Counted from the stretch's first letter, positions 1-64,000 are shown. The stretch is DNA of 64,000 nucleotides from Cyanophora paradoxa CCMP329 (GCA_004431415.1 QPMI01000200.1:124001-188000), one strand, 5' to 3'. The notes: generated by a model not told the origin, from the sequence alone. Translations and numbers: made by a program.

Positions 1-1753
1 GTGGAGTAAGGGAGACCAGGATGCGCTGCGGTGGAGAGCCAGCGCCGACGCACCGAGATTGCATTGCGTCCCGTGCTGGAGGCCGCAGCCAGTTCTTGCC
101 CTGCGTGCTCTTCAAAGTGCAAGGCCGGAATTCGGGGTACACAGCTGTTGGGCGAAAGCGGCAGCGACACCAACAGCGATATCGATCGAGGATGCTTGAG
201 GTTGCCCTTCGGCTCAGCTTTCCGAGGAAGCCTGAGCGGTCCCATGCTCCTTCGCAGCTCGCTCGGCCGCGGTGCCGAGCACGTTGGCGGAAGCTCGCAG
301 ATGCGGCGCGCGGCCCTTTCGTTAGCTATAGCTAGGCGCATGTGGCCCGTGTTCTCGCAGCTGCATGTCTATGCCCTGGCGTGGCCGTGTTTCCGTGCGG
401 CGCCGCGTTCACGGCCTGCCTTCCTCCCACAAACCGACGACGTGCGTCTATGCCGTGCCCTCCGCGTTCCACGCGTGACGTACAGCTCACTCGATTTCGC
501 AGGGATCGCCGGCGGTGAGCCCGTCGGCCCAGTTGGTTGGCCCTGCGCCCAAGCCGAGCCAAGGTGCGGCGGCCGCCTGGCCGGGAACGGGGGACAGGCG
601 AACTGCCGCACGCTTCTCGCTGTTGATCTCTCCTTCGTAGCGGGCGATGGAGTGCCGGCACGCCGCTGGCGGCGAGCGCGCCCTGCCGAGCGCGTCGCCA
701 TCGCCGGGGGTGGGCCACCGGACCATAGCTTTGCGTCAGCGGCGCGCGAACGCATGTCTCACGATTCTTGCTTGCGTTCCAGGCGCTGGATCGCGCGCGC
801 CGTCTCCAGGCTCCGAATTCTGGACCCCTCTTCCACAGCTTGGTGAGGCTCAGGCCTAGACGAGGTGAGTTGAGCGGTCTGTGTGCGTACGCGTCGCTGA
901 CAAGGCGCTCCTGTCGCGCAGGATGATCGAGTCCCGGGGCGATGGTCGGAGGAGCGGAGGGCGGCAGCATGGATTGCACGGCGGGGCGTAGGATCGGCGG
1001 GCGGCGGCCCGGGGCGCACGCCTCGCGCGCCGCCGGCTGCCCGCCCGCCCCGGCCCGCCCCGGCGCCGTCGCTTCGCCCGCCCCGGCGCCTTCGCCCCGC
1101 TCCGCCCCGTCGCTTTCGCCCCGCCCCGCAGAGTCGGTGCGCCGTGCTGAGCGCCCTGCCCGGCACAGCCCGGCCTGCCTGCTGCTGACGCCCTCGCAGC
1201 TCTCGAGGATTTTGAATTTTCGGGGCGTCCCGCTGCCGCGGGAGAGGATCTTCGAGCGCCCCGCCGCCCCCGCCGTCCTCAGGGGACAGCGCCGGGGGTC
1301 GCGGAAGCTCAGCAGGCGGCGGCGCGGCTCACCTGGCGGGGCGGAGGCGCGGCGGGCGGCGGCACGGCTCGCCGGGAGGGGCGGCGGCGCGGCGGGCGGC
1401 GCGCAGCTCGCCGGGCGGGGCGAGGGTGCGGCGGGCGGCGGCGAAGCTCGGCGGGCGGGGCGCGGGAGCGGCGGGCGGCGGCGCGGCTCGCCAGGCGGGC
1501 GGAGGCGCGGCGGGCGGCGCCGCGGCTCGCGGGGCGGGGCGGAGGCGCAGCGTGCTGCGGCCCGGCTCGCCGCACGGGGTGGAGGCGCGGCTGGCGGCGG
1601 CGCGGCTCGCCAGGGGGGCGGAGGCGCAGCAGGCGGACAGGACGGCAGGCGCGGCGGGCGGCGGCGTGGCTCGCGGGCGCCGCGGTGGCGCGACGCGGCT
1701 TCGATTCGTGATCACTGATCATGAGCGTGATGATCTCTTGTCATTCAATTTAA

Positions 1754-3704
1754 ACAGATCCGAGGCTGCGCTGCCCTGCAACTTGGCACAAATGAAGTGT
1801 TGGCAATTGGGGCCCACTATTGCTTGGCGAGGCACCAGCACCTTTTCAGCGCTTGCCACTATTAAAATCAAATCTAGCGCCTTTGATATAGTCCAGGTAC
1901 GCTTCTCCAGTCAGTGAAAAGGCCGGGATCTTTTCCTGGCTTCATGATCAATTCTCATGATCATCATGAACACTGCATGCATGGGTGCTCAGATCCTCAC
2001 TGCGAGCCAAATTGAAACTCGGGGCCCATATTGCATACGCCCGCGAGCATGCTGTTGGGGGTTCTCGAGGGCGCTGGATTTGATTATGAAGTCGGTTGAA
2101 GACAGATCCGAGGCTGCGCTGCCCTGCAACTTGGCACAAATGAAGTGTTGGCAATTGGGGCCCACTATTGCTTGGCGAGGCACCAGCACCTTTTCAGCGC
2201 TTGCCACTATTGAAATCAAATCTAGCGCCTTTGATATAGTCCAGGTACGCTTCTCCAGTCAGTGAAAAGGCCGGGATCTTTTCCTGGCTTCATGATCAAT
2301 TCTCATGATCATCATGAACACTGCATGCATGGGTGCTCAGATCCTCACTGCGAGCCAAATTGAAACTCGGGGCCCATATTGCATACGCCCGCGAGCATGC
2401 TGTTGGGGGTTCTCGAGGGCGCTGGATTTGATTATGAAGTTGGTTTAAGACAGATCCGAGGCTGCGCTGCCCTGCAACTTGGCACAAATGAAGTGTTGGC
2501 AATTGGGGCCCACTATTGCTTGGCGAGGCACCAGCACCTTTTCAGCGCTTGCCACTATCAAAATCAAATCTAGCGCCTTTGATATAGTCCAGGTACGCTT
2601 CTCCAGTCAGTGAAAAGGCCGGGATCTTTTCCTGGCTTCATGATCAATTCTCATGATCATCATGAACACTGCATGCATGGGTGCTCAGATCCTCACTGCG
2701 AGCCAAATTGAAACTCGGGGCCCATATTGCATACGCCCGCGAGCCGCTGAGCATGCTGTTGGGGGTTCTCGAGGGCGCTGGATTTGATTATGAAGTCGGT
2801 TGAAGACAGATCCGAGGCTGCGCTGCCCTGCAACTTGGCACAAATGAAGTGTTGGCAATTGGGGCCCACTATTGCTTGGCGAGGCACCAGCACCTTTTCA
2901 GCGCTTGCCACTATTAAAATCAAATCTAGCGCCTTTGATATAGTCCAGGTACGCTTCTCCAGTCAGTGAAAAGGCCGGGATCTTTTCCTGGCTTCATGAT
3001 CAATTCTCATGATCATCATGAACACTGCATGCATGGGTGCTCAGATCCTCACTGCGAGCCAAATTGAAACTCGGGGCCCATATTGCATACGCCCGCGAGC
3101 ATGCTGTTGGGGTTCTCGAGGGCGCTGGATTTGATTATGAAGTTGGTTTAAGACAGATCCGAGGCTGCGCTGCCCTGCAACTTGGCACAAATGAAGTGTT
3201 GGCAATTGGGGCCCACTATTGCTTGGCGAGGCACCAGCACCTTTTCAGCGCTTGCCACTATTAAAATCAAATCTAGCGCCTTTGATATAGTCCAGGTACG
3301 CTTCTCCAGTCAGTGAAAAGGCCGGGATCTTTTCCTGGCTTCATGATCAATTCTCAGAGTCTCATGATCATCATGAACACTGCATGCATGGGTGCTCAGA
3401 TCCTCACTGCGAGCCAAATTGAAACTCGGGGCCCACATTGCATACGCCCGCGAGCATGCTGTTGGGGGTTCTCGAGGGCGCTGGATTTGATTATGAAGTT
3501 GGTTTAAGACAGATCCGAGGCTGCGCTGCCCTGCAACTTGGCACAAATGAAGTGTTGGCAATTGGGGCCCACTATTGCTTGGCGAGGTACAAGCACCTTT
3601 TCAGCGCTTGCCACTATCAAAATCAATTCTAGCGTTTTTGATATAGCCTAGATACGCTTCTCCAGTCAGTGAAAAGGCCGGGATCTTTGCTGGGCCTCAT
3701 GATC
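1754..3704. repeat. 348-bp tandem repeat array (about 5.6 units), core of foldback copy 1
   Basis: ACAGATCCGAGGCTGCGC recurs at 1754, 2102, 2450, 2806, 3153 and 3509 (periods 348/348/356/347/356). Confidence 0.95.
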
Positions 3705-3739
3705 ATGATCAGTGATCATGATCATCATGAGCACTACAC

Positions 3740-4340
3740 CGCCTGGCGACCCGCGCCACCGCCGCCGCGCCTCCGCTCCGCCCCGCGAGCCGCGCCGCCA
3801 CCCTGAGCCCCCGCCCGTCCGACGAGCCGCGTCGCCGCCCGACGCGTTTCCGCCCCGCCCCGCGAGCCGCGGCGCCGCTCGCCGCGCCCCCGCCCCGCCG
3901 GCGACCCGCGCCGCCGCCCGCAGCGCCTCCGACCTGCCCGGCGGGCCGCGCCTCCGCCCGCCGCGCCTCCGCCCCGCCCCGCGAGCCGCGGCGCCGCCCG
4001 CCGCGCCTCCGCCCCGCCCCGCGAGCCGCGCCTCCGCCCGCCACGCCTCCGCCCTGCCCGGCGAGCCGCGCCTCCGCTCGCCGCGCCTCCGCCCCGCCCC
4101 GCGAGCCGCGGCGCCGCCCGCCGCGCCCCGCCCCGCCCCGCGAGCTGCGCCGCCACCCGCTGAGCCCCGCCCTGCCCGGAAAGCCGAGTCGCTGCCCGAC
4201 GCGCCTCCGCCCCGTCCGGCGAGCCGCGTCGCCGCCCGCCGAGCCTCCGTCCCGCCCGCGAGCTGCGCCGCCGCCCCCGCGCCCCCGCCCCGCCCAGTGA
4301 GCCGCGCCGCCACCCTGCCCGGAGAGCCGCGCTCGCCGCG
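3740..4340. repeat. Degenerate GC-rich minisatellite flanking the satellite core (inverted counterpart about 1310-1700; also about 11110-11495 and 13540-14140)
   Basis: Recurrent CGCCTCCGCCCCGCCCCGCGAGCCGCG-like units, in reverse-complement orientation on the other side of the array. Confidence 0.75.
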
Positions 4341-7300
4341 TCTCCCACCTGGCCGGAGGGAGCTGTGCCACCACCCGCTGTCTCGCTGAACCCGCCAGGC
4401 AAGTTAAGCGGGGGAGAGAGGGGGAGGGAGGGAGAGCCGTGGGCGAGGGGAGGGCATACTCCGAGGCGCTTCGGCGCGGCGGCGGCAGGGCTCTTGCGGC
4501 CGCGGGGTGCACAGGCAGCCGCGAGGGCGGCGCGGGGCGCTTGTCGTTGTGCGGCGCGGCGGGGGCGGCGGGGCGCTCGAAGATCCTCTCCCGCGGCAGC
4601 GGGACGCCTCGAAAATTCAAAATCCTCGAGAGCTGCGAGGGCGTCAGCAGCAGGCAGGCCGGGCTGTGCCGGGCAGGGCGCTCGGCACGGCGCACCGTCT
4701 CTGCGGGGCGGGGCGAAAGCGACGGGGCGGGGCGGGGCGACGGCGACGGGGCCGGGCGAAGCGACAGCGCCGGGGCGGGCCGGGGAGCCGGCGGGGCTGC
4801 ACGGGCTGCACGGGGCGTGCGCCCCGGGCCGCCGCCCGCCGATCCTACGCCCGCCGTGCAATCCATGCTGCCGCCCTCCGCTCCCTCCGACCATCGCCCC
4901 GGGACTCGATCATCCTGCGCGACAGGAGCGCCTTGTCAGCGACGCGTACGCACACAGACCGCTCAACTCACCTCGTCTAGGCCTGAGCCTCACCAAGCTG
5001 TGGAAGAGGGTCCAGAATTCGGAGCCTGGAGACGGCGCGCGCGATCCAGCGCCTGGAACGCAAGCAAGAATCGTGAGACATGCGTTCGCGCGCCGCTGAC
5101 GCAAAGCTATGGTCCGGTGGCCCACCCCCGGCGATGGCGACGCGCTCGGCAGGGCGCGCTCGCCGCCAGCGGCGTGCCGGCACTCCATCGCCCGCTACGA
5201 AGGAGAGATCAACAGCGAGAAGCGTGCGGCAGTTCGCCTGTCCCCCGTTCCCGGCCAGGCGGCCGCCGCACCTTGGCTCGGCTTGGGCGCAGGGCCAACC
5301 AACTGGGCCGACGGGGCTCACCGCCGGCGATCCCTGCGAAATCGAGTGAGCTGTACGTCACGCGTGGAACGCGGAGGGCACGGCATAGACGCACGTCGTC
5401 GGTTTGTGGGAGGAAGGCAGGCCGTGAACGCAGCGCCGCACGGAAACACGGCCACGCCAGGGCATAGACATGCAGCTGCGAGAACACGGGCCACATGCGC
5501 CTAGCTATAGCTAACGAAAGGGCCGCGCGCCGCATCTGCGAGCTTCCGCCAACGTGCTCGGCACCGCGGCCGAGCGAGCTGCGAAGGAGCATGGGACCGC
5601 TCAGGCTTCCTCGGAAAGCTGAGCCGAAGGGCGTCCTCAAGCATCCTCGATCGATATCGCTGTTGGTGTCGCTGCCGCTTTCGCCCAACAGCTGTGTACC
5701 CCGAATTCCGCGGCCTTGCACTTTGAAGAGCACGCAGGGCAAGAACTGGCTGCGGCCTCCAGCACGGGACGCAATGCAATCTCGGTGCGTCGGCGCTGGG
5801 CTCTCCACCGCAGCGCATCCTGGTCTCCCTTACTCCACAATTTCAAACAGGTCAAACGGAGTCCGCACAGCTGCCGCGAACTTGACGAGCCTCGAGCGCG
5901 AACGACGTTCGAAGGTGCCTACTTGCATCCTCTCGCGTCCCCCGCCTGTCGCCGGCCTGATTTCAAACGCAGAGCGATGCCCCAGGGCGGCGGGCGCCCG
6001 CTCGTGGCGAAGAGCGCTCGTGTACGCGTCGTTCTTGCCTCTTCAAGCGCCCTTGATCTGCATTCTTAGCCCGGCCGCCGCCGCCAAGTGTTCCTTCTTT
6101 TGGTCGGCTCGCGCAGAAAGGAGAAGGCGGCTGCCGATGCGAAGCAAGGTGCTTTTTCGTTTCATCTCCTTTGCCCCAATCCCTCATTCCGCTGGCGGTC
6201 CAGGGAACGGGGTGACTGGCCCGCGCGAGCAGAGCACCACCATCCAGTTCGCCTAGCGTCTTCTCCCGCAGGCCAGGTGCTCGCTCTTGTTTCCGCTACT
6301 CTCGCGTTGATGTTTTTGTGACGCCGGCCGCGTGCGCAGCGGAGCGGGTGCCGTTCTCGGACGCGTGGCTTCTGGACGGCCGCGGCCTCGGAGTTCTTGT
6401 GCTTGCGGCCGCTGGGGCGCAGGTGCGGCAGGTGCGGTCGTTTGCCGGCGCGCATTCTTCTCTTCTTTCGGTTGACGCTCCGAGCTCAGCGAGCGCTGCG
6501 CCGTCGCGGCGACCGCGTTCCGGGCGCTCTCAATCTCGGTGTGGGCGCTCGGCGACAGGTGCGGTCTGTTTATTGGCGCGCGTTCTCTCTTCTTTTGATT
6601 GAGATTCCTCTCCGTGCGCAGCGAGCGCTCTGCCTTCGACGTCGGGCACGGGCAAGGGATGCTGGAAGCGGGGACGGGCCTCCTGCTCTCTCCTTGCTGC
6701 GGTGCGCAGACGTCCCCTTGCTTCCCACTTCTCTCTTTATGCTAGGAGCCCGCTTATCCTGATGCGCGCAGCGCAGCGAGCGCGGCGACGTTCCGCAGCG
6801 AGTGCGGCGAGGGCGCATTCTGCCTGGGCCGGAGGCGGGCTGCTGGCGATCGGCTGGGCATGCGCAGGCGGCGGACGATGCCGCAGGCAGGACAGCAGTA
6901 CTACCTGCTGTTCGGCAGCTGATTGCAGTTAAAACGTTAGTTTTCCTTTTCTCGGCAACTAGCGCGGGGGACGACGCCGCTTGCAGGTCATTGCGTATTG
7001 TGTAAAGCCCTTACAGCCTAAGTTGCAGGCGGGGCAGATTGGGGCAGATGAGCTCGAGGGCGCCCGCGCACGATCGGCCACGAGGCCGCTAGCTGTTTCA
7101 CAGTGTGCGCACATCTACACGAGGCGCCGCGCGGGCTCGGGATTGGCCCCCACGAGGGCGCTGAGCTGTGTGCGCATGCGCACATGTACTACGGTACGAC
7201 CTAGGGGCGCCGGCGCCACGCGTACGCGTGCCCCGTCGAGCTTGACGACCGACTCTCTCTCTCGGCGAGCTCGCCGAGTCGAGCCGCGTCGAGCTCAGGC

Positions 7301-7588
7301 CCATAGCAACGAGCTCGACGACCGTCGACCGGTACCGGCCACGCTGCTGGCTATAGCTACGTATACGCCGGCGCAGTGCGTCGGACACTGCGTCCAGCTG
7401 CGTCGAGCGGCGCAGTGCGTCAAACTTCGAGTGCGTCGAGCGACGCAGTTTCGTGAAACTTGGCGCACTGCTTGAAACTGCGTGGAGATTTCGAGCAGTG
7501 CTTCATTTCCGACGCAATGCTTGAAATTCCCACGCAATGCTTGAAATTTCCGACGCAATGCGTGGGTGAGCCAAAAGTGCCGGGGTAC

Positions 7589-7969
7589 CTCGCTCAGTCA
7601 AACGCACGAGAGCTGGAGCAGCTCTTCCAGTTGGCGGCGGCGACGCTTCGCGCCCGCTTTCGTGCGGCGGGGTCCGTCCTCTACAACGCGCACGGCGGTG
7701 ACGAGATCTTCAACAAGATGACGCCGCTGGACTTGTGCTTCTCTCCGGGAACGCGGGCTTTCTACCTTCGCTTCGCTCCGCACGAGCTTCGCAGCCCCGT
7801 CCCGTGCCCGGCCCCCTACACGCCGAGCGCACGCGGGGGACGGCCGATCAAGCACACTCACTCGTACCATGTCGTCGTCATTTACCCGTGCCTGCTTCAT
7901 GACGCCCAGGGCGCCATCGTGGGCACCTGCTGGGAGCTGATTTCTGGTTGCGGCATCTGCGGCGCCTTC
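7589..7969 (+). pseudogene. Upstream fragment of the retroelement ORF (127 codons) between the two foldback copies
   Basis: GC3-rich coding-like frame LAQSNARELEQLFQ...CGICGAF. Joins in frame to SSLMTSGRG at 17408 when 7970-17407 is removed. Confidence 0.75.
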
Positions 7970-10900
7970 CCGGGTACCCCGGCACTTTTGGCTCACCCAC
8001 GCATTGCGTCGAAATTTGAGTCATTTTTCGACGCAGTGCTCCGAAATTTCACGCAATGCTTGAAAATGCGTCGGGGTTTCAAGCAGCGCTTGAAACCCCA
8101 CGCAGTGCGACGCAGCTGCCCGAAACTTCGAAGCACCGCGACTGCGCCAAATTCCCACTGCGTCTGGCTGCGTCGAGCGATGCAGCCTCAGGGCCTGGCA
8201 GCGCTAGCAGGCGCTATAGCTAGTACTAGTAGCTCGTAACCCATGCGGATTGCGGATTCAATGATTGCAGCGCGCGCGCTCGGGATCCACTGGGGCAGAT
8301 CCGAGTGCGCGGGCGGATTGCAGCGCGCGCGCGGCTGTACCAGTACCGCAGTACTAGTATATACGTACGTGCATGCTTAGTTTGCTCGCGCTTCTGGGCC
8401 GCTGGGCCGCGGCCGGGCCACAGCGGCGACAGGCCCGTGGCCAGCTATTGTGAATCTGTGGCATGCGCTGTTCATAAAAGATGATGAACTGGAAGTATAC
8501 AGGCTGTCCGGGATCCGAAATCTATCACACGCACCAGCCCCTGAAGCCCGAATCCGAGCGCTAGCTAGTTGCCGAGAAAACGAAAACTAACTGCAATCAG
8601 CTGCCGAACAGCGGGAAGTGCTGCTGTCCTGCCTGCAGCATCGTCCGCCGGCGGCACAGGCAGAATGCGCCCTCGCCGCACTCGCTGCGGCAAGTCACCG
8701 CGCTCGCTGCGCTCAGAATAAGCGGACTCCTAGCTTAAAGAGAGAAGTGGGAAGCAAGGGACGTCTGCGCACCGAGGAGAGGGTAGCAGTCCCGCTTCCT
8801 CCGCATCCAGCATCCCTTGCCCGTGCCCGACGTCGAAGGCAGAGCGCTCGCTGCGCACGGAGAGGAATGTCAATCTAATGAAAAGAGAATGCGCGCCGAT
8901 TAACAGACCGCACCTGCGGCCGAGCGCCCACACCATGGACTGGAAGAGCGCCTCCTCTGGCCAAAAGGGCGGAGGCGTTGATGGCGCTCGCCGCGCTGCG
9001 GCATCACGGTCAGCGCGCGGATCGAACGAAGATAAGCGAGTGGTGACCGGCAAACGGACCGCTGTGCACCACAGCAGGGTGAGTGAGCAGCAGGCCGGCT
9101 CGCGCCGCGTCCGGGCCGGTCCGGCATCCCTCGACCGCGATGCCGAAGCTGCGTTCGGAGCGTCAACCGAAAGAAGAGAAGAATGCGCGCCGGCAAACGA
9201 CCGCACCTGCCGCACCTGCGCCCCAGCGGCCGCAAGCACAAGAACTCCGAGGCCGCGGCCGTCCAGAAGCCACGCGTCCGAGAACGGCACCCGCTCCGCT
9301 GCGCACGCGGCCGGCGTCACAAAAACATCAACGCGAGAGTAGCGGAAACAAGAGCGAGCACCTGGCCTGCGGGAGAAGACGCTAGGCGAACTGGATGGTG
9401 GTGCTCTGCTCGCGCGGGCCAGTCACCCCGTTCCCTGGACCGCCAGCGGAATGAGGGATTGGGGCAAAGGAGATGAAACGAAAAAGCACCTTGCTTCGCA
9501 TCGGCAGCCGCCTTCTCCTTTTTGCGCGAGCCGACCAAAAGAAGGAACACTTGGCGGCGGCGGCCGGGCTAAGAATGCAGATCAAGGGCGCTTGAAGAGG
9601 CAAGAACGACGCGTACACGAGCGCTCTTCGCCACGAGCGGGCGCCCGCCGCCCTGGGCAGCGCTCTGCTTTTGAAATCAGGCCGGCGACAGGCGGGGGAC
9701 GCGAGAGGATGCAAGTAGGCACCTTCGAACGTCGTTCGCGCTCGAGGCTCGTCAAGTTCGCGGCAGCTGTGCGGACTCCGTTTGACCTGTTTGAAATTGT
9801 GGAGTAAGGGAGACCAGGATGCGCTGCGGTGGAGAGCCCAGCGCCGACGCACCGAGATTGCATTGCGTCCCGTGCTGGAGGCCGCAGCCAGTTCTTGCCC
9901 TGCGTGCTCTTCAAAGTGCAAGGCCGGAATTCGGGGTACACAGCTGTTGGGCGAAAGCGGCAGCGACACCAACAGCGATATCGATCGAGGATGCTTGAGG
10001 TTGCCCTTCGGCTCAGCTTTCCGAGGAAGCCTGAGCGGTCCCATGCTCCTTCGCAGCTCGCTCGGCCGCGGTGCCGAGCACGTTGGCGGAAGCTCGCAGA
10101 TGCGGCGCGCGGCCCTTTCGTTAGCTATAGCTAGGCGCATGTGGCCCGTGTTCTCGCAGCTGCATGTCTATGCCCTGGCGTGGCCGTGTTTCCGTGCGGC
10201 GCCGCGTTCACGGCCTGCCTTCCTCCCACAAACCGACGACGTGCGTCTATGCCGTGCCCTCCGCGTTCCACGCGTGACGTACAGCTCACTCGATTTCGCA
10301 GGGATCGCCGGCGGTGAGCCCCGTCGGCCCAGTTGGTTGGCCCTGCGCCCAAGCCGAGCCAAGGTGCGGCGGCCGCCTGGCCGGGAACGGGGGACAGGCG
10401 AACTGCCGCACGCTTCTCGCTGTTGATCTCTCCTTCGTAGCGGGCGATGGAGTGCCGGCACGCCGCTGGCGGCGAGCGCGCCCTGCCGAGCGCGTCGCCA
10501 TCGCCGGGGGTGGGCCACCGGACCATAGCTTTGCGTCAGCGGCGCGCGAACGCATGTCTCACGATTCTTGCTTGCGTTCCAGGCGCTGGATCGCGCGCGC
10601 CGTCTCCAGGCTCCGAATTCTGGACCCCTCTTCCACAGCTTGGTGAGGCTCAGGCCTAGACGAGGTGAGTTGAGCGGTCTGTGTGCGTACGCGTCGCTGA
10701 CAAGGCGCTCCTGTCGCGCAGGATGATCGAGTCCCGGGGCGATGGTCGGAGGGAGCGGAGGGCGGCAGCATGGATTGCACGGCGGGGCGTAGGATCGGCG
10801 GGCGGCGGCCCGGGGCGCACGCCTCGCGCGCCGCCGGCTGCCCGCCCGCCCCGGCCCGCCCGGCGCCGTCGCTTCGCCCGCCCCGGCGCCTTCGCCCCGC

Positions 10901-13900
10901 TCCGCCCCGTCGCTTTCGCCCCGCCCCGCAGAGTCGGTGCGCCGTGCTGAGCGCCCTGCCCGGCACAGCCCGGCCTGCCTGCTGCTGACGCCCTCGCAGC
11001 TCTCGAGGATTTTGAATTTTCGGGGCGTCCCGCTGCCGCGGGAGAGGATCTTCGAGCGCCCCGCCGCCCCCGCCGTCCTCAGGGACAGCGCCGGGGGTCG
11101 CGGAAGCTCAGCAGGCGGCGGCGCGGCTCACCTGGCGGGGCGGAGGCGCGGCGGGCGGCGGCACGGCTCGCCGGGAGGGCGGCGGCGCGGCGGGCGGCGC
11201 GCAGCTCGCCGGGCGGGGCGAGGGTGCGGCGGGCGGCGGCGAAGCTCGGCGGGCGGGGCGCGGGAGCGGCGGGCGGCGGCGCGGCTCGCCAGGCGGGGCG
11301 GAGGCGCGGCGGGCGGCGCCGCGGCTCGCGGGGCGGGGCGGAGGCGCAGCGTGCTGCGGCCCGGCTCGCCGCACGGGTGGAGGCGCGGCTGGCGGCGGCG
11401 CGGCTCGCCAGGGGGGCGGAGGCGCAGCAGGCGGACAGGACGGCAGGCGCGGCGGGCGGCGGCGTGGCTCGCGGGGCGCCGCGGTGGCGCGACGCGGCTT
11501 CGATTCGTGATCACTGATCATGAGCGTGATGATCTCTTGTCATTCAATTTAAACAGATCCGAGGCTGCGCTGCCCTGCAACTTGGCACAAATGAAGTGTT
11601 GGCAATTGGGGCCCACTATTGCTTGGCGAGGCACCAGCACCTTTTCAGCGCTTGCCACTATTAAAATCAAATCTAGCGCCTTTGATATAGTCCAGGTACG
11701 CTTCTCCAGTCAGTGAAAAGGCCGGGATCTTTTCCTGGCTTCATGATCAATTCTCATGATCATCATGAACACTGCATGCATGGGTGCTCAGATCCTCACT
11801 GCGAGCCAAATTGAAACTCGGGGCCCATATTGCATACGCCCGCGAGCATGCTGTTGGGGGTTCTCGAGGGCGCTGGATTTGATTATGAAGTCGGTTGAAG
11901 ACAGATCCGAGGCTGCGCTGCCCTGCAACTTGGCACAAATGAAGTGTTGGCAATTGGGGCCCACTATTGCTTGGCGAGGCACCAGCACCTTTTCAGCGCT
12001 TGCCACTATTAAAATCAAATCTAGCGCCTTTGATATAGTCCAGGTACGCTTCTCCAGTCAGTGAAAAGGCCGGGATCTTTTCCTGGCTTCATGATCAATT
12101 CTCATGATCATCATGAACACTGCATGCATGGGTGCTCAGATCCTCACTGCGAGCCAAATTGAAACTCGGGGCCCATATTGCATACGCCCGCGAGCATGCT
12201 GTTGGGGGTTCTCGAGGGCGCTGGATTTGATTATGAAGTTGGTTTAAGACAGATCCGAGGCTGCGCTGCCCTGCAACTTGGCACAAATGAAGTGTTGGCA
12301 ATTGGGGCCCACTATTGCTTGGCGAGGCACCAGCACCTTTTCAGCGCTTGCCACTATCAAAATCAAATCTAGCGCCTTTGATATAGTCCAGGTACGCTTC
12401 TCCAGTCAGTGAAAAGGCCGGGATCTTTTCCTGGCTTCATGATCAATTCTCATGATCATCATGAACACTGCATGCATGGGTGCTCAGATCCTCACTGCGA
12501 GCCAAATTGAAACTCGGGGCCCATATTGCATACGCCCGCGAGCCGCTGAGCATGCTGTTGGGGGTTCTCGAGGGCGCTGGATTTGATTATGAAGTCGGTT
12601 GAAGACAGATCCGAGGCTGCGCTGCCCTGCAACTTGGCACAAATGAAGTGTTGGCAATTGGGCCCACTATTGCTTGGCGAGGCACCAGCACCTTTTCAGC
12701 GCTTGCCACTATTAAAATCAAATCTAGCGCCTTTGATATAGTCCAGGTACGCTTCTCCAGTCAGTGAAAAGGCCGGGATCTTTTCCTGGCTTCATGATCA
12801 ATTCTCATGATCATCATGAACACTGCATGCATGGGTGCTCAGATCCTCACTGCGAGCCAAATTGAAACTCGGGGCCCATATTGCATACGCCCGCGAGCAT
12901 GCTGTTGGGGGTTCTCGAGGGCGCTGGATTTGATTATGAAGTTGGTTTAAGACAGATCCGAGGCTGCGCTGCCCTGCAACTTGGCACAAATGAAGTGTTG
13001 GCAATTGGGGCCCACTATTGCTTGGCGAGGCACCAGCACCTTTTCAGCGCTTGCCACTATTAAAATCAAATCTAGCGCCTTTGATATAGTCCAGGTACGC
13101 TTCTCCAGTCAGTGAAAAGGCCGGGATCTTTTCCTGGCTTCATGATCAATTCTCAGAGTCTCATGATCATCATGAACACTGCATGCATGGGTGCTCAGAT
13201 CCTCACTGCGAGCCAAATTGAAACTCGGGGCCCACATTGCATACGCCCGCGAGCATGCTGTTGGGGGTTCTCGAGGGCGCTGGATTTGATTATGAAGTTG
13301 GTTTAAGACAGATCCGAGGCTGCGCTGCCCTGCAACTTGGCACAAATGAAGTGTTGGCAATTGGGGCCCACTATTGCTTGGCGAGGTACAAGCACCTTTT
13401 CAGCGCTTGCCACTATCAAAATCAATTCTAGCGTTTTTGATATAGCCTAGATACGCTTCTCCAGTCAGTGAAAAGGCCGGGATCTTTGCTGGGCCTCATG
13501 ATCATGATCAGTGATCATGATCATCATGAGCACTACACCGCCTGGCGACCCGCGCCACCGCCCGCCGCGCCTCCGCTCCGCCCGCGAGCCGCGCCGCCAC
13601 CCTGAGCCCCGCCCCGTCCGACGAGCCGCGTCGCCGCCCGACGCGTTTCCGCCCCGCCCCGCGAGCCGCGGCGCCGCTCGCCGCGCCCCCGCCCCGCCCG
13701 GCGACCCGCGCCGCCGCCCGCAGCGCCTCCGACCTGCCCGGCGGGCCGCGCCTCCGCCCGCCGCGCCTCCGCCCCGCCCCGCGAGCCGCGGCGCCGCCCG
13801 CCGCGCCTCCGCCCCGCCCGCGAGCCGCGCCTCCGCCCGCCACGCCTCCGCCCTGCCCGGCGAGCCGCGCCTCCGCTCGCCGCGCCTCCGCCCCGCCCCG

Positions 13901-16900
13901 CGAGCCGCGGCGCCGCCCGCCGCGCCCCCGCCCCGCCCCGCGAGCTGCGCCGCCACCCGCTGAGCCCCCGCCCTGCCCGGAAAGCCGAGTCGCTGCCCGA
14001 CGCGCCTCCGCCCGTCCGGCGAGCCGCGTCGCCGCCCGCCGAGCCTCCGTCCCGCCCCGCGAGCTGCGCCGCCGCCCCCGCGCCCCCGCCCCGCCCAGTG
14101 AGCCGCGCCGCCACCCTGCCCGGAGAGCCGCGCTCGCCGCGTCTCCCACCTGGCCGGAGGGAGCTGTGCCACCACCCGCTGTCTCGCTGAACCCGCCAGG
14201 CAAGTTAAGCGGGGGGAGAGAGGGGGGAGGGAGGGAGAGCCGTGGGCGAGGGGAGGCATACTCCGAGGGCGCTTCGGCGCGGCGGCGGCAGGGCTCTTGC
14301 GGCCGCGGGGTGCACAGGCAGCCGCGAGGGCGGGCGCGGGGCGCTTGTCGTTGTGCGGCGCGGCGGGGGCGGCGGGGCGCTCGAAGATCCTCTCCCGCGG
14401 CAGCGGGACGCCTCGAAAATTCAAAATCCTCGAGAGCTGCGAGGGCGTCAGCAGCAGGCAGGCCGGGCTGTGCCGGGCAGGGCGCTCGGCACGGCGCACC
14501 GTCTCTGCGGGCGGGGCGAAAGCGACGGGGCGGGGCGGGGCGACGGCGACGGGGCCGGGCGAAGCGACAGCGCCGGGGCGGGCCGGGGAGCCGGCGGGGC
14601 TGCACGGGGCTGCACGGGGCGTGCGCCCCGGGCCGCCGCCCGCCGATCCTACGCCCCGCCGTGCAATCCATGCTGCCGCCCTCCGCTCCCTCCGACCATC
14701 GCCCCGGGACTCGATCATCCTGCGCGACAGGAGCGCCTTGTCAGCGACGCGTACGCACACAGACCGCTCAACTCACCTCGTCTAGGCCTGAGCCTCACCA
14801 AGCTGTGGAAGAGGGGTCCAGAATTCGGAGCCTGGAGACGGCGCGCGCGATCCAGCGCCTGGAACGCAAGCAAGAATCGTGAGACATGCGTTCGCGCGCC
14901 GCTGACGCAAAGCTATGGTCCGGTGGCCCACCCCCGGCGATGGCGACGCGCTCGGCAGGGCGCGCTCGCCGCCAGCGGCGTGCCGGCACTCCATCGCCCG
15001 CTACGAAGGAGAGATCAACAGCGAGAAGCGTGCGGCAGTTCGCCTGTCCCCCGTTCCCGGCCAGGCGGCCGCCGCACCTTGGCTCGGCTTGGGCGCAGGG
15101 CCAACCAACTGGGCCGACGGGGCTCACCGCCGGCGATCCCTGCGAAATCGAGTGAGCTGTACGTCACGCGTGGAACGCGGAGGGCACGGCATAGACGCAC
15201 GTCGTCGGTTTGTGGGAGGAAGGCAGGCCGTGAACGCAGCGCCGCACGGAAACACGGCCACGCCAGGGCATAGACATGCAGCTGCGAGAACACGGGCCAC
15301 ATGCGCCTAGCTATAGCTAACGAAAGGGCCGCGCGCCGCATCTGCGAGCTTCCGCCAACGTGCTCGGCACCGCGGCCGAGCGAGCTGCGAAGGAGCATGG
15401 GACCGCTCAGGCTTCCTCGGAAAGCTGAGCCGAAGGGCGTCCTCAAGCATCCTCGATCGATATCGCTGTTGGTGTCGCTGCCGCTTTCGCCCAACAGCTG
15501 TGTACCCCGAATTCCGCGGCCTTGCACTTTGAAGAGCACGCAGGGCAAGAACTGGCTGCGGCCTCCAGCACGGGACGCAATGCAATCTCGGTGCGTCGGC
15601 GCTGGGCTCTCCACCGCAGCGCATCCTGGTCTCCCTTACTCCACAATTTCAAACAGGTCAAACGGAGTCCGCACAGCTGCCGCGAACTTGACGAGCCTCG
15701 AGCGCGAACGACGTTCGAAGGTGCCTACTTGCATCCTCTCGCGTCCCCCGCCTGTCGCCGGCCTGATTTCAAACGCAGAGCGATGCCCCAGGGCGGCGGG
15801 CGCCCGCTCGTGGCGAAGAGCGCTCGTGTACGCGTCGTTCTTGCCTCTTCAAGCGCCCTTGATCTGCATTCTTAGCCCGGCCGCCGCCGCCAAGTGTTCC
15901 TTCTTTTGGTCGGCTCGCGCAGAAAGGAGAAGGCGGCTGCCGATGCGAAGCAAGGTGCTTTTTCGTTTCATCTCCTTTGCCCCAATCCCTCATTCCGCTG
16001 GCGGTCCAGGGAACGGGGTGACTGGCCCGCGCGAGCAGAGCACCACCATCCAGTTCGCCTAGCGTCTTCTCCCGCAGGCCAGGTGCTCGCTCTTGTTTCC
16101 GCTACTCTCGCGTTGATGTTTTTGTGACGCCGGCCGCGTGCGCAGCGGAGCGGGTGCCGTTCTCGGACGCGTGGCTTCTGGACGGCCGCGGCCTCGGAGT
16201 TCTTGTGCTTGCGGCCGCTGGGGCGCAGGTGCGGCAGGTGCGGTCGTTTGCCGGCGCGCATTCTTCTCTTCTTTCGGTTGACGCTCCGAGCTCAGCGAGC
16301 GCTGCGCCGTCGCGGCGACCGCGTTCCGGGCGCTCTCAATCTCGGTGTGGGCGCTCGGCGACAGGTGCGGTCTGTTTATTGGCGCGCGTTCTCTCTTCTT
16401 TTGATTGAGATTCCTCTCCGTGCGCAGCGAGCGCTCTGCCTTCGACGTCGGGCACGGGCAAGGGATGCTGGAAGCGGGGACGGGCCTCCTGCTCTCTCCT
16501 TGCTGCGGTGCGCAGACGTCCCCTTGCTTCCCACTTCTCTCTTTATGCTAGGAGCCCGCTTATCCTGATGCGCGCAGCGCAGCGAGCGCGGCGACGTTCC
16601 GCAGCGAGTGCGGCGAGGGCGCATTCTGCCTGGGCCGGAGGCGGGCTGCTGGCGATCGGCTGGGCATGCGCAGGCGGCGGACGATGCCGCAGGCAGGACA
16701 GCAGTACTACCTGCTGTTCGGCAGCTGATTGCAGTTAAAACGTTAGTTTTCCTTTTCTCGGCAACTAGCGCGGGGGACGACGCCGCTTGCAGGTCATTGC
16801 GTATTGTGTAAAGCCCTTACAGCCTAAGTTGCAGGCGGGGCAGATTGGGGCAGATGAGCTCGAGGGCGCCCGCGCACGATCGGCCACGAGGCCGCTAGCT

Positions 16901-17399
16901 GTTTCACAGTGTGCGCACATCTACACGAGGGCGCCGCGCGGGCTCGGGATTGGCCCCCACGAGGGCGCTGAGCTGTGTGCGCATGCGCACATGTACTACG
17001 GTACGACCTAGGGGCGCCGGCGCCACGCGTACGCGTGCCCCGTCGAGCTTGACGACCGACTCTCTCTCTCGGCGAGCTCGCCGAGTCGAGCCGCGTCGAG
17101 CTCAGGCCCATAGCAACGAGCTCGACGACCGTCGACCGGTACCGGCCACGCTGCTGGCTATAGCTACGTATACGCCGGCGCAGTGCGTCGGACACTGCGT
17201 CCAGCTGCGTCGAGCGGCGCAGTGCGTCAAACTTCGAGTGCGTCGAGCGACGCAGTTTCGTGAAACTTGGCGCACTGCTTGAAACTGCGTGGAGATTTCG
17301 AGCAGTGCTTCATTTCCGACGCAATGCTTGAAATTCCCACGCAATGCTTGAAATTTCCGACGCAATGCGTGGGTGAGCCAAAAGTGCCGGGGTACCCGG
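7970..17399. mobile_element. Foldback-type non-autonomous DNA transposon, complete copy 2 (9,430 bp)
   Basis: Terminal inverted repeats CCGGGTACCCCGGCACTTTTGGCTCACCCACGCATTGCGTCG... at both ends, continuing imperfectly for about 250 bp. Flanks GCGCCTTC (7962-7969) and GCACCTTC (17400-17407) form an 8-bp TSD with 1 mismatch. Inner inverted arms at about 8565-11075 and 14361-16768. No transposase recognised. Confidence 0.85.
11553..13503. repeat. 348-bp tandem repeat array (about 5.6 units), core of foldback copy 2
   Basis: Same units and same 8-bp insertion variants as 1754-3704. Confidence 0.95.
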
Positions 17400-20300
17400 G
17401 CACCTTCTCCTCCCTGATGACCAGCGGCAGAGGAGTCGACACTGACACGGGCGCGACGTACACGGCTCGCCTCCCGCTCCAGACGACGGTGTCACGGACA
17501 GAACCGCCCTTCTGCCGCCAGGTTCCTCCGGCCATGTGCGACCTGCTTCATCGCATCTACTGCAACCTCGCCGTCTACGCCCCCCAGCTCGCTGGTCTAC
17601 GCGAGGCGGTCTTCCCTTCTCTTGCCGACGAGTACATCAACATCCCCCTCGCCGACACGTCCACGTTCGTGGTCACGGACCCGCCGCGCCCGACGAGCTG
17701 GACCAAGTCCGTCAGGCCGGGCGACGAGTACGGGCTCCTTCGCTCTGCCAGGCTGGATGCTGGGTCGCCCGCGGCCTACTCTCACATTCAGCCGGCGTAC
17801 GGAACGGACATCTCGGCTGTACCGTGGACTCAGGTGGGGCAATGCGACGTCACGGGACCGTTCACTCGAACGGATCCGGTACAGCCTCCGAACCTCGACA
17901 ATCTCCAGTGGACCTGGAATCCTCAGTCCCTCCCCGCACTGGGCACGGGCTACATGGAGGACTACCCTCCCCACGTCCTCCTTCGCGTGCTTCTGCTGAT
18001 GGCGCCGGCACACCGCGAACGAGTGTGCACGGCCTTCAAACTGTCGGAGCTGGAGGTGGAGCGGGCGATCATTCAGTTCGCCAACGATGATCCTCTCCCG
18101 TTCTTCGACGACATCGTGCCGCATGCGAACGAGCGCATCATGACGCTCATGCAGCTCACCGCCCTCCGCACGGCGGACGAGGAGACGGACCAGCGGCGGA
18201 GGAACGAGGAGTACCGCCGGCGCGCCCAGGACCGCGACGAGGAGTCGCCAAGTGACCACGACGAGCCAGCTGGAATTCGAACGCCGGCGGGCTTGGCTGC
18301 TGTCTTGTTAACCCGCCCTGCAAACGACGGCTTGGACGATGCCATCCCGGCTGCAGGCGGCTCGTGGCGCCCACCATCCGCGCGCCCGCGCGGGACGATG
18401 CCTTCGGACCAGCTGCCCACCGCACCCTCGGCCGCGCCGCCGACGGTACAGGTTGCAGTCGCAACTCCGACGCCCGCGACGCATCCCCCCACGCCCTCGG
18501 CCACGCAGCCGATGGCGCCGGCTATGACTCCAGCCCCGTCGGTGACAACGTCCGCTGTCGCACCCTCGGCCGCGATGCCGACGGCGCCGACAGTCACGAC
18601 GCCGACCGCGGGACCCTCGACCACGACGCCGACGGCCCCGGAGGAGGCTGAGGACACGGACACGTCGTTCAGCAAGGAGCTCTGCGCGCGGCTTCACATT
18701 GCACCTGATCATGACGAGCACGGCAGACTTCACCCGCCTCCCGACGTTCGCGAGATTCCCGCCCACACATTCTCCCTTGCCCCAGGCTGCGCGATCTACT
18801 GGCCAGGCGAGCAATCGTACATGCTCATGACGACGGCGCTGGACAACGCAGACCTGTACTCGGACGAGCGCCCCGTCGCGTGGTGCCCCGCCTCTTATGA
18901 CGCGGTGGGCATCGCAAACACGGGCGTGTTTCAGAACAACCTTGCACGTCGGATCGGCAGGCGCCCGCTGAACGACGATGACATGGCCCGTTTCAAGGAC
19001 GAGAAGCGCCCGATCCCGCTCACGTACAAGGTCACTCGCGAGGCGCAGGCTGCACAGTTGCTGCATCACATTCCCCGCTTCCGCTCAGCAGTCTACCTTG
19101 TCGCCTGTCTGGCCTACGACAGCACCCCGGCGGAGCTCGTGACTGTACGTGACCTGACTTCGTCGGTTCCCTTCCTCGAGTTCCTCGGCCTCAGCGCAAC
19201 CGACGCGAGCATCGCAAGCTACACGACAGACTCGGTGGCTACCGCGATCCTTTCCTCAGTGATCGACACGGCCCGGGCCTACAAGACGGCGCTGGACGCT
19301 CGCAAAGGCGAGGGGGCCACGACCTCACCGCTGCACCACCACTCCACGCTGCGCGCAGTCACGGCGCAAGGCGACACGCATGCTGTACGCATTCGACTGT
19401 TCCACCAGTCTCTTCGAGAATTGCACAGGCTCCCTCCCGCGCTGGAGGCAGAAGAAGGGCAAGTTCTCATCGATTACGTCGACTCGAAGCTACGGCACAC
19501 GGCTGCGCTGATACCTCGCGTCTCCGTCTATCTCCGGGCCAGGGCACTCGCTCAGGGCACGCTGCTGGCAAGCGTCGTCAGTGCCACAGATGACGCCTCT
19601 CTCCGCACGACCTTCTGCGAACCGCAACCGCTTCTGGTCGAGAACGATGCAATCCCGCGGACCTACATCTTCAGTGTGATCATTGAACAGTCTGAGTACA
19701 TGCTTCGGGCACTGAACCTCACGACGGATACGGCGCGGCTCACTCCGGACCTGATGTCCTGGACAACACATTTTGGCCGTCTAGTTCTTGACAGCCACCG
19801 AGGCGGCCGCCTCACGTCCTGCTTCCTACGTGACCTCGCGAAGGAATTTGAGCTCACGTACTCATCCATCGCCATCTCCATTCCGAACCCCGGTCATCGC
19901 TTTTACGTCCCGACGAACGCCGACGCGGCACTGAAGGCATGCGAGGCGGGCTTGGAGCAGCATCGCAAGGGGTCCTCGCCGACGGGCACTGCCTTCGTCA
20001 CGGAACTTAGCCCGACCGTCGCTATGGCACGCATGAACAGCATCCGTGACCAGACTGCGTACACGCACGCCATCATCAACTACGTACGCGACGCGTTTCC
20101 CAGTGAGGGGTTCGGCCAGGCCCAACCGCCTACGATGAAGCTCAAGCGCCTCCCGGCTACCGACCCGATTCCACTCAGCTACGAACCTCACAGTGAAATC
20201 CTCATCACGCGCAACGAGGCCGCACTTCTGGCAGCTTCGCAGCCTCGGGCTCGCGTGCTCGCTGTTGCGCTCCGCGTTGCGCTGGCGACGCGGTACCAGG

Positions 20301-22557
20301 AGGCGTCGACGCCGGAGGGCCACCTCGTCGCCGAACGGATGGCTACGGCGATGGCGAACCGCATCCTCGCAATCCCTGGCCTCGAGCATCCGCTCACGCT
20401 TCTCTCCGTTCTTCGCGCGTACCTGCGAGACGCCCATGTGCACCTCGGTGTCTACCTCTGTTGGGACCGCGATTCCCCGGACACTCCGATCCGCCACCTC
20501 CTGCCGCGACTCCCGAACGAGTACATGCCCATCTCGACGGCGATCGCAGAGCTCCTTCCGGGTACCGATTACCGTGGGAGAGTCGGACCGCACAAACTCC
20601 CGCAATACTTGCGCACGGGACTCAGCTGGGAGGACATCGTGGCGCGCTCTCTGGGCACGGATCCGTACTTCACGGCGGAGGAGGAGCTTCGCGTGACGCA
20701 GCGGCCTCTCTTGGTGGGCACCAGCAAACGATTGCGCGAATCCGGCAAGAAGGACGAGCAGCTGTCGCAAACTCAGCGGCGGCGCCTCACGGAGAACAAG
20801 CGGAATGAGATCACGAGCCGGGCCCTCCAGCATCTCTTGCAGTTCAATACGGGTATCGCCTTCCACCCTCCCAAGGCTGTCGACGCCATGTTCGCGGAAC
20901 GGTTGGCGTACTTCTGGGACGTGCAGGACGACGAGATCGAGGACGGACACGGCGAGAACGACCTCGCACGAGCACTTCGACGACGCCTCACGGCTATTTG
21001 GCCGGACACTCTCGGGCTCACCACGACACCGTTATCTCGTCCCGACCCTGAATTCTACCCGAATCCCGTAGCAGACGGATACTACGAGATCGCGGGAAGG
21101 GGGGGCAAGCGCTTCCACGATCACGCCCTTGTCCCCAAGGAACGTGATTTTCTCCCGGATTACGGGTCTCTCGAACCCCCACTTCCCCCTGAGCTTTACG
21201 GTACGGAGGCGGGCGACGCGATCCTGGAGGACGCGACGCGTGACGACCTTGTCTCGTACTCCCAGCCACCGATGCCGTTCCTTCAGCAGCGACGGATGCT
21301 GGCCAGCTTATACTCGCTTTCCGAGGAGTATCAACTTCGGGGGCCGTGGTTGACGGGAGCTATCTCGGAAATCTTCACGCGTCCTGAGCGCCCCGTGGAG
21401 AGGACCAACAACCCAGATCCACAGGAGGGCGACCTTCCCCTGGATCGCACTCAGGGCGGTCTCCATGCGATTCGACTCATGCATGGTGACGCCGACATCG
21501 ACAACTTCTTCCGCAAGTTTTATCCGCTGCGACCTCTTTACGGTCTCTTCTACGCGGGGACGAAGAATCTCATTCGGGCGTGCGATCGGGCCATCCGCTT
21601 CCGTAGCGATCCGGAACTCAACGCGTACGGCGCGGGCCTTCGTACAGACGGACCCCGCCTGCGCAACCGTGGAACGACATGGTTCAAGCAGTTTTCCATT
21701 ACGACCTCCAACGAGGCTTCTCCGTCCAACCCCTACAGGTCGTATCTCACGGCTGCAACGAACCCGACCTTGCAGCCTAGCTTTGTTCCGGAGCTGCGTC
21801 TCTCGGAAGAGGCGGGTGACCCGACCACTCCGCTCTTCCCCGACCCCGTCAACACTCCGACTCAGACCCCTCCCTTCCGCACCTTCTTTCACGTACCTGC
21901 GGACTTCAGCGGCAACGCCAACGGGCCTCTTCTTGCAGCCCTCGACCCCACGCCGAACCGAGGGGTGCGCAAGCTCACCATGGCCATGTACGATCCAAAC
22001 CACACGGACACGTGGACACTACTCACGAATGGCATTATTCGTCCGTCTCGCGAAGACGCGCGGACCATCGATTACGTACGGCTGGGGATCAGTGCAAGCA
22101 ACATGCTTCTTCCGGGCGGCATCATTCACGAGACTCACGAACGCCTCGCGGGTACGGATTGGCAACATGTCGTCATTGCCTTCCCGCTCGACGTCCACCT
22201 CTACATCGCGGGCATTGCCTTCTTCGTTGCACAGTGGGGAATTCTTTCCAGCTCCTTCCCCACGCACGTCGTCGATCTCCACCCGGCGTTGCACCGCATG
22301 CTGTCAGATTACGTGCACCGGATGCGGGAAACATTGGGTTTTACTGTCAATGAAACCGGCATCGCCAGCTTGACAGATTACTGGACGAGCGAGTCCAGCA
22401 CGTGGTCGCCGGCATACCGTATTCCGGCGGGCTCTCTACAATCGGCGTTGTCGGCACTTCTCCTCAAGTACATCATCGCTCACAACGCGCGCCTCATAGT
22501 CCCTCGTGACGTGCATCGGAGGGTGAACCGCAACGGCCCCAACTACGACACCCTGCG

Positions 22558-24090
22558 TATCCTCCCGCATAATTTCAAAGCTTGGAGGGCGACGGCGCGG
22601 CGCCCCGTCCCCTCGCCGCACCGTCGCACCTTCGGCCGCTGAGCGCACGCGTCGCCAGCAGAGGCCGCGGCGCCAGAAGAGGCCGCGGCGCCAGAGTCCG
22701 CCCGCGGCCCGCCCCCAGCGACCGAAGCCAGCGGCTGCGGGAAGTGCCGCCCAGCGCCAGCTCGGTCTGCGCTTGAGTTGCCTGCATAAATGTGAGCCAA
22801 GGACGCGCCGCAGACCCATGAGCTGCATGGGCGGCGCACCTCACCCGGCGGGGGTTGGAGGGGATCAGCGCAAAGGTGGAGACGAACGCTATAGAGCACG
22901 ACATGCCATCGCTTTCGCCCGCTGTCATCCGCCACGCCATCGCCCCGCCTGGTAAGCCACGCGCTGGGCATGCGCACGCCCCACACCCACCACCGCCGCC
23001 GAATCGGAGGCGGCGTGCGGAAGATCCAGCGACCGGGGCTGCAATTGCACAACGTGAGCACTGCAAACGCGTACCGCCGGCCCCGAAGCGCGGCTCGGCC
23101 GGCTCGACCGGACCGATCGGTCCGAACGCGGCGGCGGAAGCGCTGAAGCTGCGATTGCTTCGTCTACATGTGCATCAGCGTGACCAGGTCGATGCTCCAC
23201 AGGTCCGAAAGCGCTGCGCGGGAAGGGGACAGCCGGTCAGCTGCAGGGTTCGGAGCGGATCAGCCCAGAAGCGGCCACGGACGCTCTGGAGCTGCACACG
23301 CATCGCTCGCATCACGCTCACGAACTGCGGGAGTCAAAACTGTGCCTCGGGGGCGCGAGCGCAGCGGTCAACGAGCCGCGCATCCCGTCGACTCGCCGTG
23401 GAGCCTCCCGACCCGTTCCTGTGCGCCGCGTGAGCCAGGAGACGGAGCAGGAGCCCTCCTAGCACGGGAAAGACGCACCGCGCGACCCCCGGGCCTTCAC
23501 AGCGGGGAGCTGCCGAGCGAGGGAGTACCGCGCTCCGCGGGGACGGAATCGGGCGCGACTCGGCGAGCTCGACGCCAAACGAGCTGCTAACGATGCGGCT
23601 GCACGCTGCTAGCGTCCGCAGATGCCGCGAGCTGCGGATCTGGCCCCCGTGGCTAGCGAGCCAGTACTGCTAGAGTTGGCAAGCGTTGGCAGGCGCCCCG
23701 GCGGCCGCTTGCGAGCGCGAAGGGAGCTAGAACGCCGCCAGGCCGTAGGCGCGTTCGGCGGAGAACCGTAGAACGTTCTACGTATACGCGTTCTACGACG
23801 GATCTAAGCTTCCACGCTCTACGTTCAAAACCATTCTAAAAGTTCAAAACAAACAAAAACCATAGAACGTTCTATAGAACGGTTCTACGTTCTAAGAAAG
23901 GTTTTGAAATTATGCGGGAGGATAGTTCGGCGGAGAACCGTAGAACGTTCTACGCGTTCTACGACGGATCTAAGCTTCCACGCTCTACGTTCAAAACCAT
24001 TCTAAAAGTTCAAAACAAACAAAAACCATAGAACGTTCTATAGAACGGTTCTACGTTCTAAGAAAGGTTTTGAAATTATGCGGGAGGATA
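22558..24090. mobile_element. Non-autonomous TIR DNA transposon, 1,533 bp, 5-bp TSD
   Basis: 22-bp TIR TATCCTCCCGCATAATTTCAAA / TTTGAAATTATGCGGGAGGATA. TSD CTGCG at 22553-22557 and 24091-24095. Removal gives in-frame YDTLR|QQLNEF. Confidence 0.9.
23753..24090. repeat. Tandem duplication of the right end, including the TIR, of the 1.5-kb element
   Basis: Units 23753-23924 (172 bp) and 23925-24090 (166 bp) differ by a 6-nt insertion. Confidence 0.9.
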
Positions 24091-26223
24091 CTGCGCCAGC
24101 AGCTGAACGAGTTCAAATCGGCACGCCTGCAGCGCTGGTGGCCGAACGCGTTCACTCTCACGGACGAGCTGCGGGAGCTATTCAAATCCGAGACGGTCAC
24201 TGCGGAGCAGGCTGAGAACCTCACGCCAACAGCAGGCTTCGTTGAAGTGGACCGCAACATTATCACGGCCCAAATCCGCGACTTCATCGACGTGATGCGC
24301 CCTCATGTCGAGAACGCCATGGCGGACGAACTTGACCCGGACACGCGTACGGACGCCTGGGACCCATTCCTCATTCGCCTCGGCGCAGTCCTCTACGAGC
24401 CGGACCTGCGACTGGAGCTGTCGAACTGGATCACACGGGTCTTTAATTGGCCGAGCTCTCCCTCGATGGAGAACTACGACTACAGCAACTCGCTGTACTA
24501 CACTTACGAGGCGATTCCCCCGCTCCGCTACTCAGACTCCCGACCCGATGATGAGGACTATCGGCGACACTTCCCGCACGTGTACTACGAGTGCTCGCCC
24601 GGTCCTGGTCGCTGGACTTCTCCATTCGATGGTCTAGCCGACGGCCACAAGGTCTTCAATCCGCTCAAGTTCGCCCTCCGCCACAACCCCGCCACTCCTT
24701 GAGTGTATGCCATCGATATCTACGAGGCGCCGTACGCGGACCGGCTCCCATCCGAGCAGCGGACGGCCGATCTCCCGGCGACGCCGACGCGGTGGTCCAT
24801 GTCCCCGAGCCTCGGGCCCGCGGACGTTGACGGCGCCCCTGCTTCGCCGCCTCTTCATCCGCGTGGCTATCGCATCCTGCGAACCCGTCGCCGCACTCTG
24901 AAGCCTGTGCGCTCGTGGGTGGAAGGCTGGAACGCTACGCGGCGCCTCTACTACGCCCACTCGATCGCCGACGCTCTGCGACAGCACACGAGCTCCACGC
25001 CCCCGGACTCGACTTCGGTGGGGTTGACGGCGACGGGTGCGGCAGCGGTCGACCCCACTGCAACAGTGACGGTCAAGATGGCAACCGTACCGGCAGCCGT
25101 CGCGCCTGACGACGAGATGTCCAACGCCGACGCAATCTGGGGTTCGGATGACGAGATGCCGACGGCGCCCACGTCTGCGACAGAGGACCCGCCTCCGCCT
25201 GACGACACTGGCGTGCCTTCCGACCGCCCCACCTCGCCTTTCCCGTGGTACTGCGGTCCTCTCCCGATCCCGCGCAACGGGCTTCTTTTCGTCGAGACCG
25301 CCGACTTCGCGTACTCTCCCTACTCGGCCCAGGGCACGCCGTACTGCTGGATCGAGTTCGCCCTGACGTCACCGGCTCACCAGACGATCATCGTGCCACG
25401 AGTGTCGCTGTTCGACGACGTGTCCTTCGCTCAGTCCTTCCACATGTACGACTGGAGCCGCCTTTCGCCCTCGCACTGCGTCAACGCTCAGTACCTGGCC
25501 CGTCTCGCTGACGAACTGCGCGACACTCCGGTCGTTCTCAACACCAGCGCGGGCTTGGCTTTGGAGCTGGCACGCTCGCAAGTCATCCTCACGCGCCTGG
25601 CGTTTGTCATGAACACGCTCGGCCGCCCGGCGTACGACGCTCTCCTGTACTCGTCGCTCGATTGCGTTCACGCTCAGCGTTCGCGTTACTACGTCGACAT
25701 CATCCTACGCGGTGACCGTGGGCTGACCCAGGCCTGGCCGATCCTCATTCAGTACCTGCGGAAAACGGCCCCGTTCTTCCGTTCGAGCTTGGCGTACGAG
25801 ACTCTGGGACCGTACATGGACCCTCGAGAGATCACGGTGGCCCAGCTGACGTTGGACCCTGGACTCGAGACGGATGAGGGTGCGGGTGGTGTCACTTTTG
25901 GGACCCTCACGACGGCGCACATCACCTCCTGCAGCAAGCGGAATGGTGCGAGGGGTATTCGCGGCGACCTCTACACCCAGGGCCTGGGCTACACGGACAC
26001 CGGCACCGACTCTGCACGACCGTCGCCCGCGACAAGCCCGTTCTTCTGGGTGGCAGCTGGACGCCTTCCGCGGACGCACCCACCGAGGCTCGCCCTCGCT
26101 GGCGCGCGCGTCAAGCGTCCCTTCACGCCGGAGTGGCTCCTCAAGCCCGCTCCCTCTTTGGTGAAGGCGATGTGCCGCAAGAAGGTGAACACGGCGAATC
26201 TCCAAGCACCTGACTTATAATTA

Positions 26224-27190
26224 CACCCGATGGCAACCGTCTTCAAGGCCACGTCCACGGTCGATCCCCCTCACTTCGCCGCCCTGCAACTCGCGACGCA
26301 CTCTCTCCTGGCGCGACCAGGCGAGCAGTTCGACCCGCACGAGGCGGACTTGTTTCCTTCTTCACCCTCAGGCCTTGCGGTTCGACTGGTCGATCCGAAG
26401 AAGGCTCTTGACAAGCGCCTCGCCGACGCAAGAATCTGCGTTCGTCTTCAAGTTGGCGCGCTCATCCCCGGCCAACGCGTAAAGTCGATGCGTACGGTTC
26501 TCGCACTGGTCGACACGGGTGCGGCAGCGGATGTCATGGACGGCAGCATCGCGGACACGTAAGGTCCCTATGTTTTTCAAATCGATTTTTTTCGCGCGGG
26601 ACCGTCCCGCGCGGGACGCGGTACCGTCCCGAATTTTGGAAATTTCCGGGACGCGGTACCGTCCCGAATTTTGGAAATTTCCGAGCTGCCGGCACCCGCC
26701 TAGCCGGGATGCGGCTAGCTCGGACGCAGGACTTCTAGACTGCTTTCAAAGTTCTAGACGCTGGACTGTCCCGTGCGGTGCGGCAGGCGTCCCGCGCGGG
26801 ACTACCCCGCCCCGCGTCCCGCGCGGGACGGTCCCGCGCGAAAAAAATCGATTTGAAAAACAATGCGAGGACAACACGATTGAGGGGCTCCAGTACTCGA
26901 ATCAGGCTCCAGTACTTCTGACGGGCTTCGGCGACAACATGAACGCGTACGCACGCGTCGCCTTCGTCACGTTCAAGATCGGCAACGTCTACATAGCCCG
27001 CAAGATCCTTGTAGTCGCCAAGGGCCTCATGGGCGACACGCCGATGCTTCTCGGTCTCTCAACGCTGACGGCTCTTCGGGCGAGCATCAGTCTGGACACG
27101 GCCAACTCGGGCATGACGATTCTGCCGCCAGGCGATCACACTGCGACGCCGTACTTCGTCCCTTTTACGCAACGGGCCAGCCCGACGGGG
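26224..27190 (+). pseudogene. Retropepsin aspartic protease, split by a MITE
   Basis: LALVDTGAAADVM (DTG at 26512-26520). The C-terminal half VLLTGFG...PMLLGLSTL resumes at about 26864. Confidence 0.8.
26563..26862. mobile_element. MITE (about 300 bp), possibly PIF/Harbinger(Tourist)-like, right end truncated
   Basis: Perfect 51-bp inverted repeat at 26571-26621 and 26812-26862. The left end has extra TAA|GGTCCCTA. Internal 35-bp tandem duplication at about 26612-26681. The superfamily call is an inference. Confidence 0.8.
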
Positions 27191-30185
27191 GCACGCTGGT
27201 CCGTCTTGCGCAAACGGTTACGTTGCCCCCTGGCGAGGCCCTGGTACGATGCCACGTCCCCACGTATGATAAGACGGCGAGTGCGCACGCGCCTCACATG
27301 GAGGTCTCACCGCCGCCGGTCTTCATCTCGGAAACCGGAGATGATCACACTGACGAAGTCGACTTTCTTACACCTTATCAACTCCATCTCAACCCTCACC
27401 GACGAACTTGCCTCGTGGCGGTCCGGAACCCTCACCGCACAGACGTCCGCTTGAAAGCGGGCACCATTGTCGGCGAGGCGGCGTACGGTGACTGGCTGGA
27501 GAGCGAGTACGACCCGCATCCCGACGTCTCGCAGTACCCGCAGGGACGGTACAAGAACTGGAGTCCAGAAGCCCAGCAGACGTTTCCGATCAGGCGTGTC
27601 GTCCAGCAGATCTTCGAGACGGCTCGCCCCGTCACCTTGCTGCGAAGTTGCCAGCCGCGACGATTTGCCTCCGTGGCACGCGCCAAGTACCCGGAAGCCT
27701 TCAGCCATGGCAACAACCCTCAGCCCCAACCACATCTCGATCGCTCACGCCCCGCCACCGAACGGGATCGGGAAGACGCAGCGTCGTTCGTCGAGTCGCT
27801 CCTCGCCTATGACGCGTTCATACGCGACCGCAACTTCATGACCGACGACTACACAGACGAGGAGGTCGAAAGACTGATCGATTTCTTCCTCCCGTACTTC
27901 ACCGACCCCCAACGGTTCCGTGGGAGCTTCCGTGAGACTCTCCTACGAATCCGCATCGGACAAGCGTCGATGGCTGATGCAAACGCCATGGATCCCCCCT
28001 CCACGTTGATGGCGGGTCCTGCGGCAATGACAGAAGCTGAAATCGACGCTATGGTCGACGGGTTCTGCAAATCCTCTGAGGCCGACCCCGACATTACATC
28101 GGACCAACGCTTGACGTTCCGGAACCTTGTGCGCGAACAAGCCCGATGCTTCGCAAAAGTCCTTGATCCTCGTGACCTCCTCAAGTACACGAACTCGATT
28201 CGTCTACTGCCAGGTGTCAACCCCAAGCGGCTGCCCCTCTACACAGTCCCTCGGCGGCTCTCTCCCCCGGCGGAGAAGGCGGCCAAGGCGACCATCGAAC
28301 AGCTGCTCAAGGACGGCCTCATCGAGCCCTCACAGGCTGGATATGGCAGTCCCGTGGTGCTGGCGCCCAAGAAGGACGGCACGATGCGCTTCTGTGTCGA
28401 CTACCGACGGCTCAACAACTTGATCGAAGGCGATGTCTTCCCTCTTCCCCGCATCGATGATCAACTTGAACGTTTGCAAGGCTCCTCCATCTTCAGCGTT
28501 GGCGACTGCCTGAGCGGATTCTGGCAACTCGGCCTCGAAGAAGCCTCTCGGGACTACACCACCTTTCTCCTGCCATGGGGAGCCTGGAAATGGGTGTGCA
28601 CCCCCTTCGGTCTCAAGTCTGCTCCGTCAGCATTCTGCCGGGCGGTCAGTTCAGTACTCGGGGACCTTCTCTCCACGTGTGTTGTGGCCTACGTCGACGA
28701 CTTGACTCTGCACTCGCCGACGGTGGCTCAGCACCTCATCGATCTCGAGGCCTTCTTCGCGGCGCTCGCTCGGGGCAACCTCAAATTGAAACCGAGCAAG
28801 TGTCACTTCATGGTCCGCGAGATCGACCTTCTCGGTCACCGTGTCAGCGCTCAAGGCGTCCGCATGGACACGAAGAAGGTGGAGGTGATCTCCAAGATTA
28901 CTGAACGAGAACTGCAGACCGTCGAGCACATGCGCAGCTTCCTCGGCATGACGGGCTTCTACAGGCGCTTCATCCGCAACTACACGCGACGCGAGCTTCC
29001 GCTCCGTGACCTGATTCACGCAGCGAAGCTAGCGGACACGACGCAGCTTCAGTGGACGCCAGAAGCCAGCGAGGCACTCGCAGACCTCAAGAAGGTCATG
29101 TGCGACGACATCGTGCTCATGCTCCCCGACTTTTCCAAGCCGTTCATCATCTACACGGATTGGAGCTTGCGAGCAATGGGCGCGGCGCTCATGCAGACCG
29201 ACTCTGACGGTCGAGAACGACCAATCGCCTTCATCAGTCGAACCCTGACGGCCACGGAGGCGAGGTACAGCTCCCCGACGGAAGGCGAATGCATCGCGGT
29301 CATGTGGGCCGTCAAGACGTGGCGACACTACTTCGACTGCGGGCACCCGTTTACCATCCGCACGGACCACTCGCCTCTGCAGTGGTTGAAGTCGCAAGAA
29401 CTCCTGGCGAACAAGGCGCTTTCACGCGCGGCGCTCGTCATGCAAGGCTTCAACTACACGATCGAGTACAGGCCGGGCTCGACCAACGTCGTCGCCGACT
29501 TCGAGTCGCGCATGGCTCGTACGCATCCGATCTACGAGCCTGGAGCGGCGGACGGATCGGACCTCACTACCGACCTGCCCAACGGGGCTCACGGACACTC
29601 GGTACCCCGCAGCGGCGATCCCGACGACCCGACGGAGATCTACGGCACGCTCGTCCCCGTGACGACCGAGCCTACGACATCTATCGCGGCCGCTGGCCTC
29701 GACGGACGTGCATGGGCACCACCAGCACCTGGAACAAAGCGACGCCAACCAGTGACATTGGCCGAGCCTTGTAGCTCGCCCAACTCGCCACCACAGCGCG
29801 CCCGCCGCGATCCAGAGGAGCAGGTGACAGAAGACGCCGAGGACGTGACTTCGGAAGTGGATCCCGCGGAGTTCTCCGACGCTGACGACGACGAACTCTC
29901 GTCTGAGGAACAGCGGAGCTCGCCCTCGCGCGCCGAGGCCGATCTCCCTGGACGGACGGGACTTCACTCTGAGGAACAGCGGAGCTCGCCCGCGCACGGC
30001 AACACCACGCGCGACGGGACTCGCGACTCAGGAGATCGAGGGAGGGGGAGGGGTACACTGCGCGGGCGACCTCGTGGACGACCACGTGGACGACCTCGCC
30101 TGCACCACCCCAGAAACCGCCCTTCGGCAACCGAGCCTCGCAAGCCGGTGCTGCCTGACGCGGATCCGATCGGGAACCTTCTCCC
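27190..30185 (+). pseudogene. Reverse transcriptase and RNase H of the Gypsy-type pol
   Basis: RT motifs RFCVDYRRLN, LPRIDD, PFGLKSAP and YVDD (28690). RNase H motifs IYTDWS, RPIAFISR, RTDHSPL and VVADFESR. Confidence 0.95.
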
Positions 30186-30734
30186 CACTGCGGTACGCGT
30201 TTGTATGGGCCCATAGTGTTTGAAGAAAGCTCCAACGGAGGTTTAACAATGGCTAAATGGTAAGTAAAAGTTACATACTCGCAGTTTTTTTCGATAAGGT
30301 TCTGGACTTGACTTTGCGCCGTACCCCCCCGTTTTGCCTTAGGTTCTGGAAAAAGCGCCGATCTTGCTCGCTCAAAATTGGACCGATTGGGAGCAAATTG
30401 GAGCAGATCGTAGACTAGCCGCTAGATAGATCGTAGCCGCCGCGGCGGGCGAAAGTCTACCGCAGTTAAAAAGATCCTACCAGCCGAATGTTTTACTGGC
30501 CGTTTGAGCAAAAAACTTTTTGAAAGTCGCCCGGTACCCCGGCGTTTTTTGGAACGTGACTCAAGGGCCGACAGAATCCGCAAGCTTAATTCAATGGCTA
30601 GTAAAAGCTCTACATGCTTGCATTCGAGCGTCATAGCAGCATGCAATCCATGGCTATGGCGATCGTAGAGCTAGCGGTCGCGATCGTGGAGTTGCTTCCA
30701 GGACTATGGGCCCATACAACGCCGTACCGCAGTG
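30186..30734. mobile_element. Non-autonomous CACTA/CMC-type (CACTG) element, 549 bp
   Basis: Ends CACTGCGGTAC...GTACCGCAGTG with about 50-bp imperfect TIRs. 3-bp TSD CCC at 30183-30185 and 30735-30737. Removal restores the frame GNLLPPPQLPGG. Confidence 0.9.
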
Positions 30735-30737
30735 CCC

Positions 30738-33163
30738 ACCTCCACAACTCCCCGGCGGCATTCAGCATGAGATCGAGAACTACTGGCGGCAGGAGGCACA
30801 ACGCCATCTTGACGGACGCCAACACGAACTCGCCTTGCCGGAGCCCGACGGCGAGGCTGACCCGCCGCTCTCGCCGAACAGCTCGGCTGGGGAACCGATG
30901 GACGTGACGGACGGAGAACCCGCTCAGGCGACTCCTCCCACGCCCTCAGCAACACCTGCCTATATATGCGGGGCAGCAGGGCAGCAAGCAGCCTCGACGC
31001 AGGGCGGAGGATCGCCATCGAGCCGCGAAGCAGGCCCAACACCGTTTGCTCAAGCAACAAGCGCAACAACGACACGAGGAGAATGTGCGCAACAACGCAG
31101 ATCCTGACGGAGCCGAGGCGCGTCCTCGCCTCTCGAAGGAACAGCGTAAGCAGCGCCGTGACACTCGTCGTCAAGAACTCGAGGCACAAGCGCCACGCCC
31201 CCCGAACCTTATCCTCACGCGAGGTGCAAGGTCTCGCAAGGGTCGGTACGCCATCGCGCCTCCCAACGTGATGGACGTACTCGACGAGGCTCTCCTCCCG
31301 ACACCGACCCCACCCGAGACGTTGGGCAACGAACGCGAACTTCCACCTGCGGAGCCGTTTACGACAGACGGCGTCGCTCCGTTGGATGACCGTACTGGCG
31401 GGCGCAACGCTCCGAAGCCGGTCTACTTACCGCCAGAGACCACTGTTGCCGATTGCTGGATGCAGGGGCCTCAGCCGCTGGTTGAAGTCCCTGTACCACC
31501 TGCTCTCCAGCCTCTGACGGTTGACGGAGCCTCCATGGTGGAAGATCAGAAGACAGATCCACTCTGTCAGATGATCATCGCGTTCAAGCTGCGGAAGGAG
31601 AACCTTGCTCGTTGCTACGGCCACACCCACAGCGCTGACGCCCTGAGCCGTGACCCCGACGTCTACAAGACCTGCTTCGCCTGCGGACAGGCGCGGGAAC
31701 GCTTTGCGAAGGAGGTGGGACGCTACTGCCTCTCTCGCTCCGGCGTGGTCCTCCGCGCTCCCCTCTTCCCAACGATGGGCTCGCCGGTGGTAGTGCCCCA
31801 GCGCTGGAGAGCTGCAGTGATGGAAGCGTATCACGATGACTGGGCTCACCGAGGCGCGTCCATCGTCGCCCGGCGCATCGCGGCTCGCTTCTGGTGGCCC
31901 GGCATGACGAACATGGTGCACCGCTACGTTCGTACCTGTCATCACTGCCAGTTGGCGAAGGCCAAGCACCGGCCTCGAGTGCAACACATGATCATCGAAT
32001 CGCGGCACCCCGGTGACCTGCGCCAAGCTGATCTCTGCCCGATGCCCCACGCCAAAGATGCCCCTCACCGCTTCACGCAAGTGCTGATTGACATCGACGC
32101 GTACACCAAGTATCCGGAGATCATCATGCTCACGGAAGCTGACGGTACGGCCATGGAGTGGGCTGCGCAGAGCATTCAGTCCTCGAACGGCACGCCCAAA
32201 CGTTACCTCACTGACAACGGCACGGTGTTCAAGCCGAACACGCCCTGGGGCAAGTTCTGGACCAAGCAGGGCGTGCGGCTCATCTACACTGGTGTCTCTC
32301 ATCAGTCGACCAACGGCGGTGCCGAACGACTTGTCGGGGTGTACAAGCGGCTTATCTTCGCGCTCTGCGCCGAAGACAAGCGTGACAACGTTTACTGGCC
32401 GTACTACCACTACCGTGTGCTCTTCGCGTTGCGCACTACGATCCACGCGGCAACCGGCTTCTCTCCGGCTACGCTTCACCATGGACGCGAGCTGGTGCTG
32501 CCTGGGGACCTCCGCTTGGATCTTGTTCAGCGTGAACCCTTCGGCGAGCCTTACACGTACGCGGAGTACGCGCTGGCTGTCGCGCGGGCGGCTTCAAGTG
32601 TCGCCGAGGCGGTCAAGGCCCATCGGAAGATGTACAATCACAAGCTCCTTCGCTACGGCACCGGCAACGAACCTCGTCAGATTTTCGTGCCGGGTGACAA
32701 GGTGCTTTGCTGGAGCGAGAGCGCGAAGGCGACCAACGTCATGAAGCACGGTACTCGTAACGGCTGGACCGGTCCGTACGTGGTCGTGGAGGTCTTCTCT
32801 CGCGGCTACCTCTACACCGTATGCGGCGACCCGTCGTCTCGAATGCATCGTTCGACGTACGTTGTGGTGCACGTCGACAACATCATTCCGTACTACGACC
32901 GCCCCGATAACTTTGCCGAGGATCCGAAGCCTGGCCGGCCTCGACGGCGCGCCCCTGAACCTGTTCCCCCGCCTCCGGTGCATCTGGACGCGGATGGTGA
33001 TCAGCCAATGGAGGATCCGCCGATCCTGCACGACGACGAGCCTCACTCGGAGGACCGCCCGGCCGAGGAGGACAGTGCACGTGACGACGACTCCGTGGAG
33101 TCCGAGCAAGAAGAGAGCGTACAGCTCCATGTTGTAGGCTGGCCGAAGCACGACTTCGCCTAG
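30738..33163 (+). pseudogene. Spacer plus DDE integrase of the Gypsy-type pol (frameshift near 30961-30967)
   Basis: HHCC finger YHDDWAHRG...CHHCQ; catalytic QADL, LTDNG and GGAER; TGFSP; GPY/F motif WTGPY. No chromodomain seen. Confidence 0.92.
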
Positions 33164-33172
33164 CTATGATGC

Positions 33173-34000
33173 TGGTGCTGGTGGCGTTCGCCTCTGTGAC
33201 GGACGCGGAGCTTGGGTCTCTGAGCCTCGCTTGAGTAACCTTGGTGACGATGACAGTGAGGGCTGCTGCACCAGCGGCAGGCTCTGTTCCATGGTCGGCC
33301 GCTGCTCATGGCAGTGGAGGGCGCTGCATCCGGCAGTGAGCCCTGTTGGTTGGCCGCTGCTCATGGCAGTGGAGGGCGCTGCATCCGGCAGTGAGCCCTG
33401 TTGGTTGGCTGGCCGTCGCTCCTGCGACGGAGGGTCCTCATGGGACCTACCCCCAGTTTTCCCGTTGCTCAGCCGGAGCAGCGGGCTGGGAACCTTTTCT
33501 TGTAGCTGTTCCATTCAGTGCGTCCGATCCGCGTTGATCGCACGCCTCCTGAATTGCTCCGCCTTCCTTGGGCGCTGATCGGGTTGCGCAGTTCAGGCCG
33601 CGGGCTGATCACCCGTCCGGCCCTGGACCCTGCCACTTCCTGCTATCACCCTCTACGCCCCCCTGGCCGGCCCCTTCCGGCTGCTTCCTGGCCTCCCTCG
33701 GGCGGCACGGGGACGTGCCGACGAGGAACACGCGGAGCTATTGCCTCACGGCTTTATGCCGTCAGGAGCCGGCGCCCCGAGTCTCGCTACTCGCAGTGCT
33801 TGGCCTTAGTCTCCGCAGCGCTCACATTGAGTGCGCCGATTGGACCCCCACTACTTTTCATGTACCCCTCCCGGGCTGACACCCCGTGCGACACACTTGT
33901 ACCCTGTACTTGTGCTTGCTCCTGGAATACCAGCTCTGCTCGCTCTCACCGCCAGCTTGCTAGAACTGCACAGCACGCATGGCTAAGCCTAGCAGCACCA
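33173..34000 (+). repeat. Candidate 3' LTR (about 830 bp)
   Basis: Starts just after the integrase stop. TG...CA ends with an 8-bp inverted repeat TGGTGCTG/CAGCACCA. Contains a roughly 54-bp tandem duplication at about 33297-33408. No partner LTR in the window and no adjacent PPT. Confidence 0.4.
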
Positions 34001-34162
34001 TAAACTAGGCTCTTCTGACTAGATCATCGAATCGATAAAATATAAATAATCGATCCATCGCATTCAATGATTCATGCGCGCTAAAAAAAGGGGCCCCGGG
34101 CCCGCGGACGGGCGCGGACGTGGCGCGCTCGTGCGTTAGGGAAGGGCGGGGGGCGGGGGTCC

Positions 34163-37100
34163 TCAGTGCTCGAAGGAGACGATGAGGAGGTCGTCGGGGC
34201 CGAGCGCCGCCCCCTCCATCCACCCCGCCCCCCGCGCGCCCCGCAGCCGGCTCCGCCCCGCACTTGCCGCCTGCCGCAGCGCGAGCGACGGCGACGGCTG
34301 CGGGGCGGTGCTGTATGGGTCCTGCCCCGCTGGGCGCCTCCCCGGCGTCGAGGCCGTCGAGCCGGCCGTCCAAGGCCTTACCGCCCCGGGGGCCGGCGCG
34401 GGGCCTGGCGAGGGGGCGGGCGAGGGCCGGCTCGCGAGGGCCGCGAGGGCGGCCTCGCGTGCCGCCGGGCTCGGGAGGCCGCAGGGAGGGACCTCCCGGG
34501 GGAGGCGCGTCGGGGCGCGGGGCGGGGGCGGGGGAGGCGTGGCGCGCCGGGGAGAGGGCGGGGCGGGGGCGGCGGCGGCGGCGGAGCGCTCGCGGGCGAC
34601 GGCGTCGATGCGCTCGAGGGCCGCCTCCAGCCGCGCCGCCCCCAGCGGCGCGCCCCGCGCGCCCCCGCGCCCCTCCCGCCGCAGCTCCTGCGCCGGCCTC
34701 GGCGGGGGCGGGGGGCGGGGGGCCGGGGGGCGGGGCGGGCACGGCGACGAGGGCGCGGAGGGAGGCGAGCTCGGCGGCGGACTGGGCGAGCTCGTGCCCG
34801 AAGACGACCTGCTGGGCGCGCACCTGCCGCCCCGCCTCCTCCAGCCGCCCCCGCAGCTCCCGCGCCTCCGCCTCCGCCCGCGCCCGCCCCGCCTCCAGCG
34901 CCGCCACCCGCCCCTCCGCTGCCGCCGCCGCCTCCCCGTCCTCGCGGGCGTGCGAGGGCGTGCTCCTCGGGGCAGGCCCCCGGGCCGCGTCCCGCGGCGC
35001 CGGCGAGAGGGCGCGGACGCTCGTCGGCGTGGAGGCCCCGCTCGGGGCGCCGTGCAGGGCGCCGCCCGGGCCCCGAGCCGGCCCTTGAGGCGGGCGAGCT
35101 GCGCCGAGGCGTCAGGGGCGGCAGCGGCGGGGCGCGTGGGGCGGGCCTCCTCCTGCGCGACCTCCGCGCGGGCGGACTCCTCGCGGGCCCGCGCCTCGGC
35201 GCGCCGCACGCGCTCCCGCAGGCCCCCCGCCTCCTCCCGCAGCGCCTGTCCCCGTCAGCCCCGCGCCGGCGCCCGCCCCGCAGCGCCGCGCCGACCTTGA
35301 TCTGGGCGCCCTTCCCTGCGACCTCCTCCCGCAGGCGCTCCGCGTCCGAGAGGCCGGCCGCACCGCCCCGAGGCCGGCGTGGGCGCCCTGCCGGGCCCTC
35401 CCGCCCCGCCTCCTCCGCCCCGGCCGCGGCCCCCTTCGCGGCGGCCTTGCGCTTCAGCTCCTGCGCGCGGCTCGGCGCTGTGCGGCGCGCCGCGGCGCGG
35501 CGGCAGCGGCGGGCCCGGGCGCACGCTGACGAGGCCCGAGAGGCGGGCGACCTGCGGCGGGGTCAGCCGCCCCGCCGCTGCGGCGCCGGGGCCCCGGGGC
35601 GCGGCACCTCGCGCGCCAGCGCCTCCCGCCCCTGCCGCGCCTCCCGCAACGCTTCCTGTGCCTCCTCCGCCCCGCCCCGCGCCCGCCCGCCTCCAGCCCC
35701 TGCCACGCCGTCAGCGCGTTCGGCGCTCGGGCGGGCGGCGGCGGCGAGCCTGCTGGGCTGGCGCCGGCGTCCTGGCCTCCTCGGGCTCCGCCGCCGGGTC
35801 TCCTGCGGGGCGCGTCGAGGGGTGGGGCAGATGGGGCGGGGCAGGCACCGGGGGCGGGGCGGGGCGGGCGTCGGCGAGGGCCCTGACAGCGCGGGGTGCG
35901 GCGGGGCGCCGGCGGCGAGGAGGGCCCCGAGGGCGCTCTCGAGGCGCTTCACGAGCTGCTCCTTCTCCTCCAGCGCCGCCTCCAGCGCCCCCGCTCCCCG
36001 CCCCCCCGCCCCGCCCCTCCTCCCCGCCCCCGCCCCCGCCTCCTCGTCGCCGCCGGCGGCCTCGGCGGCGGCCTCGAGGAGGCGGTCCCCGGCCGCGGCC
36101 GCCTCCGCCGGCGTCCCGCGCCCCGCCAGCAGCGCCTCTGCGCGCCGTCAGGCCGGCAGCGGGGCGGCGCGGGCCGGCGGGCGGCACCGAGGGCCCCGTG
36201 GAAGCGCGCGGCGGCCTCGCGGAGGGGCTCCGGGACCCTCCGCGGCCCCTCGAGCGAGTGCCGCAGGGCCCGCTCCGAGATGCGAAGCTCGTCCTGCCAG
36301 CCGAGGTGAGGCCGGGTGGCGCGCGGCGGGCGAGGCGGGCGCGGCGGGCCTGGAGCTGCTCGACGGTCGCCTCGAGCATGGCGCGCTCCTGCAGCGCCTG
36401 CACCGCCGCCCCCGCCGCCCGCCCCAGCCGCTCCATCGCACCCTCCGCCTCCAACGCCCCGCGCCCCTCTGCCCCCTCGCCTCGGCGGCGCGACGGCTGC
36501 GGGACGCGGGCGGCACCTGGGGGGCGGGGCGTGCGGGGAGGGCGGCGAGGAGGGAGTGGGCGGCCTCGGCGGCGGCGGCCTCGAGGGCGGCGAGGAGGGC
36601 CTGCGCGTTGTCGCGCTCCTCGCGCAGCAGCATCGCCTCGTCCCCGAGCGCCTCGAGCCCCGCCCCGCCGCCGCCGCCTTGGCGCCCCCTCGCGCCTCCT
36701 CCGCGCCCGCCTCCAGCTCCCTCACGCGCCCCGCCAGCTTCTCGTTCTGCCGCCCCGTCAGCCTCGCGCCCCGGCGGTAAGGCGGGGCCGGGCGGGGCGG
36801 GGCGCCTCGGCGGCGGCGGCGGCGAGGGCGTCGAGGAGGCGCTCGAGCTCGGCGGCGTGGTGGGCGCGGAGGGCGTCGAGGGCGGCGGCCTCCTGCTCGG
36901 CGGCCGCGAGGTCGCCCGCAGCTGCGCCACGTCCCCCGCCAGCGCCCCCGCCGACCGCAGCTGCCGCTCCCCTGCCTCCCGCGCCTCCTCCAGCTCCACC
37001 GCCAGCTTATGAATCTGCGCCTCGTACCCCTCCGCCATCTCACGCAGCGCCGCCCGGTGCCCGTCGGCGTCGGCCTGCAGTTGCTCCACCCGCTCCGCCA

Positions 37101-40100
37101 TCTCCCGCAGCGCCTCCGCCTGCCCCGCCTCCGCCGCCTCCGCCGCCGCCCCGCGCGCGCCCTCCTCGTCGGTGGAGGCGACCTCGTCCTGCGCCAGCGC
37201 CTCCAGCCCGTCGAGCCGCGCCTCCAGCGCGGTCACCTGCAGCCGACTCGCATCGCCGGCCCCCGCACGCCGGCCCCGCCCTGCGCACCCCCTGCGCCGT
37301 CTCCCGCAGCTCCGCGCCGATGCGCGCCCCCGTCTCCTGTGACGCCGCCTGCGGGGAGCTTCGACAGCGCAGCAGATGGCGCTGCGACCCGGGGCGGCGC
37401 ACGGTCTGCGACTGCAGGATCCGCATTGCGCCCTGCACCGCCGCTACGCCGGCCTGCAGCTCGGCCGCCCGCGCCGCCGCCGCCTCCTCGGCCGACCGCG
37501 CCGTCGCGAGCTCCGCCCGCAGCTCCGCGGCGCGCCCAGTGGCCTCGTCGAGCTGCGAGGCCGTGAGGGGCTCGGAGCGGCGTAGGGGTGCCGGCGCGCC
37601 TGGCGGACGAGCTCGGCGTTGCGCGCGGCGAGGGCCTCCAGCTGGTCCCGGAGGCCGGCCGCCCCCGCCACGCTGCTGCGCTCCAGCTCGTCCAGGCGGG
37701 CCTGCAGCTGGGCGAGGGAGCGCTCGGCTGCCAGCTTCTCGGCGGCGAGCGCCAGTGCTGCATCCGCCTCCCCAGCCCTCTCCGCCGCCAGCCGCGCACT
37801 CTCCTCCTGTCGCGCATCGAGGGTCAGCCTCCTGATCGGGGGCCTCGAAGCTAGGGCTTCTAGGGCTGGCCGTGGCCGATTCGATTTCGAGACAAAGAAT
37901 TTGAAAAGGGTGCCGCGATCGACCGTAGTCTGAATTGAGTTCCGGCCCTCGGGCCGGCCGCCCAATTGGACCCTCATTTCAGCTGCCCCCCGGCGGCGTT
38001 TCAACCACAGCTCGCCCCCTTCGGCCTTGCGGCCTCGTGGGTTTTGCGGCGGTGTGGGGCCATTTCCGGTACCGGGGCCAGGATTGCGCCTCGGGAAAAA
38101 AATTTTGCTCGGATAGGTCCGGCCAGGCAGGGAGGGGGTTGCCCCCCTCCCCACGCGCCGCTGTTTCCAGCGGCTCGGCCGGACCCTAGGATTGCGCCTC
38201 GGGCCCTCCTAGGGCAGCTCGGCAGCTCAGACCTTCCCATGCCATTCGGGAGCGCTGTATCCCCGTATGTTGGGCGTTCCCCATCTAGGGGGGTGGGCGG
38301 CGTCGATTGCGGCTCCCCGTCGAAAATAATCGCACAATTTCCACCTGGAAAAAAAGAGGCCCGAGTCGCCTGGTGGGACCCCGTTCCGTTGCAAACTAGC
38401 CCACCCCCCATTCTCTTGCGTCTTCTCCCCCCGCTGCAACGAACTCGGTAGCGCACCTTGGCCGTGCGGAGCTCGTCTCGCAGGCTCGCCAGGGCGGCAT
38501 CGCGATCGGAAATACTGCAAGGGACGTTGAAGGCTTGGGGCGAGGCGCACGTGAGATTTGATCCGGGGGGGGCGGACCTGCCCACGGCGTCGCGCAGGTC
38601 CTCCCTCTGATCCTGCAGCTTACCCCTCATCTCCTCCAGCTCGAGCCGGAGCGCCTCTACTGTTTCTCGCGCCGCCGCGGCCTCCTCCACGGCCTCTTCC
38701 AGCCTGCCGGCCACCTTTTCAGCAGTCCGGCAGCAGCAGACGCCCCCGGGGGCCTGCACCTCGCGGCTTCGTCTGCTGCCCCGGCAGCGCGGTCGCGCGA
38801 GACAGCGGCGGCGCGTTCGGCCTGCTCCTCCGCCTCCCGGGCCCGCGCCTCGGATCGAGCGGCGGCCTCGTGCGCCGCGGTGGCCGCGCGCTCCGCGCCT
38901 GCGAGCTGCTCCCGGAGGTGCGCCGCGAGCTCGCCGCCGGCCGTCGCCTCGCGCCGCGCGGCCGCTGCGGCCTCGGCAGCTGCCGAGAGGTCCGCCTGCA
39001 GCGCCCCAGGCGCTCCTCGCGGCCGCGCGCGCTGCCTCCGCCCCCGTGCGAGCACCTCGGCCTCCTCCGCCCGCCCCTCCACGCCCCCGCCTCCTCCTCG
39101 GCGCCGGCAGCGCGAACCGCCGCAGCCAGGGCCTCCTCCTTCGCGGCCGCCGCCTCGGCGCTCGCGGCGGCTGCCCGCTCTCTCCAGTCGGCCGCTTCGC
39201 GCTCCGCGTCCGCCGCGCGCTGCTCGGCCCGTGCCGCCTCCTGCCCCGCCTCCTCACTTGCCGACTCCCGTGCTGCCATCGCTCCCGCCTCCGCCGCCGC
39301 CGCCCGCTGCTCGGCTGCCGCCGCCCGCTGCTCGGCCGCCTCCGCCCGCTGTTCCGCTGCCTCGACGGCCTCCTCGCTTTGCAGCGCGCGCACCTCCGCC
39401 GCCTCCGTCCTGTGCAAGCTCAATACATGGCTCGGAGGGCGCGGAGGGCGGGGAGATGGCACCTGGCGGCTGCCGCATCGACCTCCTGGCGAGCGTCCCG
39501 CAGCTCGGCATCCGATACGTCGACCCTGCGCGGCCCTCGGCGCGTGCCGCGGAGGCGAGCGGCGCGGCGCGGACCGGGCGGCGGCCTCGCGGGCAGCTGA
39601 CTCGGCGTCGGCGGCGCTGCGGGGGGTCGGCGGTGCGGGGGTGGGCGGGGGCGGGGCGCGGGGGTGGGGGCGGACCGGGCGACGGCGGCCTCGAGGGCCC
39701 TCGCCCGCTCCGCGCCCTCCTCGCTGGCCCGCGCCCGCGCCGCCCGCAGCTCCTCCACTGCTCCGCCGCCTCCCGCTCGGCCGCCTCCCGCGCCGCATCG
39801 GCGGCCTCCAGGCGAGCGGCCAGGGAGGCGAGCGCCTCGTCGCGCTCCCGCAGAGAGGCCTGCGGCGGGTGAGGCCGGGCGGGGCGCCGGCGGGGGGCGG
39901 CGGGGCGGGCCAGCGCGGCCTCGTGGCGGCCCTCCATCGCCTCGAGCGCCGCCGGCAGCTCAGCGAGCTCCGCCTGCGGGGCGCTCGGGGCGGGGGCGGG
40001 GCGCGGGGCGGGGCGGGGCGGCGGGCCTCGGTGCGGCGCGCGGCGGCGTGGAGCTCCTCGGACTGCGCCCTCAGCTCCCTCACCTCGACAGCGCTCCGCT

Positions 40101-41051
40101 CCGCCCGCTCCCGCCACTCCGCCACCTGCCCCAGCGCCTCGTCCAGCTGCCCCAGCGCGTCACGACCGCGGAGCCGCCCGCCGCGGGGGCGGGGGGCGCG
40201 CCTGGGCCTGCAGGTCTGTGAGGGACGCCAGCAGCGCCTCCCTCTCCCCGCGGAGGGCCGCCTCCTGGCCCTGGCTCTCCTCGAGCTGCCCCCCAAGTCA
40301 GGCCCGCCGCTAGCACGCCCCGCGGCGTCGCAGGCTTGCCAGTGAGGCGAGCTCGTCGGCGGCCCTCCACCGGTCCGCAACCTGGGCTTGCAGTTGCGCC
40401 AGCGTCTCCCGGCGCCGCGCCGACGAGTCGCCCTGCCGACCATCAGCTCGGCCCCGTGGATCGCTGCATCGGCCGCGGGGCGTGAACTGACATCGACCGC
40501 CTCGGACCTCCTCGCAGATAGGTCAGTCTGCGCCGTGCCGATCGGCAGGGGAGAGCGCGTTTGAACCCCCCGCCCCTGGGAACGTACATCTCCTGCAGAG
40601 AGGCTAGAGACACGCTCTGTTCGCCCTTCGTGTGACAGGGTATCCCGCTCCTGCTGCAAAGATTTGGAGTTCTATTTGCACACGGCGGGCGGGGGGGCGC
40701 GGGCCGGGGCACCTGCATTGTAATTAACGACGTGTGCGCCTCGGCCAACGCGGAGCGAGTGCTCTCTGCTTCTACGCGGGCCTCTTCGAGCTCATTCTCA
40801 AGTTCGGCGACGCGACGACTTAGCTGATCGATCTGAGATTGATCGGCAGCTGGGCGCTCTTGCTCGGACGGGCGCCGACTGGGTGCAGGATCGACATTTT
40901 CGACCTCTGTCGATGTTGACGACACCGGCCTTTGACCGCGGCGCTTCTGCTGGAACTGCGCGAGCTGGGGCGCGCTGGGTAAGAAGACGCATAATCTGCA
41001 GAGGGAGCGCACCCGCTGCTTGCCAGCCTGAAGCAGTCTTTCGCGCTCCAT
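34163..41051 (-). CDS. Long multi-exon coiled-coil protein with golgin/AKAP9/BLISTER-like N-terminal motif
   Basis: N-terminus MERERLLQAGKQR|LAQFQQKRR. Ala/Glu/Arg-rich heptad exons separated by short introns. Ends DDLLIVSFEH*. Exon structure not fully resolved. Confidence 0.65.
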
Positions 41052-41556
41052 CGCAGCTGGACCTCCCGCGACCCTTACGCAGATAGCTAGAGTTAGGCGG
41101 GGTGCACGCACACTCGGAAGGTCTCCCGCGCGCCACAGCGGCCGCGGCCGTTCGTTTTCAGACTTTGCACAAGTTTGCACTTCAACTTTGCAGTTGTAGG
41201 GGGGTAGAGCTTCATAGTATAGCCTTCGGCGACCACTATATAGCTAGTACTGCTAGTCAAACTGTACAGCTAGTCCAGATGTCGGTGGTCGCGCGGCTGT
41301 GCATGCTCATTGCGACACTGAATCTCGATATGCGCATGCGCATGCAGCTAGCTGTGCAGCGCTTGATCTGGATCTTACCCAGCGCGCCCCAGTTCGCGCA
41401 AATCAAACATTCTGCATGAATTTTTCTAAAAACACACTCAAAAGTAAGACAGATGCGCATCATGCGCCGCTCGGATGAAGAATGCGCGTTTTTTAGGGGA
41501 AAACGTTCCGAGGTCGGGCGCGAAAAAGTCCGCTCAGAAACGGTGCTCTCTATAGA

Positions 41557-42751
41557 TTACTCCGAAGCCGGCGCAGCGTCGCCACCCGCCGCACCGCCAC
41601 GCCCGCGGCCACGGCCGCGGCCGCGGCCGCGGCCACGCCCGCGCCCGCCGCGCCCGCGGGAGCGCCCTCGGCGCCGGCGAAGCCCTGGTCCGGGACGAGC
41701 ATGGTCCCAGGGTGGGCCTCCCCTCGCCAGCCGGGCCCGCGCCGCGACCACGGCCACGACCGCGCCCGCGCCCGCGGCCACGACCGCGCCCGCGCCCGCG
41801 CCCGCGCTCTGCGGGGGCGTCAGGCGCGGCCGGGTGGGGCCCGTGCGCGCAGCAAGGGAGCGCGACGTACCGCCCTCCGCCTCGACGGGCGCCGCCGACT
41901 CGACGACCTCGCCGCCCGCCGCCGCGCCGCCGCGCCCGCGGCCGCGCCCGCGCCCGCGACCAGCCGGACCGGCGCCACGGCCGCGGCCGCGGCCGCGGGC
42001 CGGGCGAGCCTCATCGTACTCGCCGAAGTCCTCCTCTGCAAGAGCAAGCGCAGTTGAGTGTGACGGCGAGCGGCAAAAGGGCGACAGATAAAATTCACCC
42101 TGAAGAGGCTTCACCTGGTCCTCGGGGATCGGGGGCTGGTACCTGCCGCACGAGAGAGCTGTCAGCGGTCGGGACCAAAGGCGGCAACGGCGAGCTCGAA
42201 CCCGGGCAAGCTGCTGTCGAGCTGCAGCTTAGAGAGGGTGATGGTCACCATAGACACGTGGCGAGTCGTCTCAAGCCTGCGCGGGAGCTCGCACGTCCCG
42301 CAAAGGGGCGGAGGGCGGGATACGCACTTGTTCAGGCCCTCCTCGATGGGCTCCCAGACGTCGGTGATGTCGGTGGAGTCGATCTTGGTCAGCTGGTGGA
42401 GGCCGGGGATGCGGCGCTTGATGATCTCGGCAATCGTCACCGTCTTGTTGATGGCGCGGCCCATAGCTTTCAGCACCACCTCGTTCGCATTCTTCTCGCC
42501 CTGCTCCGGAACAAGCTCGTGAGCTCGCAGTGGCCTCAGAGTGCCGTCGAAACGCGCGATGGCCAACCTGGAACAGGTTGGTCGCGTAGGAGATGTAGTT
42601 GCGCATCTTGCCCTGGGTGGTGATGCGGATCTGGCGGGCGCCCGGTGACGCAAGCTGGCGAGGACAGCGTCGATCGAATGATTCGTCGCACCTCATTCTC
42701 CTCGATCGACTGCTCCTGCTTGGGCTTCTCGACCCGACGGTACTTCTCCAT
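41557..42751 (-). CDS. Alba-domain (RPP25-like) RNA-binding protein with RGG tail
   Basis: MEKYRRVEKP, IRITTQGKMRNYISYA, VVLKAMGRAINKTVTIAEIIKRRIPGLHQ, DVWEPIEEGL, TTRHVS; RG repeats at the C-terminus. Confidence 0.92.
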
Positions 42752-43160
42752 GGTCAATGGCCTGCTCCGCAAGGAGCGACGTGTTACGATGTCATTGATA
42801 TGGCGGGCGACGCCGATCGGAGTCGCAGAGTTGGGCCGATGGGCGGCAGACGTGGACGGGCGTTTCTAGGAATGACAAGCCGTCAACGGAGACAGCTCAC
42901 CTGCCTGATCACGATCTCGGAGTGGGTCTCGTTCGACTCCGCTGGCCTGCGAGCGTCTCGGGGAAGTCTCTTTGCTTCGATGGAAATGGCACCTGCCCAA
43001 AAAAAAGCGAGAGAGTCTACTCGCTCTTGCTCCCTCTACAAGCGCCTGGCCGGCAGCGTCAGTACCGGCTGGCGAGAGACGCTTGGCTGCCTCACCTCGC
43101 TGTGCCTGTATCCCCCACGTGCAGGCGTACCCCCTCCCATTGCTGCTGCGTGATCGAAAA

Positions 43161-44145
<985 letters not shown>

Positions 44146-44835
44146 GCGAACAACTCGATCTACGCGCCATCGACGCAGCAGCAGCAGCAGCGGACGGGAG
44201 CGGCCAGGCGCTTCTCCAGACGGCCACCCGTCGTTCCAGGGCGACGGTTCTGTTCAAACTTGTATGCAGAACCGAGCTTCTGACGAAGGAAGCGCTTGTG
44301 GGGCATGGCGGTTATCTTTGCCGCGCAATGCGCGTTCTGCCGCTCTAAGCCAAAGATTAGCTGCACACCTGAGGTTGCAGACACTTGCACTGAACATGCA
44401 CATAAGCAGGACAGAGCGATCCGGCTAGCAATTGAACGCGCAGCGGATCTGGAGCAGGCCTAGGCTGCACAGCGCCCCCCCCCCCCTCGAGCTTAACCGG
44501 AGTACAGAAGCGAATGGCTCCCGCGTTCGCTGGGCCGCCGCCTGCAGCGCCCTGGTGTCGTCTGGATACGCCTTCAAGAACTGACACACCTTCCAACCAG
44601 TCATCCAAGTCGCACCGCTCCAGCTGTTGCCGCGGGACCCCTCGACAAGCGGCGCAACCGGCGCGGCCGAAGATAGAGCGCCACTTCCTAGGACAGCCCT
44701 TACCATCTGTTCGGTCGAGGCACGGCCGCGCGGATCGTACTGCGGTGCCCACCGATGTCGTATGCGAGCAGCGGCGTGCTCCATTCTCTCTGAATGTACA
44801 GGTGCAAGGCCGCCAATACGCGCTCACGCCTATTC

Positions 44836-46095
44836 ATGCCACGGAAGCGAGCCGCGGCTTACGCACGACGCGCAGGGCGCGGACGCGAGGCCCGAGCCGT
44901 TCGAGCGACGGCAGATCTCGCTTCCGAGCCGTCTCCCTCTGTACGGATACAGGAGATTGGAGTGGATTGCGTTTCCGGCGCTCTGCGAGCACGGCGTCGT
45001 GCACGGCGCCTTCACGCGCCGCGGCGGGGTCAGCGGCGAGGGTCCCAGCGCCTCCACTGATGGCATCGGCCTGTCGGGTGCGCCGCTCGAGAGGTGCTTG
45101 CCCTCCGAAGGCTCACGCCCCTCCCAGGGCTCAACGTCGGCCTAAACGTGAACGACGAGCCGACGATGCTGGAGGAGAACTACCGCCTCCTGCGCTCGGC
45201 GCTCTCCCTGGGGCGCGTCGTGGTCCCCCAGCAGGTGCACGGCGTTGGCGTCATCCACGTCACCGAGGACACGCCGGGTGCGCCCCCTGCGCGCGCGCCC
45301 GCGCCCACCATCCGACGCGTCCCGGGGCGGCGGCAGACCTTCCGGGGGAGGCGGATGCGGTGATGACGAACGTTCCCGGCATTGCGCTGATGGTGCAGCA
45401 CGCTGACTGCCAGGTGCCGAAAGCCCGCCCTGCCGCGCGGCGGCGCGCGACAGGCGGCGCAGGCGGCGATCCTGTACGACCCGCGGCACCACGCGGTGGC
45501 GGCGGTGCACTCGGGCTGGCGCGGCCTCGTCCAGAACATCTACGGTGAGACCGTGCGCCGCATGGGCGAGGCCTTCGGCACGCACCCCGCGGTGCGCCGG
45601 CAGCGCCAGCCGCCCCCTCGCCGCGCGCCGAGGGGCCGGCAGGAGATCATCGCGACGATCTCGCCGAGCCTGGGGCCCTACGCCTCCGAGTTCGTGAACT
45701 ACCAGGTGGGGGCCGCCCTGCGCGACCCGCGCCGGCGGGGCGCGTGACGCGCGGGCGGCAGGAGGAGTTCCCGCGCGAGTTCTGGGAGTTCAGCCTGCCG
45801 CGGCTGGAGGAGACGGGGCGGGGCGCGCTGCACGACCCGCGGGCGCGGGAGCTGCGGCAGCACTTCAACCTGTGGGAGATCGGGCGGCACCGCCTGCAGG
45901 AGGCCGGCGTCGCCCCCGAGCGCATCCACGTCGCCACCCTCTGCACCTTCACCAACTCCGACGGTCCCGCCCGCCCCGCCCGCCCCCGGGGCCGCCTCAC
46001 CCTCGCCCTGCTCAGACTGGTACTCCTACCGGCGACAACGGGGCGGGCCCTGCGGGCGCAACTGCACGGTCGCGCAGCTTGGCGACCGGGCATGA
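44836..46095 (+). CDS. YfiH/PgeF (LACC1/FAMIN family) purine nucleoside enzyme, intron-containing
   Basis: FTRRGGVS, QQVHG, ADAVMT, HADCQAAILYDP, AAVHSGWRG, ISPSLGP, LCT...YSYRR. Start codon uncertain. Confidence 0.88.
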
Positions 46096-46302
46096 GAGCG
46101 CTCTGCTTGCTTGCGTGCACGGGATGCATCCCCGTTGTGATTTCAATCGCACACGCGCATTGCAGGGCGGCGCCGCTTGCCAGCTGAACTGCGGCGGGGG
46201 CATGCGGGCCTCGCGTGCCCTGTCGCGGGGCCTGGCGGGTACCCGGGAGGGGCGGGGGGGGCTGGAGGCGGGGGTCGGGGGGATGGCGGGGGCGCGGGGC
46301 GG

Positions 46303-49300
46303 CTAGGGGCCGGGGCTGGCGTGGGGCTCGGGGGCGCCGGCCTCGTCCTCCTCGGCCTGGGAAGCCTCGGCGACCATCACGAACTCCTCGATCAGGCGGT
46401 CCCGCAGCCGGGGGATCCCGAACAGCGCCCCCACCAGCTCCTCCAGCGCCCCGCCCCCGGCCCCCGCCGCCGCCTCCGCCGCCGCCGCCGCCGCCCGCGC
46501 CGCCGCCCCGGAGACCCCGCCCCGGCACCGCCCGGCCGGCGGCGGCGGCCTCGGCCTCGGCGAGCTGCGCGGGGCGCGGGTGGGGCGGGAAGGGGCCGGG
46601 GGCGGGCCGGTGCGGACGCGGCGGGCGAGGGCGGCGCGCTCCTCCTCCCACTCGCGCCGGGCGCGGTCGAAGTCGATGCGCTGCTGCAGGATCGTCGCCT
46701 CCAGCCTGCCGCCCCTCACGCCCGCCGCCCCGCGCCCCAGCCCGCCCCGCCCGCAGCGCGCACCGCTCCACGCGCTCCTCGAACTCGGCGCGCACCTCCG
46801 CCCGGATCTCCCCGCGCTCGCCTCCCGCGCCCCGCGCGCGCCGCCGCCGCCGCCGCCGCCGGCAGGGGCGGCGCCGGCGGCGGCGCGGCGGCGGGGCCGC
46901 GGGGGCGGGGGCCGGGCCGCGGGGACCGGGGCCGGGGTGCGGGGGCGCGGCGCGGCGGGGGCTCCTCGCGGCCGCTGCCGGATTCGGTGTCGCTCGTGTA
47001 GCGGCGGCTGCGGGAGCGGCGCCCGCCGCGCCCGCCGCCGTCGGCCCCGTCGGCGCCGCCCGAGTGGCGCTGGGGCCGGTGGGAGGCGGAGCGGCGCGGC
47101 GAGGCGTCGCGCTCGGGGCCGCCCTCGGGCTGGGCTCGCCCCACCCGGGGCTCCCTTGCTGCGAGGGCGTCCGCCCTCCCGGGCCCCGTGCCAGGCCAAC
47201 GGCGGGCTCCCCTCGTGGCCCCCGCTGCTCCGGCGGCTGCCGCGCGTCCGGCCGCCCCAGTCCTCCTCGTGCTCGTACATCTCCCGCCCGCCGCCGTACT
47301 CCTCGCGGTGCCCCCGCGCGTACTCGTCCCCGCGCGAGCCGCCGCGCCGCTCGCGCCCGAAGTGGATGGCCGAGTGGGGCCGCGAGGGCGGCAGCTCCTG
47401 CGCGGGGCGTCGGCGGCGGCGGGCGGGAGGGTGCGCGGGGGCGAGGGCGCCTCGACGTAGGGCATGGCGGGGTCGAGAAGGCGGCGGGGCGCGGCCTCCT
47501 CGTCGCCCCAGCGGGGGCGGGCGCTGGGGGCCCTGCGCGCCGCCTCCTCGGGGGCCTCCTCGTGGGCCCGCACGCCGGCCTTCACGAGGGCGTCCCGCAG
47601 CCCCGAGATCTCCCGCGCTGCCGCCCCGTCGGCCCCACCCCGGCCCCCCGCCCCCCCGAGGCGCGCACCCAGCGCGTCCGCCCGCTCCTCGCTCTGCCGC
47701 AGCTTGTACGCTAGCCGGAGCTCGAGCCCGTTCGCGGCCCCGCTCGCCCGCCGCTGCGCCCGTCATTCCCAGCGGCTCTGGGGCGCAGGGCGAGCACCTC
47801 GCGGGGGGGCCTGGCGTGCTCGAGCGCGCCGGCCTCGTCGCGCTCGCTGCGGGCATGGGGCGTGAGGGGCCGGCAGGGGGCCGCGGGCGGGGCGGGAGCG
47901 CGCTCGAGCTCCCCGAGGCGCTCGCTCGTCGAGTAGATCGAGGGCGCCGGCGACGGCCCCGCGACGGCCCGCCGCCCTGCCCGCCCTCGCGCCCCGCCGG
48001 CGCGGCGCAGCGGGGCGAGGGCGGGGCGGACGGGGCGAGGGAGGAGGAGGAGCGGATGTGGTCGAGCTGGCCCCGCAGGAGGGCCACCTCGCGCTCTGCG
48101 CCCCGCTCGCCCCCGCCCCGCCTCCCCGCGCCCTCGGCCGCGCGCACCGAGGCTCGAGTTGCGCTCCAGCAGCTCCACCTTCTCGGAGTCGACCCCGTTC
48201 CCCTCCGACACCGGCCCCGCCCCGCCCCGCTGCTGCGGCGTGCCCCCGCTCGAGGCGGCGTGGTGGGCGGGGGCGGCGCGGGGCGCGCCCTGCCGGCGAG
48301 GGACTCGTTGACGTAGACGTGGTTCTTGACGGCCCTGGGGGGCGGCTCAGGGCTCGGGGCGGGGCGGGGGCGGGGGCGGGGGCGGGGGCGGGGGCGGGCA
48401 TGGCGCGGGTGGCGAAGAGGAGGGTCGTGAACGTCTCGTCGAAGTTGAAGGCGGCGGGGCCGACGTTCCCGCACAGCACCGTCTTCGAGTTGCCCCTGCC
48501 CCGCCCCCTCGCCCCGGCCCCGCGCCCCCGCACAGCGCCCGCCCCCGCCGCACCCGAGCGAGTCGGTGAGGAGGCGCGTCAGCTTCGACTCGCGGAAGGG
48601 AACGTGCCCGAGGCCGGCCCCCGCGCGCCCCGCTGCGGGGGCCGTGAGGGCGGGGGCGGGGAGGGGGCGGGGCAGGGCGGGCCGTCGGAGAGGGCGGCGA
48701 CGCAGTTGCCGAGGGCGGCGATGGACTTGTTGATCTTCTTGGCCTCCTCGAGGCGGAGGCCCTCCGAGCCGCTCTTCGAGACGCGCTCCGAGCCGGCGAG
48801 GTCCACCACCGTCAGCGTCGCCCGCTTCACCTTCACCACCCCCACCTCCGCCCGCGACGGCAGCTGCCCCGCCCCGCCCCGCTCACGCCCCCCGCCCGCC
48901 CCCGCCCCCGCCCCGCGCACCGCCTGCTCCACCGTGATGTACATGATCACGTGACTGCGGCTCGAGGTCTTGTTCTGCGCTGCGCGTCGGGGGCGGGAGG
49001 GGCGGGGCGGCGGGGCGGGGGGACCATGGAGGTGGAGGAGGTGGCGCGCATGCGGGCGCCGGCGGCGATGAGGCGCATGAACTCGGAGGCGGAGCGGACG
49101 GGGACGGCGGTGAGGCCCTCCACGAAGACCCCCTGCCGCGGGTCCTCCCGGATCGCCAGCGCCCGCCCCGACGGCTCCAGCAGATCCGTGATCACCTGCG
49201 CCGCCTCAGCCGCCTCGCCCCGCCCCGCCCGGCCCCGCCCCGCCCCGCTCGCCTCGAGGTAGATCTGGAAGAACTGGAGGGTCACCGAGACCTGCGCGCC

Positions 49301-50167
49301 GGGCACGCCCTCGCGCACCTGCCGGCACGCTCAGCGCCCCGCCGCGGCGGGGGGCAGCCCGCGGGGGGCGCACGCGGGCGATGTAGTCGAAGATGGCCAC
49401 GACGGAGCGCGGCAGCACGCCGCACATGCGGAACCAATCCTGGCCCATCCCCTCCTGCGGCCCCGCCCGCCCCGCCTGCTGGTTCCAAAGCGCAGCCGGC
49501 CCGAAGATCGTGTGCGTCTTCCCCGTCCCCGTCTGGCCGTAGGCCATGATGGTCCCGTTGAAGCCGGAGAGGATGTCCTGGCGGGGGTGTGGGCGCGGGG
49601 CGTCGGTGAGGCGGGCAGGCGAGGCGGCGGGCCTGGACGATGTCGCGGGCGATGGCGTCGTACGCCTCTTCCTGCGACACCTCGGGCCCCAGCACCGTGT
49701 CGAACGCGAACTCGCGGTCCTGCCCCGCCAGTCGCCCCCCGCCCCGCCGCCTCGCAGCGCCCGCGTGCACCTCATAGAACTGTCGGAACAGTACGAGTCT
49801 GTTGGCTCCAGGCACGACGCGGATGCACTCTTGATATGGCCCAGCCTTCCTGTTCTCGACATCCTCCTGGACCGAGGGCCGGACACGGACCACCACTGCG
49901 GCGCGCGAAGCAACCTCAATCCGCATTTAGCTTGTGCACTCAACTCTCGTGCAGCCCCGCACCTCGAATCCTGACCTCCTCCGGCGGTCGAGCGCTGCCG
50001 GCAACTCGCCGGCGGACGGGGCTAGCGGCTCGGGAGCCTGGGGCGGAGCCTGGCCCAGCTGTCGTTGCTATGCTGACCTCTAGCGGGTCTGCATGCCCTT
50101 CCGGCGTTCGCCGAGGCGGCGCTTGCAGTCGGAAAACAGACTGCCGCGCGGGCGACGACGACCGCAT
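46303..50167 (-). CDS. Kinesin motor protein (N-terminal motor)
   Basis: [68 protein letters not shown]. Both ends approximate. Confidence 0.92.
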
Positions 50168-50362
50168 AGGAGCGCTTTATCCGCTCTTGCAATTGCGCTA
50201 GTGCACGATAGCTCGAAATGCCGTCTGGCTCGGCAGCTGCTTTCTCTACCGGCTCGTTTGCGATCGTAGTACCCCCATGGCCACGATGCAATCGATGCTG
50301 CGGGGCCCAGGCGCGGCCGCCAGCGCCGGCCGTACGCGAAGGCCGTCATAGACAGTGCTACG

Positions 50363-52610
50363 ATGCAGTCGATGCTGCGGGGCCCAGCGGCCGGCGAGCT
50401 GCTGCCTCGAATTGTACGATATCTGTCCTCGGGCCACGGGCATGCACACGGGCAAGCGCCGCAGCCACCCCCTACGCTGAAGACCCAGCTCAAAAAGCTG
50501 TACTTGCGAGTGCATCCCGACCTCTTCCAGCTCCATCCCGAAAAGAAGGTGCGCCGCTCCAGCGCGGACTGCAGCGGCTCCAGCGCGGCCGCCCGACTCG
50601 GCGCGCTCGCATGTGCTTGTCCAGGCGGTGAACGAGCGCAGCCTCGCGGCGCTGATGAGCTTCGGTGCGCGGTGTGCCGCTGTCTGCAGCCGGTCGGTCT
50701 CACGCGGCGTTGTGCGGCGCGCGCAGTCGACGGCGTCATGAAGCCGGCCGGGGAGAAAGAAGGATCGTCGGGGCCGGCGTGGCAAGACAGCGCGGCGCGC
50801 GTCGAGTTCTACATCCGCGAGAACGTGGGCAAGGGCGGCCCAGACCCTGGCGGGGGCGCGCGCCGGCCGGCGGGGCCCCCGGAGGAGCGCTTCCGCCTCG
50901 TCTCTGCGATGGTGCGGCCTGCCGGTCACGCGCCCGCGCATGCGCGTGCGAGCGGGCGCGGGGGCGCAGCTGCGGGCGTCGGGGGTGCGGGGCGGGGCGG
51001 GGCGATGGGGTGGCAGGGGCCGGGGGCCTCTTCGCGGCGTCCCTGGGGCGGCTCTTCCGCGAGTGCGGCCTGGACCCGACTTCGTGCTCCACGAGGGCCA
51101 GGCCCGCCCCGGCCCCGCCGGCACCGCCCCGCCCGCGCGACGCCCCGCAGGCGGCCGACTTCGCGCACGGCGCGCGCGCGCCGACGCTCGGGGAGTTCCT
51201 GGCGCACGCCGGGCCCGCCGCACGCGTCAAGCGCGCCGAGGCCCGCGAGCGCGAGCGGTGCGCCGCCCCAGGCCTAGGCGCCGCCGCGCGCGGGGCCGGG
51301 GGCCGAGCGGGGCGGGGCCAGGGCGGAGCACTTCGTGGGGACGAGCCTGCGGATGGTGTTCGGGGTGCGGAGCCTCTTCGAGGGGGAGGCGGCGCCGCTG
51401 GCTCGCCTGCACGCTCTCCAGCAGCTCCGCCAGCTCCTCGAGGCCGCCCCCAGCACCGCCTCGTGCCCCCGCCCCGCCCCGCGCGCCCGCCCCGGGCGAC
51501 GGGGCGCAGGACGGGGCGCGGCTGGCGGCGCTGCGCGAGCTCCCCGTCGTCTTTGCCGAGGGGCCCTCCCGCCTCGACCCCCGCGGCCGCGTCCGCCCGC
51601 CCCGCGCCCCGCCCGCGCCCCCGCCCTCACCGGGCGGGCCGGGCGGGGCGGCAGGTGGTGCTGGGGTCGGGGAGGGGGCGGAGGCGTGGGGCGCCTTCCT
51701 GCGAGACACGGACCTCGAGGCGGCCGCCGCCACCCGCCGCGCCCTCCGCCTCGTCGCCGCCGCCGCGCGCCCCGCACCCCGCCGCGCGCCCGGGCGGGGG
51801 GCTGAGGAGGGGCAGGAGGAGGAGGCGGCGCGGCGGCTCGGCCTGGGGGCCGTCTTCGCGTCGGACCCCCGCCTCGTCCTCTCCCCGTCCGCCCCGCCCG
51901 CCCCCGCCCGCCCGCGCCCCCCACGCCCGCCCACGCCCCCAGGAGTACGCCGCGCTGCTCCAGGCCCTCGCCGCCGGCCCCGAGCCGCCCCTCCCCGCCC
52001 ACGGGCCCGCGGGGGAGCCCGAGGGGAGGGGAGGGGAGGGGAGGGAGACGGGGAGGGGGCCGGGACGGGGGCGGGCGGGGGCCGCTGGGCTCCCTCTCCC
52101 TCTACGTGGTCCCCGGGGCGAGGCGGAGGCGCCGGCCTTCGAGCCGCGCGCCGGGACCCTCACCGGGCGCCGCACCCTCGCGCCCCCGCCCGCCCCGCGC
52201 CCCGACGCCGGGCCGCGCAGGTGCCGATCGGGACGGGGCCGCGGGAGGTGGCGGAGGCGCTGGCCGGGGCGGCGTGCGGGCGGCGCGGGCGCGGCGGAGG
52301 GTGGAGGGGGAGGAGCGGCTGGTGGGGCGGCTGCTGGACAAGGTGCGGGCGCGGCTGCGGCTGGCGAGCCTGGGGCACGAGGCGGAGGCGGTGGCCCGCG
52401 GCAGCTGCGCGCCGCCGCCGAGCGCCTCCTCGCCCTCGCCCCGCGCCTCCAGCCCCTCCTCGCCGACCACGCCCTCGTCATCGGCCGGTGCCCCCGCCCC
52501 GCCCCGCCCCGCCCCGCCCCGCCTCCGCCGCCCCGCGCGACGGGGCCGCCAGGGCCTACGGGGTGACGGAGGAGGGGAAGCTCGTCATCCCACACAGCTT
52601 CGACGTCTAG
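50363..52610 (+). CDS. TCAIM-like (DUF4460) putative mitochondrial protein
   Basis: LKKLYLRVHPDLFQLHPEKK-AVNERSLAAL resembles the DUF4460 motif; presequence-like N-terminus; ends GKLVIPHSFDV*. Confidence 0.7.
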
Positions 52611-53469
52611 CCGCCCCCCGGCAGCGGCAGCCGCTGATCATGATCTGACATCAGCCTCGGAGCCGATAGCTAGCTAGATATATATGCATATGCTAGCGCT
52701 TCCGAGGCTTCATGATCAGCTCATGCCATGATCATGATGATCAGCGAGGCAGCGGTCACCAAATTATTTTCCGAGCTCAAATTTCTTTAAAATCTGGTCC
52801 AACATAATCATCATCACATATGCACTGCGACATTGAATCGTGAATCATTGAATTGTTGTCTTTGAGGAAATTCGAAACTTTTGTTTTCTTTGAGGAAATT
52901 CGAAACTTTTGAAATCAAGCTAGAAGGTAAGCCTAGAACCCTTGAACTTACACCTTGAACGTTCAACCGCTTTGAACTCCGAGGCTCCGTGCGTGACGGT
53001 TGAACGTCACGGCCGGGCGTTGGGGCGCCGAGCCTCGGAGCATTCAATGATTCGATGATCATCGGATCTCCGAGGCTCAGAGTCCGACGGTCCCGGGTCC
53101 ACGGTCTCATCATGGCATGATGATTGTGCCGCAGAGCCACGCTGCCAGGCCCTGAGGCTGCATGCCGCAGCCTTGGCAGTGCCATGATGATCGGATGCCA
53201 TGCCATGATGATCATGATCATCGGATGATCGCATCATGGCATAAATATCGAATCCACTTGGCTAGAGTCATAATCACGACTCAGTGACCAAGAACAGGGG
53301 CAGGGACTCCGCCAGGGAGCCTCGGAGAGCCAGGGCTAGGCCTAGGCCTAGGGCAAACCCGATCGCGATCGCACGCGTGAATCGGGAGCTCCGAAACCGT
53401 CGGGCTCGAGGCTCTGTCTCAGACCTAAGAGGTACATGCATTTGTTTGGCCGGGGTGAGGGTCGGGGGG

Positions 53470-55741
53470 CTACGGAGCGGGGGCGAGCTTGCGGCGGAGG
53501 GCCTCGAAGAGGTCGCCGAGGGCGCGGGCGCCCCGCGGCGAGGCCGCCTCCCCCTCCAGCCCCCCCTCCGCGGCCACCTGCCCGCCGCGCGCCTCAGCCG
53601 GCGGCGCCGGTGCGGGGGCGGGGGCCGTGGCGGGCCGCGCCTCGACGAGGAAGGTGCTCGGAGCGGAGCGCATGATCTGCACGCAGAAGGCCACCTCGCG
53701 GCCCCCCGGCGGCCCCGTCGCGCCCCCGCCCCCCCCGCCCCCCGAGCCCTCCTCGCCATCGCCGCCGCTCCCCGCGCTGCTCGGCGTGAACGCCTCCCCC
53801 GCCTCCTCCCCCGCTCCCTCCGCCCCCTCCCTCCCCCCCGGCGGCGTATCTGGAGCGCCGCCGGCGTGCCCCGCGGAGGGCGCCTCGGGGGGGTCTCCCG
53901 AGGTGCCCTTCCGCCCAGGGGAGAGCGCCGAGGGCGCGGGGGGCCTGCGGGAGGCTCGGAGGGGCGCGGGGCGGGGCAGGGCGCGGGCACCGGAGGGCGG
54001 GGGGAAGGGCGGGGCCGATCTCCTCCGCCCCGTCCCCCGAGGTGGACGGGGCCTCGGCGGGGCCGACGCGCAGCAGGCCCTGGGCGGGGCTCGGGCGCGG
54101 CGGGCGCGGCCGGGGCGGGGCGGGCCTGGAGGCGGGCGGCGTGGCGGTCGAGGGAGCGGACCTCGCACTGCGCGCCGCGTGAGGCCCGCACGGCGGGCGG
54201 CCGGGCGGGCGGGGGGCGGGCCCCGGGTCGAAGGAGGCGACGGCGCGGGCGGCGTCGGCGAGCAGCGCCGCCGCGCTCGCCGCCGCCGCCACGAAGCGCC
54301 GCCCCGGCCCCCGCTCCCGCGCCGCCCGCTTTGCCGCACGCTCCGCCCCCGCCGGCGCCTCCCGCCTCGCCTGGGGGCGGCGTGGGCGGGACGGGGGGCG
54401 GGCGTGGGGCGGGCGGACGCGTGCGGCGGCGAGGAGGGCGTCGAGGCCGTGGTCCGTGTGGGACCAGGCGAGGCCCCAGCGCGTCGTCCGCCCCTGCACG
54501 AACTCCGTCACTCGCACGTTGCGCACCTGCGGCGGCATCAGGCGGGCGGGGCGGGGCGGGGGCGGGGCGGGGACGGGGGTGCGGGCCCCGCGGGCGTGGA
54601 GGGCGCGGCGGAGCGGGGCGAGAGAGGCCTTGCGGCCGAGCATGGAGGAGTACCAGAGGACGCGCGTGCCGAGCCGAGCCGACTCCTCCACCATGCGCGA
54701 CACGAACGCCACCTCCCCCCCTCCGTCGCCACCTCGTGCCCCCGCCCCGCCGCCCGCCCCCCTCCCGCCCCCCGCCCTGTCGGCGGGCGCCCGGGGCGGG
54801 GGCGGGGCCCGGGGCGGCGGCGGGGACCTTGGCGCTGGCGTCGGCGTCCTCGGGGGTGGCGAAGAAGGGCGGGTTGCACATGCAGAAGTCGAAGGCCTCG
54901 CCCTCGCGCAGCACGCCGGCGAGCAGCGCCCCCGCCTCCGCCCGCCGCACCTCGATCCGCCCCTCCAGCCCGTTCCGCGCCGCCAGCCCCCGCGCGTGCT
55001 CCACCGCCCCCTCCTCCGAGTGTGCCCCGCCGTCAAGGCGCGGCGCGCGGCGCGGGGCACGGCACGCGCAGAGGGGGCCCGGCGGGAGGGATATCGGTGG
55101 CGAGGAAGCGCCAGTTCGCAATGCGGACGCCCAGCAGCGGGTAGATCAACGAGTAGCCCGTCCCGCTGCGGAGAGCCGCCCATCGGAGGCCCGAGCCTGC
55201 AGCGCTCGCAGGGACCGGAGGCCCTGAGGTGCGCACATGTCGATGCCGTGGACGGAGGGGTCGCCCGACATGCGCCCGCTCTGCGCCAGCACGTCCTCCA
55301 GCCAGTGGATGTAGTTCGCCCTGCCCCGCCCCCCGTCGCGTCGCCTGGCCATGGCGCGCTGCGGCGCGCAGGCGCAGGCGCCCGCACCGGTTGGTGACGG
55401 GCGGGCAGAGCTGATCACGCGGCATATCCCAGTCCAGGTTGAAATCGTGCTTGAGCAGCACGCGCGTCAGCGCCCTGCTTGCGCGTCATTGCGGTAGCGC
55501 TGGGCGTCGCGCGTACGGGGCACCGGTTGGCGTCCGGATCGCGCCAGTCGATCGAGGGCGCGCCGAATTTGTTAACGAACACGCTGCGGCGCGCTTCGAA
55601 TCGCCGAGTCGCGCGCGGCGGCTCAGGGCGGCAGACTCACTAGGGCGCGAACTCGGGATGCGCATCCGCCAGCTGCTTGAAGTCTGGATGCTTGTTCCTG
55701 TATAGGTTGCGCTCGTGGGGCGCTCGCTCTCTCTCAGCCAT
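53470..55741 (-). CDS. METTL16: METTL16/RlmF-family RNA m6A methyltransferase
   Basis: HERNLY...PDF, LLKHDF, LCPPVTNRANYIHW, DIGTG..LIYPLLG, FDFCMCNPPFF, GGEVAFV, EFVQGRTTRWGLAWS. Confidence 0.9.
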
Positions 55742-55796
55742 CGCGCCGTCGGTGTATCCCCTCACACCTTCGCCCCCCTTGGCGGTTTCTCCTCTT

Positions 55797-55856
55797 TTTG
55801 CTCGAACTGTACCTATTTTGCTCGAACTGTACCTAATTTGCTCGAACTGTACCTAA
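55797..55856. repeat. 20-bp tandem repeat x3 in the divergent METTL16/DPCD promoter region
   Basis: TTTGCTCGAACTGTACCTA(T/A) x3, followed by TATATATA at about 55865. Confidence 0.9.
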
Positions 55857-56082
55857 CCTCGCTTATATATATGAAACTTTTCCAACTTGGAGCAGCACGC
55901 CCTGCCAGTTCAAGCTTCGTCGTCGTCTTCAGCGCGCCGCTAACGAGTCGCGCTCGACAGATCGTTGAGCGCACCGCTGCCGGAGCTTTACCTAGCCAGG
56001 CCCCCAAAGAAGCCGCGCGCTTCCCAGCTTCTTCTGTGAGGAAGCCGCAGACGGCGATAGCAGCCACGCCTGGAGCGCCAGG

Positions 56083-57125
<1,043 letters not shown>

Positions 57126-57394
57126 TGATCATGAATTTCGAAGTCTCGCTAGCAGCAGCTATTGCAATGCAGCCAGCTGTGGCGCCAGATCTGGATCCGG
57201 AAGCTCCGGATCGATCAGAGCTGCCCACAAGCAAGGGGGGGGGTTCGATATTGGGGGGTACAGTGTAACCGCTTCTTCTTGCTCTAGGTAGAGCTCGAGC
57301 TCTCAGGTGCAGCCGCTGAGCTGTGTAGTGCGCACGGAAGCCATCGGACCAACCCACGAGCTGCCACATCCAGCGCCAGCGGACTCGTCCAAAA

Positions 57395-59197
57395 ATGAAG
57401 CCGCCGGCCGGCGGCGCTGGGAAGATCAGGAGACCGGCTAGAAAGATCATAACGTGCGTGCAAAGCTTAGCTCTGGAGCACACGTGCACCGGCGCGCTGA
57501 CGGCTCGGCATTGCAGGGAGACCCTGGAGGACCTCGTTGGCGACGTCGACGAGGACGACGCGGGGTGAGCTGGTGGCCGCAATCCGGCCGGGCGGGGCTG
57601 ACGGGGCGCGGGGCGCGCGGGGCGCAGGCTCACCATCACGTTCCTCGTGGAGGCCGGCGAAGACGGCGAGGCGCCGCGGCTGGTGCCGGCCGGCCCGGCC
57701 CCCGGCCCCGCCGTGCAGTACCGCTCCTACGACGACGAGGCCCGGGAGCCGGCGCGCCCCGCCCGCCCCCGGCCCCCGCCTGGGCGCCGAGCCCGGCCCG
57801 CCCCCGCGGCTTCACCGCGAGGCGCCCGGGTTCTTCTGGGCGGGGGGCCGCCCCGCCTCCGCCCGCGCCCTCTACGCCGCCCATGCCCGCCCCGCCTCCG
57901 CCCGGCGGGGGCCCCGCGCCCCTCCTCCGCCCCGCCGGCGGCCGTGCCCGGCGAGAGGCGGGCGCCCTCGGCGCGGGGGCCGGCGCGGGCGGCGAGCGTC
58001 GCCTCGCGGCGCTCGAGCTCCCGCTCCTCGCAGCGGCCCGCCGCCCCGCGGCCCCGCTCCGCCCCGCCGGCCCCCGCCGCCCCCCGGAGGAGGCGGCCGA
58101 GGGGCGGGCGCGGTGGGCGGCGCTGCACCGCGAGGGCGGTGCCGGCCCCTCCATGCACGCCCGCCTCGCCGCCGTCGGCGCCTCCGATCTCCCGTACCCC
58201 TCGCCCTACGTCCGCGCCCCCTTCGGCCGGGCAGCGGGCCCGTCGCCCGGCCCCGCCGCCTACGAGCCGTGGAGGGCGGAGGTGCAGACGCGGGCGCGCC
58301 CGCCCTCGGCCTCTCTCCGCGGGGGGTCCCTGCCTCGCCCCGCCGGCGCGGAGGCGTTGGGAGCGGGCCCGGGGCCGGCGTACAACACGCGGGGGCCGGC
58401 GCGACTGCTCTCGTCGCACCGGCGGGCGCCGGCGGCTAGCATCTCCGCGAGCCGCACGCCCCGCATCCACCAGTACACCAGCCCCTCGTCCGCCGCCCCG
58501 CACGCCCCCTCCCCCCGCCCCGCCCTTACGCCCCGCAGCCCGGGCCCCTGCCACTACGACCCCGTCACGCCCCGCGGCCCGCCGCGCGGGGCCCGCATCC
58601 CCACCGCCCCCATCCCCACACACCCGCTGCACTTCCGTGCGCGCCGGGTGGCCGCCCCCGGCCGGCTTCCGCTGAGGGGCCCCGCAGCGTGGGCCCCCGA
58701 CACCTTCCCCGGGCCGGCGAAGTACTACCCCCAGCCGGAGGCGGCGACGGGCAGCGGCTGGCGCACCGCCCGGGGGCAGCCGGCCTTCTCGCCCCGGCCC
58801 CCCTGCACCCTCTTCCCCCCCGACGAGGCCGTGCGCCCGCCCCGCCCCGCGCCGCGCCGCGCCGCGATGCGGCGGCCGACGGGCGGCTTAGACGATGGAG
58901 GCGGGGCTGGGGCGCTCGCCGGGGCCCCAGGCGTATGCCCCCCGCGAGTGGGCCCGCAGCTCGACGCCCCGCGCCCCCGCCGCCTCCTTCGGCGCCACCC
59001 CGCGGCGCGGGGGCGCGGGGCCGGGGGAGGACTCGCCGGGCCCCGCGTACAGGCCGCGCCTGGAGGCGTACAAGCCGGCCTCGGCGGCGCACTCGTGGGG
59101 CGCCCCGCCGGCCTCCCCCACCCTCCAGCGCCTCCTCCGCGGCACCAGCCCCCGCGCCCGCAGCGCCGCCCCCGCCCCCCGCAAGGCACTCCAGTAG
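57395..59197 (+). CDS. SHIPPO-repeat (ODF3-like, PGPxxY) ciliary protein
   Basis: Repeated GPGPAYN, SPGPCHYDP, FPGPAKYYP, SPGPQAY, SPGPAY motifs. Boundaries approximate. Confidence 0.65.
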
Positions 59198-59277
59198 CCT
59201 TCCCCCTCCCCTGCCTGCCCCCGGCCCCGCTTCCGCGCAAGCAAGCAGGGATTGGAAGAGGGGTCGGGGGGCGGGGG

Positions 59278-62200
59278 CTAGAAGAGGGGGGCGGGGGTGT
59301 GGTCGTGGAAGGGGGCGAGGGCGTCGGGGCCGGCCTCGCAGGCGTGGCCCTCCTCGAGGCCCCAGTAGAGGCCCTCCTGCGCCCCCTCCGCCCCCGCCTC
59401 CCCCGCACCCTCCTCCCCCGCCTCCATCCCCTCCCCGTACCCCTCCGCGCTGTACCCCACCACCTGCTCGCCCCCGTCCACCATCTGCGCCTTCGCCGCA
59501 GGCGCCGGGGCCGGTGCTGGGGCCGGGGCCGGTGCCGGGGCCGGGGCCGGGGCCGGGGCCGGGGCCGGGGCCGGGGCCGGGGCCGGGGCCGGGCCGGGCT
59601 CGCGGGTTGCGGGAGGCGGGCGCCTGGGCGGGCGCCGTCGTCGCCGAGACCACTGCCGCGCGTCAGGCGGCGCCCCACGCCCCCGCCGGCACACGCACCC
59701 GCCGTCGCGACGGCCGGCGCCGCGGGGACCGGCGCCGGCGCGGGGCCGGGGCCGGAGCCGGCGGGGCGGGCGGGGCGGAGCAGGTGGGGGCGCTGGCGAG
59801 GGTCTTGGTCTCCGGGGGCGCGGGCCCCGTGCGGATGATCTTCACGACGACGCGCTCCGAGGCTGCGGCGCGGTGGGCGGGGCGGGGCGGGGCGCGGGGC
59901 GGGGGGCGGGCGGGGCGGGGCGGACGGCGGCAGAGCTGGGTGGAGGGGGCCTCGTAGACGATCTCGAGGGCCTGCGCCGGCACCTCCGCCAGCACCTTCC
60001 CCTCGGGCTGCACGTACCGGAACTCCGGCTTGCCGATCTGCACCTGCACCTGCTGATCCGGCTGCCGAGAGGCGAGTCGCACGCAAGTCAGTCGCGCGCC
60101 CAGCGATCTCGGAGGCCAGGTCGAAAGCGGCGGACCATGCGCATCTCGAGGGGCCCCTTCGAGTCCATCTCCACGTTGACCTGTCGAGGCGGGCCGCGTT
60201 GACGACCCCGCCGTCCCTCCGCAAGCCAGCAGATCGACGGTGCCGGCGGCAGCTACCTTTGGGGCCGGCACGCGGACCTAAAACAGCGCCGGGGGCAGCG
60301 ATCAAGAGGGGATTCAGCATCGAGGAGGCGGGGGCGCACGTTGATCGTGGGCGCCGGCACAGTCACGTTGACGGGCTCGGTGGGCCCCTGCGGGGCGGTG
60401 CGGGTGAGGGCGGGGCGTCGGGGGATGGAGGGGCGGGGGGGACCTGAATGGTGACGGGGCTCTCGGGGACCTGCACGATCAAAGGCGCCGACGGCACCTC
60501 CACTGCCCGCCCCTCAGCCCCCCACCCGCCCCGCCGGCGGGGGCGGCGGCGGCGGCGCACCGGTCGCGGCGTCGGGGACCTGCAGGCGTCGGGGGCGTCG
60601 CGGTCATTCGCACGCGCCCGGCCGCGGGGCCTAGCTCAGCGAGGGTCTACGCCCGCTAGGCGCGCACCTTCACTGAGACCTCCTGCGGCTGCTGCACGAC
60701 CTGCGCGCGCCTGAGCGCCGCTGCCGGGCGGCGGTGGGGCGGGGGCGGGGCGCGCCTTGAGGGTGCCCATCGGCACAACAACCTTCTGCGTCGACGGCGT
60801 CGAGGCGACGATTTTCGGCGCCGTTGCTGCAGTCACGTGCGTCGGACAGAGGGAGGGTGCTCGCGGCTAGGCGGGGCGGGGCCGGGGGCGGACACTGGAC
60901 AGTGTAGACTTGCTTGGGCGCGATGACGGAGGTCGTCGCCGGCTTCTCCGTGTTCTGGCGGGCTCGCTTAGACGCCTGTGCCCCGGCGAGCGAGCTCTGC
61001 ACGGCCCCCGCTCACCAGCGCCACGGCCGCCACCTTGACCTTGACCTCGCCGGCCTGCCGTGGCGAGGGGCCCCGCCGGTGAGGCGCCCCCCGAGGGGCC
61101 GGCGGGGGAGGGGCACCGGAGCATCGAATTTCGCCGCCGGGGCGGCTGCGATGTCGGCGGAGTGCTCGCGTTGGTGTTAGAGGGAGAGGAGCTGCTGACT
61201 GGAGCCGCACCGGTCACGTTGACGACGGGCTTCTCGGTGCGGACGAGGATCGGCTGGGCCGGGAGCTTGACGGTCTGCGCGGCGGCCGCCTGCGCCACGA
61301 TGCTCGGCGCCGCCACGCGGACTGCGCCCCGTCAAACGATGCCCCCGCCGCGGCCGAGGTGCGGAGCGCACTCTCGAGGGGGTCCGGCGTGACGTTCACG
61401 ACGCGCGTCGGCGGTGCTGCGCCGGCTCCGATGACCTTGACAGGGGCCTGGAATGACAGTTAGAGCTCGGCCGGCTCATCTCCTCAACAGGGCGACGCTA
61501 GCGCGGAGGGATGGGCGCCGCTGGACGCCGAGAGATCGCCGGGGGAGCGCTGCATGGGGGTGCGCCACGAACCTGCTGGAGGAGGACCTCCTGCTCACGG
61601 GTCCCCCGGTTAGCCCCGCTTTGCGATCGGGATGAGGGGACTTGCCTGCTGCGGCACCGTCGCCGCCTCCTTCGCCTCTTCGCTGAAGGCCACCTTGATC
61701 CTGCCGCCGCCGTCAGCGGCAGGCCAACCCCCGGCGCAGGCCTCGCGCACGGAGCGGGGTCCAATTTCAAGTTGGGAAGCTGCGGGTGCGACGATTGAGG
61801 GTTTAAAGGGTACATAAAAAATCCTAGGGTGCGCACGGTGATTGGCACAGTGACTGCGGCGGGGCTCTCAAAGGCCACCGTCGCGTCAGCCGCCTTCACC
61901 GCCACACTCTGCACGCGTTGAATTAGCGCTCAAGCATCTCACCCGCTCTCAATCTCGGCCCCGCCCGCTGAGCTTGCCTGCTGAGGCACGCTGATAGGCG
62001 CCAGGGGCTTGGATTCCACGGAAATGCTCGCTGTACCGCACGGGGAGACGGATCAGGGGGACGATCATTTAGACGTGGCGATTATGCGAGGCCGAGGGAA
62101 GTCGGGAATACCTGGCGCCACTTTGACGGGAACCGACATCCTGGCGGGCGCCGTGAGCGCCCCGGCGGACGGCTGCCGGTGCGGGGCGCGCGGGCGCGCA

Positions 62201-62613
62201 CTCGGGGACGTTGACGCTGATCGGAGCCGGACATGAGGCCTGATCGTGAGGACGAGCCGCAGTCAGCGCCGCGGCGTGACTGCCGCAGTGCTCTCCCTTC
62301 AGGGGCGGGGTCGGGCATGATGACCTGAGACGGGTCCACGCAGACGGCATTCGTGGGCGCCTTCGCGGCGCACGTGGGCGCTTTAACTGCCGGCGCGAGA
62401 GACGTGCACATAAGCGAGCGGCCCGAATGTATCAGGCGGGTATGGGGGACCATCGGCAGGCTTTGCGGCGTCCGGTCCGGGCTTGGCGGCTTCTGCGGCC
62501 GGTGGGGTCTTCGGAGCGTCGGCGGAGGTGGATGCCTGCAGGGCGTCACTCTAGATGTGCGGCTGAGCTGCGAGGTCGGGCGGCCTCACCGGGGCGGCCG
62601 CGGCCGAGGACAT
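59278..62613 (-). CDS. Uncharacterised Pro/Ala/Val/Thr-rich multi-exon protein
   Basis: Coding-like exons such as AVTVPITV, TVKLPAQPILVRTEKPVVNV, VEVPSAPLIVQV and VQIGKPEFRYVQPEGK, plus a (PA)n tract; short introns; ends DHTPAPLF*. Confidence 0.55.
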
Positions 62614-63943
62614 TGTGCCGAACGCGCCCTGCGGTACGGCAGTTACTACCCCAACTTGCTATTTGCTTCATCTTGATGAGAACTCTCGAAGTCACCTTGA
62701 TGCTTGAGCAGCGACCCTGGTGAAGACCCGCTGATAGAGAGCGGCGGTTGCGAACGAAGCTGATCAGTGATGAAGAAAGGCGCGCGGCGTACCCCTGGAG
62801 GCGGCCAAATTTCCGCAAAAAAACGTAAAGCAGCGCGCGCACACGAGCCTGCGCATTGCGCTTCTTAAAACTCTCATGTAGCTCGCGTTCTACACGCCGT
62901 GCGACGAAGCCACGTCGACGTCGACGAGGCGCTCGCCGGGCCCGGGGGAAGTCTGCTGTGAGGGCGCCGCGGCCGGCGCCTAGCCTAGTAGGCCTCCAAC
63001 TTGGCAACGCGACATGTGCTGCGATGCCCACGAGCCTGGTGCGAAGTCGAACGTTGACCTAGCCTGCTCGCGCGCCCCTGCCGCATGCGCAGTGCAGTTG
63101 TGCTGGCAGGATGGGCACGCTCGCTGAGCTCGAGCGCCGGCCGAGCAAGTGGAGGTCTCGTGCGTTTGCGGGGACGGGAGGGTGCTGGCGCGCCTGTCGG
63201 TGGGGGGCCTGGTGGCTCGCCCTCAGGGCCTACATCACGGCTTCACCAATCCCGCGGCCGCCGCCCCGGCCCAGTCCCAGTCATGACGCGGGGGCGTGGC
63301 GCAGACACGGGTGGCGTGCGAGTGCGGCGGAGTGCAGATGGCCATGGAGGCCGAGCTCGAGTACGACGCCGTCGCCTGCTCCGGGCGCAACACTGTGACA
63401 CGTGCACTCAGGTCCGCGCCGCCCCTGCATGCGCCGCGTGCTTGCAATTGTCTCTGGGGTCCGCCGACGGGTGGCCACGGGGCAGGAGCTGAGCCCGGGG
63501 GAGGCTTGCGCGCGGCGGGCGGGGCCCCGGCGGGCGAACTAGTACTTCGGAAGGTGGAGCGGGTACTGCCCCTCGGCGTGCTCCTCGCTAGCGCTGGAGC
63601 TGGACAAGATTTGCGCCGGCGCCGCCGCGCGCCCTGCACTGCAAGCACACCAAGCACTAGTACTCGGTGCGCCAGCCGGCGCCGCCCCGGGCACGCCCTG
63701 CCCCTCACGGACACGGAAGGTGAAGGTGCATGCATGCGCAAGGCGCATCATGCATATGGCATTGCCGCTGCGCATGCGGGGCCCACCGTGGCCCATGCAT
63801 ATGGCCAAGTACGCATATTTTCGGTGATTTATATATATAGATGTTATAGATGTTATATATGGATGAACTATTAATTAATTTGATAGGTATATATATGTAC
63901 ATGTACTATATATATCATAATATATGAATGGACGAATTATAAT

Positions 63944-64000
63944 ATTGCTTTAGCGCAGTGGTATAAGGTCGTGCTACGACCTCCCGGATTCCCGGGTTCG
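63944..64000 (+). tRNA. tRNA-like sequence truncated by the window end (tRNA, pseudo-tRNA or SINE head)
   Basis: A-box-like TAGCGCAGTGG (63951), hairpin AGGTC-GTGCTAC-GACCT (GCT at the anticodon position), and B-box start GGGTTCG. The D-stem is non-canonical. Confidence 0.35.

Follow-up and report, generated by a model that had tools for sequence, protein, structure and literature searches.

The window analysed here, a 64,000-nucleotide stretch of the Cyanophora paradoxa genome, carries on its + strand a Ty3/Gypsy-type retrotransposon which is multi-copy in this species and apparently belongs to an undescribed lineage. Between a predicted nucleocapsid and the protease, sequence comparison places in its first reading frame (ORF1) a conserved cargo block of about 3,600 aa with no relatives detected outside Cyanophora. 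We propose that ORF1 would encode a Gag-like region bearing two zinc knuckles, this orphan block and the protease, that the frame of reverse transcriptase (RT), RNase H (RH) and integrase (IN) would be reached by a −1 slip just past the protease, and that the protease would release the block, made one-to-one with Gag, as an accessory protein associated with the particle. Taken as a whole, this account appears to us reasonably probable. Total coding is likely about 6,200 aa (ORF1, 4,400 aa; ORF2, 1,800 aa, joined by the frameshift), and more than half of the element's coding capacity is without assigned identity.

An interrupted copy and its sisters

Profile matches in the window and in sister gene models gave the domain order PR-RT-RH-IN. 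ORF2, in the −1 frame (27163..33163, about 1,815 codons once its insertion is removed), contains RT (28366-28845) preceded by about 400 residues, RNase H (29053-29451) followed by a low-complexity spacer, and the HHCC integrase region (31793-31963); Pfam gave no match for the 130 residues that follow the slippery heptamer described below. In a search of solved-structure sequences, RT-RH was nearest to Ty3-type enzymes (Ty3 Gag-Pol, PDB 7q5b, E 4e-78), with weaker matches to a caulimovirus-type enzyme (8r0s, 2e-37) and to foamy virus (1e-26). A quick tree of 50 of 90 non-Cyanophora rows, with 11 short rows dropped and without named reference lineages or Burro, put the RT, as far as these rows go, in a clade made up solely of Cyanophora sequences. 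Pfam found no chromodomain after the integrase in P0003, P0017 and P0146, and P0002, P0017 and P0146 contain a single RNase H stretch, with no second, archaeal-type one. A likely 3′ LTR of about 281 bases, with ends TA...C(A), lies at 33739..34019; its contig coverage is far above that of the internal region, and contigs exit into differing flanks at both ends (2 runs). The 5′ LTR, primer-binding site and target duplication of the element fall beyond the window limits. Rfam gave zero matches within 17300-34300. The initial annotation had suspected an undescribed Gypsy lineage with more than half of its coding unassigned, and this is apparently so: no Cyanophora or glaucophyte Gypsy families were found described in the literature, where LTR elements appear as a genome fraction (1.77%; part of PMC6704402), and a consensus may exist in Repbase, Dfam, GyDB or paper supplements.

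The window copy is dead, with five insertions, two stops and one frameshift, and its uninterrupted form was read from contigs of four runs and from sister gene models (family-A models were found on 8 further named contigs). Positions 1..7588 are a 5′-cut first copy of a 9.4-kb fold-back DNA element lying inside ORF1, 99.6% identical across 7,608 bases to the second copy (9799-17396 within it). That second copy (7974..17395) is flanked by the duplication CCGG (7970-7973 and 17396-17399). The 9.4-kb element has terminal inverted repeats beginning GTACCCCGG, nested inverted arms and a 348-base tandem array, and yielded no Pfam matches in the two frames tested. It is absent from the sisters, in which GAFP-GTFSSLM is uninterrupted in all three gene models covering the site; at least one contig (run X8, among the matches listed) shows the empty site, with a loose end at 17395. 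A 1,533-base DNA element (22558..24090; ends TATCC...GGATA, duplication of 5 bases, CTGCG, right end doubled with a 166-base repeat) is skipped as 1,538 bases by contigs in 4/4 runs and read through in 4/4 models. The protease is interrupted by a palindromic MITE of 314 bases (26560..26873; 5-base duplication ACACG), skipped as 319 bases in 4/4 runs and read through in 3/3 models. Finally, a 549-base element (30186..30734; ends CACTG...CAGTG, 3-base duplication CCC), which we take to be CACTA-like from its ends, is skipped as 552 bases in 4/4 runs and read through in 2/2 models.

The three target-duplication-bounded insertions whose removal, in the initial annotation, restored the frame (7970-17399, 22558-24090 and 30186-30734) are real and absent from the sisters, and its view of the MITE as a lesion is borne out. 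So is its statement that only TGA 24700 and TAA 26218 break the upstream frame: the first is Arg in 3/3 sister models, and the second is a footprint, TTA-TAA-TTA, 6 bases of which are missing from contigs in 4/4 runs. With an X placed at each break, the window reading reaches the catalytic DTG at residue 2,655 and continues for about 1,900 codons after it, in keeping with the earlier estimate of about 2,650 before and 1,900 after. Two residual frameshifts had also been listed. The one near 30961 is a lesion of the window copy, a partial footprint TAT-ATA-T at 30958..30968, and RH to IN form one frame in P0017 and P0146; the one near 27187 is no lesion, as the sisters share the frame change.

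The Gag-like region and the orphan block

Since positions 1-7588 are another copy of the 9.4-kb insertion, the element starts outside the window, as had been anticipated. The insertion conceals 1,625 upstream codons, including Gag and the CCHC knuckles: sister models P0015, P0016 and P0136 extend upstream of 7589, by 1,625 residues beyond the window reading, and residue 1,626 of P0136 corresponds to window position 7592, the start of cargo piece a. Two CCHC knuckles are present in P0015 and P0136 (residues 648 and 667 in the latter), in a Gag-like region 950-1,600 residues upstream in the sister copies, and PF00098 (nucleocapsid CCHC) scores above cut-off in P0015, P0136 and family-B P0151, in each case beyond the window. 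Family B has the same knuckles, and its Gag region is homologous (25%, E 6e-11); in family C P0163 (4,924 aa), CCHC lies at 560 and DTG at 3,006. We placed the orphan block between nucleocapsid and protease because the sister models carry these knuckles upstream. From the knuckles to piece a the three models agree save for short gaps in P0015, so continuity here is shown through predicted gene models only; these are ab initio models from one long-read assembly, and an intron common to all might hide a stop. The absence of a CCHC knuckle reported earlier holds within the window only; likewise, of the earlier alternatives of a huge Gag-position protein or fused cargo, the fused cargo stands and a knuckle-free huge Gag does not. 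Ty3 Gag is short. The region preceding the knuckles is helical (family-B P0151 Gag, AlphaFold pLDDT 35.5 from a shallow alignment), and no capsid homology was found for it by Pfam or by comparing profiles with those of 12 ordinary Gag regions (probability <1%).

In the window, the block comprises a Cys/His-rich piece a (7589..7973), read from the frame and sister models, a stop-free piece b of 1,719 codons (17396..22557) without Pfam, PHROGs or NCBIfam matches, and pieces c-e (24091..26511), which hold the two stops of the window copy. In the sisters the frame is open from piece a to the protease. A conserved core (19667..24585, residues ~885-2012 of the window reading, spanning the 22558..24090 insertion) is 25% identical to P0010 over 1,083 columns and 22-25% to family B. 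The best-conserved domain, YDWS...LNA...FTR.AF..N..G (25303..25980), shares 27-39% among families A, B and D. Overall, cargo conservation across two paralogous families of Cyanophora amounts to 22-39%; core and YDWS domain (32-39%) are colinear over 1,500 residues from family to family, and in family B the homologous cargo precedes its own protease. GC3 is 0.73-0.81 in the cargo vs 0.74-0.76 in RT and IN, with codon-position GC alike.

Relatives outside Cyanophora were absent among 1.8 billion cluster representatives; a search restricted to proteins of 2,987-5,000 residues, which counts for little, also found none. Scans with the YDWS alignment pattern confirmed 0/25 viral and 0/385 metagenome stretches, and two cargo profiles had zero matches among solved-structure sequences. 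The YDWS domain is predicted helical at low confidence (AlphaFold pLDDT 34.5, shallow alignment). Foldseek, run for two pieces, the low-pLDDT P0151 Gag and YDWS models, gave nothing at E 0.001, and the best hit of a wider structure search (Z 7.0, rmsd 3.4, 87 aligned) was a generic helical bundle. An assignment of the YDWS domain as capsid was dropped (profile probability <1%, knuckles far upstream). Neither Walker A nor HExxH nor a ubiquitin tail occurs in the window reading, which has one hydrophobic stretch at the most. The family C spacer shows no detectable homology to A/B/D cargo (best E 0.44), so a single clade-wide cargo need not be assumed.

As to its role, our tentative first choice is that the cargo travels with the particle as a scaffold or host-binding protein and is not an enzyme. 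Behind this we place a free counter-silencing factor, which we find doubtful, a captured viral shell protein, which is more doubtful still, and others. That the cargo consists of accessory factors which act free of the particle to counter silencing or protein turnover by the host, their fusion to Gag serving expression alone, as has been proposed for Burro, is on balance unlikely. The variation of cargo among families A/B/D, C and H would suit such factors, as would the methylation of repeats in Cyanophora (part of PMC12344493), but no host-derived domain is recognisable across 3,600 cargo residues and no ubiquitin (LRGG) tail occurs in 24 sequences scanned.

Family D, whose models include tig00020903_g15134, tig00000142_g8664, tig00000404_g415 and tig00020510_g9905, encodes the core as a 1,706-residue protein with its own Met and no protease in the model, so the core was likely acquired from a once separate gene; no link between family D and any RT was found. 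P0006, P0010, P0011 and P0014 share one start Met, and P0010 ends without a protease. It is conceivable, at rather low probability, that the core was captured, as a shell or movement protein, from a virus-like element represented by family D, forming a second structural layer and perhaps serving cell exit. Its size of about 1,500 residues, its production on a par with Gag should the frameshift reading be right, the shared start Met and the equivalent position of Env in Burro (part of PMC6431247) fit this idea; against it, Pfam, PHROGs and solved-structure sequences offered no match, the YDWS domain lacked relatives in the viral and metagenome contigs scanned, and no membrane anchor is clear. 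Similarly improbable is the extended form, in which the clade fused this structural protein between nucleocapsid and protease and moved the frameshift behind the protease for its synthesis at capsid level; the retroelement would then have a second shell or exit apparatus other than Env, and a polyprotein of about 6,200 residues that exceeds Burro's in length.

The frame change behind the protease

With the aspartic protease (26440..27161, catalytic DTG at 26512-26520) the useful portion of ORF1 ends, and its zero frame stops at 27452-27454; PF13975 was matched in sister P0005 at E 4e-5, below the curated cut-off. The initial annotation envisaged one ORF of about 4,600 codons. The element is not such an ORF, because the frame change in the 27160 region is common to sister copies: in X8 and X9, contigs cross 26874-27711 without a single gap (at least 2 of 4 runs). 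At about 6,200 aa, its likely coding length is also greater than that estimate. All three family-A models with a protease stay in the window's zero frame beyond the 27160 site. In family B, six models have a protease, of which four continue in zero frame after V-P-F and two leave the protease sooner; family C has I-P-F at the equivalent place.

At this point lies a slippery heptamer in the ORF1 frame, C_CCU_UUU (27160..27166), a predicted −1 frameshift site; across 2,851 codons, canonical heptamers in frame number 2, this one included. A predicted H-type pseudoknot (27174..27230) follows 7 bases 3′ of it, with stem 1 pairing 27174-27181 with 27195-27202 and stem 2 GGGGGCA with UGCCCCC; the pattern has a background of 39/12,914 positions (0.3%), and a plain RNA fold recovers stem 1 at an unremarkable z of −0.93. 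As a sequence pattern, the heptamer, a spacer within 5-9 bases and a downstream pseudoknot agree with a −1 signal, and −1 ribosomal frameshifting likely joins ORF1 to ORF2. Since the slip to the copying enzymes would lie after cargo and protease, the cargo would probably be produced in large amounts along with each particle, and its cleavage and packaging are likewise likely.

The two frames could also be bridged by a short intron spliced after the protease, as in Ogre, whose intron of about 274 bases separating GAG-PROT from RT-RH-INT was shown experimentally (part of PMC6317226). Six GT-AG pairs, 23-146 bases apart, restore the frame; yet the frames overlap without a stop-filled gap, the heptamer and two-stem pseudoknot sit exactly at the junction, and the three family-A gene models pick three different junctions, none short. 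Splicing is accordingly improbable in our judgement, and we retain frameshifting. The alternative that the upstream block represents decayed sequence or an element of its own, in frame by chance in family A, is largely refuted and very improbable: family D may be independent, long Pro/Ser/Thr/Ala-rich stretches occur and the excess of silent changes between window copy and contigs (11/24, 31% expected) is not significant, but the block is in frame with the protease in families A and B, whose RTs are merely 75% alike, knuckles lie upstream in A, B and C, conservation is colinear, and contig depth is level from cargo through protease. Because upstream region and protease share one frame in intact copies, the cargo fusion withstood the check that could have overturned it.

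Comparison with known giant elements

The nearest precedent for the layout is Burro (GYPSM1) of planarians, which is closer than the Ogre/Tat elements invoked earlier. In PMC6431247, Burro elements are giant and gypsy-like, with an ORF1 of 4,873-5,140 aa carrying BIR, ankyrin, MATH, BCL2, ubiquitin-like and Env matches. Both systems have an N-terminal CCHC Gag and thousands of in-frame residues before the protease, followed by PR-RT-RH-IN, and in both accessory parts may also occur as separate ORFs. They differ in that BIR, ankyrin, MATH, BCL2 and ubiquitin-like domains were undetected here (Pfam, E up to 1 for window pieces and up to 0.1 for P0136). Burro has Env before the protease; here Pfam gave no match to it, and the window reading has at most one hydrophobic stretch. 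Burro is described there as a single polyprotein, whereas the Cyanophora element, at about 6,200 aa, is split after the protease by the frame change common to its sisters; it also has an LTR of about 281 bases, few copies and a glaucophyte rather than planarian host. In Ogre, according to the relevant part of PMC6317226, the extra ORF is separate from the polyprotein, unlike the cargo fused in ORF1, and neither the second (archaeal) RNase H nor the multi-kb LTRs described there were seen in our element.

The element resembles yeast Ty3 in its best solved RT-RH match and in the order of Pol. Ty3 shifts by +1 between Gag and protease, whereas a −1 shift after the protease is predicted here, similar to the heptamer-type −1 shift between protease and RT in HTLV-1 (both in part of PMC5009743). 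Unlike in HTLV-1, Gag, cargo and protease share one frame here, so the protease would be as abundant as Gag.

If our reading is right, the element would add to Burro a second and probably independent example of a retrotransposon with thousands of residues between Gag and protease, here in glaucophytes. Placement of the frameshift after the protease predicts that cargo and protease are as abundant as Gag. Being conserved yet without a match outside Cyanophora, the cargo is a source of uncharacterised folds. Within 'hypothetical' Cyanophora gene models, several hundred to thousands of residues belong to such elements.

The Gag-like region and orphan cargo block of ORF1

The upstream part of ORF1 was traced through sister gene models of Cyanophora, which probably come from one assembly and thus represent paralogous copies rather than independent samples. 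A search for longer proteins with the piece at 7592–7972 yielded two of 491 candidates (P0015 and P0016), and the furthest upstream reach was that of a cluster member, P0136 (3,081 aa), in which window position 7592 corresponds to residue 1,626. The N-terminal region of P0136 is predicted to be helical, and the model further contains a Cys/His motif, two CCHC knuckles and an RGG-rich stretch. The initial annotation saw no CCHC knuckle, which holds inside the window but not upstream, where knuckles lie at residues 648 and 667 of P0136. From the knuckles to the window's first cargo piece (7589–7973) three models agree, save for short gaps in P0015; this Gag part is known from ab initio gene models, not from DNA. 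With the knuckles upstream in these models, the orphan block separates nucleocapsid from protease by some 3,600 residues, in an ORF1 of about 4,380 residues. Pfam gave no match to a capsid fold in the Gag-like region, profile comparison with 12 ordinary Gag regions gave a probability below 1%, and its structure model had a pLDDT of 35.5. A motif C..C...H....C..H.Y precedes the two knuckles in both the window's family A (P0136, 570–610) and family B (P0151, 465–495), and is a possible extra zinc finger.

The cargo block is a conserved protein rather than filler. Its codon-position GC is as in the RT and integrase. The 24 listed differences show no clear excess of silent changes (11 silent, 31% expected). 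A full HMMER pass with 1,200 cargo residues against 1.84 billion representatives gave four matches, all from Cyanophora; the proteins matching the cargo region were all EukProt Cyanophora paradoxa gene models or a model identical to the window, which identifies this glaucophyte as the host. No match was found in Pfam, PHROGs, NCBIfam, solved-structure sequences, or viral or metagenome contigs. The window reading lacks Walker A, HExxH and a ubiquitin tail and has one hydrophobic stretch, and low-complexity Pro/Ser/Thr/Ala stretches lie between its ordered blocks. Ubiquitin tails were missing from all 24 sequences scanned. Nineteen runs of one organism, one of which may be the window's own source, each contain no less than half of the sequence words from 17400–22557.

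Related blocks occur in other Cyanophora families. The 1,706-aa P0010 of family D aligns colinearly with the cargo, at 25% identity over 1,083 columns, rising to 32–34% in the second domain (25303–25980). Ahead of its protease, family B (RT 75% alike) carries homologues of the Gag region and of core pieces (the latter at 22–25%), as well as the second domain. Four family D models share a single common Met start, P0010 ends without a protease, and no RT model adjoins family D models among those listed. Family D (P0010, P0006, P0007, P0011–P0014) appears as a multi-copy, stand-alone core model with a coiled-coil-like tail. In family C (P0163, 4,924 aa; RT 52% alike in the cluster representative), 2,450 residues separate knuckle from protease, and comparison with the profile of A/B/D gave no match to them (best E 0.44). 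Upstream of the protease of family H (P0169) stand no fewer than 1,020 residues, including a long Arg/Ser-rich tract. The Cyanophora Gypsy clade seems prone to large, unrelated expansions before the protease (P0163, P0164, P0169).

Frame change after the protease

The frame change near 27187, initially taken for a lesion, is not specific to this copy: contigs of runs X8 and X9 span 26874–27711 with no gap and two other letters, and family A models share it. In the three family A models with a protease, the window's zero frame continues past V-P-F up to a predicted junction, placed differently in each. It likewise continues after V-P-F in four of six family B models. In family C the corresponding place reads I-P-F, and about 30 residues further on P0168 terminates. 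In the −1 frame, the first Met is where both P0017 and P0142 start.

Judging from the sequence, −1 frameshifting probably joins ORF1 to RT-RH-IN. The 2,851 codons contain two canonical in-frame heptamers, one of them C_CCU_UUU at 27160, and 7 bases past it lies a predicted stem of 8–10 pairs whose loop pairs 7 bases with 27224–27230. Of 12,914 coding positions, 39 are followed by such an arrangement, and the other heptamer is not; plain folding at the site is unremarkable (z −0.93). Splicing could bridge the frames through any of six GT-AG pairs, but is the less likely route. Passages of PMC5009743 describe heptamer-type −1 shifts as a frequent feature of the gag–pol junction in animal elements, and also record shifting at pro-pol in HTLV-1. 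Splits separating GAG-PROT from RT-RH-INT are reported for some plant groups, with Ogre using an intron (PMC6317226, in part).

With frameshifting, the fusion would reach about 6,200 residues. The giant Gypsy-type element proposed initially is real, and its size was read too small. We infer that full-length RNA would be translated into Gag-cargo-protease and that RT-RH-IN would be added by the fraction of ribosomes slipping at 27160. Gag would then be matched in abundance by cargo and protease, so a particle-associated, non-enzymatic role for the cargo fits better than a catalytic one. The Pro/Ser/Thr/Ala stretches are plausible cleavage linkers.

Insertions and probable excision scars

The three insertions recognized initially are borne out, each having inverted ends and target duplications, as does the protease MITE. 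Sister contigs from all four runs skip 1,538, 319 and 552 bases at the exact sites of the 22558–24090 element, the MITE and the 30186–30734 element, respectively. The 9.4-kb insertion (7974–17395) lies mostly beyond the stretch compared with contigs, and its empty site is supported by a loose end in X8 and by all three gene models. A 6-base difference in all four runs eliminates the TAA at 26218, TGA at 24700 reads as Arg in three of three sister models, and the frame shift at 30961 is missing from two of two models. When every break is filled with X, the catalytic DTG comes at residue 2,655, matching the initial count.

The 9.4-kb fold-back element has GTAC ends, a 4-base duplication and a 348-base array flanked by internal inverted arms of 1.9 kb; two frames tested gave no coding match. 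A second copy (1–7588) lies 380 bases from the first, a local hop. Contigs of three of the four runs join 19728 (cargo) to 28117 (before RT), skipping 8,388 bases with 23 + 12 other letters, and represent a relative that has diverged and lost internal sequence.

In the coding region, each of the seven 6-base extras listed (18273, 18706, 21978, 24343, 24712, 26215 and 33075) lies in a 9-mer of the form triplet-reverse complement-triplet (such as GAA-TTC-GAA or TTA-TAA-TTA), is missing from sister contigs and adds two codons in frame. Further sites grouped with them are 23779, 25050 and 30961. They were probably left by the excision of a DNA transposon that makes 3-base duplications, presumably one resolving through hairpins. 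The same form occurs 53 times in the 9.4-kb element (1–17399; null mean 9, maximum 21), many of them in the tandem array, and 121 times in host DNA at 34019–64000 (null mean 47, maximum 66), an excess that suggests genome-wide scars.

Element ends, lineage and relation to known systems

The window is GC-rich eukaryotic DNA with ordinary genes past 34020 (Alba/Rpp20, kinesin, RNA methyltransferase and DPCD). Contigs enter a 3' repeat at 33739 and exit at 34018–34019 into differing flanks, and its summed contig depth, which is not copy number, is several-fold above the interior. The repeat is likely an LTR of about 281 bases, perhaps with many solo copies. A minimum length of 19.7 kb is estimated for the element. 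The likely LTR (33739–34019) starts with TA, not TG, and a clear purine tract before it is absent. Some 570 low-complexity residues lie between RNase H and integrase (29500–31600), as also in P0017 and P0146.

A quick maximum-likelihood RT-RH tree was built from the window, 22 Cyanophora models and 50 of 90 other matches, 73 rows in all, with 11 short rows left out. A branch with SH-aLRT 100 separates the 23 algal rows from the rest, with family A sister to B; as named reference lineages are absent, this describes a species-level radiation among nearest matches rather than a formal placement.

Passages of the Cyanophora genome paper give LTR elements as 1.77% and contain no family description (PMC6704402), and part of another account reports methylated repeats (PMC12344493). 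Our literature search turned up no description of Gypsy families in glaucophytes; supplements and repeat databases, outside its scope, may bear on novelty. The planarian Burro, as described in part of PMC6431247, carries Gag with knuckles, cargo plus an Env-like region and PR-RT-RH-IN in an ORF1 of 4,873–5,140 aa; its layout being the same, the finding is not categorically new. We detected none of Burro's cargo here, and, unlike in Burro, the reading frame divides after the protease. A Burro-like layout has been attained in a glaucophyte clade, with an orphan cargo and a predicted post-protease frameshift.
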